Of a stretch of 64,000 nucleotides of DNA, positions 1 through 64,000 are shown in pieces (position 1 is the stretch's first letter; each line of letters opens with the position of its first letter). A program made the translations under genes and the position numbers. The notes beneath the pieces are model-generated. The model was not told where the DNA came from, did not search any database, and saw only the letters and a program-made list of their open reading frames with translations. The DNA is taken from positions 64,001 to 128,000 of the forward strand of contig CAVSCK010000004.1 in assembly GCA_963726455.1 (NCBI GenBank). The letters run 5' to 3'. Source of the DNA: an uncultured bacterium. GTDB lineage: Bacteria; Zixibacteria; MSB-5A5; CAIYYT01.

Positions 1-435
1 GTCAAGGCCTCGCAATTGCTGGAAATTCCGATACTTTGGAACGAGCAGTATCCCGAAGGACTGGGCGCAACGGTACCGGAATTGGCAGAATTGCTTACAA
101 ATCAAAAGCCGATGGCGAAGATGAGTTTCGGTTGCTGTGGAAACGCGTCGTTTGTAACCGAGCTTCGGAAACTCAACCGGCGGCAGGTATTGCTGGTCGG
201 TATTGAGACTCACGTTTGTGTTTATCAGAGCGCAGTTGAGCTGATGCAGATGGGTTATGAAGTTAATCTGATTAGTGATGCCGTCTCGTCACGCACGCCA
301 GAAAACAAGCGAATCGGCATGAAGCTTATCAAGGCTGACGGCGGCCGGATTACCAGCACCGAGACGGCTCTGTTCGAGCTGATGCGGACGGCCTCACACC
401 CAAGATTTCGTGACATTAGCCGATTAGTAAAGTAG
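1..435 (+). CDS. Isochorismatase-family cysteine hydrolase (5' end lies outside the window)
   Basis: EQYPEGLGATV, KMSFGC and GIETHVCVYQSA motifs; frame is open back to base 1. Confidence 0.9.
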   Translation, partial: VKASQLLEIPILWNEQYPEGLGATVPELAELLTNQKPMAKMSFGCCGNASFVTELRKLNRRQVLLVGIETHVCVYQSAVELMQMGYEVNLISDAVSSRTPENKRIGMKLIKADGGRITSTETALFELMRTASHPRFRDISRLVK

Positions 436-517
436 GTTATGAGAGATGTTCACATTTATTGGGGCGGCGCCTATTCCTGCGCGCATGACATGATGAGAGT
501 AACGGTGGAAGACGACT

Positions 518-1897
518 GTGATTGAACCGAGAGCACCGCTACGCCGGCTATGGCATACCTTTATTCCGCTGACGGTCAAGTATGGCGCTGAATTCCGCCG
601 CACGTTCAAGTTTCTTCGGCAGCATCAGTTCTGTAGCAAAGACGAGCTTGAGGATTATCAATGGTTGAGACTGAAGGCGCTGGTCGATTATGCCTACCGG
701 CACGTCCCGTATTATCGCTCTGTTTTCGACAAGGCCGGAATTCATCCCGAAGACATCATGACCCGCGACGATTTTCGTCGCATACCGGTTTTGCACAAGG
801 AAGATGTCGTCGAGAATATTGAATTGCTGAAGTCGGACGAGTTCGAGAAACTGAAGCCGATCCGCACGGTAACCAGTTCGTCGACGCGCGACGGTGTCAA
901 GCTGTTCCGGTCCGATTACAGCGAAGTGTTTCGCAAGTCCGTGGTCTGGCGACACTTCTTCAATATCGGTTTTCGATTCCGTGACCGGCGGGTGCAGCTT
1001 ACAGTGCCGCTCAGTTTTGTCAAGGACATGTATGAAATGCCGGTCGACTATAACGAAAACATCCTGATGATAGACTCCCGCGCAATTACGCCGGACTTCT
1101 GCAAATCAATTCACCGCCGTCTGCAGAGTTTCAAACCCAAGATGCTGTTTTGCCAACCGACGAATGCCACGATGCTGGCCGAATACTGCAAACAGGCAGG
1201 ATTGCCTCCGCTGCACATTCCCATTATCTACTCGCTCGGTGAAAAGATCTATCCCGAATACCGCGAAGTGATGACGGCATACTATGGCGGCAAAGTGGTC
1301 GAGTTCTACGGGAACCGCGAGAACACGGCATCGGCAGGTGAACTTCAGGACGGGCGATTGTATGTCAACTCGGATTTCTGTTACCTCGAGTTTGAATCAA
1401 ATAGCGGTACTCCGGAGATCGGTCAGCCGGCAAATATCATATCGACCACGCTGGAAAATTATGCTTTCCCGCTGATCCGGTATCATACCGAGGACGTCGG
1501 CACTTTGGTCGGTCACCCCGCAGTCGCCGTTCGTCAATTCCCGGTGATGGAAATCGTCGGCGGCCGGGGAAAGGATCTGCTGCTTACCAGAAGGGGATTG
1601 ATGTTGCCGCAGACTCATCCGTTTCTGAAGAGCATCGGATTTGACCGCTACAAACGGATTCAGTTGGAGCAAAAGTCAATCGATGATCTGCTAATCCGCG
1701 TGGTGCCGACCGCGACGTTCGACCAGACAAACGACAGGAGACTTCTGCAATCATCCTTCACGAAATATTTCGACAGCCAATTTGCGATCACTATTGAGCT
1801 CGTTGATTCGATTCCTTTGACCAGCAGCCGCAAGAACCGCTACGTCATATCCGACATTGCCATCCGGCATCTGCGCGAATCGCTCCCGAACAAATAG
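518..1897 (+). CDS. Phenylacetate-CoA ligase / CapK-like adenylate-forming protein
   Basis: LVDYAYRHVPYYR, IPVLHKEDV, FYGNRE, FPLIRYHTEDVG, GRGKD motifs; P-loop atypical (TSSSTRDG). Confidence 0.85.
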   Translation: MIEPRAPLRRLWHTFIPLTVKYGAEFRRTFKFLRQHQFCSKDELEDYQWLRLKALVDYAYRHVPYYRSVFDKAGIHPEDIMTRDDFRRIPVLHKEDVVENIELLKSDEFEKLKPIRTVTSSSTRDGVKLFRSDYSEVFRKSVVWRHFFNIGFRFRDRRVQLTVPLSFVKDMYEMPVDYNENILMIDSRAITPDFCKSIHRRLQSFKPKMLFCQPTNATMLAEYCKQAGLPPLHIPIIYSLGEKIYPEYREVMTAYYGGKVVEFYGNRENTASAGELQDGRLYVNSDFCYLEFESNSGTPEIGQPANIISTTLENYAFPLIRYHTEDVGTLVGHPAVAVRQFPVMEIVGGRGKDLLLTRRGLMLPQTHPFLKSIGFDRYKRIQLEQKSIDDLLIRVVPTATFDQTNDRRLLQSSFTKYFDSQFAITIELVDSIPLTSSRKNRYVISDIAIRHLRESLPNK

Positions 1898-2013
1898 AAC
1901 CGTGATTCCTTCAAGCGATCTCGCGCGAGGCCCCAGACTTCAGTTCTCCGACAAGTTTTAGATTGACGACCGCTACCACATGAAACTAGATTGGCGGCGA
2001 AAGCACTGTAACA

Positions 2014-2328
2014 ATGTCCAAACACGAATATCTGTTTGCCGAACTTGTAGTGGATCGCGGTGTCCTGGAGCGATTCAGCCAGGAAATGTCACCGTATTAT
2101 GAGGACGACCTGGTTAGCGCCAAGCACGACTTCTACTCCAGGTTTAAGCGCAAGCTGTTGTGGCATATCCGAAACTCACTGTCAGAACGTCAGCGACAGG
2201 CGCTGCTGTTGATCCTCTCGGGCAAGACCGAACGCGAGGCAGCATCGACAATGGGGGTATCCCAACAAGTTGTGCACATTTATAAACTGCGCGCGATAAA
2301 TAAGTTACGGGATAAGATCAGGCCTTAA
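2014..2328 (+). CDS. Small sigma-70 region-4 / LuxR-like HTH DNA-binding protein
   Basis: LSERQRQALLL...GKTEREAASTMGVSQQVVHIYKLRAINKLR is a sigma4-type HTH; no region 2 recognisable. Confidence 0.8.
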   Translation: MSKHEYLFAELVVDRGVLERFSQEMSPYYEDDLVSAKHDFYSRFKRKLLWHIRNSLSERQRQALLLILSGKTEREAASTMGVSQQVVHIYKLRAINKLRDKIRP

Positions 2329-2478
2329 AGTGTATGTCAAAAGACTAATTATCGGAAGGTTCACGCCTCACTCTTGAACCGTCTCTGTTTCCTCTGACTC
2401 AATGACATAAAAAGGGCATGGCTTTGGCTGCATCCATGAGCATGCTGGCTTCACCAAACGTACCATGGAGGTGTTGTC

Positions 2479-2655
2479 ATGCCACGACCATTAGCCAAAC
2501 CGGAGCAAGCCTTGTTGGGCGAGAAGGACATTTGGCACCCGTACGAACTTCAGTCGGTAAAGACCTGGAAGTTCATCAAGATCGTTAACAAGATCTTAAG
2601 CGGCGACTACGGCGTGCTGGATACGTCTCACTGCGCCAGCACCATCGAGATCTGA
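2479..2655 (+). CDS. Small hypothetical protein, 58 aa (absent from ORF track)
   Basis: GGAGGT RBS at 2467-2472, ATG 2479, TGA 2653-2655; MPRPLAKPEQALLGEKDIWHPYELQSVKTWKFIKIVNKILSGDYGVLDTSHCASTIEI. Confidence 0.7.
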   Translation: MPRPLAKPEQALLGEKDIWHPYELQSVKTWKFIKIVNKILSGDYGVLDTSHCASTIEI

Positions 2656-2813
2656 GCTGGCAGAATCCCCTTCCCGTGGACCTTCCGGCAACGCGAGGAC
2701 AGGATTAGCAGCACAGGTTTTGGGTTATCATGCAAATGCCTCTCTATTCCGATATAGTACCACATATGGCAATCGAAGGGGCCGGTCGAGTTAAGCCGTT
2801 GCTTAGTTGAAAC

Positions 2814-2841
2814 TTGACTTATCAGGGGAATGTGTTAAATT
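2814..2841 (+). promoter_or_regulatory. Putative sigma70 promoter of the metalloprotease genes
   Basis: TTGACT-N16-TAAATT with TG upstream of the -10 element. Confidence 0.45.
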
Positions 2842-2897
2842 AGAGTGGCAATATTACTTTTCCGGATGCCTGAAACTACATACCCAGGTTGACTTAA

Positions 2898-4562
2898 ATG
2901 ACGTTGATAATGCGCATTAAGATGCTTCATGTTCTGGCGATCTGCTGTTTCGCCCTGATGCTGGCGGCCGACTCATTTGCTGCTCTCTCCCCGATCGAGC
3001 AGGATGTCAAGGCAGGCATAATCAGCGAAAACGACGCGGTTATCTATCGGGCATTGGCAATCGTGCGCCCTGAAGCCGTGCCGACGCGTTATCTCTCGGA
3101 AGTTACGGTACCGGGTAAGTGCGCGACTGACGAAGTGCGTGAAGCCACGAAGATTATCATGTCCGACTCGACGGCTTACAAATCCTTCAGAGATATCCTG
3201 TCGCGACCCGTTACTCAGGTCGCCTACCAATCACCACAAGGATATTTCTGGTTGCACTATGATACTTCCGGGACGCATGCCGTGCCGCTTGCAGATGGCA
3301 ACGGTAACGGCGTGCCGGATTATATAGACCACGCGGCCAGCTATGCTGATTCGGTCTGGAGATACGAGGTTCAGGACTTGGGGTTCTTGCCGCCGCCTGC
3401 GGACGGAACGCAGGGTGGTGGTTTGGATCAGTATGATATCTATTTCCAGCGACTCACGGTATATGGCTACACGCAGTTAGAATCGCCGGGGCCGAACCCG
3501 TGGTACGACTACTCATCTCACGTCGTCGTCCATAACAACTTCAACGGCTTTCCACCCAATCAGGATCCGGAAGGGAATGTATACGGCGCGCTGAAAGTCA
3601 CGATCGCCCACGAATTCTGCCATGCGCTGCAGTTTGCTTATGATGCCGGAGAAGAGATCTACTTCATGGAGGAGACTTCGACCTGGATGGAGGATATGGC
3701 TTTCCCGGCGACGAATGACAATTACAATTACCTGCCGTATTTCTACAGCGTTCCGGAGCAGGGATTGCAGAAGACAGGTAATCATGAATACGCCGCCTTT
3801 ATCTGGCCGAAGTATCTGCAGGAACGTTTCGGTCCGGCTATCATTCGCGAGATTTGGAGTGAGTGCCGTTACAATTCCGCGATCGGTTCCTGGTCGTATG
3901 TGCTGGACTCGGCGGGGAGTAGCTTGCAGGATGAATTCACGCGGTTTCTGGTGTGGAACTACCACACCGGTGATCGGGCGACGCCCACGACATTTGTGTC
4001 GGGTGCGGACTACCCGCAGGTAAGCGTGATGCGATACACCGACGTTGTTCCGGATTCGAATCGAAGTTCCAGCGAACCACCGGAACCGTTGGCATCCAAC
4101 TATATTGTCATTAACAATTACTCCGGTTCACGAGGTATCCTGACGATCGACTTCACCGGCGTGGTCACCGCCAACTGGGGAATCGGATACGTGATAGATC
4201 ATGGTAACGGACAATTCGAGGATTCAGTCTGTACTACACTGCAGGGAACGTCGGCGAGGATCTCGATCCCGCATTTCGAGAACGTGCTGAAGGTGGCGTT
4301 CATTCCGGGCGTGACATCATCCTACGGCACATCGTGGAACTATCAATACACCATCTTCTGGCGCACTCCCGGCGACTTCAACGGTGACAACGTAATCGAC
4401 ATCTCGGATGCCGTAGCCGGAATCAACTATATCTTCGGCGATGGCCCGGTTCCTCAGCCACTGCAGGCGATGGACGCGAACTGTGACGGATATAATGACA
4501 TCAGTGATGTCACATACTTGATCACCTACATCTTTGGAGGCGGTCCCGCGCCTTGCTATTGA
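2898..4562 (+). CDS. Secreted Zn-metalloprotease (MXAN_6640-like) with C-terminal dockerin
   Basis: Signal peptide; AHEFCHALQFAY (HExxH) plus EETSTWME; duplicated DxNxD..DISD dockerin repeats at the C-terminus. Confidence 0.85.
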   Translation: MTLIMRIKMLHVLAICCFALMLAADSFAALSPIEQDVKAGIISENDAVIYRALAIVRPEAVPTRYLSEVTVPGKCATDEVREATKIIMSDSTAYKSFRDILSRPVTQVAYQSPQGYFWLHYDTSGTHAVPLADGNGNGVPDYIDHAASYADSVWRYEVQDLGFLPPPADGTQGGGLDQYDIYFQRLTVYGYTQLESPGPNPWYDYSSHVVVHNNFNGFPPNQDPEGNVYGALKVTIAHEFCHALQFAYDAGEEIYFMEETSTWMEDMAFPATNDNYNYLPYFYSVPEQGLQKTGNHEYAAFIWPKYLQERFGPAIIREIWSECRYNSAIGSWSYVLDSAGSSLQDEFTRFLVWNYHTGDRATPTTFVSGADYPQVSVMRYTDVVPDSNRSSSEPPEPLASNYIVINNYSGSRGILTIDFTGVVTANWGIGYVIDHGNGQFEDSVCTTLQGTSARISIPHFENVLKVAFIPGVTSSYGTSWNYQYTIFWRTPGDFNGDNVIDISDAVAGINYIFGDGPVPQPLQAMDANCDGYNDISDVTYLITYIFGGGPAPCY

Positions 4563-4585
4563 AATAGGACACCATTCGGCACCTC

Positions 4586-6607
4586 ATGGAGGTCAATTTG
4601 CTCAGACGGATTATTGTAACGGCATGCCTGTTGTTCATCGCAACATCAGCGCTCGGGGCATCCAAGTCGTCATATCAGCTTATTCAACGGGCCTACAAAG
4701 ACGGCCTTCTCACCAACGAACAGAAGCTGCTGCTGGAAGTCCGTTCGGTCAAGAATCCGTCATCGCTGCCGCTGGCATATCAATCCACGGTCATCGAAAT
4801 TGCCAAGTGCGCGACGGACATTCTGCTCGAAGCGAAAAGCAATTTCAACGATCTCAGCGCCGCAGGCCAAACGGAGATGAGAAACATTCTGGCGCGCCCC
4901 TCAGCGACCAACGTTTTTGACAGTCCGGGAGGCAAGTTCAAGATTCATTATAACATCTCCGGCCCTAACGCAGTACCGCTGACAGATTCCGACGCCGATG
5001 GGATACCGGATTACATTGAATGGCTGGCCGGCTATGCTGATAGTTCATATCGCTCCGAGGTTCTGGGATTGGGACAATTTGAACCGCCCAGCGACGGTGT
5101 CGCCGGCGGCGACTCGCGGTATGACATCTACACCGAGGAAATGGGCTATTACGGCTACACGCAATCTGAAGGGGGCGGACCGAATCCCTGGAATGACGCC
5201 TATAGTTACATTTCGGTGCATCGCAATTTCCTGGGGTTTCCGCCCAACAACGATCCCGAGGGCAACCAAAAGGGCGCAGCCAAGGTTACGGTAGCCCACG
5301 AATATTACCATGCCGTTCAGTTTGCCTATAACTATATGGAGGAAGCCTGGCTGATGGAGGCATCTTCGACCTGGATGGAAGATTTCGTGTATCCCCAGGT
5401 GAACGACAATTACAACTATCTATCCAGTTGGTTTGGTTATCCGGACTACGCTTTGAATTCCACCACAAATTTGCATCAGTATGCTGCCTTTATCTGGCCG
5501 AAGTATCTGTCGCAGAATTTCGGGTCGGCGATCATGCCGGAACTTTGGAATCAGTGCATTTATTCGAACGCCTATCCGGCGCTGACCACGGTACTGGCAA
5601 ATCATGGGCGCGCGCTGAACAGCGAGTTTGCCGAGTTCTGTTCCTGGAATTTCATCACCGGTTCGCGCAATGACCACGAGCATTTTCTGGATGGGTCATA
5701 TTACCCGCTGATCTCGACAGTCCGGACACACACGACCTATCCGGTTACCGGGCAGGGACCGTTGACAGGCAAAGCTCCGGATGCGATGGGCGCCAACTAT
5801 GTCATCTTCACGCTGCCGGGCGGAACCGGCAATTTCACTGTCGACTTCAACGGTGATAATTCGACTCCTTGGATTGTCAATATCCTGGGTTGGAAGTCTT
5901 CGGGCGGCACCAACATTTACCAGGAGTTCCAGATGACGCTGAATGGCAGCGGCGATGGCTCATACACAGTTGTGAATCCGCAGGACTATACCTATATCGT
6001 CATGGTGATCTCTAACACGAGCCAGAGTCTTAATGATCGCGGCTATGTTTACGGAGCCAGTTTCGTCTCGGCGCCGCAATATGCCGTTGTGGTTAATGCG
6101 GTCGCCGACGATAGTCTTTATTCCCACACAAAGACACACTTAATCTACAACGTGCACAATACCGGCAGCAATGCCGAAACATTCACGCTCGCCGCCGCCG
6201 ACAGGCGCGGCTGGAGCATCCTGCCCTCGCGAAATCAGATTACGTTGACATCAGGCGCGACCGACACCGTTTCGGTCTCAGTCCCAGCGCCGGCGATGAC
6301 CAACGAAGGCGTCAAAGATACGGTAATGTTGACGGCGACATCGACATCAGCAACGGGGGTTTCGGACACTGACTCGGCGACGGCGTTGGTGTTTGTCCAG
6401 AACGGCGATGCCGACAACAGCGGCAGTCTCGATATTTCCGACGCCGTGTATCTGATCGGCTACATCTTCAACTCGGGTGCCGATCCGATGCCGGTGATGG
6501 ATGCCGGTGATGCAAATTGCGATGGTGCCGTGGATATCTCAGATGTCGTCTTCCTGATAGCATATATCTTCAATTCGGGACCACCACCACCCTGCAACCC
6601 TTTTTGA
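4586..6607 (+). CDS. Secreted Zn-metalloprotease paralog (MXAN_6640-like) with Ig/NEW3-like domain and C-terminal dockerin
   Basis: Signal peptide; AHEYYHAVQFAY, EASSTWME; VHNTGSNAETFTL Ig-like segment; dockerin GDADNSGSLDISD / GDANCDGAVDISD. Confidence 0.85.
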   Translation: MEVNLLRRIIVTACLLFIATSALGASKSSYQLIQRAYKDGLLTNEQKLLLEVRSVKNPSSLPLAYQSTVIEIAKCATDILLEAKSNFNDLSAAGQTEMRNILARPSATNVFDSPGGKFKIHYNISGPNAVPLTDSDADGIPDYIEWLAGYADSSYRSEVLGLGQFEPPSDGVAGGDSRYDIYTEEMGYYGYTQSEGGGPNPWNDAYSYISVHRNFLGFPPNNDPEGNQKGAAKVTVAHEYYHAVQFAYNYMEEAWLMEASSTWMEDFVYPQVNDNYNYLSSWFGYPDYALNSTTNLHQYAAFIWPKYLSQNFGSAIMPELWNQCIYSNAYPALTTVLANHGRALNSEFAEFCSWNFITGSRNDHEHFLDGSYYPLISTVRTHTTYPVTGQGPLTGKAPDAMGANYVIFTLPGGTGNFTVDFNGDNSTPWIVNILGWKSSGGTNIYQEFQMTLNGSGDGSYTVVNPQDYTYIVMVISNTSQSLNDRGYVYGASFVSAPQYAVVVNAVADDSLYSHTKTHLIYNVHNTGSNAETFTLAAADRRGWSILPSRNQITLTSGATDTVSVSVPAPAMTNEGVKDTVMLTATSTSATGVSDTDSATALVFVQNGDADNSGSLDISDAVYLIGYIFNSGADPMPVMDAGDANCDGAVDISDVVFLIAYIFNSGPPPPCNPF

Positions 6608-6772
6608 TGCGGCATCTCCTAGCTGTTGAGATCCGTTTCAATCCTGCTGTGGTCAATCTTCCGGCCTGACAACGAACGGCAAGACGTTCGACACTGATTT
6701 TAGTTGACTACGTTTCTGCCGCAGGCATTCATAACCATCGTATTATCAAAGAAGTAGAGATGTACAAGAGGT

Positions 6773-8611
6773 ATGGACCTAAAGCAGCTCGGTAAGTACG
6801 AAATCATTGATAAACTTGGTGAGGGGGGATTCGGCGCCGTCTATCTCGCCAATAATACGAGACTGAAGAAACGGGTGGCCTTGAAGGTGCTGCATCCGCA
6901 GGTAGCATCGGATGAAATGCTGGCCGCCTATTTCGAACGTGAAGCCCTGGCTCTGGCGCGCCTGGAGCATGCCAACATCGTGCGCGTTTATGACTACGAC
7001 CAGATCGACGGTGTCAGCTTCATCGTGATGGAGTTTATCGACGGCACGAATCTCGACAAGCTACTGCGCGATACCCGCAAGTTCTCGACCGAGGAAATTG
7101 TCTCGATGTTCCGGCAGTTGTTGTCGGCACTTGGGTATGCTCACGAGCATGGCGTGATTCATCGCGACGTCAAGCCGTCGAATATCATGCTGACGAACAA
7201 GGGCGAAGTCAAGATTACTGATTTCGGAATCGCCAAGGTTGCCGGGGGCGCTAAACTGACGCGCACCGGTACGGGAGCGGGATCGCTATTGTACATGTCG
7301 CCCGAGCAGATCAAAGGCGCCAACATTGACAACCGCAGTGATATCTACGCGACCGGTATCACTTTGTATCAGGTGGTCGCAGGGCGCACGCCGTTTGAGG
7401 CCGATTCCGATTATGAGATAATGACGGGCCATCTGGAAAAGCTGCCACCATCACCGTGTCAATTCAAGGGAGATATTCCGAAGGATCTTGAGCAGATCAT
7501 TCTCAAAGCGATCGAGAAGAAGCCGGAGAAGAGATACCAAGATGCGCAGGAAATGTCGGATGCGTTGGGAAACGTGAATCCAGCACCGACCAAAGTTCGC
7601 TCGGACGAATTTGCGCGGACAACCGCAATTCCGCGGCGTCCCAAAGCCGGCGCGTCGGGCAAGAAGATGCTAATTCCTGCACTGGCCCTATTGCTGGTTG
7701 TCGCCGTCGTCGCCGGCTGGCTCTTGACACGAGGGGGGAAAAAGGAGGAGGCAGTCAAGCCGACGCAGCAAACGTTCGCGGATTCGCTGACGACAGCGAA
7801 GACTCTCTTCAGTCAAAAGGATTTCTCCGGCGCCGCGTCTGTTCTTTCAGTGCTACAATTGTCGGCGAGCGCTGACCAAACGACGAAGGGCGATATCCTT
7901 CAGTATCTCGCAGCGTCGCGACTGATGTTGGGAGATTCGGTTGAGGCCAAAGCAATTTTCTCGGAATTAAGGCAATTGAATCCGTCGACTTCATTTTCGC
8001 CCGACAAGTTTGGTTCGGTGGCGGCAGAATCATGGAAGCGATTCGTCAGTCCCCCTTTAGTCGCGCAAAGCAACACGCAAACGATCAAGTCAAACGAAGG
8101 CGGCAGCCAGAAGCCGACTACCCAAAATGAAGGCACGACAACGCCTTCCGCCGGGAGTCTGTCGGTGACGGTGACTAACTGGAAAATCTTTGAACCGGTA
8201 GTGGTTATAATCGACGGGAAACGTGAGGATTATGCCGGCAATCCGCTGGTGTTTGCCAATGTTAGTGGTGGGACACATGAGGTAGGTATGGTTACCGATT
8301 TAGGGACGCTGACCGACCAGGTTCAGGTCGGGAGTGACAAAACGGAATATACATTCAATCCCAGCGATCATTTGACCAGCAAGCTGACGGTGACGTCGCT
8401 GGTGGCCAACGATCCCAACGATATCGTTTCCGCCCAGGTGTATATCGACAACGTCAAGATCGAGGACGGGCAGACGCCCTTCAATACCAGACTAATGAGC
8501 GGTCCGCACAAAGTCTGGGTTGACGACAAGAACTACCGTACCGATGGTAAACCGAAATTCGTGGATCTCGACAAGGACAAAGAGGTTGAATTCGTCCTCA
8601 GGAAAAGATGA
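6773..8611 (+). CDS. Hanks-type membrane Ser/Thr protein kinase with extracytoplasmic TPR-like and PEGA-like domains
   Basis: GEGGFGAV, VALK, HRDVKPSN, DFG, YMSPEQ; TM helix at about aa 300-318; AQVYIDNVK..GQTPF..GPHKV PEGA-like C-terminus. Confidence 0.95.
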   Translation: MDLKQLGKYEIIDKLGEGGFGAVYLANNTRLKKRVALKVLHPQVASDEMLAAYFEREALALARLEHANIVRVYDYDQIDGVSFIVMEFIDGTNLDKLLRDTRKFSTEEIVSMFRQLLSALGYAHEHGVIHRDVKPSNIMLTNKGEVKITDFGIAKVAGGAKLTRTGTGAGSLLYMSPEQIKGANIDNRSDIYATGITLYQVVAGRTPFEADSDYEIMTGHLEKLPPSPCQFKGDIPKDLEQIILKAIEKKPEKRYQDAQEMSDALGNVNPAPTKVRSDEFARTTAIPRRPKAGASGKKMLIPALALLLVVAVVAGWLLTRGGKKEEAVKPTQQTFADSLTTAKTLFSQKDFSGAASVLSVLQLSASADQTTKGDILQYLAASRLMLGDSVEAKAIFSELRQLNPSTSFSPDKFGSVAAESWKRFVSPPLVAQSNTQTIKSNEGGSQKPTTQNEGTTTPSAGSLSVTVTNWKIFEPVVVIIDGKREDYAGNPLVFANVSGGTHEVGMVTDLGTLTDQVQVGSDKTEYTFNPSDHLTSKLTVTSLVANDPNDIVSAQVYIDNVKIEDGQTPFNTRLMSGPHKVWVDDKNYRTDGKPKFVDLDKDKEVEFVLRKR

Positions 8612-8664
8612 AAAGATTTGCGGTCAAAATAGAATAATAGTAGCTTTACTTAAAGGAGTGGATT

Positions 8665-9672
8665 ATGAGAGCTATCATCATATCCTTGTTAGCGTGCCTG
8701 CTGCTGACGACATCGTTGTTGGCACAAGGCAATAGCGCTGATGAGATCAAAAACATCGGTGAACTTTATCGCCAGGGGAAATTTTCTGATGCCGTGATCA
8801 AAGCCACGGCGGTGCTGGCCAAGCCGGGACTCACGCAAAGTGACAGTCTGCAAACCATCCGCTGGCTGGCACGGGCGGCGGCACAGAATAATCAGGCCGA
8901 TCTGTCGCAACAGTATTTGGCGATACTGGTAAAGATGGATCCGAACACCGATTTCGATGGTGACAAGGAACCGGCTCGTTTTGCCAAGGTCTGGTTCAAG
9001 TTCATCGGCGACACCAAATACACTCCGGGTGAAAGACAGAGTAAGCTGGGCGTCGCTGTTGTTGAATTCGACAACGGTTCGTTTGAGGATGCGGACAAGG
9101 TGAAGAATGCCGGCATCGGTATAGCCGCCATGATTCGCTACGACCTGGAATCCTCCGGCGCAGTGTATTCGCCTTCGCGCGAGCATTTCAATTATCTGTT
9201 GGACGAACTGAAATTGTCGCAGACCGACATGGTTGACAAGGATCAGAAGGTGCAAGTTGGCAAGGTGATCGGCGCCAAGAATTTTATTTTCGGCACGTTC
9301 TTTAACATGCCGGGCAACAAGTTTCGTATTGACGCGCGCATAATCGAGACCGAGACCACTTTGCCCAAGCAGCAGTTTTCGGTGGAGGGCAAAGCGGGAG
9401 ATATCGGCAAGCTCACGGTAGAATTGACCAAGAAGATTCTGGCTTACTTCAATGTCCAGGCCGATGCCATCAAGAAGGCGGGCGCCAATATTCCGAACGT
9501 CAACCTGGCGGCGCTGATCGAATATTCGAAGGGTGTTGCTTACGAAGACAAGGGACAGATGGATCTGGCAAAGAAGGCGTATTCCGAAGCCATTAAGATA
9601 TCGCCAAGCTTCGCGCTGGCGTCTGATCGTCAGCAACGTGTCGAATTGGAGCAAAAGTCAAGCAACGAATGA
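8665..9672 (+). CDS. Exported TPR + CsgG/HfaB/TolB_N-like domain protein
   Basis: Signal peptide; VAVVEFDN...LLDELKLSQT...QVGKVIGAKNFIFGTF...IDARIIETET; C-terminal TPR. Confidence 0.8.
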   Translation: MRAIIISLLACLLLTTSLLAQGNSADEIKNIGELYRQGKFSDAVIKATAVLAKPGLTQSDSLQTIRWLARAAAQNNQADLSQQYLAILVKMDPNTDFDGDKEPARFAKVWFKFIGDTKYTPGERQSKLGVAVVEFDNGSFEDADKVKNAGIGIAAMIRYDLESSGAVYSPSREHFNYLLDELKLSQTDMVDKDQKVQVGKVIGAKNFIFGTFFNMPGNKFRIDARIIETETTLPKQQFSVEGKAGDIGKLTVELTKKILAYFNVQADAIKKAGANIPNVNLAALIEYSKGVAYEDKGQMDLAKKAYSEAIKISPSFALASDRQQRVELEQKSSNE

Positions 9673-11054
9673 TTGCTAAGGAACGGCAACATCATTTATC
9701 ACAGGACGAGATGAAACGCAGTTCTTCTCACGAGCGAGGTGTGTTCTGCGGATTTTCCGGGAAGCTGCCGGCCATGATCATCGCAGGTTTGTTCGCGATC
9801 GCGTTATTGGTGCAGACGGCGCCGGCGCAGAATGTCACTCCCGCCAAGAAGAGTGCGAGCGAACAGGCCATTGACAAGTACAAGGCGCAACTTGAGAAAT
9901 CGCCTAACAAGCCCGAACTCTGGCGGAAACTCGGCATCAGCTATTTTCAGGCCCAACGCAGCGACGAGGCGCTGACGGCTTTTGACAAGGCAAGCTCTCT
10001 GGACGCAAACGACGCGACCTCCGTTGTCTATCGTGGCATGATCAACGAGCAGAAGGGGAATCTGGATCAGGCGCTGAACTTGTATCGAAGTTACCTCGCT
10101 TTCAACAAACAGGATCGCCTGTCGCAGGAAATCAAGTACCGCGTGCGCTGGCTTGAAGACAACCAACTCAAGCAATTGGTCGATCAGGCGGTTGCCAACG
10201 AGAAGAAAGTTCAGATCGCCGACATTCCGAAGAACAGCATAGCGATAGTACGCTTCAACGTCGATTCCCTGTCATCACAACTCAGACCACTCGGGCGAGG
10301 ATTGGCGGAACTGATTTACACTGATCTTTCGTACGTCCCAGAACTCAAACTCGTCGAGCGTTTGGAACTGGCGCGCCTGCAACAGGAACTTGATCTCAAC
10401 CAGTCGCAGTTCTCAGACAAGCTTTACGCTCCCCGGCTAGGCAAGATAGTCGGCGCAGCCAAGATCGTTACCGGACAAGTGAGCGAATTGGATGCTGAAC
10501 GGATCGGTGTTGATTGCGGAATTGTCGATGTCGGCCCCGGGCTGTCGGAATATCCTGGCCGCCAGGAAGGCAAGATGGCCAGTATCTTCGCGATGGAGAA
10601 GAATCTGGCGCTATCGATTATCAAGACCCTTGGTTACGAAATCACACCGGCGATCAAGAACCAAATCGACAAATCGCCCACAGAATCATTCCTGGCGCTG
10701 CTGGCTTATTCGCGAGGACTGGATTACGCCGATCAGGGGCTCTATCCATTAGCGGCAGAAGAATTCAAAGCCGCGCTGGTAGATGATCCGGGTTTTGCCG
10801 CGGCGAAGCAGCAACTCAATCAGGTTTCGGGCCTGGCGAATTATAACGGTACTCTGAAACCAATCGCTCAGATAACGGGGCTCATGGATCAGAAGAATGC
10901 GACGGACGATCTCAAGGTGAACAACATGGCTGAGATCATCGGGCGTCTCCAGAATGTGACACGCGGGGTTATCCCTCCGGGGGATGTACCATACCTGACG
11001 CCGCAAGAATCCCGGGGCAGAGTGATAGTCACCGGAAGGACGGAACCCCAATGA
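9669..11054 (+). CDS. Exported TPR + CsgG/HfaB-like domain protein (true start may be later)
   Basis: ATGA overlap with previous gene; several TPRs; IAIVRF...LKLVERLELARLQQELDL...RLGKIVGAAKIVTG. Confidence 0.8.
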   Translation: MIAKERQHHLSQDEMKRSSSHERGVFCGFSGKLPAMIIAGLFAIALLVQTAPAQNVTPAKKSASEQAIDKYKAQLEKSPNKPELWRKLGISYFQAQRSDEALTAFDKASSLDANDATSVVYRGMINEQKGNLDQALNLYRSYLAFNKQDRLSQEIKYRVRWLEDNQLKQLVDQAVANEKKVQIADIPKNSIAIVRFNVDSLSSQLRPLGRGLAELIYTDLSYVPELKLVERLELARLQQELDLNQSQFSDKLYAPRLGKIVGAAKIVTGQVSELDAERIGVDCGIVDVGPGLSEYPGRQEGKMASIFAMEKNLALSIIKTLGYEITPAIKNQIDKSPTESFLALLAYSRGLDYADQGLYPLAAEEFKAALVDDPGFAAAKQQLNQVSGLANYNGTLKPIAQITGLMDQKNATDDLKVNNMAEIIGRLQNVTRGVIPPGDVPYLTPQESRGRVIVTGRTEPQ

Positions 11055-12208
11055 TGCGGTCACCGGCTGTCATACTCATGACCGTGGTCTTCGCATTGGC
11101 CGCGTTTGATGGTGCTTCAGCGCAGATCATCTACGGCACGCCTGCGAGTTTCAGTGATCAAATCATATATCAAAACTGGAAATTGACCGCCGGTTCCGGA
11201 GGAAAAGATACTACGGTCTCACAGATCGTGATGCCGTTGAGAGTCTATGTGCCGATTGCCCCGCACTGGGAAATGCACTTCAACGGCGCTGTCAGCAACT
11301 CGAAACTAAACAATGCACGGACTTCCACGAGTGTTTCATCTGCCGGCCTTTCGACGGTACAGGTTTATCGCGCTTTCGCGAAGGACCGCCTTTATGCAGC
11401 CGCCGGGTTGGTGCTTCCGACGGGAAAGACCGGGTACGATACGTTGCAGCTTCCCGTGGCGCAAATCATCGCCAATGACTATCTCAACATCCCGCTGAAG
11501 CAACTTGGCGGCGGATTCGGAATGACAATTCAGACCGGCGGTGCTACGCAATACAACTGGCTCCTGTATGGGGGCTCGGTCGGATACACATACACGGGCA
11601 GCTATACATATCTGTCCGGCGGTGACAAATATAATCCAGGTGATGAGATAGTTGTTCAGGGTTCGGCCACCGCCGTCGGCAGAGTAACCAGTCTCGATGT
11701 GGATGTGTCCTACAAATACTACACGGCCGACAAGGTCGGTTCGAATCAGATTTTCAAAGCCGGTGGTGTGGCCAGCGTGGTCATGACCGGCAGGTACGAT
11801 TTTGGTGTCGGCCGAGCCAGTCTGTCGTTAGCAGAAATAGTGCGCAGCAAGAACTCGCTACAATTTGGAAACGCGCTGCGAGCCGACAGCGCCAAGGCCA
11901 ACGGAAACAAGTCAATTGTGGCGGGTACCATCAGCTACGAGTTCGTACCGCAGTGGAGTTTTTCACTGCTGGCTGATTATCGCTTGCTGGCTGCCAACGG
12001 ATATCGCACGACGTCGGAGAAGTACTTCGGCAAGTCGGATTTGTTCAGTTTCGGCGGCGGCTTGGAATACCACGACGCGAGCGACCGATTCTCATTGACG
12101 GGCAAAGCGGTCTACAGCACCGGTGAGGCGAACAAGGACAATGTTAACAGCAGCAGTATCTCGATCTCTGGCTTCGAATTTTCGGTGGGAGGCAGGGTAC
12201 GACTGTGA
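11051..12208 (+). CDS. Putative outer-membrane beta-barrel protein
   Basis: Signal peptide; alternating amphipathic Tyr/Gly-rich strands; ends FSVGGRVRL. Confidence 0.7.
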   Translation: MMRSPAVILMTVVFALAAFDGASAQIIYGTPASFSDQIIYQNWKLTAGSGGKDTTVSQIVMPLRVYVPIAPHWEMHFNGAVSNSKLNNARTSTSVSSAGLSTVQVYRAFAKDRLYAAAGLVLPTGKTGYDTLQLPVAQIIANDYLNIPLKQLGGGFGMTIQTGGATQYNWLLYGGSVGYTYTGSYTYLSGGDKYNPGDEIVVQGSATAVGRVTSLDVDVSYKYYTADKVGSNQIFKAGGVASVVMTGRYDFGVGRASLSLAEIVRSKNSLQFGNALRADSAKANGNKSIVAGTISYEFVPQWSFSLLADYRLLAANGYRTTSEKYFGKSDLFSFGGGLEYHDASDRFSLTGKAVYSTGEANKDNVNSSSISISGFEFSVGGRVRL

Positions 12209-13017
12209 GTCGAATCGCGAAATTCATAGGTCTGTCAGCAATTGCGGCGATCATCGTTGTCGGTGGCTGCGCCACGAAACCGGTCGCACCTGCAAATGGC
12301 CAGCAGGTCGCGATTTCAACGTCCCTGAAGCAACTTGGAGTCGGCAGCGAAGTCTCGCGCGTGTCTCTGACGGTCAGGGGAAGTGATTTTCCAAGCGCCA
12401 GCCAGGATTTGACTCTGACAAACGGCGCGGTGCGCGCCGAAATTGATGTGCCGTTTGGAACGAACAGGATATTCGAACTGACCGCTTATGACGGCGAGAC
12501 CGTGCTTTACTTCGGGGCGGACACGGCTGATGTCAGTGCCGGAGTGGTGACGGAAGTTTTCGTCTACCTGCGGCCACAAGTTCCGATGATCAAGATCAGC
12601 CCTTTATACAGCAGCAGAAACAATCCCGGACTCAATGGTACTTTCAATGTCGAAGTTCACAATATTGACTCCCTGTTTGGCATTTCGTTCCGGCTGGAGG
12701 TCGATACTTCGATTATCCAGTTCACCAGTGCCGAGGCGGGCGATTTCCTTGGCAGCGCCGAGAACACCTTATTCTTCGTGCAGACATACCCGCAGTACCT
12801 TGCCGTTGGCTATACGCTCAGAGGCAATCGCGAACCACAAGGAGTGAGCGGATCGGGCACGGTGGCCAATGTGTTTTATAATGCCAGAAGAGTTGGGAGG
12901 ACCGCCGTGACGATCAATCCCGCCTACTTGAGGTTGATTGATTGGCAGGGCAACCCGCTGCCGCGCCAGGGCCGGATATATATCGAGAGTGGGGAGGTGG
13001 AAGTCCTTGCGCAATAA
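12205..13017 (+). CDS. Lipoprotein with C-terminal cohesin-like domain
   Basis: Lipobox VVGG-C; FNVEVHNIDSLFGISFRLEVDTSIIQFTSAEAGDFLG...GVSGSGTVANVFY matches the cohesin pattern. Confidence 0.75.
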   Translation: MSRIAKFIGLSAIAAIIVVGGCATKPVAPANGQQVAISTSLKQLGVGSEVSRVSLTVRGSDFPSASQDLTLTNGAVRAEIDVPFGTNRIFELTAYDGETVLYFGADTADVSAGVVTEVFVYLRPQVPMIKISPLYSSRNNPGLNGTFNVEVHNIDSLFGISFRLEVDTSIIQFTSAEAGDFLGSAENTLFFVQTYPQYLAVGYTLRGNREPQGVSGSGTVANVFYNARRVGRTAVTINPAYLRLIDWQGNPLPRQGRIYIESGEVEVLAQ

Positions 13018-16000
13018 TTGGAGATTAACAGGACTGCTGTTTTTGTGTCTTGCCGTGTCGAGTGTACCGGTTGCACAGGGGAGGATCTTCTGGGTCGCCA
13101 ACGGTGGCTCCAATACCAACCCGGGTACTGAGCTACTCCCTCTAGCGACAATCAGTCACGCGGTATCAACCATTTCTCCGGGCGGCGGAATCGACACTGT
13201 GACGGTGAAGCCGGGACTATATTCTGATTCGGTAACGTTTGGCACACTTGCAGTAGTACTGATGAGCTCCAAAGGTGCCAAGGAGACAGTGATCAACGGC
13301 GCAAATCATAACGTTCCGGTTGTCTTCAATGCCGGTACACCGACGTCAACATCGTTGAACGGCTTCACGGTCAGAGGTGGAAAGGTGTCGGGCATCGCAG
13401 TGGTTGGCACTTTCTTTCCAGCCACGAATGGCACAACCCCGTCATCGCCCGAAATCAAGAATTGCATCATTCGCCGGAACGGTGGCAAATCGGCCTTCAA
13501 CGGCGCCGGAATATCACTGCGCTATTCGCAGGCCAGTTTGCACAACAATCTGATTGATTCCAACTATTCCATGAACAATGGCGCCGGAATCCATTCTTAC
13601 TATAGCGCACCGAAAATCTGGAGCAATCGTATCGAAAATAATGCCGTCACCAGCGAAGGCGGAGGCGGCGGAATGTATATCGTTGGGTTGATCGATACCC
13701 TGGCGAAGACGTTGATTCAGAACAATCTGTTCATTCGAAACCGCGCGGTCAATTACGGCGGAGGAATAGCAGTTAATGCCGACAGCGTATATTTCCTCAA
13801 CAATCTGGTGTATGGCAATTCCATCACAACCCCCAGTTACAGCGGCGGGATTCAGATCGACTATAGCACGATAGTGCTCCGCAACAATATCATAGCGGGT
13901 AACAACCCCTATGGCGTCGAATGTTATGGCGGCCCCATTTTTGAAAACAACAGCTTCTACGGCAATCTTCCGGCTGACCAACTGTCGATAATGTGTTATC
14001 TCGACAACACCAACCGTATCGGGATCAACCCAACGTTCGTCGATACTCTAGCAGGGGATTTTCACCTTAAGCAGACTTCGCCTTTGATTCACGCCGGATC
14101 GCCGAAAATTACAGAGGGAGTGAATGTTGATTTCGATGGTTTTCCGCGAGCAACGGCGGGGCAGATTGATATTGGACCTTACGAACAAACGATATGTGAT
14201 ATGATACCCGGCTTCTCGGCGCCGGCTTCAGCTTGTACCGGCCAGAAGGTAACACTGGGGAACACGTCTGCCGGTCACTATACCATGGCGATCTGGGATT
14301 TTGGCAACTCTGTCGTTGATACATTTATGAATGTCGATCCAACCCAACCGCCGATTTCGCCTACCATCGTATACCCGACTCCGGGCGACTACGCTCTTAA
14401 GCTCAAGCTCATCTGTCCCTATGACACTGCTGTCACGCTGGCAAGGACAATTGCGATTGTCAACAAACCGGTACCGGGATTCACCGTCGACACAAGTCAG
14501 GGATGTTCGCCATTGACAGTGCAGTTCATCAACACTACCACCGGTCTGGAGCACACCGATACCTGGTACTTCGGCGATGGCATGACATCAACAGAAGTTA
14601 ACCCGTTACACATTTATGCCGAGGCGGGGATATTCACTGCGAAACTCGTGTCAGCAAATACCTGCGGTATAGATTCAGTCCAGCATACCATTACTGTTCA
14701 AACGGGATCGCGAGCGACAATTGCCGCTGATATCACGCGCGGCAGCCCGGTCCTGACAGTTACGTTCACCGGCAGTGCGACCAACAGCCCGACCGGATGG
14801 CTGTGGAATTTCGGAGACGGAGGCACGGCGACGACGCAGGTTGCCTCTCACAACTATCAGGATGCAGGTATCTTTGACGTTAGCCTGGCGGCAACAAACG
14901 CCTGTGGGACGGGAACTCCGGAAGTGCGCACCGGCTTGATAACGGTGTATGGATTTATCCTGAATCAGGCATCTTTCGACACCACCAACCGTTTCCAGCA
15001 GAAATTCACGGCGAAAATTGACTCATTGTATGGCTTCTTCAACCGCAATATCAATTTCACGGCGACGACCTCGCCGCCACCGACTCGGGGATCGATTGGT
15101 GTGACACTTAATCGCACTACCGCCAGTTTGCTGGACAGCGTCACTGCGACCGTCAGTCTGAGCCGTGATGTTCCCTCATCATCTTTCTACACCCTGCGGC
15201 TGATTGGACAGTCGGTGTCCAACCGTCCCGTTGATACGCTTTTCTGGCGATTCAACTCACACCCCGACACGTTGATCAAACTGTCGGCAGGAGCTATTGT
15301 TTTCGACTCAGTTCAGGTCGATACCTTTGCGATCGATTCTGTCAAGATCACCAATACATCGGGAATCCAGAATCCGTTGAATCTCCGGGTGCTGGACGTT
15401 ACCAGCAGTGATCCCGTTTTTGTGCCGCTTGATACAGTTTCGGGAATCCTGCAGCCGAATGCGACGTTCTATGTCCACGTAAAATTTAGACCGTCGGCGG
15501 TCGGAGACAAATCGGGATTCCTGACGATTACCTCCGACGATCCGGCTCTGCCGAGTTTACTAGTGACGCTAAATGGGAAGGCAATACCCGAGCGTAAGCC
15601 ACCTTTGGTGTTGGCGACAGTGCCGGAGAGCAACGCGAATGCTGCTTTGATCGGAACGCCAATCGAGTTCGATATGTCGGATCAGATGGACCCGACCTCC
15701 GTCGTATCCGGCTCCGTGGTTGTGCATTCACGCCATGTAAACGCCGACCTGCTCGGTTCCGTGCGGTTGACGGGACAAACCAGAATTATATTCGTACCGC
15801 AACAGCGATTCCCCGGCTACGACACAATCAGTGTCAGACTGCTGGGCACTGTCCGGGACCTGGCAGGAAATACTCTTGATGCCAACGGTGACGGCAGGGG
15901 AGACGGTTCGCCGGCGGACGATTACATTTTCTCGTTCTTTACCGGACCGGCAGTTTTCCCGGGTGACTGCAACAATGACGGCGCTGTGAATGAAATGGAC

Positions 16001-16630
16001 GTTCTGCCGCTCGGAGTATTTTTCGGCGTGTACGGACCGCGACGCGATAGTCTTGGAGAAGAGACCGGCTGGGGGCCGAAACAGGCGGTTGAATGGAGTG
16101 ACAAGAGGGCCACGTATGCCGACGCTGACGGCAATGGCACCGTTAACGCCGAAGATCTGCTGATCATTGCTCTCAACTGGGGTGGTTCGCATTCCCCAAG
16201 CAGGCCTCTGTATCCGGACGATTTTGACTATCGCCTCTATGCGGATGGTCTGGCGAAGCTGGCAGCCACAGTTAAGCACATGGCTGGCACTCCGGCTGGC
16301 GATAATATTGTGCGAATCCTGAATACGTATACATCTTCGACTCAGATTCCCGAGCAGTATCAGTTATCGCAGAATCAGCCCAATCCGTTTAATCCGGTGA
16401 CCGTGATCGAATATTCTCTGCCGAAGGGCGGCGAAGTGAACCTGAGCATTTACAACATCCTCGGCCAAACAGTTAATGTGTTAGTTGATGAGTACAGGGA
16501 CGCCGGATATTACCGTGCAACGTGGGATGGCAGGGACCAATTTGGCAAAGAGATAGCGTCGGGAGTTTACTTCTACAAATTGACTGCAGATAGCTTCTCA
16601 CAAATCCGCAAGATGATCAAACTGCGGTAA
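13007..16630 (+). CDS. Large secreted protein: right-handed beta-helix, 3 PKD, ASH/Ig-like, Big_5-like, atypical dockerin, T9SS type-A/FlgD-like CTD
   Basis: GGAGG RBS then in-frame TTG at 13007 giving a signal peptide; GGG/N-rich beta-helix repeats; WDFGN, WYFGDG, WNFGDG PKD motifs; GDCNNDGAVNEMD / ADADGNGTVNAED; QNQPNPFNP...SGVYFYKL..RKMIKLR. Confidence 0.85.
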   Translation: MRNNWRLTGLLFLCLAVSSVPVAQGRIFWVANGGSNTNPGTELLPLATISHAVSTISPGGGIDTVTVKPGLYSDSVTFGTLAVVLMSSKGAKETVINGANHNVPVVFNAGTPTSTSLNGFTVRGGKVSGIAVVGTFFPATNGTTPSSPEIKNCIIRRNGGKSAFNGAGISLRYSQASLHNNLIDSNYSMNNGAGIHSYYSAPKIWSNRIENNAVTSEGGGGGMYIVGLIDTLAKTLIQNNLFIRNRAVNYGGGIAVNADSVYFLNNLVYGNSITTPSYSGGIQIDYSTIVLRNNIIAGNNPYGVECYGGPIFENNSFYGNLPADQLSIMCYLDNTNRIGINPTFVDTLAGDFHLKQTSPLIHAGSPKITEGVNVDFDGFPRATAGQIDIGPYEQTICDMIPGFSAPASACTGQKVTLGNTSAGHYTMAIWDFGNSVVDTFMNVDPTQPPISPTIVYPTPGDYALKLKLICPYDTAVTLARTIAIVNKPVPGFTVDTSQGCSPLTVQFINTTTGLEHTDTWYFGDGMTSTEVNPLHIYAEAGIFTAKLVSANTCGIDSVQHTITVQTGSRATIAADITRGSPVLTVTFTGSATNSPTGWLWNFGDGGTATTQVASHNYQDAGIFDVSLAATNACGTGTPEVRTGLITVYGFILNQASFDTTNRFQQKFTAKIDSLYGFFNRNINFTATTSPPPTRGSIGVTLNRTTASLLDSVTATVSLSRDVPSSSFYTLRLIGQSVSNRPVDTLFWRFNSHPDTLIKLSAGAIVFDSVQVDTFAIDSVKITNTSGIQNPLNLRVLDVTSSDPVFVPLDTVSGILQPNATFYVHVKFRPSAVGDKSGFLTITSDDPALPSLLVTLNGKAIPERKPPLVLATVPESNANAALIGTPIEFDMSDQMDPTSVVSGSVVVHSRHVNADLLGSVRLTGQTRIIFVPQQRFPGYDTISVRLLGTVRDLAGNTLDANGDGRGDGSPADDYIFSFFTGPAVFPGDCNNDGAVNEMDVLPLGVFFGVYGPRRDSLGEETGWGPKQAVEWSDKRATYADADGNGTVNAEDLLIIALNWGGSHSPSRPLYPDDFDYRLYADGLAKLAATVKHMAGTPAGDNIVRILNTYTSSTQIPEQYQLSQNQPNPFNPVTVIEYSLPKGGEVNLSIYNILGQTVNVLVDEYRDAGYYRATWDGRDQFGKEIASGVYFYKLTADSFSQIRKMIKLR

Positions 16631-16689
16631 AATTCGATCTAGAAGCTAATCGTCATTTCGCGTAAGTTCATATCACATCTAAATTTTAG

Positions 16690-16719
16690 TTGACAGGATT
16701 GCCTCCGGATAGGTATACT
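16690..16719 (+). promoter_or_regulatory. Putative sigma70 promoter of the zinc-ribbon gene
   Basis: TTGACA-N18-TATACT. Confidence 0.6.
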
Positions 16720-16850
16720 TGGCTATCGGAATAAGTTCTTTCTGGGCGCAGAAGAACAGTGCACTAAGCTGACCAACCCGAACGAATGGAGCCATGTCGC
16801 TACTTAACGAAGCGTAAATCGTTAATCCATAAACCCGGATGGGGGGATTT

Positions 16851-17132
16851 ATGGAGGTCATCTTCAAAGACAAGATTCTGATCTGCGTCGAGTGCAAGGA
16901 AGAGTTTGTGTTCACTGCCAGCGCCCAAGAATATTTTGCGGAGAAAGGATACACGGAAGATCCAAAACGATGTAAGTCGTGCTACACGGATTTGAAGAAA
17001 GCCAAACGGCGCAGTGAACGGGAGACGCCCACGCGTGGCCATCTCGAAGCTGGGTTGCCGGGAGCGGAATTCAGTATCCCGGAAGGCGACGACTCGATCG
17101 GTAATTCCGCAAGAGATTCTGATTTCAAATGA
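16851..17132 (+). CDS. Zinc-ribbon domain protein (zf-trcl-like)
   Basis: DKILICVECKEEFVFTASAQEYFAEKGYTEDPKRCKSC. Confidence 0.85.
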   Translation: MEVIFKDKILICVECKEEFVFTASAQEYFAEKGYTEDPKRCKSCYTDLKKAKRRSERETPTRGHLEAGLPGAEFSIPEGDDSIGNSARDSDFK

Positions 17133-17133
17133 C

Positions 17134-17162
17134 GGGGTCCTGCAGGAGCATCGCAGGCCCCC
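17134..17162. terminator. GC-rich hairpin between convergent genes
   Basis: GGGGTCCTGC...GCAGGCCCCC inverted repeat; no strong U-tract. Confidence 0.4.
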
Positions 17163-17181
17163 ATCCTAATTAGCGATCCTA

Positions 17182-18936
17182 CTACTTTAGCAGTAGCATC
17201 TTACGGGTTAGCGAGACCTCCTGCGTTAACAGTCTGTAGAAGTATATCCCGGACGGAAGAGAAGCGCCGTTGCGCGTGCGGGTCGACCAGACAAATTCGT
17301 GCCGCCCGGCCGGAAGCTCGTCATCAAACAGCTCTTCAACTTCTTCGCCCAGCACGTTGTAAACCGACAGATTGACATGTCCCGTGTGCGGTAATCCGAA
17401 ACTGATCACGGTCTCCGGATTGAACGGATTGGGAAAGTTCTGATCCAGTTCATAGCTTTTCGGTATGCTGTTCGCGAAATTGTAATCGTTGACGTCTGCC
17501 GCCAAAGAGACGGTCAAGTCCGCAGTCATTGTGTCTCTGCTGCCCGAAATGTTCCCGACTGCCACCAGCGTGCCGTTGCCCAGATAATCATCCGACGAAG
17601 GCCCGGTTACTCCGGAGAAGGACATTTTGGCGGTTGACCCGGGAAAGGGGTCTCCACTGTTGCCGTAGTCGAAATTCTTTTCGAGGAAATAGAGGTTGTC
17701 CGCCTGCTCCAATGCCACGAGATAGTGGCCGGTCAGAGTGTGGCCGGGATACCATTCATTATCGTTACCGGTTTCGCCCGGCACACTTTCATCGACATGC
17801 CAGATCAGCAGGCCGTCATTGGGCAGATAAGTATCGTAACCGCTGCGCTGGCGATTCTCGATCAGGAAATATTGATCGCCGATCGTTCCGTTGGTCCAGA
17901 GGCGGAATATCGAACCGGAGCTATTGCTTTCGACGTCGAGTATTGACTGTGCTGTCACGTTACCGACGACATTGCTTGCCGACGCGAATCCCGACTGCAC
18001 GCGACACCAGGCGTCCGGTTCGGCCGGCGAACCACCCATGCCGCCCGGACCGTTCCAGGAACCGCCCGCCATTAGCGACCACTTGCCAAGCCCTCGGGAA
18101 GAGTAATCGGTGTCATACAGGTCCGGCAGTCCCAGCAGCAAGTGCCCTATTTCGTGCACGAACACGCCCAGCGTGATGTCGCCGGGAGTCGACCAGTATT
18201 CCGGCATCATGCTGTAACCCCAAACAAATTTGCCGTCCTTTGTCATCGGACTGCGTGTGCACCACTGGTGCGACCAAATCAGGTTGGGATCACCGCCGGC
18301 AAATTCGGCGCCCGGGCCGGTGTGAACTATTACCACGCCGTCGACGTAACCGTCGCCGTCGTTGTCGTAATTCGCAAAATTCACGACCGGATCGATCAAG
18401 TTGATAACGTCTTCGGCCAGCTTCTGCGCGTTCTGCGGGTATGACGAATAGCTAAGCCCGTTTTCGCCGTTGCAGTAGTATGCATACGTCTGCGGCGCTG
18501 CCAGCCAGCCGATGGTGGAAGGCAGATTGACCGTTACGATATCGAAAGTGTTATAAGATACTTCGTTGTAATAGTGGCGTACGGAGCCGACTTGATTTAC
18601 GAACATCAACGTATCAAAGGCACCCGGCTCAACGCTCTGAGTCTTGTCGGAAAACTCCACAAGCACACAGAGCACGTTGCGAGTCGTGGTCGTTTGGCCT
18701 GCTTTGTGCAGCCCCTGGCTGATTGGCAGTCGGCTCGGCGAGTCCACTCCGTGGCTCAGTATTTCAGCGCGATGAGAAAGGGCATAGGGCGCCGCAATCT
18801 TCCCGGAGGCGATCGCATCAATCACATCCGGATGAGGAGGCATGGCAGCCACCTTTGCGCTCAGAACCAGAAGAACAATTATTCCCAAAGCCCCTAAGAG
18901 AGTACATGTGCGCTTTCTCACCTGAACCTCCTTCAA
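17182..18936 (-). CDS. M6-family (immune inhibitor A-like) metalloprotease with T9SS type-A/FlgD-like CTD
   Basis: Signal peptide then AMPP; YDNDGDGYVD; IWSHQW; HEIGHLLLGLPDLYD; WSLMAGGSWNG; QNFPNPFNP...SGIYFYRL. Confidence 0.9.
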   Translation of the reverse strand: MKEVQVRKRTCTLLGALGIIVLLVLSAKVAAMPPHPDVIDAIASGKIAAPYALSHRAEILSHGVDSPSRLPISQGLHKAGQTTTTRNVLCVLVEFSDKTQSVEPGAFDTLMFVNQVGSVRHYYNEVSYNTFDIVTVNLPSTIGWLAAPQTYAYYCNGENGLSYSSYPQNAQKLAEDVINLIDPVVNFANYDNDGDGYVDGVVIVHTGPGAEFAGGDPNLIWSHQWCTRSPMTKDGKFVWGYSMMPEYWSTPGDITLGVFVHEIGHLLLGLPDLYDTDYSSRGLGKWSLMAGGSWNGPGGMGGSPAEPDAWCRVQSGFASASNVVGNVTAQSILDVESNSSGSIFRLWTNGTIGDQYFLIENRQRSGYDTYLPNDGLLIWHVDESVPGETGNDNEWYPGHTLTGHYLVALEQADNLYFLEKNFDYGNSGDPFPGSTAKMSFSGVTGPSSDDYLGNGTLVAVGNISGSRDTMTADLTVSLAADVNDYNFANSIPKSYELDQNFPNPFNPETVISFGLPHTGHVNLSVYNVLGEEVEELFDDELPAGRHEFVWSTRTRNGASLPSGIYFYRLLTQEVSLTRKMLLLK

Positions 18937-20214
18937 TCAAAACTCAAGAATTGTGGAAAGTGCAAACTGGCCGCCGTTACCACCCCATGGCACCAGTCTC
19001 GATGCCGACGCATAAGCCAGGTCAAGCTTGATTGGTCCCAGACCAAGTCCGATTCCGACGCTCGCCGACTTGTCGTCGATTCCACCGACCGCCAGACCGG
19101 TACGCAGTGCCGCGAACCCGAGTGCCAGGTACTCGACGCCACAAGCCAGTCGCGGAGTTTTCGAGGCGAAGGCAGATTCTTCAAAGCCCTGTTTCAGACT
19201 AGCCGCCGCCAACAGTTTGCCGAAGCTGCGCGAAGCGCCAAATTGGATTTCCATCGGTGGACGAGTATGTATGGAGCCCACCGCAACCTTGTGGTCTTCC
19301 GAAGTCCACACCGTGTCGTCACCGGAGTTTTCAACCGTGACGTTTTCGAAGTCAAATGTATAGACCGTCTTTTCCAAATCGCGATTCCAGTTCAGTGAGG
19401 CCAGGAGATTTTTAAAGACCAGTCCATACTGGGCGTGCTCGCCCATGGCTACGAGTCCGAAATCCACGGCATATCCGCGACCACCAAGTGACTGCAGAGT
19501 TGTCATGCCGCCATTTCCGGAAAATCCGGTTGTCAGTGTAATGGCCTGAGCAGTCAAGCCCTCAACTGAGTAGTAAGCCAGTCCGTGCAAGTATTTGACC
19601 GTGGCACCGGCAGCAATGTCCCAATGGCTGGTCGTTGCCACCCTGGTTCCGTAACTGATACCGACTGCCAGAGCGCTCCAGCCCCTGCCGTCACTACCTT
19701 CGGCAGTGACTGTTTCCCCCATCTTATTGCCCATCAAAGCCAGTTCGATTGGATCCTTGGGCAATGTCCCTTTTCCGCCACCGATAACTTCCGCCGTCAG
19801 CGCCATCGAAGACGCCGCAAAAGATAGGGCACTGACGTTTCCTCGGAAATTGACGTCCAATCCGCCGGCGGGAATCTTGTCGAGGATTGTCTGCTTGTCG
19901 GCGGTTGTCAGATAAGCGCCGTTGTACTTGTTGTAGTCAGCCAAACTAAAGGCGTTGTTGGCAACGAGTCCGGAGACTGAAACCAATTTCAGCGATGGGC
20001 GCCTGCTGCCGGGCATGGCCAGATTGGCTGGATTAGCTGTCGCTGCCTCGCAGTTGGATGACTCGAGCAGGTAGCTCCCCGCCATACCCAGCGAGCGTGC
20101 ACTCGGGGCTGATTGCGCTAGCAGCAATCCGGGCAGGATCAGCAATGCGACTGCCACGATCAGTGACAAGGCGATTACGCCTGCGAATTTCCGTTGCTTC
20201 GTTTTGTTTTCCAT
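18937..20214 (-). CDS. Outer-membrane beta-barrel (TraF_2/DUF5723/FadL-like)
   Basis: ARSLGMAGS, ANPANLA motifs; amphipathic strands; terminal Phe. Confidence 0.7.
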   Translation of the reverse strand: MENKTKQRKFAGVIALSLIVAVALLILPGLLLAQSAPSARSLGMAGSYLLESSNCEAATANPANLAMPGSRRPSLKLVSVSGLVANNAFSLADYNKYNGAYLTTADKQTILDKIPAGGLDVNFRGNVSALSFAASSMALTAEVIGGGKGTLPKDPIELALMGNKMGETVTAEGSDGRGWSALAVGISYGTRVATTSHWDIAAGATVKYLHGLAYYSVEGLTAQAITLTTGFSGNGGMTTLQSLGGRGYAVDFGLVAMGEHAQYGLVFKNLLASLNWNRDLEKTVYTFDFENVTVENSGDDTVWTSEDHKVAVGSIHTRPPMEIQFGASRSFGKLLAAASLKQGFEESAFASKTPRLACGVEYLALGFAALRTGLAVGGIDDKSASVGIGLGLGPIKLDLAYASASRLVPWGGNGGQFALSTILEF

Positions 20215-20216
20215 AT

Positions 20217-22187
20217 TTAGTCCTTCCCTCCGACGCGGGCAGTGATTTCGACAATGCTGTTCATAGTGAAGTAGTCAGACGCCCGCAGCAGGACGGTCTG
20301 GTTATTAGTTCCGGGAAGCGTTATCAGCGGCGCCACATAGAGCGACCGGTTTGTAAAGACGCGCAATTCGTCGGCCGTGAGATTGACCGTGTTTTCGGAC
20401 ACGATTGGCTCCGTGACAATGCCGTCGCCGTTGACGACTGCCTGGTCAAAACCGACCGGGCCGATCGTCGCCAAAGGATTGGTGAACACGGTGGCGGAGT
20501 CGGTGCCGATATAGACCGTGATCTGCGCGCCCAGCGGCAGATGATTGGTAATCGTCGATCTAAACACGCCATTCTGCAAACGGTCAGCGCGATCTGCTAT
20601 GTCGGCGTCGACCTCGACGAAGTTCTTGTCACCTTGCACGGTCGATTCCAGAATCTTGACCTGCATCGGCGCCGAAATTGCCGCATGAGCGGACAAACGG
20701 TCGTCCTTCGTGACATGTACTTCCGTGACGCCATCGCCGATCGTGGCGGTTCCACTGATCGTAATCGTATTCGGCATGGGCGTAAGCAGATCGGCCAATT
20801 GATCGCTGTGAATATGGTTGGTCGACGGGACTTGCTGTGTGCCGGCAGTAATGCTTCCTGAAACATCCAGATGCTTGCCGTTGGAAGCCGTGAGACCTAG
20901 AGTCACGTTACCCGACAGTTCGGAATAGTTCTGAACAGTGATATCCATCTCGACCAATGCCAGGACAACATTTTCGAATCCGGTAGGGACGTCGATGGCA
21001 ACTTGCTGATTGTCCCATTGGATCGACGTGGGTCGAATGACACCGTCCGCCGATTCGAATCTCCAGCTGGTCCAGCGTGAATCCGAAGGTGAATCCGTCG
21101 TTGGAATTGACGGTGACGTAATTGTCGCCGGATGAAAACACGGTCGTCCTCAATTGGTCCTGATCGAGTCGCTTTGCGGTTGGATCGTCCAACCGGAAAG
21201 ACTGCGTGTTTCATGAACCGAGCCATAAGCATTCACCGGAATCGTCAGCGATAACGGTGTGCCACCGCTGGTGATGTTCGGGAACGACGCGACTATCTCG
21301 GTGCTCACGCCGAGATGATTCTGAATTGTGAAATCGAGGTTGCCGGCTACCATAGACGCCGACAACAAACGGAAATCATCCGAGAGAGATGTGTTCTGTA
21401 CATATTGGTGCGAGAATTGGGATACCTTTCCCGTAACTGAGCTTGCGCGCAGCTCGCCGGTAAAACCGAACTCAAAGTCGATCGAGCGTCCCGCCAGTGA
21501 AAGCGCCAAACCGCCCGGTGTGTGGAAGTAGACATCGAGGCCGCATTCATTGTGAACTGTCTTGCCCGACAGCGGTAATGTGTCAACGAAACTGGAGCCG
21601 TCAGCCAACGCCTGTGGCACTGTAAATGTGCCGAGCAGCGCGGCAGTGGCCGGGTCGCGAACCTCGCCCCTTAACGAATCAAGAGTGAAGCCGGTGTTAT
21701 TGACGGTTGTGACAATTAGCCCGCCCTCGGTGATTACCGCCTCGGCGAACGAAGTATTCGGACCCACGGTCTTGTTTACTTGCAGGCCGGTATCCGGAAT
21801 TTCGCCGGCAATCAGGGGCACATAGTCTGAAAATGCAATTTGTTGTGCCATGGCAGGTGGCGGCGGAACTGTAATCACGCCGACCTGCTTATCGAATTGT
21901 GACGACGAACCGGACACTGCCAGGACCGCGTCCATCGATAATGAGTCGAGATTCTTTTCTACCAGGAAAGAACTGTTACCCGACGAATCCGAAACGATGT
22001 TGTCGGTTGCCAGCTTGGCAAACAATTCCCTAGTTGTATAGGTTTTGTCAATGAGGGGGAGACGAATAGTCGTGTCCCAGCTCGGCGCTTGCGGCGATTT
22101 GACTGAGCAACCGGCCAGCATGAACGTTGTCAGAATCAGTAGCGCTGCCGGTTGTTTCAGTATTGAAACAGAAGAACGTTCTTTCAT
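20217..22187 (-). CDS. Beta-rich lipoprotein of about 655 aa, split by two apparent frameshifts near 21160 and 21060
   Basis: Lipobox LAG-C, APSWDTTIRLPL; reading continues through ORF fragments 21150-22187, 20908-21192 and 20217-20957. Confidence 0.7.
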
Positions 22188-22232
22188 TTGTTAGACCCTC
22201 CCATAGGTGATGCCCTCTGAAGGGTCTGTTTG

Positions 22233-22248
22233 TGCAACTGCCGTGCCG
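22233..22248 (-). promoter_or_regulatory. sigma54 (-24/-12) promoter of the lipoprotein-barrel-M6 operon
   Basis: Minus strand reads CGGCACGGCAGTTGCA (GG-N10-GC), about 45 bp upstream of the ATG at 22187. Confidence 0.75.
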
Positions 22249-22596
22249 CAGGGCCGTGCTTATGGCTCCCGTTGAGATGCAGAGACTTGACGGAAATTCG
22301 GAAGATGCCTAGACAAGCTGGTGGCGCATAAGTGTAGGATGATCCCAATAGCGTGGGGATTTCGAACGCAGCCGGAACGTCATCTGAACGCCTTGGCATT
22401 CACTGTCTTGCGTTTCAGGTTGCGACATGCCTACTTGACAATCCGAAGTGGACGCGAGATCGCTGGTTCCTACGAGCCAGAAAAAGTGAATGTGATGGGC
22501 GCAAATCAGTTGCCCGGAAGGTGGGTCATCAGTTATTATGTTTGGCTGAGGTCAGGGGGCTGATAATTCCAGACGGACCGTCGTTGCGGAGGATAC

Positions 22597-23154
22597 ATGA
22601 TTTCGACAAGTGATTTTAGAATCGGCATGAGAATAGCGATCGAGGGTGACCCATATTATATCGTCGACTTCTTGCGTTCCCAGACGGGGCGAGGCAGGGC
22701 GAACGTCTGGACCAAGCTGAAAAACATCAAGACCGGGCAGGTAATCGAACGCACTTTCACTTCCGGCGAAACTTTCGATATGCCCGATTTCAGTCACAAG
22801 CGGACACAATACCTGTACGCCAACGAGGGCGAGTGGTTCTTCATGGACACGGAAACGTACGACCAGTTTTCGCTCACCAAGGAACAGCTCGGCGACTACA
22901 CGCAATACCTCAAGGAAAACGGCGAATACACGATTCTCTACTTCGAGGGCCAGCCGATCAACCTCGACATGCCGACCTCGGTAGTTCTCAAAGTCGTCAC
23001 CACGGAGCCCGCCGTTCGTGGTGATTCCGTCTCGAATATCCAGAAAGGCGCCACCCTGGAGACCGGCATTGAAGTCAAGGTGCCGCTTTTCATCAAGGAA
23101 GGCGATTCTATCAAGGTCGACACCCGCACCGGTAAATACCTCGAACGCGCCTAG
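22597..23154 (+). CDS. efp: Elongation factor P
   Basis: VWTKLKNIKTG, QYLY, FMDTETYDQ, TEPAVRGDS, LETG, VPLFIKEGD..KVDTRTGKYLERA. Confidence 0.97.
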   Translation: MISTSDFRIGMRIAIEGDPYYIVDFLRSQTGRGRANVWTKLKNIKTGQVIERTFTSGETFDMPDFSHKRTQYLYANEGEWFFMDTETYDQFSLTKEQLGDYTQYLKENGEYTILYFEGQPINLDMPTSVVLKVVTTEPAVRGDSVSNIQKGATLETGIEVKVPLFIKEGDSIKVDTRTGKYLERA

Positions 23155-23163
23155 GAAAGCCCA

Positions 23164-23809
23164 TTGACCGATTACGTCGCCGGAGTCGATGAGTCCGGCA
23201 AAGGGGACTTTTTCGGCCCGCTGGTTGTCGCATCCGCGGCCGTTAGCGTGTTGGAACGCCCGTTACTTGAAGATCTTTACGTCCGCGATTCCAAGAAGAT
23301 TTCCGACAAACGGTCGCTAGTTATTGCGGCAGCAGCTCAAGAAACACATACCTCATGCCATCGTCGTTATTATGCCAGAGAAGTATAACGAACTATACCT
23401 CAAGATCGGCAATCTGAACCGATTGCTGGCCTGGGGACACGCGCGCGCCATCGAGAACCTGCTGGAGAAAGTTGAATGCCAGACGGTCATCAGCGATCAA
23501 TTTGCCAAAGAGGAATTGTTGGAGCGGTCCCTGATGGAAAAAGGCCGGTCAATCAAGCTGATTCAGCAGGTCAGGGGCGAAAGCGAGTTGCCGGTTGCGG
23601 CTGCATCCGTATTGGCACGCGCTGAGTTCATCAGCATTCTCAGTCGTCTCTCCGAGAAATGGAGTCTTGACCTTCCCAAAGGCGCCGGACCGCAGGTGGA
23701 TGCGGCCGGCAAACAGTATATCCTCAAGCACGGCGAGGAAAAGCTGAATCAAGTCGCCAAACTTCACTTCAAGAACCTACAAAAGATTCGCGCGCTGGTC
23801 GGGCGATAG
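23164..23809 (+). CDS. rnhC: Ribonuclease HIII, catalytic domain (apparent frameshift near 23325)
   Basis: GVDESGKGDFFGPLVVA, VRDSKK, NLNRLLAWGHARAIENLL, ISDQFA, VAAASVLARAEF, LPKGAG, VAKLHFK. Confidence 0.9.
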
Positions 23810-23946
23810 CTTTCCGGGTGTCTGTCCCGGATTTCGAGTCACGGAAATACCGGCTTTTTCCCGCAACACTCCCTGTAAAGTAAAACCTCCGCAAAAACTG
23901 CCGATACTTTATCAGTCAACAACTTAATCACTGACAGGGGAGTCTG

Positions 23947-25986
23947 ATGGTGTTAGCGGAGTATTTCTTTCTGGTGCTCCTGGTGTTGGTCAGTTATTCG
24001 ACCTACCGGGCGAAAGAGCGATATTTTTACAGATCACAGGATAGCTACAATAAGATAATGACCGGAATAGTCTTCTGGCTGTTGATGTTATTCGTGCGGG
24101 TGCTCGCCGGCAACGGCATCCTGCAGCACTTACCGGTTGCCAATCAGGCGGAATACCATTACCTCACTGAGGCATTTCTACTGGTTACGGGCGGATTGCT
24201 ATTGGCGATGGGCTCGTACGAGTGGATTGCAAGTATGGCCTCAGCCGATCACACTTCGACGAAATACCGCAAGTATCTCGATCTGCTTTCGTCAGCAGCC
24301 GATTCTGTCCGCAAAGAAAGCGATCCGGCGCGACTACAAACCAAGTTAAGTGATCTGATCATGCATTTTACGGGAGCAGCCTCGGTCAGCTTCTATCGGT
24401 TCGATGAATCATCTGGTCAATTTGCGCCCACGGAACAGCGCCTCATGACGACAGCACTTACCTCTGAATTGCAGCAAATCTGCCGCGATTCTCTGCGAGC
24501 CGGCCATCTTTCCATTGTGCCGTTTGAGGCCTGCGAGGGTCGGAAACCGACCGTGATATTGCCTTTGAGAAAGGCAGAGCCACACGTGTTGCTGATCAAC
24601 TGGCAGAGGGGCGTCAAGATTGACATCGATCTGTTGCAGGTGCTTAATCTGCTGGCGGCACATCTTGCCGGGACTGCGCCAATTGCGCCGACAATTGTAG
24701 CTCCAAAGACCAAGACCGCAGAAATACTCGAAGAGCTTCGTGACGATCTGGCGGCAATCGACCGCGTTCAGGAGGCCGTCAATCTGATCGACAGTGCCCT
24801 TCGGCAAATCATGACCTACGATATTCTGCGAATCGCGTTGTTCGATGATCGTGGCTTCAACGTAACCCAGCATTGCCTGGGGCAGGGGAGAAGTCTGCTG
24901 ACGGAACGAAATCACTCAATCTCCACTCAGAAGACAAGTCTCGGACGGCTGTTCGTATCGCCGCAAGTGATCGCGACCGACTCTTTGGATGCCAGTTCAT
25001 ACGAGGATGATCGCTGGCTGAGTTCGTGCGGCTCGCGCCATGCCTTGACGATTCCCATTACCGTCGATGGCAAGGCCGTTGCGGCGGTGACACTCGCATC
25101 GGAGAACGAACCTCTGGACAAATCTATCGGCGAGCAAATTGCGCCGGCGCTTTCTGCCGCCATGCTGCCGTTGGTGCGAAGCGATAGCTATTCGCACCAG
25201 TTGGTCGCCTACAACAGGCAGGTGCTTGACCTGACAAGCACCTTGAAAAAACTTGTGTCCAACGAAGATGCGCTGGAATTTCTGAAAGAACTCGCCGAGA
25301 TTGCGGTCACGAAATTGCCCGCCACTTACTGTCGGCTCTGGCGCTTTGATTCCGAGCGCGAGACCCTGGAATTCGTTACCGACGCCCATTCGCGTGATGT
25401 CAGCAGCCAGGTTACCAGAGTTCAGTCTTTGCCGCTTTCCAAGACGCGCTGGCATAAGCTGGCTATTCAGGCCGGCCGCATGATGTTGATCAACCAACGC
25501 GAGGAACGCATGCAAATGGACGATCAGGAGCTGGTGGAATCGCTGGTAGTCGGTATGCAGTCTGCGATATTAGTCCCGATGATGATGGGCGGCGAACCGA
25601 TCGGCATTATGGCGATTGCCGAAATGCGCAACTGGGATCGACGCAGTTTCTCACTGTCCGACAGCTTGTTTGCGCGCGGACTGGCGAATATCGCTGCGCA
25701 GGCCTTGATGTCATTGACGACCGCAGAGCGCGTGGGACGGCTGAATCGCAGAATCGACCAGCTCGAAAAGGGCAAGCTGTTCGGCGAAGTGTTCATTGAT
25801 CTGCCTAAGCGCCTGGCGACGCCGTTGACGTCGATCATGGCCCGTACACAGCAGTTGATCGAGACGAATGGTGAAGCGGATGAGAAGACCACGCGCAACC
25901 TCGCGATCATCAAATTGCAGACTGAGAAGATGATGAACGAAGTGCGTACGCTGCAGGAAGTCCGCCGCGAGCAGGTGCACTCCTAA
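23947..25986 (+). CDS. Membrane-anchored multi-GAF sensor with degenerate DHp-like C-terminus
   Basis: Three N-terminal TM segments; GAF motifs (SRHALTIPITVDGKAVAAVTL, QSAILVPMMMGGEPIGIMAI); PKRLATPLTSI tail. Confidence 0.75.
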   Translation: MVLAEYFFLVLLVLVSYSTYRAKERYFYRSQDSYNKIMTGIVFWLLMLFVRVLAGNGILQHLPVANQAEYHYLTEAFLLVTGGLLLAMGSYEWIASMASADHTSTKYRKYLDLLSSAADSVRKESDPARLQTKLSDLIMHFTGAASVSFYRFDESSGQFAPTEQRLMTTALTSELQQICRDSLRAGHLSIVPFEACEGRKPTVILPLRKAEPHVLLINWQRGVKIDIDLLQVLNLLAAHLAGTAPIAPTIVAPKTKTAEILEELRDDLAAIDRVQEAVNLIDSALRQIMTYDILRIALFDDRGFNVTQHCLGQGRSLLTERNHSISTQKTSLGRLFVSPQVIATDSLDASSYEDDRWLSSCGSRHALTIPITVDGKAVAAVTLASENEPLDKSIGEQIAPALSAAMLPLVRSDSYSHQLVAYNRQVLDLTSTLKKLVSNEDALEFLKELAEIAVTKLPATYCRLWRFDSERETLEFVTDAHSRDVSSQVTRVQSLPLSKTRWHKLAIQAGRMMLINQREERMQMDDQELVESLVVGMQSAILVPMMMGGEPIGIMAIAEMRNWDRRSFSLSDSLFARGLANIAAQALMSLTTAERVGRLNRRIDQLEKGKLFGEVFIDLPKRLATPLTSIMARTQQLIETNGEADEKTTRNLAIIKLQTEKMMNEVRTLQEVRREQVHS

Positions 25987-26027
25987 AGATAGCGCGACAG
26001 CTACTCGTCTCTGATTTTGGAAAAGCT

Positions 26028-26957
26028 CTAGAAATGCGCCAATGTTGCGGGAACGTATAATGTCGGATCGCTAATCGGCTCCGAAGCCATCATCAGCGTT
26101 ACTTCATCAATGTGGAATCCTGCCGCCATCAGCATCTTGATAATCTCCGCCTGACATCCTTGCACGAAGACGATTTGAAATGTTGCGTTCTGCGCCATAC
26201 TCCAATTGACCGCCTCCGCCAGAATCGACGAGAGGTATTCCGGTTTGGCGGCAACTGCGGGAGCTATCATGCCGCGACTGCTGACGACCGCATAGCCGAC
26301 CAGTTTGCGCCCGTCGAAGAATGCGAGCGTGCTGTAGGTCGGCTCGTTCAACCAGAACAAATGTTCCTCCGGACGCGCCAACTGTCGGGCGCGACGGTCG
26401 AGTTCTGTCAGGCGATTGACATATATCTCGTCGGTTACAATTTTCATCGACAACTTAACAGGCACACGCAGTTTCTTGAACGATGCCGCCGCATTGCGCT
26501 TGCGATCCATCGACAGCAGGGGACGTTGTGGAGGCATGCCCAGCTTGGAATATACTGCGACGGCCTGGGGATTGACGGCAAACGTCGCCAGCGCCCAGCG
26601 CCGGCAGTTGTTACTCCGGCCATATTTCATAGCTTTGTCGAGTAGTTTCTGTCCGAGTCCATGCGACTGTTGCAAGGGATCTACAAAAAGGAAGGCCAGA
26701 TACCACTCGTCTTCGCGTATTACTGCCATCGTAAAGCCGACGACCTTTCCCTTGGCGCCCACGGCCACGAAAGAGCCCTCTGGATCGGATTTCAACATGT
26801 GTACCAACAGAGGGGGGGGCTCTTTCAGTTTCGTGACCTTGGTGACCGACATTCCGCGCCGTCGCCGCAAATCGTTCGTCGTAGTCATAACGAGCGTGAT
26901 CGCATCAATGAGATCAGACTGCTTCGTGCGACGAATGGTGGGCTTCTTTTCAGGCAT
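26028..26957 (-). CDS. GNAT-family N-acetyltransferase (tandem GNAT)
   Basis: WYLAFLFVDPLQQSHGLGQKLL acetyl-CoA motif; NPQAVAVYSKLG. Confidence 0.85.
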   Translation of the reverse strand: MPEKKPTIRRTKQSDLIDAITLVMTTTNDLRRRRGMSVTKVTKLKEPPPLLVHMLKSDPEGSFVAVGAKGKVVGFTMAVIREDEWYLAFLFVDPLQQSHGLGQKLLDKAMKYGRSNNCRRWALATFAVNPQAVAVYSKLGMPPQRPLLSMDRKRNAAASFKKLRVPVKLSMKIVTDEIYVNRLTELDRRARQLARPEEHLFWLNEPTYSTLAFFDGRKLVGYAVVSSRGMIAPAVAAKPEYLSSILAEAVNWSMAQNATFQIVFVQGCQAEIIKMLMAAGFHIDEVTLMMASEPISDPTLYVPATLAHF

Positions 26958-27181
26958 ATAACAAGGTACTGCAATGTGGCCCGACAAGTCAACTAATAAA
27001 CATTGATGGACGATTGCGCTCTGCCGGCTCAAACTACCCGCCCGCCTGCCCGCCAAATCCGCAGGGCGGTAAGGGGTGGGTGGGCAATATCCTTCCGGGA
27101 ACAAGGCAGAAATTGCGCTGTTTTTATTTGACTGTAAGGGAGCCAGTCGTTAATATTAGCGGGCAGGATTCTGGAGCACGA

Positions 27182-27688
27182 ATGCTGAACGACAACGTAC
27201 TGGTGGTGAACCAGAACTACGAACCTTTGATAACCACAAGCGTCAAGAGGGCTATTGTCCTCGTCTTCCTTGGAAAAGCTTCGATGGTGGAGGCCCGCCG
27301 TGGGCGTATGATACGCTCGGTTAGCCGCGTGTTTGAAGAACCGTCGATCGTCCGGCTGGAAGTCTACGCCCGTGTTCCTCACAAGCAAGTCATGCTCAAT
27401 CGCAAGAACATTATCAAACGCGACAATGGAACCTGCCAGTATTGCGGCACCACCGTCGGTGTCATGACCGTCGACCATGTCATCCCCAGACTGCGCGGCG
27501 GCGGCGACCACTGGGAGAACCTGGTGTGCGCCTGTGACAAATGCAATAACAAGAAGGGCAATCGCACTCCGGATGAAGCCGGGATGCGCTTGCATAAGAA
27601 ACCCCGTCGGCCCAGCAACCTGACCTTCATCCGCCAATTGGTCAGCAAGGGTGACGAGGTCTGGAAGAAATACCTCTTTGTGGGTTAA
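27182..27688 (+). CDS. HNH endonuclease (McrA-like)
   Basis: VLVVNQNYEPL, RDNGTCQYCG, TVDHVIPRLRGG, WENLVCACDKCNNKKGNRTP. Confidence 0.92.
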   Translation: MLNDNVLVVNQNYEPLITTSVKRAIVLVFLGKASMVEARRGRMIRSVSRVFEEPSIVRLEVYARVPHKQVMLNRKNIIKRDNGTCQYCGTTVGVMTVDHVIPRLRGGGDHWENLVCACDKCNNKKGNRTPDEAGMRLHKKPRRPSNLTFIRQLVSKGDEVWKKYLFVG

Positions 27689-27691
27689 TCA

Positions 27692-28669
27692 ATGGCAAAA
27701 CAAGTAATACTCTCCGGCATGCAGCCGACAGGCCGCCTGCATCTCGGTAATCTTGAAGGTGCCCTGGCCAACTGGGTGAAATTACAGCACGAATACGACA
27801 TGTACTGCTGCATCGTCGATTGGCATTCGCTGACGGCGCGCTATGACGATACCTCCACAATGGACGATGATATCGTACAGATGGCGATTGACTATCTGGC
27901 CGCCGGGCTTGATCCTCAGAAGGTCGCGATCTTCATTCAATCCCAGGTCAAGGAACATGCCGAACTGCATCTCTTGCTTTCAATGATTACGCCGACGCCC
28001 TGGCTGGAACGCGTACCGTCTTTCAAAGAAAAAGCGGAGAAGCTTGGCCTTGACAGCTACGGTTTCCTTGGCTACGGGCTGCTGCAAGCCGCGGACATTC
28101 TGGTCTATCGCGCAGATTTCGTGCCGGTAGGCAAGGATCAGCTTCCACACATCGAGCTGACGCGCGAAGTTGCGCGGCGGTTTAACACGCTGTACGGAGA
28201 GGTCTTCCCGGAGCCGCAAGCCAAGCTGACGAAGATACCTGAAGTACCCGGCACCGACGGCAACAAGATGAGCAAGTCCTACGGCAACCAAATTTCCATT
28301 GCCGACACACCGGAAGCGACCGCTGACAAGCTCAAGAAGATGTTTACCGATCCCCTTAAGCTGCGCAAGGGGGACCCGGGACGCCCGGAAATCTGCCCGG
28401 TGTTTACATTGCATAAGATCTTTACCCCGGCTGAGCAAATAGAGGTTATCGACCGCACCTGCCGTTCGGGCGAATTGGGCTGCGTCGCCGACAAAAAACA
28501 TCTTGCCGAAAGCATTAATAATGCGTTAGAACCTATACGGCAGAAGCGCCGCGAGCTGGAAAGCAACTTGGGCTACGTCAATGACGTGCTAGCGGATGGC
28601 GCCAGTCGCGCCCGCAAACGTGCCCAGGAGACAATGGCGATAGTCAGGGAGAAAATGCACCTGCGATGA
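27692..28669 (+). CDS. trpS: Tryptophan--tRNA ligase
   Basis: SGMQPTGRLHLGN, LQAADIL, VPVGKDQLPH, KMSKS. Confidence 0.98.
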   Translation: MAKQVILSGMQPTGRLHLGNLEGALANWVKLQHEYDMYCCIVDWHSLTARYDDTSTMDDDIVQMAIDYLAAGLDPQKVAIFIQSQVKEHAELHLLLSMITPTPWLERVPSFKEKAEKLGLDSYGFLGYGLLQAADILVYRADFVPVGKDQLPHIELTREVARRFNTLYGEVFPEPQAKLTKIPEVPGTDGNKMSKSYGNQISIADTPEATADKLKKMFTDPLKLRKGDPGRPEICPVFTLHKIFTPAEQIEVIDRTCRSGELGCVADKKHLAESINNALEPIRQKRRELESNLGYVNDVLADGASRARKRAQETMAIVREKMHLR

Positions 28670-29412
28670 GTGAAGACAAGCTTTACGATGAAGTACAGGT
28701 TACCTCCGACAGCTTTCCAGTCAAGATCGAGGGATTTGAAGGCCCGCTCGACCTGTTGCTCTATCTGATCCGCAATCAAGAGATTGACATTTACGATATT
28801 CCGATTTCCAAGATCACCGGCCAGTATCTGGAATACCTCAACGTCATGAAGCTGCTCAATCTCGAAATCGCCGGCGAATACCTGCTGATGGCCGCAACCT
28901 TGATCCGCATCAAGGCGCGTCTCTTGATGCCGCGACATCCGGAGATTGAGGGAGATGAAGAGGATCCGCGTGAAGAACTGATCGTGGCGCTGCTGGAATA
29001 CAAGCGCTTCAAAGAGGCCTCCGAGAAAATGGCCATCATGGAGGTCAAGGAACGCCAGGTTCTCAAACGCGGCGACTTTTCGTATCTCAGCAAAGAGGTA
29101 CAGGAGACCTTCACGCTTGAGGCCACGCTTTACGACCTGGCGCGGGCGTTCAGCGATGCCATCAAAGCCATGCCCCCGGAACCGGTGCATGAAGTTCGAA
29201 ATTATGAACTGACCATTGAAGACCAGGTAGAGTACATCCTGAAACTGCTTCAGGACACCGAAAACATTACTTTGACAGAACTACTTAAGCTTGACCCCAG
29301 CCGCTTCTACTGCGTAGTAACCTTCGTGGCGTTGCTGGAATTAGTCAAACTGCAGCGCGTTTCAGCGCGCCAGCACCAGCATTTTGGAGAAATCTATGTC
29401 GTCAGAATCTGA
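28666..29412 (+). CDS. scpA: Segregation and condensation protein A (kleisin)
   Basis: FEGPLDLLLYLI, AGEYLLMAATLIRIKARLL, TFVALLELVK, Q..FGEI. Confidence 0.95.
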   Translation: MSEDKLYDEVQVTSDSFPVKIEGFEGPLDLLLYLIRNQEIDIYDIPISKITGQYLEYLNVMKLLNLEIAGEYLLMAATLIRIKARLLMPRHPEIEGDEEDPREELIVALLEYKRFKEASEKMAIMEVKERQVLKRGDFSYLSKEVQETFTLEATLYDLARAFSDAIKAMPPEPVHEVRNYELTIEDQVEYILKLLQDTENITLTELLKLDPSRFYCVVTFVALLELVKLQRVSARQHQHFGEIYVVRI

Positions 29413-30040
29413 CCAGACCGGATATACCGAAGAAGAAATCAGCACTATCGAGGCGGTTTTGTTTTCCTCGCCGCGTCCGATGGCCACCAACGATCTGAAG
29501 AAACTCCTCTCGTCGCGCCACAAAGGCGGCGTCCGAGGGATTGTCGATAAGCTCAATCAGAAGTATGCCGAGAACAACAATACCTTCCGCATCCGCGAAA
29601 TCGCGGGCGGCTTTCAGTTCTATTTGATTCCTGATTACGCTGTTCAGGTTGAGAAATATTTCTCGGTGCAGCGCAATCGCCGCCTGACCCAGGCCGGTCT
29701 CGAAACTCTCGCGATCATTGCCTACAAGCAGCCGATTACGAAGGGTGAAATCGAGCAAATTCGCGGCGTGGCGTCGGATGGCGTAATCCAAACGCTGCTG
29801 GAGCGGAAACTGATCAAACCGGCCGGGCGTGCCGAACGGGTCGGTAAGCCGTTGCTGTATGCGACCACACCGAACTTCCTCGAATATTTTGCCATTACCA
29901 GTCTCGAACAACTACCGCGACTTACTGAAATCATTCCGCGTCCATTGGGCAATCCGCTGCAGAAGACACTCGATCTTCAGAACGCAGCGGCCGATACCGA
30001 TGACGATGACGGCACTGATTCTGAGGATGCCGAAACATAG
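29396..30040 (+). CDS. scpB: Segregation and condensation protein B
   Basis: IEAVLFSS, LETLAIIAYKQPIT..EIEQIRGV, GKPLLYATT..FLEYF. Confidence 0.95.
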   Translation: MSSESDQTGYTEEEISTIEAVLFSSPRPMATNDLKKLLSSRHKGGVRGIVDKLNQKYAENNNTFRIREIAGGFQFYLIPDYAVQVEKYFSVQRNRRLTQAGLETLAIIAYKQPITKGEIEQIRGVASDGVIQTLLERKLIKPAGRAERVGKPLLYATTPNFLEYFAITSLEQLPRLTEIIPRPLGNPLQKTLDLQNAAADTDDDDGTDSEDAET

Positions 30041-30042
30041 CG

Positions 30043-30762
30043 GTGCGCCTTAACAAATTCCTAAGCCAATGTGGGGTTGCCTCACGACGCGTTGCCGATG
30101 ATCTGATTGCCAAAGGCCAAGTCTCGATCAACGGGGTTGTGGTCACAAAGTTGGGGCAGGTAATTGACGAGTTGAATGATTCCGTCACTGTCGAGGGCAA
30201 ACTCTGCAAGCTGCCGGAAGACCACGTTTATGTTCTCCTGAATAAGCCGCGCGGCTATCTGGTGACGCTCAAGGACGCTTTTGGCCGCAAGACGATCAAG
30301 AATCTGATCAAATCCGTACCGCGGCGAGTCTACCCGGTCGGTCGGCTGGACTATGATTCCGAAGGGATTCTACTGCTCACGGATGATGGCGAAATGTCCT
30401 TCCGGCTGGCGCATCCAAGTTACGGGGTGAAAAAGATTTACAGCGTCGTGGTGAAGGGGAATTTCCGGTCAGAGGACTTGCGACACTTCTATGATGGTAT
30501 CACGCTCGAGGACGGACACCTCGCACACGCCCGGGTTAAGATTCTTGAGCGGCTTGAGGACTCCACTTTGCTGTCGATTGAGTTGTCGGAAGGCCGCAAG
30601 CGCGAAATCCGCCGCATGTGCAAGATCATCGGCTATCCGGTGGTGTCGATTTTGCGCGTCAGGTACGATGAGCTGACTCTGCAAGGGGTCGAAAAGGGCA
30701 AATGGCGGCTCCTCACTCAGGCCGAAATCGAGAAACTCAGGCGTAAAGTGGGACTGGCCTGA
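30043..30762 (+). CDS. rluB: rRNA pseudouridine synthase (RsuA/RluB family)
   Basis: RLNKFLSQCGVASRR S4 domain, LNKPRG, PVGRLDYDSEG, EGRKREIRRM. Confidence 0.85.
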   Translation: MRLNKFLSQCGVASRRVADDLIAKGQVSINGVVVTKLGQVIDELNDSVTVEGKLCKLPEDHVYVLLNKPRGYLVTLKDAFGRKTIKNLIKSVPRRVYPVGRLDYDSEGILLLTDDGEMSFRLAHPSYGVKKIYSVVVKGNFRSEDLRHFYDGITLEDGHLAHARVKILERLEDSTLLSIELSEGRKREIRRMCKIIGYPVVSILRVRYDELTLQGVEKGKWRLLTQAEIEKLRRKVGLA

Positions 30763-30882
30763 CGCTCATCAAACGCCGCGTCTTGTCTTTTTGGTTGACG
30801 CACGTTCTTTAAATCAATACAATTCCGAGTCAACTTTTTTCACGGAAGTCCAAAGATGAAATATGTTATCCGGGAGACAAAC

Positions 30883-32143
30883 ATGCGCCAATTATTAAAG
30901 ATCCTGCTGCTGATCTTCATATCTGCCGGCCTGGTCGGATTCGTCCAGCCGGCTTCGGCTCAACTCGGGGGACTGAAGAAGAAGGTAAAGAGCAAAGTCG
31001 AAAAGAAGGCGGAAGAGAAAGTCGACGAGAAGATTGACGAGACTATTGACAACGCCGCCGGCGACGGTGAGAAGAAGACCGACGAGAAGAAGGACACTAA
31101 AGAAACTGCGGATGCGAAGGAATCGGAAAGCTGCGCGCCGGCCGCGCAAGCTAAGGGTGGCAGCGCGACAGCCGAGGACATGAATCTATACACCAAGTAT
31201 GACTTCATCCCGGGCGACAAGGTGATCTTCTATGATGACCTCGCCAACGAAGAATTGGGTGAGTTCCCGTCTCGCTGGAAATTGGACGAACGGCGTGTTC
31301 GAGATTGCCAAGCAGTACGGCCAGAATTGGATCATGTGCACGAACGAGGGCGGCCTGGTGCCGAAGGTTCCCGCTGGACCGTTGCCCCCCAAGTACACAG
31401 TCGAGATGGACTTTTATGTAAAAGGTGAACCGAACAAGACTCACTGGTACATCATCAAGTGGCTGGACCTGAAGCAGCAGGAGATCGGAAGTCTCAACGT
31501 TACCGATGGCAACCATGCCCGGCTTCGCATCGGCAACAAGGACATTTCAAACAAAGAACTGGCGAAAGAGCTCGGCGCCGGCAAGCATACGATTCGGATC
31601 ATGGCCACCAAAACTTCGATGAAATGCTACGTTGATAACGAGCGCGTCGCCAACGTGCCCGCGGTTGAGGGCTTTACCCCTTACGAGTTGATGGTCTATG
31701 CCGACATTTGGAACGATGAAGGGGCTAAGGGCAACCCGATGCTGATCGGCGCGTTCCGTTACGCCGAAGGTGGCAAGACGCTCAAACAACAACTTGATGA
31801 AGACGGCAAGATCGTGACTCACGGGATTCTTTTCGATTCCGGTTCCGACAAGATCAAGGGCGAATCATACAAGACGCTCGCTGATATCGGCGCGCTTATG
31901 ACCGAGAATCCGACACTGCGTGTTTCGATCGATGGGCATACCGATTCCGACGGCGCGGATGATTCCAACATGGATCTCTCCAAGAGACGCGCGGCGTCGG
32001 TACGGACGTACCTGATCGACAATTATAAGGTCGACGGCGCACGCATGGAAAGCAAGGGTTTGGGCGAGACCAAACCGATTGACGTCAACACTTCCGCCGA
32101 AGGCAAAGCCAACAACCGGCGCGTCGAGTTGGTCAAGTTATAA
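30883..32143 (+). CDS. OmpA-domain exported protein (apparent frameshift near 31290)
   Basis: Signal peptide; KYDFIPGDKVIFYDD..GEFPSRW; ILFDSGS, GHTDSDG, LSKRRAASV, NRRVE. Confidence 0.85.
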
Positions 32144-32221
32144 TAGATGTTATCGCAGATCATCGGCGTCTCATTCACGCAATGAGGCGTCGTTACATAA
32201 GCGCGGATTCAAGGAGGAATC

Positions 32222-32813
32222 ATGGGTCTTGTTGACAGAGCCAAAGGCATTCTTATGTCACCGGCTACGGAATGGGAAGCGATCAAAACCGAAGCCATTT
32301 CCACCGGACAGATGATTGGTGGCTACGCGGCCGTCCTGGCCATTATTCCGGCGGTTGCCGGTTTCATCGGCTACTGCTTCGTGGGCATTCCGATGATCGG
32401 CAAAATTCCTTTCGGTCCGGGATTGATCTGGGCTGTGATGTATTACATCCTGTCTCTCGTCAGTATCTGGATATTGGCTTTCGTGATTGATGCCCTGGCT
32501 CCTTCGTTCGGGGCGAGCCAAGGATATGAATGCCTCGATGAAGGTCTCCGCATATTCCATGACCGCCGCCTGGATTGCCGGAATCTTCACGATTATCCCG
32601 ATGCTTTCGATATTGTCCATCTTCGGACTCTATTCGCTCTACCTGCTTTATGTCGGGATGAAAGTCGTCAAAGCGCCGGCGGCTGACAAATTAACCGGCT
32701 ACTTCGTCATCACGCTGTTGGTGGCAATCGTCGTGTACTTTGTGATCAGCATGGTCGTAAGCATCGTAACCATCGGACCATATATGGTCGGAGAAGCGCT
32801 GCGCGGAATGTAG
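32222..32813 (+). CDS. Yip1-family membrane protein (apparent frameshift near 32518)
   Basis: RAKGILMSPATEWEAIKTE; IDALAPSFG; AYSMTAAWIAG; LYSLYLLYVG. Confidence 0.85.
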
Positions 32814-32840
32814 CCGAGCGACCAATCGTTAGTGAGTTGT

Positions 32841-32869
32841 GCGCCGTCAGGAATCACTTCCTGACGGCG
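32841..32869. repeat. REP-like palindrome, family A, copy 1
   Basis: GCGCCGTCAGGAATCACTTCCTGACGGCG, identical to 35222-35250. Confidence 0.85.
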
Positions 32870-33024
32870 TTGTCTTTTCCAAAACCGCACTCTAATCTCC
32901 TCGATAAATTCCTTGACATCAAAATTGGATAATGTCTATCTTCTCTCAGCACAAAACAAGAATCCGAATTCGAAAAATAGCCACCTTTGGCGGCTGCTTA
33001 ACTCATTCCTCACAGGAGGGTAGC

Positions 33025-35147
33025 ATGAAGCACGTTGTTTACGCATTGATTATGGCGGCAATGCTCGTGTTAATCGTTGCGCCGGCAGTCTTCGGAATCG
33101 ACTCCGAGACGAACATAGCAGCATTGACGACGACTGACCGGGGCACAAAAGATGAGGTTATGCTGACCTACGACGGCAGTGCTCTCTGGCAGGGGTCGTC
33201 AGGCGTCTGCGTTGCCGGCAATTATGCATATCTGTTCTTATTCTATGGGATCCTGGTGTTCGATCTTTCGAATCCTTCAGCTCCCATCAATGCCGTTGAC
33301 CTTTTCGACGAGGGATCAACGTACAAGATCAGAGCGCAGGCGGGGAATCACATCTACACCGAATCTTACGGGGGACATTTCTGCATAATCGATATCTCGA
33401 TTCCCGACAAGCCGAGCCATGATACTCAATTACCCGCTACAGGGCTGGATGCGCGACCTGGACGTCGTGGGAAATCACGTGTACATTGCTATGGATTCCA
33501 CGCTGGAAATATCTGGATATCACGATTCCAACCGCGCCCATTTCACTGGTCAGATATCGTCTCCCGCTTCAGACCTATGACATCACAGTAATCGGGAACT
33601 ACGCCTACATTGCCTGCCGAGACTACGGCATGCTCATTGTCGATGTCTCGAATCCTGCCAGTCCGAGTTTGGCAAAGAACCAGCCGCGCGTGAATGCAGT
33701 GGATGGCGTCGATCGTGCGGGGAACTACCTGCTGTCCATGCTGACGACGGGAGTCACTCTGATCAGCGACGTCACGAACCCCGAATCGCCGTTGACGCTG
33801 GGATCGTTTCCTTCGGTCTTCAAGCTCGGCGCCAGCGGCAACTACCTGATGGGATTGTATTCTGACACGGTTCGCGTAATCGATATTTCAAATCCAGCCG
33901 CACCATTCACGGCCAATTATTGGTTGTCCCCCGGCTTTGCCAATCGGGCCGGGACGGCAACCGCAAACTGGTTGCTGACGACGGAATGGAATGGCAGACT
34001 GGACATCTTCGACATTACGGACGTCATGCAGCCGTCGCTGGTTTCGCAGTACCGGTCGCCTGAATATATGGCTGCCTACGACATGCAGATCAGGGATCGT
34101 TACGCCATGATTGCCTCAGCCAACGGCCTCAGAGTTGTTGATGTTTCGGATTCCACCCGTCTGGACGTCGTAGCCACCCTGGATCTTGGTCGCCGTAGCA
34201 GACAGATCGCTCTGAGTGGCAATTATGCTTACATGCTTGCCGACAGTCTTGACCTCGCGATTGTTGATATCTCTAATCCTCTGGCGCCTGCGCCGGTGAG
34301 TACGCTGCTTTGTTCTGGGTATTCGCAAGACCTGACCGTCTCAGGCAACCATGTTTACATCGCCGACGGAGACCAGGGACTCACGGTCGTGGATGTCAGC
34401 GACCCGGCGACGCCCTTCATCGCCGGGCACTCCGACCTGGGCCTAACTGCGGGTCATTATGCCTTTTGTGTCGAAGTCTCAGGCAACTACGCGTATCTGT
34501 CAGGCCATAGCCGCGAGATATTCATAGCAGACATTACGGAACCCACTAACCCGCAACTTGCCGGAGTCTACACACCCGAAACCTCGCAGTGGATTGAGGA
34601 TATTCTGATAAATGGAAATCGAATGTACCTGTCGGACTCGCGTTATGGAATGCAGATTTTCGACCTCAGCGACCCTCTGGCGCCGATTCTGCTTGGTGGG
34701 GTTGCCGATAATTACCAATGGTATGCGCTGCCGCAATCGCTTCGGCTCGTGGGTAATTATCTCTATCAGACCGACTACGGGCTCGGCCTGAGGATCATCA
34801 ATGTCGCCAACCCGACCGATCCGTATGTTGCCGGTCAGTTCAAAACTCTGCCGGGATGGTCGATGGAGTCCGGCATCTTTGGCCAGTACGCTCTGATTGC
34901 GACTGACAACGGCCTGTTGCGCGCGAAATTCAGCAGCCCGATTTGTGGTGATGTGGATGCCAGTGGCGGCGTCGATATCTCCGATGCCATCGCGATCATC
35001 CAGTACATATTTTCAGCGGGTTATGTCGGACATATTCCGGCTCAGGCCGATGTCAATTGTGACGGGTCTCCGGACATATCAGACGTTGTCTACCTGATCA
35101 GTTACATCTTCGGAGGCGGACCTGCGCCCTGCGCCGGCTGCAAATAG
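33025..35147 (+). CDS. Secreted LVIVD-repeat beta-propeller protein with C-terminal dockerin (apparent frameshifts about 33420-33510)
   Basis: AGGAGG RBS; signal peptide; repeated GNYAY....L.IVDVSNP units; CGDVDASGGVDISD / ADVNCDGSPDISD. Confidence 0.85.
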
Positions 35148-35221
35148 TCGACTGAGGCAACTCGAGAGCAAATATAATAGATCAATCGGTGATGGTTGAA
35201 CTTTTCCAATGCCATCAACTC

Positions 35222-35594
35222 GCGCCGTCAGGAATCACTTCCTGACGGCGCTGCTGTGTTTGCGTGGTTGTCATTCACACGAAGGCGGGGAACCGGCTTT
35301 GTAGCCCACCCAGAGCTTGCGACAGGTGGGAACTGCCTTACATCGACAAGAAGCGAGCCGACATCGAGTAGTTGTGAGCATACATCGCCGAAATGTATGC
35401 GTGATCTGCGGCGATGTAAGCTTACTCTGAGCCAAAGTAAAGGGGCGAAATGTCGAATTAAGTCATTAAATGACAAAGGGATCGGTCTTTAGCTGGAGCG
35501 AATTGGCCTGCGCCGTCGGGAATCCTTTCCCGACGGCTGCCGCTAACCTACGCAGGGACGATTTGTAGCCCGCCCAGCGCTTGCAACGGGCGGG
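35222..35594. repeat. Two composite REP doublets (family A + family B), BIME/REPIN-like
   Basis: A copies at 35222-35250 and 35510-35537; B copies GTAGCCC(A/G)CC...GG(T/C)GGG at 35301-35330 and 35565-35594. Confidence 0.75.
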
Positions 35595-35864
35595 ACTCTT
35601 GTTGATCGCGAAACCCCTTGACATGAACGACAGAACAATCAATCATGTGTAGGATGATTTAGTTAGTGATATAGGGGAAGGCGTTCTCTGAGTGTTGCCG
35701 AAGGAGTTCGTTGTCTGACGGACAGATTCGCCGAAGCAACTTGTATATCCGACTGAATACGAAGAACTCGGAGCAACATGCCAACGAACAATGTCCCTCC
35801 GTTTCGAATACGAATGCTCAAATTAAAAGCCCGAGTATTAAGTCAAGGACTTTAGGAGATCAAA

Positions 35865-36506
35865 GTGACTAGCAAAGTATCTTCTGCTGCAGTCGCAGTT
35901 GGCGGTGCCATCATTTCAGTATTGGTCACGATTCTTATAATACTGAATTTTCTGTCGGGAATCGTCGGTGGAATCTGGCTGGCAATTGAAGGGCAATGGA
36001 GAACGATTGGTTGGGGCTTCGGTCTAGGATTCGCAATGCCTTTTGCCTGGATGTTGGCGAGCCTTCCAACAATGGGCTTAGTGCTTCTGGTGGGTGCGTT
36101 CGCCGAGAAGGGCAGCAGATTTTTTGCCGGTGTCATAGGTTTTTTGGGTTCACTATATTCAAACACACTTATCAGCCTCTGGGTGTTCTATGTTTTTGTG
36201 TTCTTTATGGGTCGATCAGCGGCGGGCAGCCAGTTCGCTTACCTGTTTTGGGCGTATTCGACCATGATGGCGCCGCTGAGCTACATGGCCAGCAAGGAGC
36301 CGCCTGATAGCATAGGTACATCGTTGGGTTTGTTTTGCGCACAACTGCTATTCCTCGTGTTGTCGCTGCTGTGGGCGATAGATGCCTCTCAGAGAACGAT
36401 AATTGTGGCTTTCGCTTGCATTATCGGAGCATTTTCAGTGTTTGCGACTTATATGTCAGTGGCTTCAATATCTCCTCGATACGAAATGGGAGAGAATGAG
36501 TATTGA
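35865..36506 (+). CDS. Hypothetical multi-pass membrane protein
   Basis: AGGAG RBS + GTG; about 6 hydrophobic segments. Confidence 0.7.
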   Translation: MTSKVSSAAVAVGGAIISVLVTILIILNFLSGIVGGIWLAIEGQWRTIGWGFGLGFAMPFAWMLASLPTMGLVLLVGAFAEKGSRFFAGVIGFLGSLYSNTLISLWVFYVFVFFMGRSAAGSQFAYLFWAYSTMMAPLSYMASKEPPDSIGTSLGLFCAQLLFLVLSLLWAIDASQRTIIVAFACIIGAFSVFATYMSVASISPRYEMGENEY

Positions 36507-36573
36507 TCGACCTAGATTTGACCGTGCAATTGTGCAGCCACATGCCATTCTGTGTTCCGATTTCTATAGTGCG

Positions 36574-36728
36574 GTAGGTCAAAACCGCTTCGGTTTTGAC
36601 ATTTTGTGATTGCGCGTTGCCTTTCACGTGTTATAGTTGATTATGTCTAAATTGCCGTGCTCCATCGGGGGACTCGGTTGCGTTGTCGACACAGGAGCAA
36701 AATCAAAACCGTAGCGGTTTTGACCTGC
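36574..36728. repeat. Inverted pair of REP family C
   Basis: GTAGGTCAAAACCGCTTCGGTTTTGAC at 36574-36600; inverted copy at 36702-36728; half copy at 38760-38776. Confidence 0.8.
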
Positions 36729-36773
36729 AGAACTTGAAGTCTTAGTCAGAGAAGATTCATAATAGGAGCAAAG

Positions 36774-37622
36774 GTGGAGAGAGAAGACGAAAGGAGATTT
36801 CCTCGATACATAGCGGCAGTACTTGTGGGGATTGTTACGGGCGCAGTGCTCTGGGCAGCAATTCAAGCAGGCGTCAAGTTCAACTATGAGGAGGAGGCTC
36901 CTCTGGAGAACTGGGGATTCTTGTTTTGGGGAGAACACTGGCTGATAAGATTGTTGTGGAGTTTGGCTGCGACGAGCGTGGCTGCATTTCTCGCGGGCCT
37001 AGTGGCTAGAAAAGAAGGTCCGCTAATTGGTATTTTGTCTGCGCTTCCTACAACCTTTGTATGGTTTGCGTGTATTCCATTATGGTCCATTGGCGGTTCG
37101 CTGACAGGGGGGTGGAATTTCAGTGATCTTTCCCTCGGAAACAAGATACTCACGCTGGCTGCACCAGTAGGAGCAGTGTTTTGCGGATATTTCTTTGGCA
37201 GGTCAGGTCAGAATTACGCGTTTTCTGCATCAGCCCACTTTGACAAGCGTCCGCACACTTTTCTTGGCATAAAATGGTACAACCACCTATGGGTGCCTTT
37301 GGTATTGTATGCGATTGTTCTGGAGTCAGCGTGGGCAGTAGACTACGGACTAGCCTGGGTCCGCGCACAGTGGGCTGCCGGATTTGGGCTCTGGGCTTTC
37401 ATTTCGAGTTTGTTTCTGATGGCCATTATTGGCTGCTTGGCATTAACTTGGGAAGGCCTTAGGAGAGCCTACGATTATCTCAGTGATCGTATTGTCGATC
37501 GCACCCGTGTGGAGTCAGCGAAAGGCGTGATCAGGTATGGGTTCGGATACGTATTATTAGCGACGGTCCTTCAGGGCGCAATATCCCTAGTACCCTTGGT
37601 TGTCTCAAAACTTTTTCGCTAG
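36774..37622 (+). CDS. Hypothetical multi-pass membrane protein
   Basis: AGGAG RBS + GTG; about 7 hydrophobic segments. Confidence 0.7.
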   Translation: MEREDERRFPRYIAAVLVGIVTGAVLWAAIQAGVKFNYEEEAPLENWGFLFWGEHWLIRLLWSLAATSVAAFLAGLVARKEGPLIGILSALPTTFVWFACIPLWSIGGSLTGGWNFSDLSLGNKILTLAAPVGAVFCGYFFGRSGQNYAFSASAHFDKRPHTFLGIKWYNHLWVPLVLYAIVLESAWAVDYGLAWVRAQWAAGFGLWAFISSLFLMAIIGCLALTWEGLRRAYDYLSDRIVDRTRVESAKGVIRYGFGYVLLATVLQGAISLVPLVVSKLFR

Positions 37623-37806
37623 AATGGGGTTTTAATTGCTTTGCTGAATCAAAAGCGGCTGGATATGCGTCAGCAAAGGAATCTGAGCATTTGATGTCCA
37701 GAATTAGCTATCGATAGTTGTTTGTTGACGACAGTGCGCGAATTCGCTAGATCTTTCCATAAGTGCTTTGTCCACTTTGAGAAGTCACTTACCACGGAGG
37801 CCCACA

Positions 37807-38436
37807 ATGTTGAAAAGGATACTGTTTTGCACCATATTAGTAGGCAATATCGCGTGTTATAAGTCGGATAGTTCCGAAGAGAAAGTCAAACAGTCACAGA
37901 ATATCGCCGCAATCAAAGCGTCAGTGGATTCCATTATCAGCAAATACAATGCGATCTCCGGCTGGGAAACGCGCGGCGGAGATGTCATGTTGAATGCGGT
38001 CTATACCGCTGACATTGAAGACATACTCATAGATACCAGCCGACGCCCAATTCTATTCTACGGCACGTTGGAGGACTTAGAGCCTAGAGAACAAGGCTAT
38101 ATCGCTCGACTGTCACCTTATTATTACGATGGGATTGGTGAATTAGTGAACTATCAACTCACATGTGATGAATTAACGAAGCAGCAGATATTCGTGCCAC
38201 TGTCTGACCGAGAGTGGGAAAGCGGTCTGGCCGTTGTATGTAGTTTGGAACGCGTGGAGAAGCTGAGATTCGCCGTCGACGCTGAGACTTATGGAAAGGG
38301 CGAAGACAAATACGGTGAGATTAGCGTCCAATACTCCCCCGCAGAATTCCTCGCTACCGGGAAGGTTTTGGGCGCAGTGCACATAAAGAACCTGTGGGAC
38401 TACATGAAGAGCATCGAGCAAAAAGGAACTGAATAA
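37807..38436 (+). CDS. Hypothetical exported protein, possible lipoprotein
   Basis: GGAGG RBS; MLKRILFCTILVGNIA-C. Confidence 0.65.
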   Translation: MLKRILFCTILVGNIACYKSDSSEEKVKQSQNIAAIKASVDSIISKYNAISGWETRGGDVMLNAVYTADIEDILIDTSRRPILFYGTLEDLEPREQGYIARLSPYYYDGIGELVNYQLTCDELTKQQIFVPLSDREWESGLAVVCSLERVEKLRFAVDAETYGKGEDKYGEISVQYSPAEFLATGKVLGAVHIKNLWDYMKSIEQKGTE

Positions 38437-38439
38437 AAA

Positions 38440-38763
38440 TTGAAGTCAGGTGCTACGTTTACTTGCATAATAGTCGTGTCCATAGTCATGACATTGGTCG
38501 CAATCCCAACTTGGATGCCCTATGATTATTACGTTCTTCTTCGTATAGTGAACTCAGTTGTGTTCGCTTACATGTGCGTCAGACTTGCAAAATCAAACGA
38601 AATATGGGCTCTGACTTTTGCTCTCCTTTGCATTGTCTTTAACCCTCTAGTAACAGTACGCTTGAGCAAAGGGACGTGGACTGTTGTGGATGTTGCAACA
38701 GTAATCATAATGCTGATTTACTTGACGTTTCGAATTGTGAAGCGGTCCCGAAAGGTTTTGTAG
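38440..38763 (+). CDS. Small membrane protein (DUF6804-like)
   Basis: MPYDYYVLLRIV...FNPL..VRLSKGTW..VD pattern. Confidence 0.7.
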   Translation: MKSGATFTCIIVVSIVMTLVAIPTWMPYDYYVLLRIVNSVVFAYMCVRLAKSNEIWALTFALLCIVFNPLVTVRLSKGTWTVVDVATVIIMLIYLTFRIVKRSRKVL

Positions 38764-39052
38764 GTCAAAACCGCTGAAATTATGAGAAATTCGTATCCCA
38801 CCCAAAGGCATCCGACAGGTGGGTTCTTTCGTTGCTGGCTGAAACCTGTGTTCTTAGACAGCACCTCGCGTAACGTCACGAAAGAAATGTCGGGTTTCTC
38901 ACTTGCCGATCTAATCCTGGCGGTCGCAATATCTATGTCTTCTTCTCATCAGCGTGACGATTGAATCTGACATCGTTCGGAACCCGACCCACGAATCCTC
39001 CAAGTGCAAAATTCGCCTGACAATCGCACTTCGCTCGCGTACATTCCTCCCC

Positions 39053-39812
39053 ATGCACGTCACGCCCGTAATCGCTTTTCTATTGGTACTGGCAGGATTC
39101 TTCGGCGGATTGGTTGATTCCATCGCCGGTGGGGGAGGACTGATCACGTTGCCGGCGTTGTTGGCGTTCGGACTGCCGCCGCATCAGGCACTCGGCACCA
39201 ACAAATTCCAATCGACGTTCGGCAGCATCACGTCATCGTACAACTATGTCAAGCACGGCGGCATTTCGCTGCGCCCGGCACTCTGGGGAATCGTGTTCAC
39301 GATCATCGGGTCAGCCGCCGGTGCGCAGGTCGTGCAACTGGTGCGCGGCGATATTCTCGACTGGATCATCCCTTTCCTCTTGCTGCTGATTCTGGTGTAC
39401 GTGCTGGTCTCGCCCGATCTCGGCAAACATGAGTCGCATCCCCGCATGAAGAATGCCATCTTCTATCTGGTCTTCGGACTCGGCATCGGTTTCTACGACG
39501 GCTTCTTCGGCCCCGGCACCGGATCGTTCTGGCCGGTGGCGATGGTGCTGCTATTGGGATTGAATCTCGTGCAGGCGACCGGCTACACCAAAGTCATGAA
39601 CTTCACCAGCAACATCGTCTCGCTGGTCGTGTTCCTGATCGGCGGCAAGATTGTCTTCCTGCCCGGGTCTGTGCATGGGAATCGGCGAAGTCTTCGGCGC
39701 CCGCATCGGCGCGCATCTGGTCATCAAGCGCGGTGTCAAATTTATTCGCCCGGTGTACATCGTCGTGGTGCTCGCGACAACGGCGAAACTGTTCTACGAT
39801 AATCTGAAATAG
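39053..39812 (+). CDS. TSUP/TauE-SafE (YfcA-like) transporter (apparent frameshift near 39665)
   Basis: GLVDSIAGGGGLITLPALL, ALGTNKFQ, GFYDGFFGPGTGSF; the shifted frame supplies GARIGAHLVIKRGVKFIRP. Confidence 0.88.
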
Positions 39813-39920
39813 GGTGGGCGTCGGTTCACAATTTCGCGCTGGGAATTCGAAAGGATCAAGGTCATGCTGAAGAACCGCGCGAAATCAGGAACCGACGCAA
39901 CGTCGCAGTGGGTCGTGCAA

Positions 39921-40004
39921 TAGTCGCGCCTAAAGTCGCTCCTACAAGCATTGATATGTCTTGTTAGTGTTTGGTGGCTGTAGGAGCGACTTTAGGCGCG
40001 ACTA
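39921..40004. repeat. REPIN-like inverted doublet, REP family D
   Basis: TAGTCGCGCCTAAAGTCGCTCCTACA ... TGTAGGAGCGACTTTAGGCGCGACTA, a perfect 26-bp inverted repeat between convergent genes. Confidence 0.85.
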
Positions 40005-40008
40005 CGAA

Positions 40009-40788
40009 TTACGATTTGCGGCCTGCAAATTCGCGCTTGTTGAATAGTACCACCGAAGCGCAGAACAGCATCAGCGACCATAGCAGGAAATAACCGATGC
40101 CTTTGATCAGCGGCGAAATCGTCGGGATGTCGGCCATCAAGAGTTCCGAAATGCCGTAGGAGATATTCAGGTCAACCGTAATGAATTTCAGAACCTTGGC
40201 GACTATTCCCGCCCAACTCATCGGCAACACGACAAAGATCTTGGCGAGGAGGTACAGGAACATCCAGCCGAGTGTAATCGTTGCTGCCATGAGCGGCTTG
40301 ACGAAGCTGGAGAAGAACGCGCCCGCAAACATGAACACCAGATAGGATGCAAATTCCTGGATCAAGTAGAGCGGAAACGATAGCGGCAGCGCAAACCGGA
40401 AGAATATCAGATGCGCGGCCAAATAAAAGACCACCACTGCCCCCAGATAGATCGCCAGCGCATACACGCAACCCAGCACTTTGCCGAGATAGATTTCGAT
40501 GCGCGACAGGGGACGCGCCAGGAATGTCAACAGCGTGCCGTCCTTTTCATCCTGACGCCATAGTGTTGCGCCGAGCATCAACGCGGCAATTTCCCCGAAG
40601 AATCGCGTGAAGCCAAAATACGTTGACGCCGTCGCCGCGCCGACTGAGACATTGCCCGCAACGATGCCCATGATGACAACCGGGAATATCGTGAATAGTG
40701 ATATGACCGCGCAGGCGATGATGAAAATCAAAATCATTTTCGAGTGCCGAAGTTTGCTCAGCTTGTGCAGCGCAACCGAATTAATCAT
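40009..40788 (-). CDS. ABC-2 type exporter permease
   Basis: DEKDGTLLTFLARPLSRIEIYLGKVLG; 6 TM; VLFNKREF end. Confidence 0.88.
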   Translation of the reverse strand: MINSVALHKLSKLRHSKMILIFIIACAVISLFTIFPVVIMGIVAGNVSVGAATASTYFGFTRFFGEIAALMLGATLWRQDEKDGTLLTFLARPLSRIEIYLGKVLGCVYALAIYLGAVVVFYLAAHLIFFRFALPLSFPLYLIQEFASYLVFMFAGAFFSSFVKPLMAATITLGWMFLYLLAKIFVVLPMSWAGIVAKVLKFITVDLNISYGISELLMADIPTISPLIKGIGYFLLWSLMLFCASVVLFNKREFAGRKS

Positions 40789-41713
40789 TTGACAAGTCCT
40801 CGTGGCGCATCAGTTTCAGGAACTGGCTTTGCAGACTACCGCCGAGTGGTTTCAAACTGACTATATCGCCGCCATTCTGTAGAATTGCCTGCAGCACGAA
40901 ATCCTTTGATTCCTTGTCGCGGCAGGTTACTTCGAAACGATTTTCGTCAGCGGTCACTTTGGCTCTGACCGACAGCAGATTCTGCAGGTCCGCCGAGCCG
41001 CCGGCGTACACAATCTTGTATCCGCGTTGATCGGCGGTCATCAGGTTTCGAACCGAGTCAAACGCCAGCAACTCGCCGCCATTGATGATAGCCACGCGGT
41101 CGGCAACATCTTCAACATCGGAGAGAATATGCGTCGACAGAAAGACCGTCTTGCCTTCGGCGCGCAACTTGAGGAACAGTTGTTTGATTCGCGCCTTGGC
41201 GATTGGGTCCATGCCCGATGTCGGTTCATCTAGAATTAGAATCTGCGGATCGCCGATCAACGCCTGTGCCAGGCCAATCTTCTGCGTCATGCCTTTGGAG
41301 TAGTTGCGAATCTTGACATTGGTGGCATCTGGCATATCGAGGAAGTTCATTAGTTCAGGAATATGCGCTGCCACCAGATCGCGATTGCGACTGCTCAACC
41401 GACCGAACAGCCGCAGGAATTTGGCGCCGGTCAGGAAACCATCAAAGGCAAATATCTCCGGCAGAAACCCGACCTGTTGCCGCGATTGTGGTTCCCGCGA
41501 ATTAATTCCCATAATCTCGGTGCGCCCCGAGGTAGGGAAGAGGACATCCATCAACACATGCATTGCCGTGGTCTTGCCCGCGCCATTCGGTCCGAGGAAA
41601 CCGACAATCTCGCCGGCAGGAACATCGAAACTGATTCCGTTCAGCGCGCGCTTGTTGGTACCCCGATCTTTGTATGTCTTCGCCAGATTATCAAATCGAA
41701 TCGCCGCCGTCAT
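40781..41713 (-). CDS. ABC transporter ATP-binding protein
   Basis: GPNGAGKTT, YSKGMTQK, LILDEPTSGMDP, STH. Confidence 0.95.
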   Translation of the reverse strand: MTAAIRFDNLAKTYKDRGTNKRALNGISFDVPAGEIVGFLGPNGAGKTTAMHVLMDVLFPTSGRTEIMGINSREPQSRQQVGFLPEIFAFDGFLTGAKFLRLFGRLSSRNRDLVAAHIPELMNFLDMPDATNVKIRNYSKGMTQKIGLAQALIGDPQILILDEPTSGMDPIAKARIKQLFLKLRAEGKTVFLSTHILSDVEDVADRVAIINGGELLAFDSVRNLMTADQRGYKIVYAGGSADLQNLLSVRAKVTADENRFEVTCRDKESKDFVLQAILQNGGDIVSLKPLGGSLQSQFLKLMRHEDLSND

Positions 41714-42291
41714 TTCGTGCCCCCTCCGAGTTGGAAACGAATGCCGCCGGGACGATTTGTCATGCTCTTAAACATTTCAATTCGCGCCAGAATTTCCGCT
41801 ATTTGGCCCTCGCGATAACCCTCGAACTTGTCGACCAGTTGGCCTTCAGGACTGAAGATGGCGGTCACCGGCAGACTGCGAATGGGATACCTGATCAGAA
41901 ACTGTCCTTTCGGTGAGCGACCGAACGGCATATCAGGGTTGTCAAAATCCACGGCACTACGCGCCGTTTGTAGCGAATCGCCGTAGTTCACGAGATAGAG
42001 AGTCGCCAAGGTGTCGAGCTGCTGCTCCTTGAACAGTTTCAACGCCTCATTGATTTGTTGAGAGCTGCGCGCAGACGAGGCGTTCCAGAATATAACCACC
42101 GCATATCGATCATCGAGCGAACCGGGAATTGTGATTTGCTCGCCGGTGTTTGTGGTAAAACTGAGTTCGACGTCCGGCGCGCTTGTGTCAGCAGTCTTGA
42201 CGTTGCTGACAATCAGAAACTGCCAGATCACCAGACCAACCGCAGCGGCTATCAACGCAATTTGATAATATTTGACTTGGCGAAGTGGCAC
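41710..42291 (-). CDS. Membrane-anchored TlpA/thioredoxin-fold protein lacking CxxC
   Basis: APDVEL, VVIFWNASSARS, YPIRSLPVTAIFSPEGQLV. Confidence 0.75.
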   Translation of the reverse strand: MPLRQVKYYQIALIAAAVGLVIWQFLIVSNVKTADTSAPDVELSFTTNTGEQITIPGSLDDRYAVVIFWNASSARSSQQINEALKLFKEQQLDTLATLYLVNYGDSLQTARSAVDFDNPDMPFGRSPKGQFLIRYPIRSLPVTAIFSPEGQLVDKFEGYREGQIAEILARIEMFKSMTNRPGGIRFQLGGGTK

Positions 42292-42309
42292 GTTAATTGA
42301 TCCCTGTCC

Positions 42310-42603
42310 TCACGCCTTGTTCAACTGATCAAGCCGCTTGTTGAGTGTGCGCAAATGGCTCATTATGACACCGATTCCGAACGACAGTACTCCGAAGCAA
42401 AATGCGAATGCCATGATTGCCAGCGCACTATATTGTTTTCCCTGCTCGACCACTGTGACTACGTTTTCCGAATGGAGCACGGCATTGATGAAGTCATTGG
42501 AGGTTGTTATCTGCCGGACGTCAAATACCGACTGCATCACCTGCCCGATAACAACGCCCGCCACCAAGATGACGATTCCCAGAATCTTGTAGACTAAGCC
42601 GAT
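42310..42603 (-). CDS. Small two-TM membrane protein (start uncertain: ATC at 42603 or TTG at 42567)
   Basis: Two hydrophobic helices; GGAGG lies 6 nt upstream of an in-frame ATC. Confidence 0.6.
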   Translation of the reverse strand: MGLVYKILGIVILVAGVVIGQVMQSVFDVRQITTSNDFINAVLHSENVVTVVEQGKQYSALAIMAFAFCFGVLSFGIGVIMSHLRTLNKRLDQLNKA

Positions 42604-42829
42604 TGGAAACCTCCCAAAGCTTCTATCTTAAAACCATTTAACGCAGCAGGCAACCACAAAGTTGCACGAATTGCTTTCGTCGTGCCTCACTGTGGATTCT
42701 GCCAGCGCCGTTGTGGCAACACGAGGTCAAAAAACGCTTGACTTCGGTTTGAGAGTAACTTATCCTTATTGTAAAGAAAAGTGAATTTCATGGCCTAAGT
42801 CTTGCGGCTCGAAACTTAGGGAGGTACTT

Positions 42830-43780
42830 ATGCGAACATTCTTAACGTTCGTGACGGTGTTCGTCACCGCACTGTTCTTCTTTCCCAGTGTCTCCGTTTT
42901 CGGGGCGGACCACGACCGCGATGGCATTGACGATGCCGTCGACAACTGCATCGTCATCCCCAATCCGGATCAGACTGACAGCAACGCCGACGGTGTCGGC
43001 GATGCGTGTGATTACTCGGCTCCCAACAGAGGCGATGTTCACATCAGCTTCAACGGGGGTGCCGACAAGCTCTACATTGGTGAAGACAACATTATGGAAA
43101 TCTGGATTGCTAACGGCGCTCCCGTTTGGGGAATGTCAATCGGCTTCTCCTTTGCCACTCCTGATAGTTTCCACTTTGTATCACCGTATGGCAATGCCCC
43201 TTCGACGGGAAAGCGTTGTGCACAGCTTTACGGCAAAGTACTCGAAAGCCTTTGCTTCACCGATTATGGATGCAGGTTTCAGGTTTCCAGAACCGCTGGT
43301 TGGGATAGCATTCTCTTGGGTGGGGCAGCGCAAGATTTTCCTATGGCAGCAGCTCCCGGGCACGAACTGGCGATCAAAATGAAAATATTCGTGCCGCCAC
43401 TTCAAAATGAGCTACCCGGAGGATTTTGCGTTGATAATATTTTCTATCCGCCTGCCGGTCCCTGGAAATTCGACTCAGGCAGCGGCAATACTTACCCGCC
43501 CGATTTCCAGGGCAATCCTAACACGAGCGTTCAGAATCCCGATGCTCCGCCGGTATGCTTCGACCTTGTACTTCCTGATTATATACCCGGTGATGCAAAC
43601 GCGGACGGCTCGGTCGACATCAGCGATAATATCTATTTGATCGCCTATATCTTTGGCGATGGTTTCGCACCAAATCCGCCCATGTCCGGCGATGCGAACT
43701 GCGACGGCGTTGTTGACATTTCCGATCCAATCTTTCTGATCGCTTATATCTTTGATAACGGTCCGGCGCCGTGCCAATAG
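42830..43780 (+). CDS. Secreted protein: TSP3 repeats, cohesin-like beta-sandwich, dockerin
   Basis: [32 protein letters not shown]; EIWIAN...WGMSIGF; [14 protein letters not shown] / [13 protein letters not shown]. Confidence 0.8.
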
Positions 43781-43810
43781 AGAGGTAAGTAGAGAGAGGC
43801 GACTGAATAT

Positions 43811-44753
43811 ATGTACCGGTTGGTAATGACATTCTTGTTGGCAGCGGCGCTTACAGTGGTAATGCCTGCGGCTATTGCACTGGCCTATGGCGGCCCAGGC
43901 GATCACGACGGCGACGGAATTCCCGACGCCCAGGATAATTGCGTCGTCATCCCCAATTCCGACCAGGCCGACAGCAACGGCGATGGTGTCGGCGATGCGT
44001 GTGATTACTCTGCGCCGAACAGAGGCGATGTTCACATCAGCTTCAACGGCGGAGTCGACAAAGTCTTTATCGGTCGGGACAATATCATGGAAATCTGGAT
44101 TGCCAATGACCAGCCGCTTCTTGGTATGACGCTCGCCATGGCATTCACTTCGGCATCCGGATCCTTCAGTTGGGTCACGCCCTACGGAAACAAACCTCCG
44201 AGTTCACCGAAATACGTGCAAGAGCACGGAGACGCCTTTAACGCATTCGATCTGGGCCTGCTCGCCTTCACAGCGACAAATCTTCCGACTTCATGGAGAA
44301 TGGGGGGAGCGGCGCTGGATCATCCATTGCCTGCGCATATCGGTCACTCTCTTTGCTACACGCTCAAATTGCGAATACCTGCGGATCAAGTGCTTTCTGC
44401 TGGTGGTTTCTGCGTCGACAACATCTTCTTCCCGCCTGCAGGCAACTGGAAATTTGACCCGGGTGGTGGCAATATGTACGCACCGGATTTTCAGGGTAAT
44501 CCTAACACAAGTACGACCAATCCCGGATGCGCCGAATGTTTGTTTCGACATCATCGTTGCCGGAGACGCCAACGGTGATAACGTGGTCGACATCTCTGAC
44601 GCGGTATACCTGCTCGCTTACATATTCAACAGCGGACCCGCACCCAATCCGGTCGGCGCTGGCGACACCAACTGCGATGGAGAAATTAACATTTCCGACG
44701 CCGTTCATTTGATTGCCTACATCTTCAGCGGCGGCTCGGTGCCCTGTCCGTGA
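43811..44753 (+). CDS. Tandem paralog: TSP3, cohesin-like domain, dockerin (apparent frameshift near 44525)
   Basis: Same architecture as 42830; dockerin is in the 44403-44753 frame. Confidence 0.8.
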
Positions 44754-44798
44754 TGAAAATCCTGCCGGCCAGAATCTGAAACGATTTTGGCCTTGTTT

Positions 44799-46100
44799 CT
44801 AGAAGAACTGCGAAGAAGACAGATAGTAAGTCCACTGTCCGGTTTCAGTATTGTAGATCAAGTCCGCACGACCCAATTTCGGCCACTTCTTGAATGCCAA
44901 ACGCAAACCACCTCCCAGCGACCAGTAGGGGGAACGTAACGCATCGGACGCGTCACGATATCGTCCCCAGACGCTTGCGGCGTCAACGAACAACGCCACC
45001 TGCGAATACCATCGTTTAGTTTCGATAAATCTGCGGCGCGCCTCAAAATTAACGCCAAGCAGTTGATCGCCGCGCAACAAGTTGTTGCGAAATCCTCTGA
45101 CATTCAAATCACCGGCCAGCGCGTAAGGCAACACCCGTTCATTCTCCGACGAGGTCAGATATTGCGCACGCCCACAAAGATTGATGCTCTTCCAAACAGT
45201 GAATGCGCGGCCGACGAACTGCAGTCGCCAGGCGTCGAAATGTTGTCCCGGCAGTTCGCGAATCCAGTCGACGGCGGATGTTAGCTGCAAACCGTCATAA
45301 TAGAAATGATTCGAATAGATTCTTCCCAGATCGAGCGCCGTTCCGAATGTATAGCGCGGATAGTCGATGTTTTGCGGCGCCGAGAGCGGTGCCGTAGGCG
45401 ATGAGATCAAATTCCAACTCTCGCGCTGATAGCCGAAAAACAAACTCGGATAAATCTTCTCGGCCACGCGTAACCCCAGTGAAGTAAACAGGTATTTGTT
45501 CAGGTAGCGATAATTTGTCTCGATGCCTTCCACCAACCAGGGGTCTTTTTCCATCTGATTGGCCACGCTGACTCCGATTGCCAGGTCGCGACGGAACGCC
45601 CTCGGTAGCACTACTGACAGGACGTAAGAGTCTTCACCTTCGAAACGGCGGTAGAATCCCCGCACATTGCAGTAGAATCCCAACAGGTCACGTTCATGAG
45701 CGCCAACCATCCAATCAAAGGTGCCGTCCGTCTGGCTCGCTGAGACAATCGGCGTCAATGTCCAAATCTCGCTGAGATTGAACACGACATCGACCGAGTC
45801 GCCTTCAACGTTGACGAAGGGACGCACCTCCGAGAAAATGCCCAGCCCGTCAATCTTCTTCTGATCCCGCAGCATTATCTTCGCGTCGAGCGCCTGTCCC
45901 GGTTGCGATTCGATCTCGCGATGGAGAATCGCCTGTTTCACTTTGAATTTGCCCGCGAATGTTATCGAGCGGATTATCTTCCCGGAATAGCCCTCGAAAA
46001 TATTCGCGGCAGGGTCTAACGCTTGCGCGAACGAAACACATGTCGCAAGCAGAAACACTAGGATGGTCACCAGGGACAAGTTATTGGTATATCTGGTCAT
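44799..46100 (-). CDS. Omp85/BamA-TamA family protein with a single POTRA domain
   Basis: IRSITFAG...LHREI...GLGIFSEV POTRA; NVRGF..LRGD; ALFVDAASVW; terminal FF. Confidence 0.8.
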   Translation of the reverse strand: MTRYTNNLSLVTILVFLLATCVSFAQALDPAANIFEGYSGKIIRSITFAGKFKVKQAILHREIESQPGQALDAKIMLRDQKKIDGLGIFSEVRPFVNVEGDSVDVVFNLSEIWTLTPIVSASQTDGTFDWMVGAHERDLLGFYCNVRGFYRRFEGEDSYVLSVVLPRAFRRDLAIGVSVANQMEKDPWLVEGIETNYRYLNKYLFTSLGLRVAEKIYPSLFFGYQRESWNLISSPTAPLSAPQNIDYPRYTFGTALDLGRIYSNHFYYDGLQLTSAVDWIRELPGQHFDAWRLQFVGRAFTVWKSINLCGRAQYLTSSENERVLPYALAGDLNVRGFRNNLLRGDQLLGVNFEARRRFIETKRWYSQVALFVDAASVWGRYRDASDALRSPYWSLGGGLRLAFKKWPKLGRADLIYNTETGQWTYYLSSSQFF

Positions 46101-46330
46101 TGAGATGAGTGTCTTTCGGGCTTGCCAAGTATCTATCATATAAAATAGATCTTAAGCTTCCGTTTCCGGTGGTCAGGTTGCTTGCATGTATACCACTGAT
46201 TTCTGCTCAACGCTTACAAGATATGCATCTGGTAAGTATTATCACAACGATATCGTGCTGATATTGTCTGATTTCACTAAAGAAAAATCTCTACGTTTCC
46301 GACTAGACAAATAGGGGAAAGGACCTCAAC

Positions 46331-46702
46331 ATGCCCTTAAAGGAAAAAAAGATTCTCATCGTCGACGATTTTGGTAACACGGCCAAGATCCTGGTCGAAA
46401 TGCTGGACCACCTCGATATTCCGACCGATAGTGCAGAGAACTCGGAACAGGCCTTTGCCAAATTGAGCGAACATGAGTATCGGCTTGTTATCGCTGATTC
46501 CCGTTTGCCGAAAGTCGACGGTCAGTCGCTGCTCAAACAGATTCGGAGCACCTGTCCCAACACCAAGATAGCGCTCATGTCTACGTTCGATTCCGTTGGA
46601 ACTCAGAAACTGGTGCGGGTCGACGACATCGATTATTATCTACCAAAACCGGTCAAGCTCGAGCATCTGGTGAAGATGATCTCGGATCTATCGCTCGATT
46701 AG
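46331..46702 (+). CDS. Single-domain response regulator
   Basis: ILIVDD, VIAD..LPKVDG, YLPKP. Confidence 0.9.
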   Translation: MPLKEKKILIVDDFGNTAKILVEMLDHLDIPTDSAENSEQAFAKLSEHEYRLVIADSRLPKVDGQSLLKQIRSTCPNTKIALMSTFDSVGTQKLVRVDDIDYYLPKPVKLEHLVKMISDLSLD

Positions 46703-46892
46703 CTGCACAAACCGAGCTGTTCCCGGGCGATCACATAAGTTATTCCGCAGACGTCCCGCGTAAGCATAAGTCCAAACGGGACGGACGATCACCCTGTGCC
46801 CTCCTACAATAGTGCTTGATTTTTCTGCCATTTCTGGTATACTAGGCATCGTCATACCCAAAGGTCCCCGTACTTACCCCGGAGGTTCACCC

Positions 46893-47768
46893 GTGTTGAC
46901 GAATCGCCATTCTCGGATAAGCACGTTTCTCCTGGTCGTCTTGGCGTTGTCTGCGCTGCCGGCTGAGTCATCACCGATAAACGTCAGGATTCCCTCCTAC
47001 TTCGGTGTTAATCCGGGCGACACTCTGGCGCTCTCCATCACCATGCAATCGCCCATGCCGCTCGGTGGCATTGACTTCACCTTTCATTTCGACGATAGCA
47101 TCTTCCGCCCGGTCAGCGTCCAGCAGGACACCGGCCTCAAGCATTGGGAATGGTTCATCAATCAATATGATTCTGTCGACGCCACCGTGCGCGTGACCGC
47201 AATTGCCGATTTACCCAACGGTCAGCATCCGAATCCCAGCGATTTCTATCCGAAGGGCTCGATCGCCATCATTCGCTTTCTCGTTTCGCCAAGCTGGACA
47301 CCGGATTCGTCTAAAATCCCCTTCACTTTTTACTGGCCGACCTGTGCCGACAACGCTGGTTCGAACATGCTCGGAGATTCACTCTTGGTCATCCGCCGAC
47401 TTCTTGATTCCGATGGCGCGCTGCTTTGGGACGAAACCGACAATTATAATTTTCCCGAGAATACCCGTCCCCCTCATATCGGCGTAGTCGATAGTTGCCA
47501 ACAGATTTCGGCCGGACTGCTATATCAACTCGACTTCCAAAACGGCTCAGTCGCCAATTACGCCCTCTGTGGCAACGTAGACGGTGATCAGTCCCTCGAT
47601 ATTTCAGACGCCGTCTATCTGATCTCGTACATATTTGCCTCGGGGCCGCCGCCGCAGCCACTGCTGTCGGGTGACGTTGACTGCACCGGATCAGTCGATA
47701 TTTCCGATGTCGTCCTGATAATCACCTACATCTTTGGCGGTGGTTCGCCACCTTGTAGCTGCCAATAA
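46893..47768 (+). CDS. Secreted cohesin-like + dockerin protein
   Basis: GGAGG + GTG; PGDTLALSITM....LGGIDFTFHFDDSIF..VSV...GSIAIIRFLV; CGNVDGDQSLDISD / GDVDCTGSVDISD. Confidence 0.78.
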   Translation: MLTNRHSRISTFLLVVLALSALPAESSPINVRIPSYFGVNPGDTLALSITMQSPMPLGGIDFTFHFDDSIFRPVSVQQDTGLKHWEWFINQYDSVDATVRVTAIADLPNGQHPNPSDFYPKGSIAIIRFLVSPSWTPDSSKIPFTFYWPTCADNAGSNMLGDSLLVIRRLLDSDGALLWDETDNYNFPENTRPPHIGVVDSCQQISAGLLYQLDFQNGSVANYALCGNVDGDQSLDISDAVYLISYIFASGPPPQPLLSGDVDCTGSVDISDVVLIITYIFGGGSPPCSCQ

Positions 47769-47871
47769 CGGCAGATTCCTATATCACGTCATATTGCGTT
47801 CGACTCCCCTTGTCAGCGTATTTACAATTGCGTACCATAGCCAAAGTAACCTGATCAAGAAGGGAGCTCAT

Positions 47872-48168
47872 ATGATCCTGGTACGGGATATCTTTCATCT
47901 CAAATATGGCAAGGCCCGGGAGGCGATGGCGCTTTGGAAAGAGGGGCAGTTGATCATCCGCAAATCCGGCTACCAGCCCGACCGCCTGCTCACAGACCTG
48001 ACCGGTGACGCCTATACGCTGGTGCTGGAGAGCAGTTACTCCGGGCTGTCCGAGTTTGACGAACGGCTGCAGGACACACAGGCCAATGATGAATGGCGCA
48101 AATGGTATGAGCGCTTTGTGGCGCTGGTCGATTCAGGAAATCGCGAAATATTCCGAATAGTCGATTAG
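47872..48168 (+). CDS. NIPSNAP/dimeric alpha-beta barrel-like protein
   Basis: MILVRDIFHLKYGKA...RLLTDLTG..YTLVLE...GNREIFRIV. Confidence 0.7.
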   Translation: MILVRDIFHLKYGKAREAMALWKEGQLIIRKSGYQPDRLLTDLTGDAYTLVLESSYSGLSEFDERLQDTQANDEWRKWYERFVALVDSGNREIFRIVD

Positions 48169-48227
48169 AAGTTCGCGGCAGACCGGCGGCGAATACTGAA
48201 ACCGAAACTGACAGACAAGGAGCGTCA

Positions 48228-48515
48228 ATGGCGACCTATATTATTCTCAGCAAACTGGGGCCGAATGCTTTCGACACACCGGAAGGACTCAAACGTCTGG
48301 CGAAAGTTGTCCGCGAGCGGCTGACCAAGGAATGTCCCAAGGCCAACTGGGTCCAAAGCTATGGTTGCATGGGAAGCTATGATGTCGTCGACATCGTCGA
48401 ATCCGACGACCCGCAGCAAATCGAGAAAGCGGTCATGATCATCCGTGCGTTCGGGCACTCGTCGACCGAAACTCTGCTCGCCACCCCCTGGGAGGAATTT
48501 CTCAAAGCGCTCTAG
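48228..48515 (+). CDS. GYD-domain protein
   Basis: MATYIILS, MGSYDVVDIVE, STETLLA. Confidence 0.85.
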   Translation: MATYIILSKLGPNAFDTPEGLKRLAKVVRERLTKECPKANWVQSYGCMGSYDVVDIVESDDPQQIEKAVMIIRAFGHSSTETLLATPWEEFLKAL

Positions 48516-48536
48516 TTTCGCAGAAATCCGATTTGG

Positions 48537-49127
48537 CTACTGATTGGCGAGAAACTGCTGCAAGCCGGTGATAAACATCTGCACGGCGACAGTGGTGAGA
48601 ATCATTCCCATCAGTCGCTCCATGGCCGTCAGGCCCTTCTGACCCAATAGGCCGCTCAATTTGTTCGATGCGAGCAGGATTGCCCCGCTTACGATCCAGG
48701 CGAAGACCAGCGCCAACAACCATTCCAGCCATTTCTCCGGTTCGCGTGTCATCAGCAGTAGTACCATCGCTATCGCCGACGGCCCGGCGATCAGCGGAAT
48801 CGCCAATGGCACGATGAACGGCTCTTCACCCTCCTTGAGCGTGTGTGGTCCTTCGGCAACCGGGAACACCATCTTGATCGCGATCATAAACAGGATTATG
48901 CCGCCCGCGATACTCAGCGCCGGCCCCTTGATCTGCAACAGCTTCAAAATAAACGGGCCGAAAAACAGGAACACGACCAGCACGATCAGTGCGATCGTGA
49001 GTTCGCGCACGATGATCTTCTTCTGCCGCGCCGGATCGACATTCTTCAACACGGTCAGGAACGGCGGGATATTGCCAACCGGATCCATCACCAGAAATAA
49101 CAACAACGCCGTCGAAAACATCTGCAT
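48537..49127 (-). CDS. MarC/YhgN-family membrane protein
   Basis: VMDPVGNIP, IAGGIILF, VPLAIPLIAGPSAI, ERLMGMIL. Confidence 0.93.
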   Translation of the reverse strand: MQMFSTALLLFLVMDPVGNIPPFLTVLKNVDPARQKKIIVRELTIALIVLVVFLFFGPFILKLLQIKGPALSIAGGIILFMIAIKMVFPVAEGPHTLKEGEEPFIVPLAIPLIAGPSAIAMVLLLMTREPEKWLEWLLALVFAWIVSGAILLASNKLSGLLGQKGLTAMERLMGMILTTVAVQMFITGLQQFLANQ

Positions 49128-49196
49128 AACGTTTGAATTTTGGTCAACAATCCAACGAAGTCAACATTAAACAGCGCTTGCATCCCTCACTCTTTG

Positions 49197-49369
49197 GGGA
49201 CTGTTGAAAGAGCCAGAAAAAGCAGGGAGTGTTGTGTCGGGTCTTGACTTCCGCCTCGTCCTGCGAGGCGGAAGTTGTGACCCGACACTTTTTTCCACTT
49301 GCGGCAGGTCACGTCCCCGACTGTCGTCGAAGACTAAGACCTGCCTCAACGGGCTTTTTCGACGCTCCC
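49197..49369. mobile_element. 173-bp MITE-like element with imperfect TIRs and TTTG target-site duplication
   Basis: Left GGGACTGTTGAAAGAGCC vs right (rc) GGGAGCGTCGAAAAAGCC; TTTG at 49193-49196 and 49370-49373; two internal hairpins. Confidence 0.6.
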
Positions 49370-49448
49370 TTTGGGAAAGGACCGAGGGTGAGGGAATGTC
49401 GTCGCCGTCTCTATTTATCTTTCGCTTTCCGTTCGTTATCTTGCGTAC

Positions 49449-49853
49449 ATGTCATCTCACGCCCTCATGCAAATCGTCCAGCAGGCGATCATCGTCGATT
49501 CACAAAATCGAATTCTCATTTTGCGCCGCCCAGAGGGTGTCTGGCAGTTTGCCGGCGGTCGTCTGGAGCAAGGCGAACGTTGGGACGACGGCCTGCGCCG
49601 CGAAGTCAGGGAAGAGACCGGCATTACTGATTTCGAGATTGTTTCGATTCTGATGGTAGACAACTTCGAGTGGCAGGGCAATCAGCTTTACAGTACCTAT
49701 TTTTTCTGTCGTACGCATTCCGACGTCATCCGCCTGAGCGCCGAACACGTCGAATACCGCTGGCTCGACCGCACCGACGACTTTGCGCAGATCAACTTCT
49801 GGCACGACAACCTGCGTCAACTGGTAGCGCGTGTGTTTGCACTACTTTCGTAG
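49449..49853 (+). CDS. NUDIX hydrolase
   Basis: GGRLEQGERWDDGLRREVREETGI Nudix box; LSAEHVEYRW. Confidence 0.92.
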   Translation: MSSHALMQIVQQAIIVDSQNRILILRRPEGVWQFAGGRLEQGERWDDGLRREVREETGITDFEIVSILMVDNFEWQGNQLYSTYFFCRTHSDVIRLSAEHVEYRWLDRTDDFAQINFWHDNLRQLVARVFALLS

Positions 49854-49931
49854 TCTAGCCCCTTGTGGGCGATTCAACGCGGGTCTTCATCAGTTATTGG
49901 TGATCTGTAACTCAGACTGCCCTGGATTAAG

Positions 49932-51740
49932 CTATTCAAATCGGCCGGGCGTCGCCCCGCCGGCAAAGAAATATTGGATCAGGAAGGCAAGGTCCGAGAT
50001 GTCAACAGAATCATCAGAATTCGCATCACCGACCAACTCGTAAGGGAATGGCGCCGGGCCGCCATTGAAGATGTAGTCCACCAAATAGACGGCATCGGAA
50101 ATATCTATTGAATTACTCGCATCGCAATCCGCTTTCATCTTTCCCGCAAATCCGTTTATGGTGTTGTTCTTTATCGACCTCGTGCCCCGATAGGACTGCG
50201 TATACGTCAGTTCGTTATCGCGAATGTAATTCCAAAACTCGTGGAAGGTGCTGTCACGATGTGACTGGATGCCCCAGGTATAGACTGTCTCGAAGCTTAC
50301 AGGATAGTCCGAATTTTCGTCTTCGCCATCGTTGTCGGTGTCCCAAAGGTCAAGAAGAGCGCCGGCAACTCGTCCGGAGACAGCCGGACCTTGCGCGAAA
50401 TTCGAGCTTTGATGGTACTCAACATCGAAATGAAATCCATTTAGGTCGTAGTCCATTTGACCGTCGGGCGTAACCACTAAGGCGAAGAAATTGGCCCATC
50501 CCTCTCGCCACGCAACTCCTTCACAGGAACCCACATTTATGGGTTGCTCATTACAGCCCCCGGGCAGCACGTGAGAATATGCATGTACCATCATTGCATG
50601 CCCATACTCGTGATTTACAATGTCGATTGAGCAAGCATGATCTCTCATAATGTTGATCGTACCGGTCGCAATACCGGTTTCAGTTGCGGTTGCGGGCCAG
50701 ATGCATTGTACGAACTCGGGATGCGGTCCTACTTCTTCTGCGACCTCCCAGCCGAGGTTCATGTACTGAAAGCACCACATGGCCCCCTCATTGTAAGGTT
50801 CTCCGCCGTAGATGTAATGCGTCCCGAAGTCGACGACCGAATTGTCAGTTACGTCCCTAGTAATCTGAGAAAACCATTTATAGGGACTACTAGTCGGAGT
50901 TTGCTTGACCGACCACGAACTGTTCTCAGTTACGAATACCAAGTAGGGATCGGCGGTCCCGTCTTCGTCGGAATTGTCCAACCAGTTCATCGTGAAACAT
51001 CCGTACCAATCGGTAGTAGTGGTGCCGAGCCATGTATCGGCCCCTGGCGGATTGTCGTATTCGTTATCGTTCCAGATTTCAACATCACAGTTGACCGCTT
51101 CTCTAAACCATCCTTCCGCGTCACGAGCATCATGGTACAGCAAGATGCCTGTGATATCAAATGTCCCTGCACGTCTTCCTTGCCCACCGGTCTTATGTTG
51201 AAGACTATCGGGAATGTTCGGCAAAGCGCGCTTGCCGGAGTGTTTCTGAGGCACGAGGACAGGGTTCTTCGGCGGCTGCGGCAATTTCAATAGGGTGGGA
51301 ACTGTACGTTGGTATTCTAAGTCCGTCAATGCTCGACAAACTGAATCACTGACCTGGATATAGAACGACGTATGGCTCGTCGCCCGAGGATTGTCCCCCC
51401 AGCCGCCTGCGGCCTCTACTTTAACCTCCCAGATGCCGCGAGACGTCGCACGAATTATCCCTTTGAATGTCACCGCCGCGGTGTCCGGGAGACCGTAGGT
51501 TTCCTGTGGTTGGCTGACAACTTCAAACCCGCTGTCAGGCACGATTCTCGCTGTCACGTTCGTAATCTGCTTTGGCCAACATGATGCGCTAATCAACACG
51601 GTGGAATTTATCCCCAGACCTACTGTGTCGACACTCGACACAGTCACTTCAAGCGGGGCTGGACTTCTCAAGACCTCCTCCGCATGTGACACTGTCGCGA
51701 GCCAAAAGAAGATCATCAACGTTGCACCTATTTTACTCAT
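49932..51740 (-). CDS. Secreted Zn-metalloprotease with C-terminal dockerin
   Basis: Signal peptide; HEYGH plus AWREGWANF; ADCDASNSIDISD / GDANSDDSVDISD. Confidence 0.8.
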   Translation of the reverse strand: MSKIGATLMIFFWLATVSHAEEVLRSPAPLEVTVSSVDTVGLGINSTVLISASCWPKQITNVTARIVPDSGFEVVSQPQETYGLPDTAAVTFKGIIRATSRGIWEVKVEAAGGWGDNPRATSHTSFYIQVSDSVCRALTDLEYQRTVPTLLKLPQPPKNPVLVPQKHSGKRALPNIPDSLQHKTGGQGRRAGTFDITGILLYHDARDAEGWFREAVNCDVEIWNDNEYDNPPGADTWLGTTTTDWYGCFTMNWLDNSDEDGTADPYLVFVTENSSWSVKQTPTSSPYKWFSQITRDVTDNSVVDFGTHYIYGGEPYNEGAMWCFQYMNLGWEVAEEVGPHPEFVQCIWPATATETGIATGTINIMRDHACSIDIVNHEYGHAMMVHAYSHVLPGGCNEQPINVGSCEGVAWREGWANFFALVVTPDGQMDYDLNGFHFDVEYHQSSNFAQGPAVSGRVAGALLDLWDTDNDGEDENSDYPVSFETVYTWGIQSHRDSTFHEFWNYIRDNELTYTQSYRGTRSIKNNTINGFAGKMKADCDASNSIDISDAVYLVDYIFNGGPAPFPYELVGDANSDDSVDISDLAFLIQYFFAGGATPGRFE

Positions 51741-51930
51741 ATATTGCCTTCTTTCTTTCAATCCCATGAAACCATATGGTCATCTCTTTCGTATCAACAA
51801 CGAGTTTCTCCTAGACGGATGTCCACCTCCTGAAGATGCCACTTACATCTTACCCAATGGTTACTATCCTGATGTACTCACAAATAACGGCGGCGGGGTA
51901 CGACAAGCTCTGCCACTTGTCGATTTTGAA

Positions 51931-52044
51931 GTTACTAGCCGCCTTATGTTAACACTTTATAATACTATCTGTCAAGCAGCTTATTCCAACAATTGTTAAC
52001 TTCGCGGCAGCAGCACGCCACGAAAAGCTATTGACACACCGCCG
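51931..52044. repeat. 114-bp direct repeat, copy 1 (divergent-promoter block)
   Basis: About 10 mismatches to 52877-52990 by eye; TTGACA on both strands. Confidence 0.9.
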
Positions 52045-52686
52045 GCCGCGCTCATCCCGCGGATCCTGATAACAATAGGTTCCCACGAGATCGAAGGTGC
52101 CCGACAGTTTCTTTTGAACAGAATCTCTCCTTATAAGGCTGTCTTTGAGTGCGGGCTCGGCAGTCCTATGACGGTGAGGCGTAATCAACACGGAATCACC
52201 CTTTGAAATCCTTTGATCGACTGACCTACCCTTTCCCTTCGTCAGAACATAGTACTGGGATGGTGTTAGCCATCGACAAAGCGAATCGCTAATCTGAATA
52301 TAGAAGATGTTGGCAATTGCGAATTCTTTTGTTCCGGACCAGGTACCGACCCCTTCCACCTTGACCGGCCAAATGCCGTTGACGGTGGCCCTGATCGTCC
52401 CTTCAAATACCATATCTCCGGTATCTCTCGGGTTGGCCACAATCATTTTCGGCTGGTTGATGATCTCGAAACCGCTATTCGGAACAATCCTCGCAGTTAC
52501 ATTTGTGATTAGTTTGGGCCAACAGCGAACGCTAATCGAGACCGTTGTCGCGACTCCCAAACCGACTGTATCGACTTTCACTACGTTCACTTCCAAGGGG
52601 GCCGGATCTTTTTGGGGTTCGTCGGATGCCAAGGACATCACCCACCATGAGCTCAAGAATACCAATGCCAAATACAGTCTAAACAT
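52045..52686 (-). pseudogene. 3'-truncated paralog of the 49932-51740 protease (N-terminal third only)
   Basis: DPAPLEVNV..VDTVGLG...CWPK.ITNVTARIVP.SGFE; homology stops at GTFDLVGTYCYQDPRD, where the repeat begins. Confidence 0.8.
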
Positions 52687-52876
52687 ACATGACCTTCTTT
52701 CTTCTTTGGTTAATGGACAGCTCTTAAAGTTGTCGCGCCCTTGTTTGCAGTATTCGGTTAATGGGAATCACCTCCTCAAGATCCATCGCGATCTTTTCGA
52801 AATGCTCGGAGAACTAATCTGCAATAATCACGTGCGGCAGGCGGCACGTGCGCCAATGCTGCACGATGCCTTTGCG

Positions 52877-52990
52877 GTTACTAGCCGCCTAATGTTAACA
52901 CTTTATAATACTATTTGTCAAGCAGTTTATTCCAACAATTGTCAACTTCGCGACAGCGGTACACCGCGAAAACCTATTGACACACCGCCG
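52877..52990. repeat. 114-bp direct repeat, copy 2 (contains the probable thyX -35)
   Basis: Matches 51931-52044; TTGACA-N17-TACTTG points toward thyX. Confidence 0.9.
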
Positions 52991-53051
52991 TCAGTCACTT
53001 ACTTGACCATCCGGACACAAGCAGACCATTTCCTTAACCGTGGGCGAATAG

Positions 53052-53903
53052 ATGACGGAATCAGCAGACCAACTCAAGGGCAAAGAGATCAAGGTTCTCG
53101 ACAAGGGCTTCGTGCGCTTGATCGACTTCATGGGTTCGGACGATGACATCGTCGAAGCCGCGCGCGTTTCCTACGGTCAGGGCACGAAGAAGAAGCGCGA
53201 AGATCGCGGGCTTATTCGCTATCTGATGCGCCACCAGCACACGACGCCGTTTGAGATGGTCGAATTCAAGTTTCATGTCAAATTGCCCATCTTCGTCGCC
53301 CGCCAGTGGATTCGCCATCGTACCGCGAATGTTAACGAATACTCCGGCCGCTACTCGGTCATGGAAGACCAATTCTACGTCCCCGAACTCAGCGACGTCA
53401 AGAATCAGTCAACTACCAACAAGCAGGGTCGCGACGAGAGCCCGGTCGACCCCGAACTGGCCAGAAGTTTTGTCGCCTTCCTGAACGACACTAATCGGCA
53501 GGTTTACGATCAATATCTGAAGACTATCGATGCCGGAATCGCCCGTGAAATCGCGCGAATCAACCTGCCGCTGTCGCTATACACACAATGGTACTGGAAG
53601 ATCGACCTTCACAATCTCTTCCATTTCCTCAAATTACGTTTGGATAAGCACGCACAGGCCGAAATTCGCCAATATGCCGTGGCCATGGCGGACATGGTTA
53701 AAGCCGTCGTTCCAGTTGCCTGGGAGGCCTTTGAGGATTACGAGCTTCATTCCCTGACCTTTTCGGCGGTTGAACTCCGGTTTCTTGACGAACGCCTGCA
53801 TGGGCTTGACCTCTCGGACGATGCGCTTGCGGCTGCCGGACTCTCCAAAGGCGAAGCCGCTGAATTTCGCGAAAAACTGGAGAAATACGGCGGACGACTC
53901 TGA
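53052..53903 (+). CDS. thyX: FAD-dependent thymidylate synthase
   Basis: AARVSY, HTTPFE, PIFVARQWIRHR-X7-S (RHRTANVNEYS), DLHNLFHFLKLR, HAQAEIR. Confidence 0.97.
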   Translation: MTESADQLKGKEIKVLDKGFVRLIDFMGSDDDIVEAARVSYGQGTKKKREDRGLIRYLMRHQHTTPFEMVEFKFHVKLPIFVARQWIRHRTANVNEYSGRYSVMEDQFYVPELSDVKNQSTTNKQGRDESPVDPELARSFVAFLNDTNRQVYDQYLKTIDAGIAREIARINLPLSLYTQWYWKIDLHNLFHFLKLRLDKHAQAEIRQYAVAMADMVKAVVPVAWEAFEDYELHSLTFSAVELRFLDERLHGLDLSDDALAAAGLSKGEAAEFREKLEKYGGRL

Positions 53904-54045
53904 ACGCTACCCCGTTAATGCACTCTGGTCGAAACTCACTACTGTATCCATCGTATGTTATGAACAGAGGGGTGCTTCGCGCGTATAATTTGTGATTGCA
54001 GTCTATTTTGAACTGCATACATTGGCCTTGAGGAAGCTGATAACT

Positions 54046-55341
54046 ATGACTAAACTCTCCGCGCTGGCAACATTGTTCCTGCTTCTGGTGTTCACTCCGC
54101 TGGTGAAGGCCGACGAGGTGGAAGACATCGATCTGGTCCGGTCGCGCTTCTTCATCGACCACGCCATCTTCGCCGATTCGTCTGGCAACCGCCTCGAAGT
54201 CTACTACAAGATTTTCAACGACGGCTTGAATTATGTAAAGAAGGCTGACAAGTTCGTTGCCAACTACGAAGTAAATATCATCATCATCGGCGACAAGAAG
54301 AAGCAGGTGACCGGCAAGTCGATCGAGAAGACCTACTCGCTGGACAACTACGATCAGACCCGCTCCGAGACCGGCTATCTGATAAATCAAGTATCGCTGC
54401 CGCTGGGACCGGGCGAATATGGCCTGGTCTGCAAGTTGATCGATCACAATTCCAACGAAGTCTCGACGATCGAGGCCAAGTTGAACAGCTACAGCTTCAA
54501 CCGTTCCGCCGACATTTCGGACATCGAATTTATCCAGCAACGGCCCGATTCCATCGAGGCACCGCAGTTTTCCAAGGGAACCAGTGTGGTTTTGCCGGCA
54601 GTCGAGCGGTCTCTGGATGGAGAATTGCAGAGTCTCGGTGTTTATGCCGAGATATATGCCGGCGGCTACGTAGGGAAGAGTCTCCAGCTAAAGTACGGCA
54701 TCGAGAACAAGCGCCAGGGTATTAGATTCGACACAACTGTTTCGATAACCGTGGACGGGCCGGTGGTGCGTGTCCGGGACTTCCTGGCCATTGCCATGCT
54801 TCCCCCCGAAGAATATAATCTGCATTTGTCGTTGATAGACGGCCAGCAGGTGCTCGCGGAACGGTCGACCCGGTTTCTCGTCAAGTGGTCGGTGGCCTCG
54901 CTGATAAAGAATGACTTTGAGTATGCTGTCGCTCAGCTGAAGTACATTGTCACAAAGGAAGAAAAGAAGGAACTCATGCAGACGCCCGATTCGCTGAGAT
55001 TGGAAGCGTTTGAATCCTTCTGGAAACGCCACGATCCTACTCCCAACTCTCAGACCAATGAACTCAGAGAGGAATACTACCGGCGCATCCGTTATGCCAA
55101 CCAGTATTTTTCGACGGTTAATCGCGAGGGCTGGGACACCGATCGCGGCATGGTATATATTAAGTATGGCGAACCTGATCAAATCGAGAGACATCCTTTC
55201 GAATTGGATACAAAGCCGTACCAGCTTTGGTATTATTATGGCCAGCGACGGACGTTCGCTTTCATTGATACGCGTGGTGACGGCGATTACCAACTGCAAT
55301 ATCCGTACGATGGCGATTGGCGGACCGGCGTCGGTCCATAG
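54046..55341 (+). CDS. GWxTD-domain exported protein
   Basis: FWKRHDPTP...NE..EEYYRRIRYAN..F...GWDTDRGMVYIKYGEPD. Confidence 0.9.
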   Translation: MTKLSALATLFLLLVFTPLVKADEVEDIDLVRSRFFIDHAIFADSSGNRLEVYYKIFNDGLNYVKKADKFVANYEVNIIIIGDKKKQVTGKSIEKTYSLDNYDQTRSETGYLINQVSLPLGPGEYGLVCKLIDHNSNEVSTIEAKLNSYSFNRSADISDIEFIQQRPDSIEAPQFSKGTSVVLPAVERSLDGELQSLGVYAEIYAGGYVGKSLQLKYGIENKRQGIRFDTTVSITVDGPVVRVRDFLAIAMLPPEEYNLHLSLIDGQQVLAERSTRFLVKWSVASLIKNDFEYAVAQLKYIVTKEEKKELMQTPDSLRLEAFESFWKRHDPTPNSQTNELREEYYRRIRYANQYFSTVNREGWDTDRGMVYIKYGEPDQIERHPFELDTKPYQLWYYYGQRRTFAFIDTRGDGDYQLQYPYDGDWRTGVGP

Positions 55342-55364
55342 AGACTGTGGGAGGGTCTGATTCC

Positions 55365-56816
55365 ATGAAAAGCAGAATTCTGTTACTAGTGCTGCTGGCA
55401 TTGGCAGCTACATCAACGTTGGCTCAGGAGCAACCGGTCGCCGAGTCGACTGCAACACCGCCGCCGGCTCAGGTAACAACCTCGGCCGCCAGGCCGATCC
55501 GTGTCTGGTCCGATGGCGCATCCTATCTGTATTTTCAAGACACTACCAAGAGCTATGTCGAAGTGTACGTTGCCCTGCAACGGAAGGATATTCAGTTTGA
55601 AGATATGACCGGATACTTTCAGGGTAAAGTCTATCTCTATCTCGAGGCCATGGACCAAACCGGGAAGATGATCGACTCCCTGGGCAAATGGGTGCCGATC
55701 ACGGTCCAGCATCTTGAAGATGCTTATAAGGATGACATTCGCATCTTTGAGGTCATTCCTTGTCTTCTCACTCCGGATCACTACAAAATGCGCCTGACTG
55801 CAATCGACGGCATCAGCAAACGCACCGGCATTGCTACTTTTGACCTCGAAGTAAAGAATTATGCTACCACGAATCTTAGTATGTCTGACTTGGAGCTGGC
55901 CTATGATATCGCCCCGGTGGAAACTGACTCCGTCTATTCGGCGCTGATTAAGTCCAATCGCAAAGTAATTCCCAATCCGAACAAATACATTTCCAATGAA
56001 GACACGCTGCTGTATTACTATGCCGAGGTATATAACCTCGCGCAGCGTGAGGGCGCCAGCAACGAATTCGAAGTCAAGTCGACATTGCTCGATTCCTATG
56101 GCTACGAGATTCGCGAGTATCCGCCGGTGCGTAACAAAAAGCCGGGCACCACGGCCGTCATTACCGAAGGACTTCCGATACGCGGTCTTCCCGGTGGCAG
56201 CTATGAGTTGTCAGTCGACGTAAAGGATATCGCGACCGGAAGGACGACGACTGCCAAGAAAAGAGTGCTGCTGATCTATGCCTTCAATCAACTCACGCCG
56301 ACAATGTCCAGCCCGGACAGCTTCTCAATCGACGATGCGAAGCTGATGGAACAGGTGATTCGCTTCATCACGACGAAGGAAGAGAAAGAGACGTACGCGG
56401 GATTGAACCTGGAGGGCAAGAAGGCCTGGCTGCAAAGCTTCTGGGACCGCAGGAATCCCGAACCCGGCAGCCCGATCAACAAATTCAAGAATGAGATTTT
56501 CCGCCGTTTCATTTATGCCAACTACTTTTTCTCCAATTCACTGATCAAGCGCAGTGACGGCTGGAATTCCGATCGCGGCCGCGTCTATATCACTTACGGC
56601 CAGCCAGACCAGATCGAATCGTTCCCGTCCCAGATGGGCCAGAAGCCGTACGAGAAGTGGCATTACTTCCGCTTGGCCAACCAGAGCGGCGGAAATTATT
56701 TTTACTTTGTCGATGAAACCGGCTATGGCAATTTTCGCCTCGTCAGTTCAAACGTCAATGGCGAAATTTCCAACCCCGAATACGAGCAGAAGCTCGAACA
56801 AAGCGCCAGCCAATAA
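55365..56816 (+). CDS. GWxTD-domain exported protein (paralog)
   Basis: FWDRRNP...RFIYAN...GWNSDRGRVYITYGQPD..PYEKWHY..FVDETGYG. Confidence 0.9.
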   Translation: MKSRILLLVLLALAATSTLAQEQPVAESTATPPPAQVTTSAARPIRVWSDGASYLYFQDTTKSYVEVYVALQRKDIQFEDMTGYFQGKVYLYLEAMDQTGKMIDSLGKWVPITVQHLEDAYKDDIRIFEVIPCLLTPDHYKMRLTAIDGISKRTGIATFDLEVKNYATTNLSMSDLELAYDIAPVETDSVYSALIKSNRKVIPNPNKYISNEDTLLYYYAEVYNLAQREGASNEFEVKSTLLDSYGYEIREYPPVRNKKPGTTAVITEGLPIRGLPGGSYELSVDVKDIATGRTTTAKKRVLLIYAFNQLTPTMSSPDSFSIDDAKLMEQVIRFITTKEEKETYAGLNLEGKKAWLQSFWDRRNPEPGSPINKFKNEIFRRFIYANYFFSNSLIKRSDGWNSDRGRVYITYGQPDQIESFPSQMGQKPYEKWHYFRLANQSGGNYFYFVDETGYGNFRLVSSNVNGEISNPEYEQKLEQSASQ

Positions 56817-57008
56817 ATTCTCAACTTAATACTATCGAATCGCGAGACCGGTTATTCGCAGACAGGTCTCGCGACTCCTAATACGCCGCCAGCATCCTGC
56901 TAACGTCTTGTCCGCATTCCAGATAGCAAAACCCCTTGATTTTCAGCTACATTGGTGTATAATAAAAAGCTTTGTGCGTATTGCGGAAAAATATGACTGA
57001 GGAAACCA

Positions 57009-57687
57009 ATGCGCCAGATTGTCATAGCTATTGATGGTCCGGCCGCTTCCGGCAAGAGCACGACGGCTCGTGAGGTCGCAAGGCGACTCGGGCTGGTCTA
57101 TCTCGATACCGGAGCCATGTATCGTGCGGTTACGCTTAAAGCGATGCGGGAAGGAATTGATTTGAGAGATGGCGACAAAATCGCGGAAATGACGAGACGT
57201 ACGCGGCTTGATTTTTCGGTCGTAAACGGCGAACAACGTGTTCTGCTTGATGGCGAGGACGTGACCACTGATGATTCGCACGTCCCGAAGTGACTGCGGG
57301 AACGACGCCGGTTTCCGGTCATCCGCAGGTGCGCGAGATTCTGGTCGGCTGGCAACGGCGGATTGGAGGCGATGGCGGTGTCGTAGCTGAAGGCCGCGAC
57401 ACGACCTCCGTGGTATTTCCGAACGCTGACGTCAAGATCTTCCTGAGCGCGGCCATCGACGCCCGCGCCGGACGTCGGGTGAAGGATCTGGAATCCGCCG
57501 GTGTGGCAACATCCGCCGAATGAACAAAGCGAATTGCTTGCGCGCCGCGACCACGCCGATTCGAGCCGGCAGGCATCACCATTGACCAAAGTCCCCGACG
57601 CCATCGAAATCGACACTTCCACATATTACGATCGAACAGCAGGTGCAGAGAGTCATCGATCTTGCCCGCGAGGTGGCTGAAGCTTGA
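57009..57687 (+). CDS. cmk: Cytidylate kinase (multiple apparent frameshifts)
   Basis: [41 protein letters not shown]; synteny with plsC-rpsA. Confidence 0.92.
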
Positions 57688-58303
57688 GCGTTCAATACCG
57701 AATCGCCAAGTTGACTGATTTCCTCGACAGCACGGCTGATTCTTCGGCTGGAAAGTTATCGGACGAGACAATATTCCCGAAGGCGGCGCCTAATCGCCAT
57801 CCAATCATATTTCGGCTCTCGATCCGCCGTTGATCGGCTCGGCCATCAGGCGCGAGATGTTCTACTTCGCCAAAATCGAATTATTCAGGAACTCCATTGT
57901 TCGGCGCGCTGATCAAGTCAGTCAATGCTTTTCCCGTTCGACGCGGAGAAGCCGACCGTCACGCGTGGAAAATGGCAAAATCGCTCTTGAAATGCCGGCA
58001 AGTTATTGCTTTTCTTCCCCGAAGGCACTCGCTCCCTGGATGGCGAATCTTCAGGCAGGGAAAGCGGGAATGGCTCGACTGGCGTTTGCCGCCGGCGTGC
58101 CGGTAGTGCCGGCAGCAATTTCCGGTTCCAATCGCCTTCGTGACGTATTCCTACGTCGCGCGAAACTCCGCGTCGGTTTTGCCAAGCCGGTTTCGCTGAG
58201 CGATTTCGCGTAACGGCGCAGACGACGATAGCCGGTATGATCGCCTGACCAGGCGGTCATGGCGGAAATCGGACGGCTCAAGGCCGAAGTGGAGGCGAAA
58301 TAG
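57684..58303 (+). CDS. plsC: 1-acyl-sn-glycerol-3-phosphate acyltransferase (multiple apparent frameshifts)
   Basis: NHISALDPP (HX4D), FAKIELF, AFPVRRG, FPEGTRS, VPVVPAAI found across frames. Confidence 0.8.
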
Positions 58304-58406
58304 CTCCTGTCGCAGTACTTCAGTGTTGCCTGCGATGGACTGTTGTTTGTCGATATTGAAAAAAGCCCGGAAGGGACAATGATAATATCCGAGGAGGAAG
58401 ACATTA

Positions 58407-60432
58407 ATGTCTGACGAAACCACAACTAACAAAACCGAAAAGAAAACTACTGGAGGTGGAAAGGCCAAAGAGAAGAAAGCCACCGGCCGACTGGTGAAAG
58501 CACAAGCGGGCCAGAAAGCTCTCCAAGGCGGAGCAAAAAGGCACGACGATGGTCACCGAACTGGCGAAGAACAGTCGGCGATCTGGATACTGAGCGCAAA
58601 CGCCGCGTATCCGAAAAAGCATCGCGTCGCATCACCGACCGGAGCCCGAGATTCTCACCGTTGACGCCATCAAGCAGACCGATCTGGATGACGAGGAATA
58701 CTCGCCCAAGCAGTACCAGCATCTGCTCGATATGTACAATCAGACGCTTCAGGATATCAAAGAAGGCGAAATCATCAAAGGTCGCGTACTCGATATCACG
58801 CGTGAGTATGTCATCGTCGACGTCGGCTTCAAGTCGGAAGGCATCATTGCGCTCGACGAATTCACCGAACCGGTCAATATCAAGGTCGGCGACCAGATCG
58901 AGGTTTATCTCGAATCAGTCGAGGACCAGAACGGCCAGTTGATTCTGTCCAAGCAGAAAGCCGATTTCATGCGCGTTTGGGATCGTATCCGCGAAGCGCA
59001 TGACGCCGGTGAACTGGTTGACGGCCGTCTGATGCGCCGCATCAAGGGAGGTATCGTCGTCGATCTGTTCGGCGTGGATGCATTCCTGCCCGGTTCGCAG
59101 ATTGCGTTGCGCCAGGTGCCCGACTTCGATGAACTGATCGGCCAGACTCTGCATCTCAAGATTATCAAGCTCAACAAGAGCCGCCGCAATATCGTCGTCA
59201 GCCGCCGCGTGGTACTCGAACAAGAGCGCGAGAAAATGCGCGAGCAACTGCTCTCGCAGATCGAGGTCGGCCAGGTACGCAAAGGCGTGGTCAAGAACAT
59301 CACCGATTTCGGTGTATTCATCGATCTCGGTGGTCTCGACGGCTTGCTCCATATCACCGACATGTCCTGGGGACGCATTGCCCATCCGTCAGAGGTGGTT
59401 TCGCTCGGCGACCAGATTGATGTCAAGATTCTTGATTTCGACAAGGAAACCGGCAGAATCTCGCTCGGTCTTGAAGCAGCTCACTGAGTACCCCTGGGAG
59501 CGCATCGAAGAGAAGTTCCCGGTCGGCACGAAGGTGCTCGGCACTGTCGTGTCACTGACCGACTATGGCGCTTTTGTCGAATTGGAGAAGGGCATTGAGG
59601 GCCTTATTCACATCTCCGAGATGAGCTGGACGCAGCATATCAAGCATCCGTCCAAGATCATGCAGGTCAGCGACAAGATCGAAGCGATGGTGTTGGCGGT
59701 GGACAAGGAGAACGAGAAGATCTCGCTCGGCATCAAGCAGATGGAACCGGATCCCTGGACGATTCTCGACCAGCGTTATCCGATCGGTTCCAAGGTCACC
59801 GGCAAGGTGCGCAATCTGACGACTTTCGGCGCCTTTATCGAACTCGAAGAGGGCATCGACGGTTTGGTGCACATCTCCGATATGTCGTGGAATCGCCGCA
59901 TTCAGCATCCGTCGGAAGTGATGAAGAAGGGACAGACGGTTGACGTTGTGGTTCTGAAGATCGATCGTTCAAATCGTCGCATCTCGCTCGGATACAAGCA
60001 ACTCTTTGACGATCCCTGGCCGTCATACTCGCTTGAAGTACGGCATCGGCGCTGAGTGCGTCGGCGACATCACGCGCGTACTCGATCGCGGCGTGATCGT
60101 GGAACTCGGTAATGAAGTCGAAGGATTCGTGGCTACCCATGAACTGGGTATCCCCGATTTGGCGCGTCCTGCCGATGCGTTCAAGGAAGGTGATGAGATT
60201 GCCGCTGAAAGTGGTTGAATTCGACCAGACGCAGCGGAAGATCGTCTTGTCGGTGGACGACTACTATCGCGGCAAGGATCACACCGACCTTGACAGCTTC
60301 ATCCAGAAGCACCCGACCACCAGTGGAGCTCAGATGGCAGCGGCCATGGAGCAGGTGATTGGCGATTCTGAAGGCGTGGCCGGCACTCCTGATTCCGGCA
60401 ACGGCAACCCTGCCGAGGAAGCAAACGGCTGA
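58407..60432 (+). CDS. rpsA: 30S ribosomal protein S1 with Lys-rich N-terminal extension (multiple apparent frameshifts)
   Basis: VDVGFKSEG, AFLPGSQI, VKNITDFGVFIDLGGLDGLLHITDMSW, repeated S1 domains; GAGGAGG RBS before 58407. Confidence 0.95.
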
Positions 60433-60458
60433 TAATTCGTCAGACATTCGTTCTATAT

Positions 60459-60489
60459 CAGGGCGTGACATCAGTCGCGCCCTGTTTTT
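60459..60489 (+). terminator. Rho-independent terminator after rpsA
   Basis: CAGGGCGTGAC-ATCA-GTCGCGCCCTG followed by TTTTT. Confidence 0.8.
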
Positions 60490-60584
60490 ATGCACATCTG
60501 TGACGAGACCTTTTCCTAAGACAATCTCTACGCCTATCAAAAAAGCTGTATTGCCACACGATTGAATTGATTACCTTGAACTCG

Positions 60585-62189
60585 ATGACCTCATCTCAGA
60601 TTCGGCTCTTCATTAAACTCCTGGCGGTTTTGTCGCTCGTTGCTGTCTTCTTTTCCATCGATAGTTGCAGCAAAAAGCAGCGCCAGGGCATTGCCCAAAG
60701 CGAATGGGAAAAACTGATCGCAATCAGAACCGAGACGAATCAGTTCTACTCCGAATTCGTCGCCGACAAATTCAATGCTGAGATACTCGGACAGCCATCC
60801 CGTCTGGAGGAAATCTGCGCCCGCTATCAAACCTTGGCGAGCCCTGACAATATCCGGCTTGTACAGAAGATCGAGGATTCCTATCAGCCCTCACCGGAGG
60901 AGAGACAGGTTCATTTGCTACGACTGTTTCTGACTCGCACCGCCATGAAAATCGCGACCTGCCAGAGCGAAGAATATCTGCGCGTGCTGCAATTGCAGGA
61001 ACAAGTCAAGGTCGGCAATGCAACCGTCGGTTACAGCGCCGTCAAAGATCAATTGGCATCCGAAACTAATCGCGAGCGCCGCCGCCAACTCTTTGAAGCG
61101 CTACTGCCCGCAATTCAGAAGGAGAACGCCATCCTCAGCACGATTCGCACTGACGAAGATTCCGTGCTGTTTGATCTTGGCTATGGGAATATGACTTCGT
61201 TTCTCGAAGACGAGCGCGCCTGCGATTTGGCGGCACTTTCGCAAGAAGCAGAGCATATTATCACCGACACCGACTCACTGACTCGTGCACTTCTCTCAGA
61301 ATTGTCACCTAAGTTGACCGGCTTGCAAGCCGATGAGCTGCGCGGCTACGATATTCCGTTGCTTCTGAGTGGCAGGCCGTTCGTCAAGTCGTTCCCATCG
61401 GCGCGCATGATTGACGGGATAGAACCAACATTGAAGAATATCGGGCTCAATTTCGATTCACTGTCCGGTCTCAAACTTACAACTTCCGATAATGCGGGCC
61501 GGCATTTCAACTCGGCAATCTACCCGGTCGAGATACCTGCTGACATTCGTGTCGCAGTTGAGTTGGCTGATGGGCCTGATTCATATTCTGAATTCTACCG
61601 CCAATTAGGCCGGGCTCTTCAACATGCGAACACCACCGAACATGGCTTCGAGTTCACCTGTCTGGACAACGGCGTGCTGCTCGATATGTCCTCAAGTTTC
61701 TTCGATCATCTGCTCGACGATCCTGCGTTTCTCGCCAAGCAGGGACTGGCTTCCACCGAATTGAAAGAGTATCTGCGATACCGCGTGCTCGTCAAGCTTA
61801 TTGAGTTACGCTCAAGTTGCGGTGCGCTGCTTTACGAACAATCGCTCTATTCAGGTGCGGATGACGCCAAAACGGCCTTTGAACAGATCATGCAGCCACT
61901 GTTGGGCTATCCCTGGAGCGAGATCGAGCGTGAGAGTTATCTTCGCGATGCCCATTACCTGCGCGCCGCCGATCAGCTTCGCGGTAGTTTCTTTGCAGCG
62001 CAACTTGAGCAGAAACTGAAGAGTTCGATTGGCGCCGACTATTTGGAGCAGTCCGCGACCGGCAACCAGCTTCGAACAGTCTGGTCTGCAGGAAGTCGAA
62101 TTGCTCCCGACTCTGTCGCACAGACTCTTGGTCTTGGCAAGATTTCTCCTGACGATCCGATTCAACAAATTCGCTCGATGCTACAGTAA
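60585..62189 (+). CDS. Lipoprotein with M3/M2-like gluzincin fold and degenerate zinc motif
   Basis: IDS-C lipobox; LASETNRERRRQL, LGY, YPVEIPADIRV; RQLGRALQH where HExGHAxH is expected. Confidence 0.65.
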   Translation: MTSSQIRLFIKLLAVLSLVAVFFSIDSCSKKQRQGIAQSEWEKLIAIRTETNQFYSEFVADKFNAEILGQPSRLEEICARYQTLASPDNIRLVQKIEDSYQPSPEERQVHLLRLFLTRTAMKIATCQSEEYLRVLQLQEQVKVGNATVGYSAVKDQLASETNRERRRQLFEALLPAIQKENAILSTIRTDEDSVLFDLGYGNMTSFLEDERACDLAALSQEAEHIITDTDSLTRALLSELSPKLTGLQADELRGYDIPLLLSGRPFVKSFPSARMIDGIEPTLKNIGLNFDSLSGLKLTTSDNAGRHFNSAIYPVEIPADIRVAVELADGPDSYSEFYRQLGRALQHANTTEHGFEFTCLDNGVLLDMSSSFFDHLLDDPAFLAKQGLASTELKEYLRYRVLVKLIELRSSCGALLYEQSLYSGADDAKTAFEQIMQPLLGYPWSEIERESYLRDAHYLRAADQLRGSFFAAQLEQKLKSSIGADYLEQSATGNQLRTVWSAGSRIAPDSVAQTLGLGKISPDDPIQQIRSMLQ

Positions 62190-62366
62190 CTCGCATCGCA
62201 ACTACTCGTCTGTTTCATTCCAGAAATTCCTGCCTCAGTTTCGGAAATTCCTCGCCACCGAGATGGAAGATGTTTCCGCTGTCTTTGACTTTCAGCCCCC
62301 CGCGTCACCCCCATCGTAGTTTGTAACGAACAACACAACAATGAGTTAAACGTTCCTGCAACGACT

Positions 62367-62382
62367 TGGCACTCTCCTTGCA
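62367..62382 (+). promoter_or_regulatory. sigma54 promoter of flagellar genes
   Basis: TGGCACTCTCCTTGCA, a near-perfect -24/-12 consensus. Confidence 0.85.
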
Positions 62383-62433
62383 TCTAAGCCAACAGGCGGA
62401 AAGCCATATCGGCTATCTATATGAGGAGAGAAA

Positions 62434-63126
62434 ATGCCTGAGAACGAAAGCGCGAACGACGCAAAAACAGAAGCGACCCCAGCCGCTGCGGTTGGCAAAA
62501 AGTCAAAGCTCATTCCTATCGCCGCGGCGGTAGTTGTCTTTGTCATCTTCATCGTGATCTTCTCACTGAAGTACGGTGTCTTCAGCTCCTCGAACGTTTC
62601 ACAGTCCACGGCACAGGCCGATCCACAAAAGGCCAAAGCCGATTCCATCGCTGCTGCCAAGAAAGCCGCCGACTCCGTCGCCCACGTCGAAGCGACAGCG
62701 TACGACGGTCTCTTTTCCGATTTTGAAGAACCACGCAACACCAACGAAGCCGGCGACGAGAACACGGTAGCCGATGACTCGGCCTCCAAGGTCGCCTACT
62801 TCGATAGCCAAAGAACCGATATCGCGCAGAAGCTCACCCAACTTCAGGCCGAGGAGGCAAAGCTGCAATCGCTCAAGTCTGATGTCGAGGCATTGCTTCA
62901 GCGCAAGAAAGACATGGAGGACGGAAATATCACGCAGATGGCGAAGCTTTACGAAGGTATGGCCACCGAGGAATTGGTACCGATCCTGGAACGGCTCACC
63001 GATGCGCAGGTAAGCGTGATGATCAGCAAAATGAAAAAACAGAAAGCGTCCGAGGTTCTGGGCAAGATGAGTCCGGAACGTGCGGCAAAGATCACACAGT
63101 ACATACTCTCAATGAGCGAGAACTAA
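62434..63126 (+). CDS. Flagellar MotE/FlbB-like (MgtE_N-like) protein
   Basis: Single TM, coiled coil, MAKLYEGM....VPILERL...MKKQKASEVLGKMSPERAAKIT. Confidence 0.8.
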   Translation: MPENESANDAKTEATPAAAVGKKSKLIPIAAAVVVFVIFIVIFSLKYGVFSSSNVSQSTAQADPQKAKADSIAAAKKAADSVAHVEATAYDGLFSDFEEPRNTNEAGDENTVADDSASKVAYFDSQRTDIAQKLTQLQAEEAKLQSLKSDVEALLQRKKDMEDGNITQMAKLYEGMATEELVPILERLTDAQVSVMISKMKKQKASEVLGKMSPERAAKITQYILSMSEN

Positions 63127-63129
63127 CGA

Positions 63130-64000
63130 ATGAACGATTTACTAAACCTTGTCAATCTCCCGGAGATCGACACCTCACCGCCTGCCGGAGTTGTTGCTGC
63201 ACAACAGCAGCCGACGGCGGATGGAGGATTTGCCGCCATGCTGACAGAGCTTGGCCAGGCAAATCCGGTGCCCGTCCCAGGGGGGATGACTGCGGACAAA
63301 TCGCAGCCGGGCGAGGTAAGTCCTGCAACATTGGCGGCAATGGCGCCGTCGTTGCAGTTGACTCCCGCACTGCTGCAATTGCTCGGCTCAATGGGACAAC
63401 CAGGTCAACAGTCGGCGATGGACGGTTCCTTAACCGGGTCGCTGCCAATCAATCCGCAGACTTTCGATTTGGCAAATCTGCCTGCAGGCATCCAGCCCCA
63501 GGAGACTCTGGTGACGGCAAATCAACTGCTGGCGCTTAATTCGCCGAAATCGATCGATCCGCAATTGGCGATGTTAATGGAGCAACCAACATCAACCGTC
63601 ACGATGCCGACTATTTCGGAACTGACGGCTGATGCTCAACAGACTGATGTCGCTCCTTATCGTCTGCCTGTCGATCTGATGATGACCAAAAATGATCTGG
63701 CCAAATTGCAGATGTTACTTGCCGGACTGCAAGTGACACCGCAAGGCCAGACCGCCGAGGAACCAGTCACAGTCAATGGCGTACCCATTCCCGTTGACAC
63801 TTCAAGTCCGAGCTATCAACCGGAGTTGCAGAACCTTGAGCAGATGCTCAAGTCGCAGTTCCCAACTCTGAACATTGAACACCTGTCGGCACAACTCAAT
63901 CTCAAGGATCCACAGCTTGCGCAGCTGAAAGCCGCTCTTGCAGCGACAGCGAAGGAAACTCCTGTTGGATCTACACCTGCTAAGCCGCAATTAGTGATTG
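63130..64000 (+). CDS. Probable flagellar hook-length control protein FliK (N-terminal part; runs off the window)
   Basis: Open frame from ATG 63130 to window end; P/Q/A/T-rich with early GGFAAML motif; position after a motE-like gene. Confidence 0.55.
   Translation, partial: MNDLLNLVNLPEIDTSPPAGVVAAQQQPTADGGFAAMLTELGQANPVPVPGGMTADKSQPGEVSPATLAAMAPSLQLTPALLQLLGSMGQPGQQSAMDGSLTGSLPINPQTFDLANLPAGIQPQETLVTANQLLALNSPKSIDPQLAMLMEQPTSTVTMPTISELTADAQQTDVAPYRLPVDLMMTKNDLAKLQMLLAGLQVTPQGQTAEEPVTVNGVPIPVDTSSPSYQPELQNLEQMLKSQFPTLNIEHLSAQLNLKDPQLAQLKAALAATAKETPVGSTPAKPQLVI

Follow-up and report, generated by a model that had tools for sequence, protein, structure and literature searches.

The 64,000 nucleotides analyzed here, to which whole stretch we refer as the window, expose one part of what in our judgment is probably a phylum-wide apparatus for displaying proteins on the cell surface, one that is non-cellulosomal, employs at least two separate cohesin–dockerin codes, and is built on T9SS anchors. 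The prevailing dockerins, designated class A, would bind to the cohesins of T9SS-tailed proteins, and a lipoprotein would bind to the dockerin designated class C. The initial annotation had joined eight dockerin proteins and that lipoprotein into one scaffold, which proposal was not supported, and the notion of the window as a self-contained complex was rejected: the window houses 7 of the approximately 140 class-A carriers of the genome, the lipoprotein goes with class C, and the likely class-A anchors, as judged from sequence, are T9SS-tailed cohesin proteins encoded outside the window.

Dockerin classes and their cargo

The features concerned are the following, with the strand after the coordinates:

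2898..4562, +: secreted putative metalloprotease with HExxH motif (NF045524, DUF6055); C-terminal class-A dockerin 4365-4559
4586..6607, +: second putative HExxH metalloprotease, paralogue of 2898, with an Ig-like domain; class-A dockerin 6398-6601
6773..12208, +: conserved operon of four genes upstream of the lipoprotein gene
6773-8611, +: Ser/Thr kinase, first gene of the conserved operon
8665-9672 and 9669-11054, +: two TPR/CsgG-domain proteins of the conserved operon
11051-12208, +: probable outer-membrane barrel, so assigned from its sequence pattern
12205..13017, +: lipoprotein with lipobox Cys22, N-terminal beta-sandwich, and C-terminal cohesin (residues 126-270, about 12580-13014)
13007..16630, +: beta-helix/PKD/Ig surface protein; internal class-C dockerin within 15941-16213
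about 16355-16627, +: C-terminal T9SS type A sorting domain of the 13007 protein (TIGR04183 above cut-off)
17182..18936, -: M6 metalloprotease with a T9SS tail (TIGR04183) and without a dockerin
33025..35147, +: LVIVD-repeat propeller protein; class-A dockerin 34941-35138; two frameshifts near 33410-33500
42830..43780, +: TSP3 repeat and family-P cohesin-like domain (43022-43537); class-A dockerin 43583-43777
43811..44753, +: tandem paralogue of 42830, with TSP3 and family-P cohesin-like domain (44015-44521); class-A dockerin 44556-44750
46893..47768, +: family-F cohesin (46971-47555), with no further domain besides the class-A dockerin 47565-47762
49932..51740, -: secreted protein with HExxH motif and a head without family match; class-A dockerin 49938-50138

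The duplicated calcium-loop/helix repeat of dockerins was present, as initially annotated, in all eight named proteins, the start codons of whose ORFs were likewise found; the correction needed is that the repeats fall into two classes, a uniform C-terminal class A on seven of the proteins and class C on 13007. In the Pfam scan PF00404 passed the cut-off in 2898, 13007, 33486 (within 33025..35147), and 42830 and fell just below it in 4586, 46893, and 49932 (22.0–22.6 bits vs. 22.9), and the dockerin of 43811 was picked up only by a six-frame search of the whole genome. That dockerin sits in a different frame after a frameshift near 44530, and the 33025 gene is interrupted twice; since the gene for ribosomal protein S1 is also split (58732/59312), these interruptions are likely assembly indels.

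The genome-wide dockerin-HMM scan that the annotation had proposed as a check retrieved 142 ORFs, in 136 of which the dockerin lies at most 10 residues from the stop; the window is therefore a slice of a genome-wide system, and class A was found in 118 of the 121 genomes of the phylum. The dockerin and cohesin profiles gave 0 matches against the reversed ORFs of the genome, which result rules out chance EF-hand-like matches as the source of the dockerin calls, and all 16 PDB matches of class A were dockerin-bearing chains. D12 is invariant in both repeats (n = 130), and positions 10/11 are I/S in 117/129 and 111/129 of the first repeats and in 120/129 and 111/129 of the second, though this class-A code varies between families (1–4 examples each). 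Class-A ORFs make up 7% of the genome, and a crude hydrophobicity scan assigned signal peptides to 84 of 100 long ones, compared with 373 of 877 in the background. At 7 carriers per 64 kb against the 2.5 expected from the genome mean (Poisson P 0.014, a value inflated by tandem pairs), the window displays a mild enrichment and no dedicated island.

As to the cargoes, the LVIVD propeller (33025), the TSP3 proteins (42830, 43811), and the beta-helix protein (13007) were found as named, and the HExxH motif on which three proteins had been called metalloproteases is present in all three; the family assignment, however, held for 2898 and 4586, which pass NCBIfam NF045524 (putative metalloprotease), and not for 49932, whose head matched no peptidase family and nothing in Pfam, NCBIfam, or the PDB. 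The stated lack of a recognizable glycoside hydrolase was borne out among the 132 carriers scanned outside the window and the 8 inside, although glycan-active enzymes could go unrecognized in one BNR_2 carrier and in four with beta-helices; on their sequences, then, the cargoes do not appear to include the dockerin-bearing glycoside hydrolases for plant-wall polysaccharide that mark a cellulosome. Recognizable peptidases, belonging to twelve Pfam family types, account for 25 of the 132 scanned cargoes, about 27 are propeller-repeat proteins, and 48 lack a Pfam family at E 0.002 (56 at E 1e-6). Because these peptidases constitute about a fifth of the cargo, the protein scavenging suggested by the annotation can be only part of the picture.

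Exchange of T9SS tails and the cohesins of the genome

No overlap was found between 133 strong class-A ORFs and 54 ORFs with T9SS tails. A T9SS-tailed paralogue could be found for 32 of 138 class-A heads at E ≤ 1e-15, with alignments that in some instances span almost the entire protein (56% over 413 aa), and another locus of the genome encodes a paralogue of the M6 protease 17182 (38% over 418 aa) that ends in class A. In one protein an FlgD-type domain precedes class A, an observation that tells against the proposed display. Class A, as these alignments indicate, takes the place of the T9SS tail on paralogous proteins. The genome contains SprA, PorU, and a member of the PorV family, with PorU at 720 bits versus a cut-off of 420, and TIGR04189, NF033707, and NF033709 are above their cut-offs. 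The exchange raises the question of the outer-membrane route taken by dockerin-tagged proteins that have no T9SS signal; no GspD-type secretin exceeded the cut-off at either of the two secretin loci, one of which is of the PilQ type and the other of which lies beside a TadA-like ATPase.

The cohesin-like domains annotated in 12205 and in three dockerin carriers, here 42830, 43811, and 46893, were supported, by a fold search in 12205 and by profile comparisons in the others, with 42830 and 43811 as the more tentative cases. The family-F profile (46893) reached E 1.6e-6 with 30/30 PDB matches cohesin-bearing, mostly over its first 60 positions, and class A ends 4 of the 11 family-F proteins. For family P (42830, 43811) the top 3 PDB matches were cohesins at a weak E of 0.06–0.09 and 6 of 12 matches were chance ribosomal ones; HHalign gave 90% to the first domain of a scaffoldin, which domain has the cohesin fold, and 78% to family F, and an Atlas lead placed PF00963 on 13% of the members. 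Family P is diverse (mean column identity 23%), as opposed to the uniform class A; T9SS tails are borne by 5 of its 23 proteins and class A ends 10 of the 23.

The scaffoldin, encoded outside the window, is a non-catalytic multi-cohesin protein of 759 aa, far shorter than the clostridial scaffoldins, and its three cohesin-like domains are the most that were found in any protein of the genome. Its domains 30-198 and 311-462 adopt the cohesin jelly-roll fold (Z 17.5, rmsd 1.8–2.0, 135–137 aligned), so that here, as with the lipoprotein discussed below, the fold check did not refute the annotated reading. The three-gene cluster to which the scaffoldin belongs is present in 6 other genomes; in searches with the scaffoldin as query, matches in the named genomes were dominated by the T9SS-tail motif and are uninformative as to orthologues. 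The second cohesin, the best conserved, occurs in 103 of the 121 genomes of the phylum and in 0 of the 3 without class A, with one scaffoldin copy in 102 of those 103. We lowered this cohesin as a candidate class-A socket, in that its conserved face is constant across families where the class-A code varies and that 15 class-A genomes give no match to it. Family P, in turn, was found in 20/20 class-A genomes tested and in 0/5 without class A, and the genome richest in class-A candidates (312) was also the richest in family-P matches (55). The five genomes without class A fall in two families, so that perhaps two independent losses occurred.

From these data we would envisage the following arrangement. 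About 140 Sec-exported proteins end in one two-fold symmetric class-A dockerin instead of a T9SS tail and would clip calcium-dependently onto the cohesins of T9SS-tailed proteins, which carriers PorU would attach to the surface. The likeliest sockets would be the cohesins of family P, among them those of single-cohesin anchors and the domain with which the scaffoldin cluster begins, and the cohesin-plus-dockerin proteins (42830, 43811, 46893) may extend or branch the assembly. Protein-rich material would be bound and digested by the peptidases, propellers, and binding repeats so displayed. If so, an uncultured phylum would organize much of its secretome by docking and not by covalent T9SS anchoring, on a scale like that of the largest cellulosomes, though directed at proteins and unknown ligands.

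An alternative, which we hold to be unlikely, is that the assembly is mainly structural, with the cohesin-plus-dockerin proteins forming, by calcium-dependent polymerization, a lattice or matrix at the surface in which the enzymes are minor passengers. The class-A endings of family-P and family-F proteins, one protein with five class-A dockerins, the propeller and familyless cargoes, the single-copy scaffoldin with its conserved second cohesin, and the sheer share of the genome given over to class A would suit such a matrix, whereas the twelve types of peptidase and the swapping of tails on enzymes would not; the lattice is, moreover, compatible with surface display and not exclusive of it.

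More speculatively, and with considerable doubt on our part, class A might be an indirect export address: the tail-less proteins would, while still periplasmic, bind to a cohesin carrier with a T9SS tail, cross SprA as a complex, and remain displayed, and the orthogonal lipoprotein/class-C pair would tether a sensor at the surface to a kinase module that spans the envelope. We allow for this route because the tails interchange, the T9SS core is present, and no GspD was above cut-off; a few adaptors would in that event export and anchor 7% of the coding DNA of the genome.

Quite improbable, in our estimation, is that class A serves as a stand-alone sorting or calcium-binding tag for a non-cohesin receptor or export machine, with the cohesins reserved for internal dockerins. 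The strict C-terminal place of class A, its uniformity, and its exchange with T9SS tails would suit a sorting signal equally, and the lack of a GspD-type secretin above cut-off, together with a code that varies opposite a constant face of the second scaffoldin cohesin, is consistent with that notion; but the co-occurrence of family P with class A across genomes argues against it, as does the presence of the same recognition residues in both dockerin repeats. Such sharing between the repeats is characteristic of dual-binding dockerins.

The lipoprotein and the class-C dockerin

The lipobox Cys22 of the lipoprotein is invariant in 12/12 orthologues. Sequence comparisons were weak, HHalign with the scaffoldin giving 25% and the PDB matches being cohesins at E 0.13–0.8, and the matter was settled by the fold search with the AlphaFold model (pLDDT 83.9), in which ranks 1–20 were all cohesins (best Z 18.3, rmsd 1.9, 136 aligned; best non-cohesin Z 10.3); as modeled, the lipoprotein carries a true cohesin fold.

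The dockerin of 13007, internal and placed before the T9SS sorting domain, belongs to a distinct sequence class, C, that is single copy in the genome. The lipoprotein gene lies at most 7 kb from the class-C gene in 36 of 47 class-C genomes, with 5 of the remainder giving no lipoprotein match and 6 having it unlinked; class C is present wherever the lipoprotein match is both strong and full length (26 of 26 genomes), and among the 32 with a family match and without class C many match the N-terminal domain only. The adjacency survives operon rearrangement and replacement of the passenger, and in one genome without class A (G031) a cohesin-only lipoprotein lies directly behind a class-C protease. 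The lipoprotein therefore probably does not anchor the proteases of the window; to judge from its genomic linkage, it is probably dedicated to the class-C dockerin, and this pair is what is new at this locus. The kinase, both TPR/CsgG genes, and the barrel are all linked to the lipoprotein at 7 of the 8 loci compared in relatives; at the remaining one the contig runs out inside the kinase gene. The barrel gene had no Pfam or NCBIfam match and its Atlas neighbors were all hypothetical, the one lead being a cluster of which 11% carries PF13557. The lipoprotein would accordingly be a private socket for class C, by which 13007, a T9SS substrate, would be tethered beside the kinase/TPR-CsgG/barrel module.

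That the lipoprotein is instead the outer-membrane anchor of all eight dockerin proteins is very improbable despite its true cohesin, its conserved lipobox, and the 2898/4586 protease orthologues beside the kinase gene or operon in 4 of the 8 relatives' loci, for searches failed to find it in 47 of the 121 genomes of the phylum, nearly all of which have class A, it persists alongside class C in a genome that has no class A, and it would be one monovalent socket for approximately 140 plugs.

Relation to known cohesin–dockerin systems

Cohesin–dockerin pairs build the cellulosomes of Clostridia, which are anchored by SLH domains or sortase. With those assemblies and their single-cohesin anchors (1ohz, 2vn5, 4uyp, 5nrk, 3ul4 OlpA, 4dh2 OlpC) the present system shares the cohesin fold, the duplicated calcium-loop dockerin, symmetric recognition residues, and separate specificity classes in one genome; the clostridial systems differ in being monoderm, in their glycoside-hydrolase cargo, and in their long tandem-cohesin scaffoldins, as opposed to the at most three cohesin-like domains per protein here. 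The non-cellulosomal cohesins of Clostridium perfringens (2jh2, 2w1n, 2vo8) and Archaeoglobus fulgidus (2xdh) gave similar fold scores (Z 14.6–17.0) and are likewise modules outside cellulose degradation, but those organisms have a handful of cohesin modules per genome and not a genome-scale tag swapped with a secretion signal. The lipoprotein cohesin and class C constitute a small, genomically coupled candidate pair for which class A provides a built-in specificity control, and new orthogonal pairs would be of use in designing enzyme scaffolds.

The concept of a non-cellulosomal cohesin–dockerin complex has already been published for Planctomycetes and Cloacimonadota, in both instances as a prediction and, in the portions consulted, without assigned cohesin–dockerin pairs. 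The hypothetical "planctosome" of the Nemodlikiaceae (Andrei et al., 2019; PMC6461901) was proposed for polypeptide degradation, and its M12B and M14 peptidases, TSP3 repeats, and cohesin-plus-dockerin adaptor recur here; in those portions one anchor, a lamin-tail-domain protein, and one adaptor are described, in contrast to the T9SS tails or lipoprotein of the present system. For Ca. Stygibacter (Williams et al., 2021; PMC8542988) the corresponding text infers a cellulosome-like structure and shares with our findings the diderm envelope, enzymes that have both a signal peptide and a C-terminal dockerin (S8 and C25 peptidases among them), and a cohesin scaffold with a C-terminal sorting domain. 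The Stygibacter complex as there described is built on a single 3,755-aa scaffoldin that has CBMs, and GH18 and GH57 are among its few cargoes, whereas the present system comprises approximately 140 cargoes with no glycoside hydrolase found, is phylum-wide, and has several small cohesin families, several dockerin classes, and a candidate lipoprotein socket.

Dockerin-bearing proteins and the exchange of C-terminal tails

All eight window ORFs that the initial annotation had named as dockerin carriers were present and dockerin-bearing, and class A, the uniform C-terminal dockerin, was found on seven of them, compared with 2.5 expected per 64 kb. As to the three HExxH metalloproteases likewise announced, the motif was confirmed in 2898, 4586, and 49932, but NF045524 matched only the first two, with 49932 carrying the motif alone. 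The window is a slice of a genome-wide dockerin set: Pfam gave 141 matches in the 3.64-Mb genome (150 candidates scored) and an iterated profile 142 ORFs, in 136 of which the domain lay no more than 10 residues from the stop; the reversed ORFs of the genome, for their part, gave zero matches to the dockerin and cohesin profiles. Two frameshifts were present in 33025 and one in 43811, and, since the ribosomal S1 gene was similarly frameshifted, these interruptions point to assembly errors; the split and broken frames in the first line below likewise suggest indel errors of assembly.

Window 30856-32143, 32222-32813, and 58732-60055: among these, reading frames split in the genes for ribosomal protein S1 and an OmpA-domain protein, and seemingly breaking off in a Yip1 gene
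Window 51949-52686 (-): tandem paralogue of 49932, truncated to the N-terminal portion, no continuation being found in the frames read
Window 53992-56816 (+): two GWxTD-domain secreted proteins in tandem
Window 18937-22187 (-): DUF5723/weak PorV-PorQ-family barrel lying immediately 5' of the M6 protease that has the T9SS tail, with a probable lipoprotein, split over two ORFs, upstream of the barrel

When the 130 strongest terminal copies were aligned, both class-A repeats displayed the same recognition residues, with I and S at positions 10 and 11 (numbered according to the usual dockerin convention) in 117/129 and 111/129 sequences for the first repeat and in 120/129 and 111/129 for the second. 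Cysteines were frequent in the second loop (93/130) and at the domain end (122/130), which recurrence makes a disulfide plausible. One secreted protein, whose head has a T9SS-tailed paralogue, would be a possible cross-linker of cohesins:

L002:3296-4870 (-): small cupredoxin-like head followed by five tandem class-A dockerins

A T9SS-type domain ended 54 ORFs, none of which had a strong class-A match, and a T9SS-tailed paralogue existed for 32 of the 138 class-A heads, those of the proteases in the window among them (about 30% over 365-425 aa); the class-A M6 protease, for example, has its T9SS-tailed twin in 17182. Class A thus takes the place of the T9SS tail on paralogous proteins, with the exception of one protein in which a FlgD-type domain precedes class A. 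The SprA, PorU, and PorV-family genes scored over the curated cut-offs; the secretin matches were two, one of PilQ type under the GspD cut-off and the other beside a TadA-like ATPase. The dockerin-tagged proteins would be located at the cell surface. A further barrel may be either a fusion or a frameshift:

L217:6627-9857 (-): PorV-family barrel ending a 1,076-aa open frame that lies immediately 3' of PorU

Cohesins and their candidate partners

Iterated profiles recovered 23 cohesin-like domains of family P (that of 42830 and 43811) and 11 of family F (that of 46893), in addition to those of the 12205 lipoprotein and of the scaffoldins. The latter are encoded in a three-gene cluster outside the window (at L001), which is recognisable in six other fetched genomes; they are T9SS-tailed, with internal dockerins alongside two or three cohesin-like domains. 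In the model of the 759-aa scaffoldin (pLDDT 88.6), residues 30-198 and 311-462 matched the cohesin fold (Z 17.5), while the third cohesin was matched by sequence alone; the lipoprotein model showed a cohesin next to a beta-sandwich, and in the fold search against 48,161 chains each of the first 20 hits was a cohesin. At the sequence level a cohesin identity is supported for family F, and weakly and indirectly so for family P. Homologues of scaffoldin and lipoprotein were labelled Zixibacteria at NCBI (P0013, at 59%, P0034, P0041, and P0080), and three remoter ones (37-41%) were labelled otherwise; we regarded the genome as being of Zixibacteria type. Next to the cluster we observed:

L001:413-6510 (-): giant protein directly downstream, with a lectin-like head and near-identical Ig-like repeats, its coding sequence being broken across several frames

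The initial annotation had envisaged a single scaffold for all eight proteins, an arrangement against which speaks the lipoprotein's having a putative partner of its own: class C, the internal dockerin of 13007, which is single-copy in the genome and set apart by its motif and a long insert. The lipoprotein gene lay directly 5' of a class-C, T9SS-tailed gene in seven of the eight relatives' loci fetched, class C being absent from the remaining one (G035); in G028 and G037 this adjacency was kept with the kinase operon inverted and the passenger head replaced. Among 121 genomes of the phylum (≥90% complete), class C occurred in 47 and a lipoprotein-family match in 74; in those 47 the lipoprotein lay within 7 kb in 36, was unlinked in six, and was missing in five. 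All 26 strong lipoprotein matches fell in class-C genomes (24 linked), and 32 weaker ones in genomes without class C. In G031, where neither scaffoldin cohesin 2 nor any class-A, family-P, or family-F domain was matched, a 171-aa cohesin-only lipoprotein directly follows a class-C, T9SS-tailed protease that shares 34% identity with 2898 across 363 aa. Because the pair thus persists where the operon is rearranged, the passenger exchanged, or the remainder of the system lost, albeit in related genomes that are not independent, lipoprotein and class C constitute the best-supported putative cohesin-dockerin pair, whose binding, like that of class A, would be calcium-dependent and which may be connected to the adjacent genes; these could form a trans-envelope signalling module.

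Window 6773-12208: kinase, two TPR/CsgG proteins, and a probable barrel (Atlas neighbours in Gemmatimonadota and Zixibacteria), kept with the lipoprotein across several families
L212:6572-10679: partial second copy of the kinase operon, with a paralogous lipoprotein

For class A, two sockets were considered. Class A was present in 118 of the 121 genomes and cohesin 2 in 103, the latter not being found in the three genomes without class A nor in 15 with it. All those 15, like five others with class A, contained family P, which was not found in five genomes that lack class A, of which four had strong T9SS-tail matches and all five had matches listed; since these five fall in two families, the co-occurrence is little independent evidence. 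Cohesin 2 has near-invariant residues on strands that we take to form the binding face, by secondary structure and analogy with solved cohesins rather than by coordinates, whereas the class-A code, in the small number of examples read, varies from family to family. From this difference, and from the presence of family P wherever class A lacks cohesin 2, we tentatively infer that class A more likely docks onto cohesins of the family-P type, and that cohesin 2 would serve a conserved internal dockerin.

Cargo and precedents

Peptidases were a minority of the class-A cargo, at 25 of the 132 carriers scanned in the rest of the genome, a set that omits the scaffoldin and two ORFs of very short length: eight S8, four M1, two C25, two M14, and one each of C1, C10, C11, C39, M4, M6, M12, M23, and M43. 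Some 27 further carriers were propeller-repeat proteins, and 56 had no family at E 1e-6, 48 of them remaining blank at E 0.002. No glycoside hydrolase was found by Pfam among the 132, nor upon the E 0.002 re-scan of the 56, so that the absence of such cargo, as stated in the initial description, holds within Pfam's reach. By its cargo the system is no cellulosome, though it probably works like one, and the assembly might bind and digest protein-rich material.

The general idea is already known: in the portions consulted, polypeptide-degrading cohesin-dockerin complexes are proposed for freshwater Planctomycetes (PMC6461901) and for Ca. Stygibacter, whose scaffold has a C-terminal sorting domain (PMC8542988), and a giant-gene preprint describes dockerin-type proteins with Zixibacteria unmentioned in the part seen (10.1101/2023.11.21.568195). 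A term search of the main text of the RBG-1 genome paper did not return "dockerin" (PMC3903129), and among main texts, with subscription papers mostly outside coverage, we found no literature joining Zixibacteria with dockerin, cohesin, or type IX secretion. In this form the system is real, phylum-wide, and undescribed, and its scale, the T9SS-tail exchange, and the separate lipoprotein/class-C pair are what make it testable. Redox proteins may be displayed too, because class A also occurs on the following protein:

L168:13643-14782 (+): class-A dockerin protein with weak multihaem cytochrome c matches

Follow-up and report, generated by a model that had tools for sequence, protein, structure and literature searches.

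The window analysed here, a stretch of 64,000 nt from an uncultured bacterium of Zixibacteria type, its proteins being labelled by the start coordinates of their genes (12205, 13007, 42830 and so on), appears to carry parts of two separate cohesin–dockerin systems, one of which (system B) would consist of a single dedicated tether pair, the cohesin lipoprotein 12205 and the dockerin-bearing secreted protein 13007; to this reading we assign a probability of roughly 65%. Very probably 12205 is the dedicated partner of the 13007 dockerin, and through this second pairing one giant exported protein is probably kept attached to a lipoprotein of the outer membrane. The partnership, already proposed in the earlier note, is strengthened by a one-to-one census of the two module subtypes, by the conservation of the gene pair, by a complex model and by the recurrence of the two modules, fused or adjacent, in other phyla.

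The Cohesin Lipoprotein 12205 and Its Neighbour 13007

The two overlapping genes have the following features:
12205..13017, + strand: cohesin lipoprotein of 270 aa; signal peptide whose lipobox ends at Cys22, Ig-like beta-sandwich (about aa 33–110) and cohesin module (about aa 125–268)
12667..12693, + strand: predicted dockerin-contact strand of 12205 (aa 155–163), motif D-S-L-F-G-I-S-F-R
13007..16630, + strand: secreted protein of 1207 aa; signal peptide, right-handed beta-helix region, two PKD domains, Ig-like domains, Big_5, internal dockerin and T9SS type A CTD (Pfam and NCBIfam)
15959..16192, + strand: class B dockerin of 13007, internal (Pfam Dockerin_1)
15965–16000, + strand: class B loop 1, DCNNDGAVNEMD, with E-M at positions 10/11
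16121–16156, + strand: class B loop 2, DADGNGTVNAED, with A-E at positions 10/11
16364..16630, + strand: T9SS type A C-terminal sorting domain of 13007 (TIGR04183; Pfam FlgD_ig/Por_Secre_tail)

The Cohesin domain (PF00963) is a nine-stranded jelly-roll which binds the dockerin on one flat beta-sheet face. The sequence of 12205 scores just below the Pfam gathering cut-off (22.0 against 24.1 bits; E 2e-4), and relatives with 39–42% identity to it (P0029–P0032, P0034, P0035) carry a precomputed PF00963 match; judged from its AF2 model (pLDDT 83.9, pTM 0.75), the protein has a true cohesin fold, every Foldseek match listed being a cohesin chain (best 4uyq_A, E 1.8e-10, TMt 0.80; 2xdh and 6kgf are also among the top ones, with E around 1e-10 and TMt around 0.8). 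The lipobox, V-G-G-C at aa 19–22, conforms to the signal of bacterial lipoproteins, and in 28 homologues C22 is invariant and G21 at least 90% conserved; F158, G159 and R163 of the predicted contact strand are likewise invariant in 28 sequences of the family. The 13007 gene has a TTG start codon, preceded at a distance of about 9 nt by GGAGG, and its first 11 nt overlap the end of 12205, stop codon included; Beta_helix/NosD Pfam domains are found in its orthologues.

Type I dockerins (PF00404) consist of a pair of nearly identical segments, each about 22 residues long, with a short linker between them, a symmetry which goes with a dual binding mode, and both their folding and their binding are calcium-dependent. 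The dockerin of 13007 lies well above the Dockerin_1 cut-off (2.3e-8; 34.5 against 22.9 bits), and both loops have D or N at all five positions 1, 3, 5, 9 and 12, as PF00404 loops do; type I symmetry, however, is missing, its repeats being dissimilar and their starts 52 residues from each other (33 in the IS dockerins described below), with an insert of about 40 residues carrying a conserved Trp between them. The Big_5 Ig-like domain (aa 887–983) adjoins this dockerin directly upstream, while the tail behind it scores 37.2 bits against TIGR04183 (cut-off 23), as a type A cargo, confirming the internal E-M/A-E dockerin followed by a T9SS-like CTD described in the earlier note; the secretion machinery is encoded in the same genome (SprA 636 bits, cut-off 200; PorU 720.8 bits, cut-off 420).

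The proposal that 'EM/AE' forms a conserved specificity code had to be rejected: in 25 orthologues the only fixed residue at positions 10/11 is E10 of loop 1, position 11 of this loop being occupied by nine different residues and positions 10/11 of loop 2 by ten different pairs. The sole invariant positions of repeat 1 in this set are E1019 (E10), L1023 (L14), P1024 (P15) and G1026 (G17). Among the 151 dockerin domains of the genome, that of 13007 is the only one with an acidic residue at position 10, and E10, P15 and G17 are absent from all 150 others.

Presumed Specificity of the Pair

Searched against its own genome, the class B dockerin HMM returned one match (2.7e-40; next best domain i-E 0.05), and the B-type cohesin HMM returned 12205 at 8e-68 and one partner-less paralogue at 7.5e-8, followed by 1.7e-3; the 12205 cohesin and the 13007 dockerin are each the genome's sole full member of their own subtype. 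A complex model of the two modules, obtained with custom alignments plus Ca and therefore outside the calibration of the tool, gave ipSAE values of 0.91, 0.90 and 0.91 in three runs, against 0.24 for the best of three controls, with at least 97% of the contacts agreeing between runs and a partner pLDDT of at least 81; according to the tool's own figures, 116 of 157 solved complexes attain this ipSAE mark, as do 2 of 215 mismatched pairs. The tool also warns that such a score may reflect the model's memory of the many solved cohesin–dockerin complexes. The predicted interface comprises dockerin residues 1018–1020, 1022–1031, 1071, 1074, 1077, 1078 and 1081, taking in positions 9–11 and 13–22 of repeat 1 (E10 and M11 included), and on the cohesin side it takes in residues 158–163; on both modules the residues of the predicted interface are the conserved ones. 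Among 17 pairs, the only joint changes of cohesin and dockerin contacts are those that separate two deep clades (cohesin 201, 203, 205, 206 and 247 with dockerin 1027, 1029, 1030 and 1081), and co-variation was discarded as evidence of pairing because it amounts to one event confounded by descent.

It is unlikely, yet deserves serious consideration, that the binding is real and not orthogonal, 12205 accepting IS dockerins or the 13007 dockerin docking on CTD-anchored cohesins, in which case the 'codes' would be signatures of lineage. The free drift of the orthologues at position 11 of loop 1 and positions 10/11 of loop 2 would fit such a situation, and so would the C-terminal dockerins of two distant relatives (G004, G005), which have I-V, V-V, I-L or V-L in place of I-S and indicate that positions 10/11 also track lineage; on the other hand, the two classes differ at nearly all of the predicted repeat 1 contacts (N-E-M-D-V-L-P-L-G in class B, D-I-S-D-A-V-Y-L-I in the IS dockerins), three of the class B invariants are, as said, peculiar to 13007 within the genome, and the other cohesins of the genome go unrecognised by the B-type cohesin HMM. 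A dedicated 12205–13007 pair, separate from the IS dockerins, remains the preferred reading.

The IS Dockerins

The seven C-terminal dockerins of the window are the following:
4371..4562, + strand: IS dockerin 1, C-terminus of the DUF6055 protein 2898–4562 (Pfam and motif scan)
6404..6607, + strand: IS dockerin 2, C-terminus of 4586–6607 (Pfam and motif scan)
34947..35147, + strand: IS dockerin 3, C-terminus of the LVIVD-repeat protein 33486–35147 (Pfam and motif scan)
43589..43780, + strand: IS dockerin 4, C-terminus of 42830–43780 (Pfam and motif scan)
44562..44750, + strand: IS dockerin 5, out of frame past a frameshift in gene 43811 (motif scan); loops at 44565–44600 and 44664–44699, with the lone N-I-S-D loop
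47571..47768, + strand: IS dockerin 6, C-terminus of 46812–47768 (Pfam and motif scan)
49932..50132, − strand: IS dockerin 7, C-terminus of 49932–51767 (Pfam and motif scan)

A six-frame motif scan of the window detected 14 EF-hand-type loops across these dockerins, in which positions 9–12 read D-I-S-D 13 times and N-I-S-D once, in agreement with the uniform I-S reported in the earlier note; Dockerin_1 matches six of the seven gene products, the seventh dockerin being in the other frame past the frameshift. All seven have a repeat spacing of 33 residues and near-identical repeats, that is, the symmetry of type I. Regarded as a peculiarity of the window, or as a property of seven proteins, the 14 I-S loops did not stand: in the 137 C-terminal dockerin domains of the genome, IS occurs at loop 1 in 103, at loop 2 in 110 and at both in 99, and seven IS/IS dockerins in a row are expected about once in ten times ((99/137)^7 = 0.10) because I-S is the genome-wide default. 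As for the proposed division into two dockerin classes, two clearly different ones do occur in the window, but the system contains more, since internal V-A and 'GDINLNG' dockerins are borne by CTD-anchored multi-cohesin proteins of the genome.

When the profile of the 12205 family was compared by hhalign with those of 46812 and 42830, nothing usable was obtained (probabilities of 2.3% and 0.3%), and 42830 was therefore folded with AF2 (pLDDT 82.2); its central domain is cohesin-like in the model, cohesins making up most of the top Foldseek matches (E 1e-5, TMt up to 0.68). In the ESM Atlas this middle domain gave sub-0.9 leads at best, with one cluster having Cohesin on 13% of its members, and 46812–47768 has a sub-threshold Pfam Cohesin match at aa 57–129. 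As candidate partners of the IS dockerins, these secreted cohesin-like proteins of the window are no better than the CTD-anchored cohesins that other parts of the genome encode.

It is improbable that the IS modules act mainly as C-terminal tags for stability, or for sorting in a non-T9SS export, leaving system B as the sole true pair. Such a role would suit the position of the dockerins (137 of 151 domains end at most 25 residues from the ORF end), the Cys at position 4 of loop 2 in 105 of the 137 C-terminal ones, the near exclusion between dockerin and T9SS CTD as C-terminal tags (142 and 55 ORFs, both in 2) and the presence of 17 Pfam cohesin places for about 150 dockerins; in cellulosome producers, however, dockerins normally outnumber cohesins by far, and several multi-cohesin proteins with T9SS tails are encoded in this genome. 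Moreover, the symmetric repeats match those of known dual-binding dockerins, as described in PMC8063739.

Conservation of the Gene Pair

Upstream of 12205 lies a cassette whose components are:
6773..12208, + strand: conserved cassette upstream of 12205 (Pfam)
6773–8611, + strand: membrane Ser/Thr kinase (Pfam)
8665–9672 and 9669–11054, + strand: two TPR and CsgG-like proteins (Pfam)
11051–12208, + strand: putative outer-membrane barrel without family

The gene order of the cassette is conserved at three loci of relatives (L002, L003, L004) and at a fourth (L005) minus the dockerin gene. A homologue of 12205 is encoded at 20 loci: at 16 the downstream gene is intact, with a class B dockerin and a CTD motif, at one (L017) it is split by frameshifts with dockerin and CTD both retained, and three are cut by a contig end. 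The pair is kept at all 17 assessable loci, down to 26% cohesin identity, and the contact-strand motif is kept in the same 17 partner-linked cohesins and lost precisely in the C3 paralogue and L005, two relatives without a partner. Two genomes (L022, L024) retain the pair with just 10 and 13 dockerin matches, against 100–148 elsewhere; another (G005) encodes a second class B dockerin protein with no adjoining cohesin gene, and no second cohesin lipoprotein was found beside it. The 12205 family apparently also has a dockerin-independent role, since the C3 paralogue and L005 lie in similar CsgG-like/barrel operons without any dockerin gene; the L005 lipoprotein has an extra C-terminal LRR, and the C3 paralogue an extra C-terminal CarboxypepD_reg-like domain (read from the sequence by eye) plus others. 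No NCBIfam family was found for 12205, for the 11051 barrel or for the small downstream cohesin lipoproteins of two other loci (L071 and L078).

The 150 best relatives of the dockerin include 147 newly returned proteins, of which 51 carry a 12205-like cohesin on the same chain. An insert-bearing class B dockerin with a T9SS tail defines 80 loci from Zixibacteria, Bacteroidota, Ignavibacteriota, Cloacimonadota, Marinimicrobia, Poribacteria, Eisenbacteria, KSB1 and Latescibacterota, at 52 of which a 12205-type cohesin is found either in cis (16) or in a neighbouring ORF (36). These 36 ORFs (18 upstream, 16 downstream and 2 encoded on the other strand) are mostly separated from the dockerin gene by −82 to +134 nt, and 25 have a lipobox-like motif by a regex check. 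The B-type cohesin is absent at 12 of the 64 loci with both flanks present; another 16 of the 80 have none, with one flank missing. At 16 loci of Bacteroidota, Cloacimonadota and Ignavibacteriota type, a B-type cohesin ORF of about 170–230 aa (stop to stop) directly follows the dockerin gene in a context devoid of the kinase cassette. It is also improbable that 12205 is a structural subunit of a kinase/CsgG-like/barrel envelope complex, co-regulated with 13007 and making no direct contact with it: the dockerin-less cassettes with their extended lipoproteins would accord with this, as would a complex score stemming from remembered solved complexes, but the cassette-free loci, the 16 further loci with fused modules and the conservation of the contact strand only alongside a dockerin partner all speak against it.

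Proposed Mechanism

With 12205 and 13007 taken as a dedicated tether pair, the two systems may be pictured as follows. In system A, some 137 secreted proteins end in an IS dockerin that is nearly the same in all of them, symmetric within itself and cysteine-bearing; its receptors, we infer, would most likely be further cohesins encoded by the genome, whether attached through T9SS tails or located on IS-dockerin proteins. In system B, 13007 would be exported via the type IX secretion system with its asymmetric dockerin just ahead of the sorting tail, which is probably removed by PorU after export; repeat 1 of the dockerin (N9, E10, M11, then V-L-P-L-G-V-F-F) would sit on the cohesin face with the D-S-L-F-G-x-S-F-R strand, helix 3 would add secondary contacts, and the outcome would be one binding mode tethering 13007 to the lipoprotein 12205. 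We infer the binding of the two proteins, the exposure of the lipoprotein at the surface and the specificity against IS dockerins; the lipobox is compatible with either membrane and with either face, and a periplasm-facing 12205 would require a change of the tethering model.

Comparison with Known Systems

Likeness to the clostridial type I pairs is evident in the Foldseek matches of 12205, which include the chains of 1ohz, 2ccl, 2vn5/2vn6, 3ul4 and 4dh2, and in the two 12-residue Ca loops of the 13007 dockerin, above the Pfam threshold; contact through positions 10/11 and the following helix, established for clostridial pairs (PMC8063739), is predicted here by the complex model. As in the single-cohesin anchors OlpA/OlpC (3ul4, 4dh2), one cohesin is carried by a putative cell-bound anchor. 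Unlike in clostridia, the host is diderm and the anchor is a lipoprotein rather than an SLH protein, the dockerin is internal and asymmetric, with its insert and a T9SS tail behind it, no carbohydrate-active enzymes are seen, and the pair is one-to-one instead of one scaffold serving many enzymes. Type II (2b59, 5k39, 4fl4) and Ruminococcus flavefaciens type III (4iu2, 5n5p, 5lxv) resemble system B in having an attachment class beside a bulk class, presumably without cross-reaction here, and in a single asymmetric binding mode, predicted here; the Ig-like Big_5 module, by its position just upstream of the dockerin, may recall the X-module packed against the dockerin in type II pairs. Sequence kinship with these types is at the level of the general family; unlike them, the anchoring class here attaches one cargo protein and not a scaffoldin, the scaffoldin-like proteins of this genome carrying yet other internal dockerins.

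In another known arrangement, type B CTD proteins pair with PorP/SprF-like proteins, as SprB with SprF in Flavobacterium johnsoniae; here too the gene of a T9SS cargo adjoins that of its own envelope partner, but the partner is a cohesin lipoprotein, the CTD is of type A, and the predicted contact is made via the dockerin and not the CTD. For Ca. Stygibacter (Cloacimonadota), an uncultured FCB-type bacterium, the available part of PMC8542988 describes a predicted cellulosome-like system with C-terminal dockerins on peptidases and other enzymes, and a scaffoldin and cohesin proteins with T9SS CTDs, which matches system A; a dockerin within a T9SS cargo next to a cohesin lipoprotein is not described in that part. 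In the accessible portions of the literature on dockerins or cohesins with type IX secretion or lipoproteins, no pair of the 12205–13007 type was found, nor was any literature found on dockerins in Zixibacteria.

Concluding Remarks

Of all modular protein connectors, cohesin–dockerin pairs are the best known, and synthetic biology makes wide use of them; to our knowledge, their roles outside cellulosomes are mostly unknown. In one genome, a bulk dockerin system of about 137 clients is found beside a putative one-to-one pair joining a T9SS cargo to a lipoprotein, and the two module subtypes are found together again, fused or in neighbouring genes, in many uncultured phyla. A broader reading, which we offer tentatively and consider possible though somewhat doubtful, is that FCB-type bacteria may, in a general and so far undescribed manner, keep T9SS cargo at the outer membrane or link it into polymers at the surface by combining a class B dockerin in front of a T9SS tail with a cohesin, borne by a single-cohesin lipoprotein from a neighbouring gene or fused in cis, the residue at position 10 of loop 1 marking specificity groups (E with an upstream lipoprotein belonging to the kinase cassette, x-R with small downstream lipoproteins, Q-A with cis cohesins) which would let several tethers and a bulk cellulosome-like system coexist without cross-talk. 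If binding and specificity are true, the pair would provide a new answer to the retention of T9SS cargo on the cell surface without attachment to lipopolysaccharide, a set of natural connectors, presumably orthogonal, of diderm origin, and a direct test of positions 10/11 as a specificity code far from clostridia.

The IS dockerins of the window and of the genome

The C-terminal dockerins of the window had been described in the earlier note as reading I-S at Ca-loop positions 10/11 (IS dockerins) in every repeat, and a six-frame scan agrees with this description: 14 EF-hand-like loops were found in seven C-terminal dockerins, all of them I-S, with positions 9-12 being D-I-S-D in 13 loops and N-I-S-D in the remaining one; Pfam Dockerin_1 matches six of the seven gene products, the seventh dockerin being displaced into another frame in gene 43811. 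In the source genome as a whole (3.64 Mb, five contigs) there are 148 Pfam dockerin matches, while an HMM trained on the dockerins of this genome and run on stop-to-stop ORFs yields 151 domains in 142 ORFs, 137 of these domains lying no more than 25 residues from the ORF end. Among the 137 C-terminal dockerins, I-S is found in loop 1 of 103, in loop 2 of 110 and in both loops of 99; a minority type reads I-A (14 in loop 1, 11 in loop 2), and position 4 of loop 2 is a Cys in 105. I-S is no special property of the window dockerins; indeed, the chance of seven successive IS/IS dockerins is about 1 in 10 ((99/137)^7 = 0.10).

In this genome a C-terminal dockerin tag and a T9SS tail almost never occur on the same ORF: 142 ORFs carry a dockerin, 55 a T9SS tail and only two carry both, namely 13007 (the T9SS cargo gene treated below) and a cohesin-bearing protein at C5:151556-153859. 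Beyond the window, a 527-aa ORF (C4:507298-508878) contains five tandem dockerins, four internal and one C-terminal; three of the internal ones read I-S / T-N and one V-G / M-A, and no other domain was recognised in it by the same scan.

The internal dockerin of the T9SS cargo protein

The second dockerin class is represented in the window by one of two adjoining genes:

12205..13017 (+), cohesin lipoprotein gene (12205)
13007..16630 (+), T9SS cargo gene with an internal dockerin (13007)

The dockerin loops of the ORF 12938/13007-16630 are DCNNDGAVNEMD and DADGNGTVNAED. The domain scores 34.5 bits with Pfam Dockerin_1 (cut-off 22.9) and is followed by a T9SS type A sorting domain, recognised by Pfam and by TIGR04183 (37.2 bits against 23); the start at 13007 is well supported: the codon is a TTG, GGAGG precedes it by about 9 nt, and there is an 11-nt overlap with the stop codon of 12205. 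The loop scan, the Pfam and TIGR04183 matches and the start-site evidence thus confirm what had been observed from the sequence, an internal dockerin reading E-M and A-E ahead of a T9SS tail. Among the 151 dockerin domains of the genome, 13007 alone has an acidic residue at position 10. No paralogue of its dockerin was detected in this genome by phmmer, and a class-B HMM (class B denoting the 13007-type dockerin, with its insert of about 40 residues, and the 12205-type cohesin) finds 13007 there at 2.7e-40 and no second member, the next best domain having an i-E of 0.05.

Comparison with 25 orthologues shows which features of this dockerin are conserved. Position 10 of loop 1 is E in all of them, but position 11 is variable (M 10, I 6, Q 2, L 2, and F, K, S, A and V one each), as are positions 10/11 of loop 2 (AA 8, VT 4, VA 3, EN 2, ED 2 and five other pairs, one of the 25 being unmatched by the search pattern). 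Since E1019, D1021, L1023, P1024 and G1026 are invariant in the 25-row alignment, together with the Trp, Gln and Ala positions of the insert, the hallmark is N-E-x-D-x-L-P-x-G plus the insert rather than E-M / A-E. As regards the two specificity codes that had been proposed, 'IS' and 'EM/AE', the existence of two classes is well supported and the E is fixed in these orthologues; a two-letter code is too simple. Positions 10/11, which PMC8063739 calls well-established specificity determinants, carry both a lineage and a class signal: in two distant relatives (G004 and G005) I-S is replaced by I-V, V-V, I-L or V-L in the ordinary C-terminal dockerins, whereas the 13007-type dockerin retains N-E-[A/G]-D.

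The cohesin lipoprotein as probable partner of 13007

The product of 12205 is a cohesin lipoprotein. Its Cys22 is invariant in 28 homologues, and the AF2 model (pLDDT 83.9) shows an Ig-like sandwich at the N-terminus and, at the C-terminus, a domain for which every listed Foldseek match is a cohesin (best match at E 1.8e-10, TMt 0.80); the Pfam Cohesin score, 22.0, is slightly under the threshold of 24.1. The proposal that this protein is the dedicated partner of 13007 finds support in the genome census, synteny, a complex model and the conservation of the modelled interface.

As for the census, the B-type dockerin and the B-type cohesin each occur once in the genome, the cohesin having a diverged paralogue in addition. 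As for synteny, 20 loci encode a 12205 homologue; the next gene is intact and carries a class-B dockerin and a CTD motif (CTD, the T9SS C-terminal sorting tail) in 16, in a further one (L017) it is broken by frameshifts with both elements still present, and three loci are cut by contig ends and fall outside the assessable set. The gene pair is thus kept in 17 of 17 assessable loci, down to 26% cohesin identity, at which the cargo protein is larger (1620-1784 aa) but the dockerin is retained.

The complex was modelled from cohesin aa 120-270, dockerin aa 1000-1100 and two Ca, and scored 0.91, 0.90 and 0.91 in three runs (best of three controls, 0.24), with at least 97% contact agreement between runs and a partner pLDDT of at least 81. 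By the modelling tool's own calibration, 116 of 157 solved complexes attain this mark, as do two of 215 mismatched pairs; the custom alignments and riding Ca used here fall outside that calibration, and the tool cautions that families with solved complexes can score high from model memory. The predicted interface involves, on the dockerin, residues 1018-1020 (loop positions 9-11), 1022-1031 (helix 1) and, in repeat 2, 1071, 1074, 1077, 1078 and 1081; on the cohesin, residues 158-163, 189, 191, 193, 200-209, 241, 243, 245 and 247-249. These predicted contacts are the conserved residues; in particular, the cohesin strand D-S-L-F-G-[IAV]-[SA]-[FL]-[RT] is present in 17 of 17 partner-linked cohesins and absent from both relatives without a dockerin gene next door, the paralogue on contig C3 and the lipoprotein of locus L005. 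Two dockerin classes and a dedicated 12205-13007 pair are, with binding taken from the model, well supported by independent lines. In the literature searched, mostly at the level of listings, no account was found of a dockerin on a T9SS cargo protein pairing with a cohesin lipoprotein.

A second class-B dockerin protein with a T9SS tail (967 aa, loop 1 E-R) is encoded in G005 at L048:9547-12450; as no cohesin gene adjoins it, a single cohesin lipoprotein may have more than one client.

The class-B family in other genomes

A library search with the dockerin segment retrieved 3187 representative proteins at E <= 1e-3, the weaker of which may include ordinary dockerins, and 560 at E <= 1e-10; the set examined comprised the 147 new proteins among the best 150 matches. 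In these 147, the loop pattern occurs at 112 sites, of which 85 belong to proteins whose last 120 residues include a CTD-like motif, and a 12205-like cohesin is present in the same chain in 51 (single-sequence phmmer, i-E < 1e-3), typical module orders being cohesin-dockerin-cohesin-CTD or dockerin-cohesin-CTD. Position 10 of loop 1 is mostly Q (49 sites), E (32) or A (16), and proteins with a cis cohesin account for 30 of the 49 Q sites as against one of the 32 E sites. Five metagenomic proteins (P0181, P0182, P0203, P0206 and P0218) present a cohesin, a class-B dockerin with Q at position 10, a cohesin and a T9SS tail, sometimes with repetition; this recurrent order could serve a head-to-tail chaining of surface proteins.

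A scan of contigs for the dockerin pattern gave at least 604 matches, at least 369 of them confirmed; the best 80 loci were analysed.

Position of the B-type cohesin relative to the class-B dockerin (best 80 loci)
Cohesin and dockerin in one ORF (cis): 16
Cohesin upstream, in a neighbouring ORF: 18
Cohesin downstream, in a neighbouring ORF: 16
Cohesin in a neighbouring ORF on the other strand: 2
No B-type cohesin, flanks present on both sides: 12
No B-type cohesin, with a missing flank: 16

In these 80 loci the spacing to the neighbouring cohesin ORF is mostly -82 to +134 nt. The downstream-type cohesin ORF, roughly 170-230 aa from stop to stop, in most cases has a lipobox; it occurs without the kinase cassette described below and is found in MAGs labelled Bacteroidota, Cloacimonadota, Ignavibacteriota and Marinimicrobia, and loci of Melioribacter type also show this gene order; for Cloacimonadota, a predicted dockerin/cohesin system with a CTD-bearing scaffoldin is mentioned in PMC8542988. 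Positions 10/11 follow the arrangement in the same 80 loci, an upstream lipoprotein being accompanied by E-[M/I/L/A/G], a downstream lipoprotein by x-R and a cohesin in cis by Q-A, a correlation which is confounded by descent and offers a lead rather than proof of a code.

Cohesin-like proteins and further dockerin types

The secreted cohesin-like proteins invoked earlier as possible partners of the IS dockerins are real at the level of the fold: the middle domain of 42830 (AF2 pLDDT 82.2) matches mostly cohesins in Foldseek (E around 1e-5, TMt at most 0.68), and 46812 has a sub-threshold Pfam Cohesin match. Both terminate in IS dockerins, as adaptors might. Six cohesin-bearing proteins with T9SS tails are present in the genome, three of them clustered at C5:151-160 kb; some hold further internal dockerin types (V-A / V-I, 'GDINLNG'), so that the system comprises more than two classes. 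The cluster itself (C5:151553-160885, beyond the window) encodes three T9SS-tailed proteins of 759, 821 and 923 aa, which combine cohesin modules with internal dockerin-like modules of non-IS type, and then a cohesin plus IS-dockerin protein; the 923-aa protein begins with the same cohesin-like domain as 42830 and 43811.

Several window genes appear split or duplicated:

43811-44750, paralogue of 42830 with a TSP3 repeat and a cohesin-like domain (43811)
32932-33591 and 33486-35147, overlapping ORFs in different frames, LVIVD repeats in both
51949-52686 (-), 245-aa ORF resembling the first ~200 residues of the adjoining 611-aa IS-dockerin protein (49932-51767, -)

In 43811 the frame changes near 44520-44530 and the IS dockerin loops (44565-44600 and 44664-44699) lie in another frame; either the frameshift is real or the assembly is wrong at a short run of C/G. 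The two overlapping ORFs look like one frameshift-split gene for a protein with a signal peptide, an LVIVD beta-propeller and an IS dockerin, and the 245-aa ORF looks like a truncated tandem paralogue of its neighbour.

The envelope cassette

12205 and 13007 are the last genes of a conserved cassette, which encodes a membrane Ser/Thr kinase, two TPR plus CsgG-like proteins and a putative outer-membrane barrel without a family. The genome encodes SprA (636 bits) and PorU (720.8 bits), which makes export of 13007 by the T9SS and removal of its tail plausible. Divergent from 13007 and adjoining it, the segment 17182-20957 (-) holds genes for an M6 (immune inhibitor A-like) peptidase bearing a T9SS tail, for a DUF5723-like protein and for other exported proteins, and loci L002-L004 have these in the same order.

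A second copy of the module made of TPR/CsgG-like proteins, barrel and cohesin-like lipoprotein is found in the same genome, beyond the window (C3:232571-236660); its lipoprotein (502 aa) has extra C-terminal domains and is without the conserved contact strand, and no dockerin gene adjoins it. Outside Zixibacteria, the cassette order is present in a Deferrimicrobium-labelled MAG (L005:102-6829), with a PEGA-type Ser/Thr kinase, two CsgG/TPR proteins, the barrel and a cohesin-like lipoprotein fused to leucine-rich repeats (LRR), again with no dockerin gene. The existence of cassette copies lacking a dockerin gene is evidence for a role of the lipoprotein family connected with that envelope complex, and it also fits a scheme in which the lipoprotein receives its payload either by fusion or by docking.
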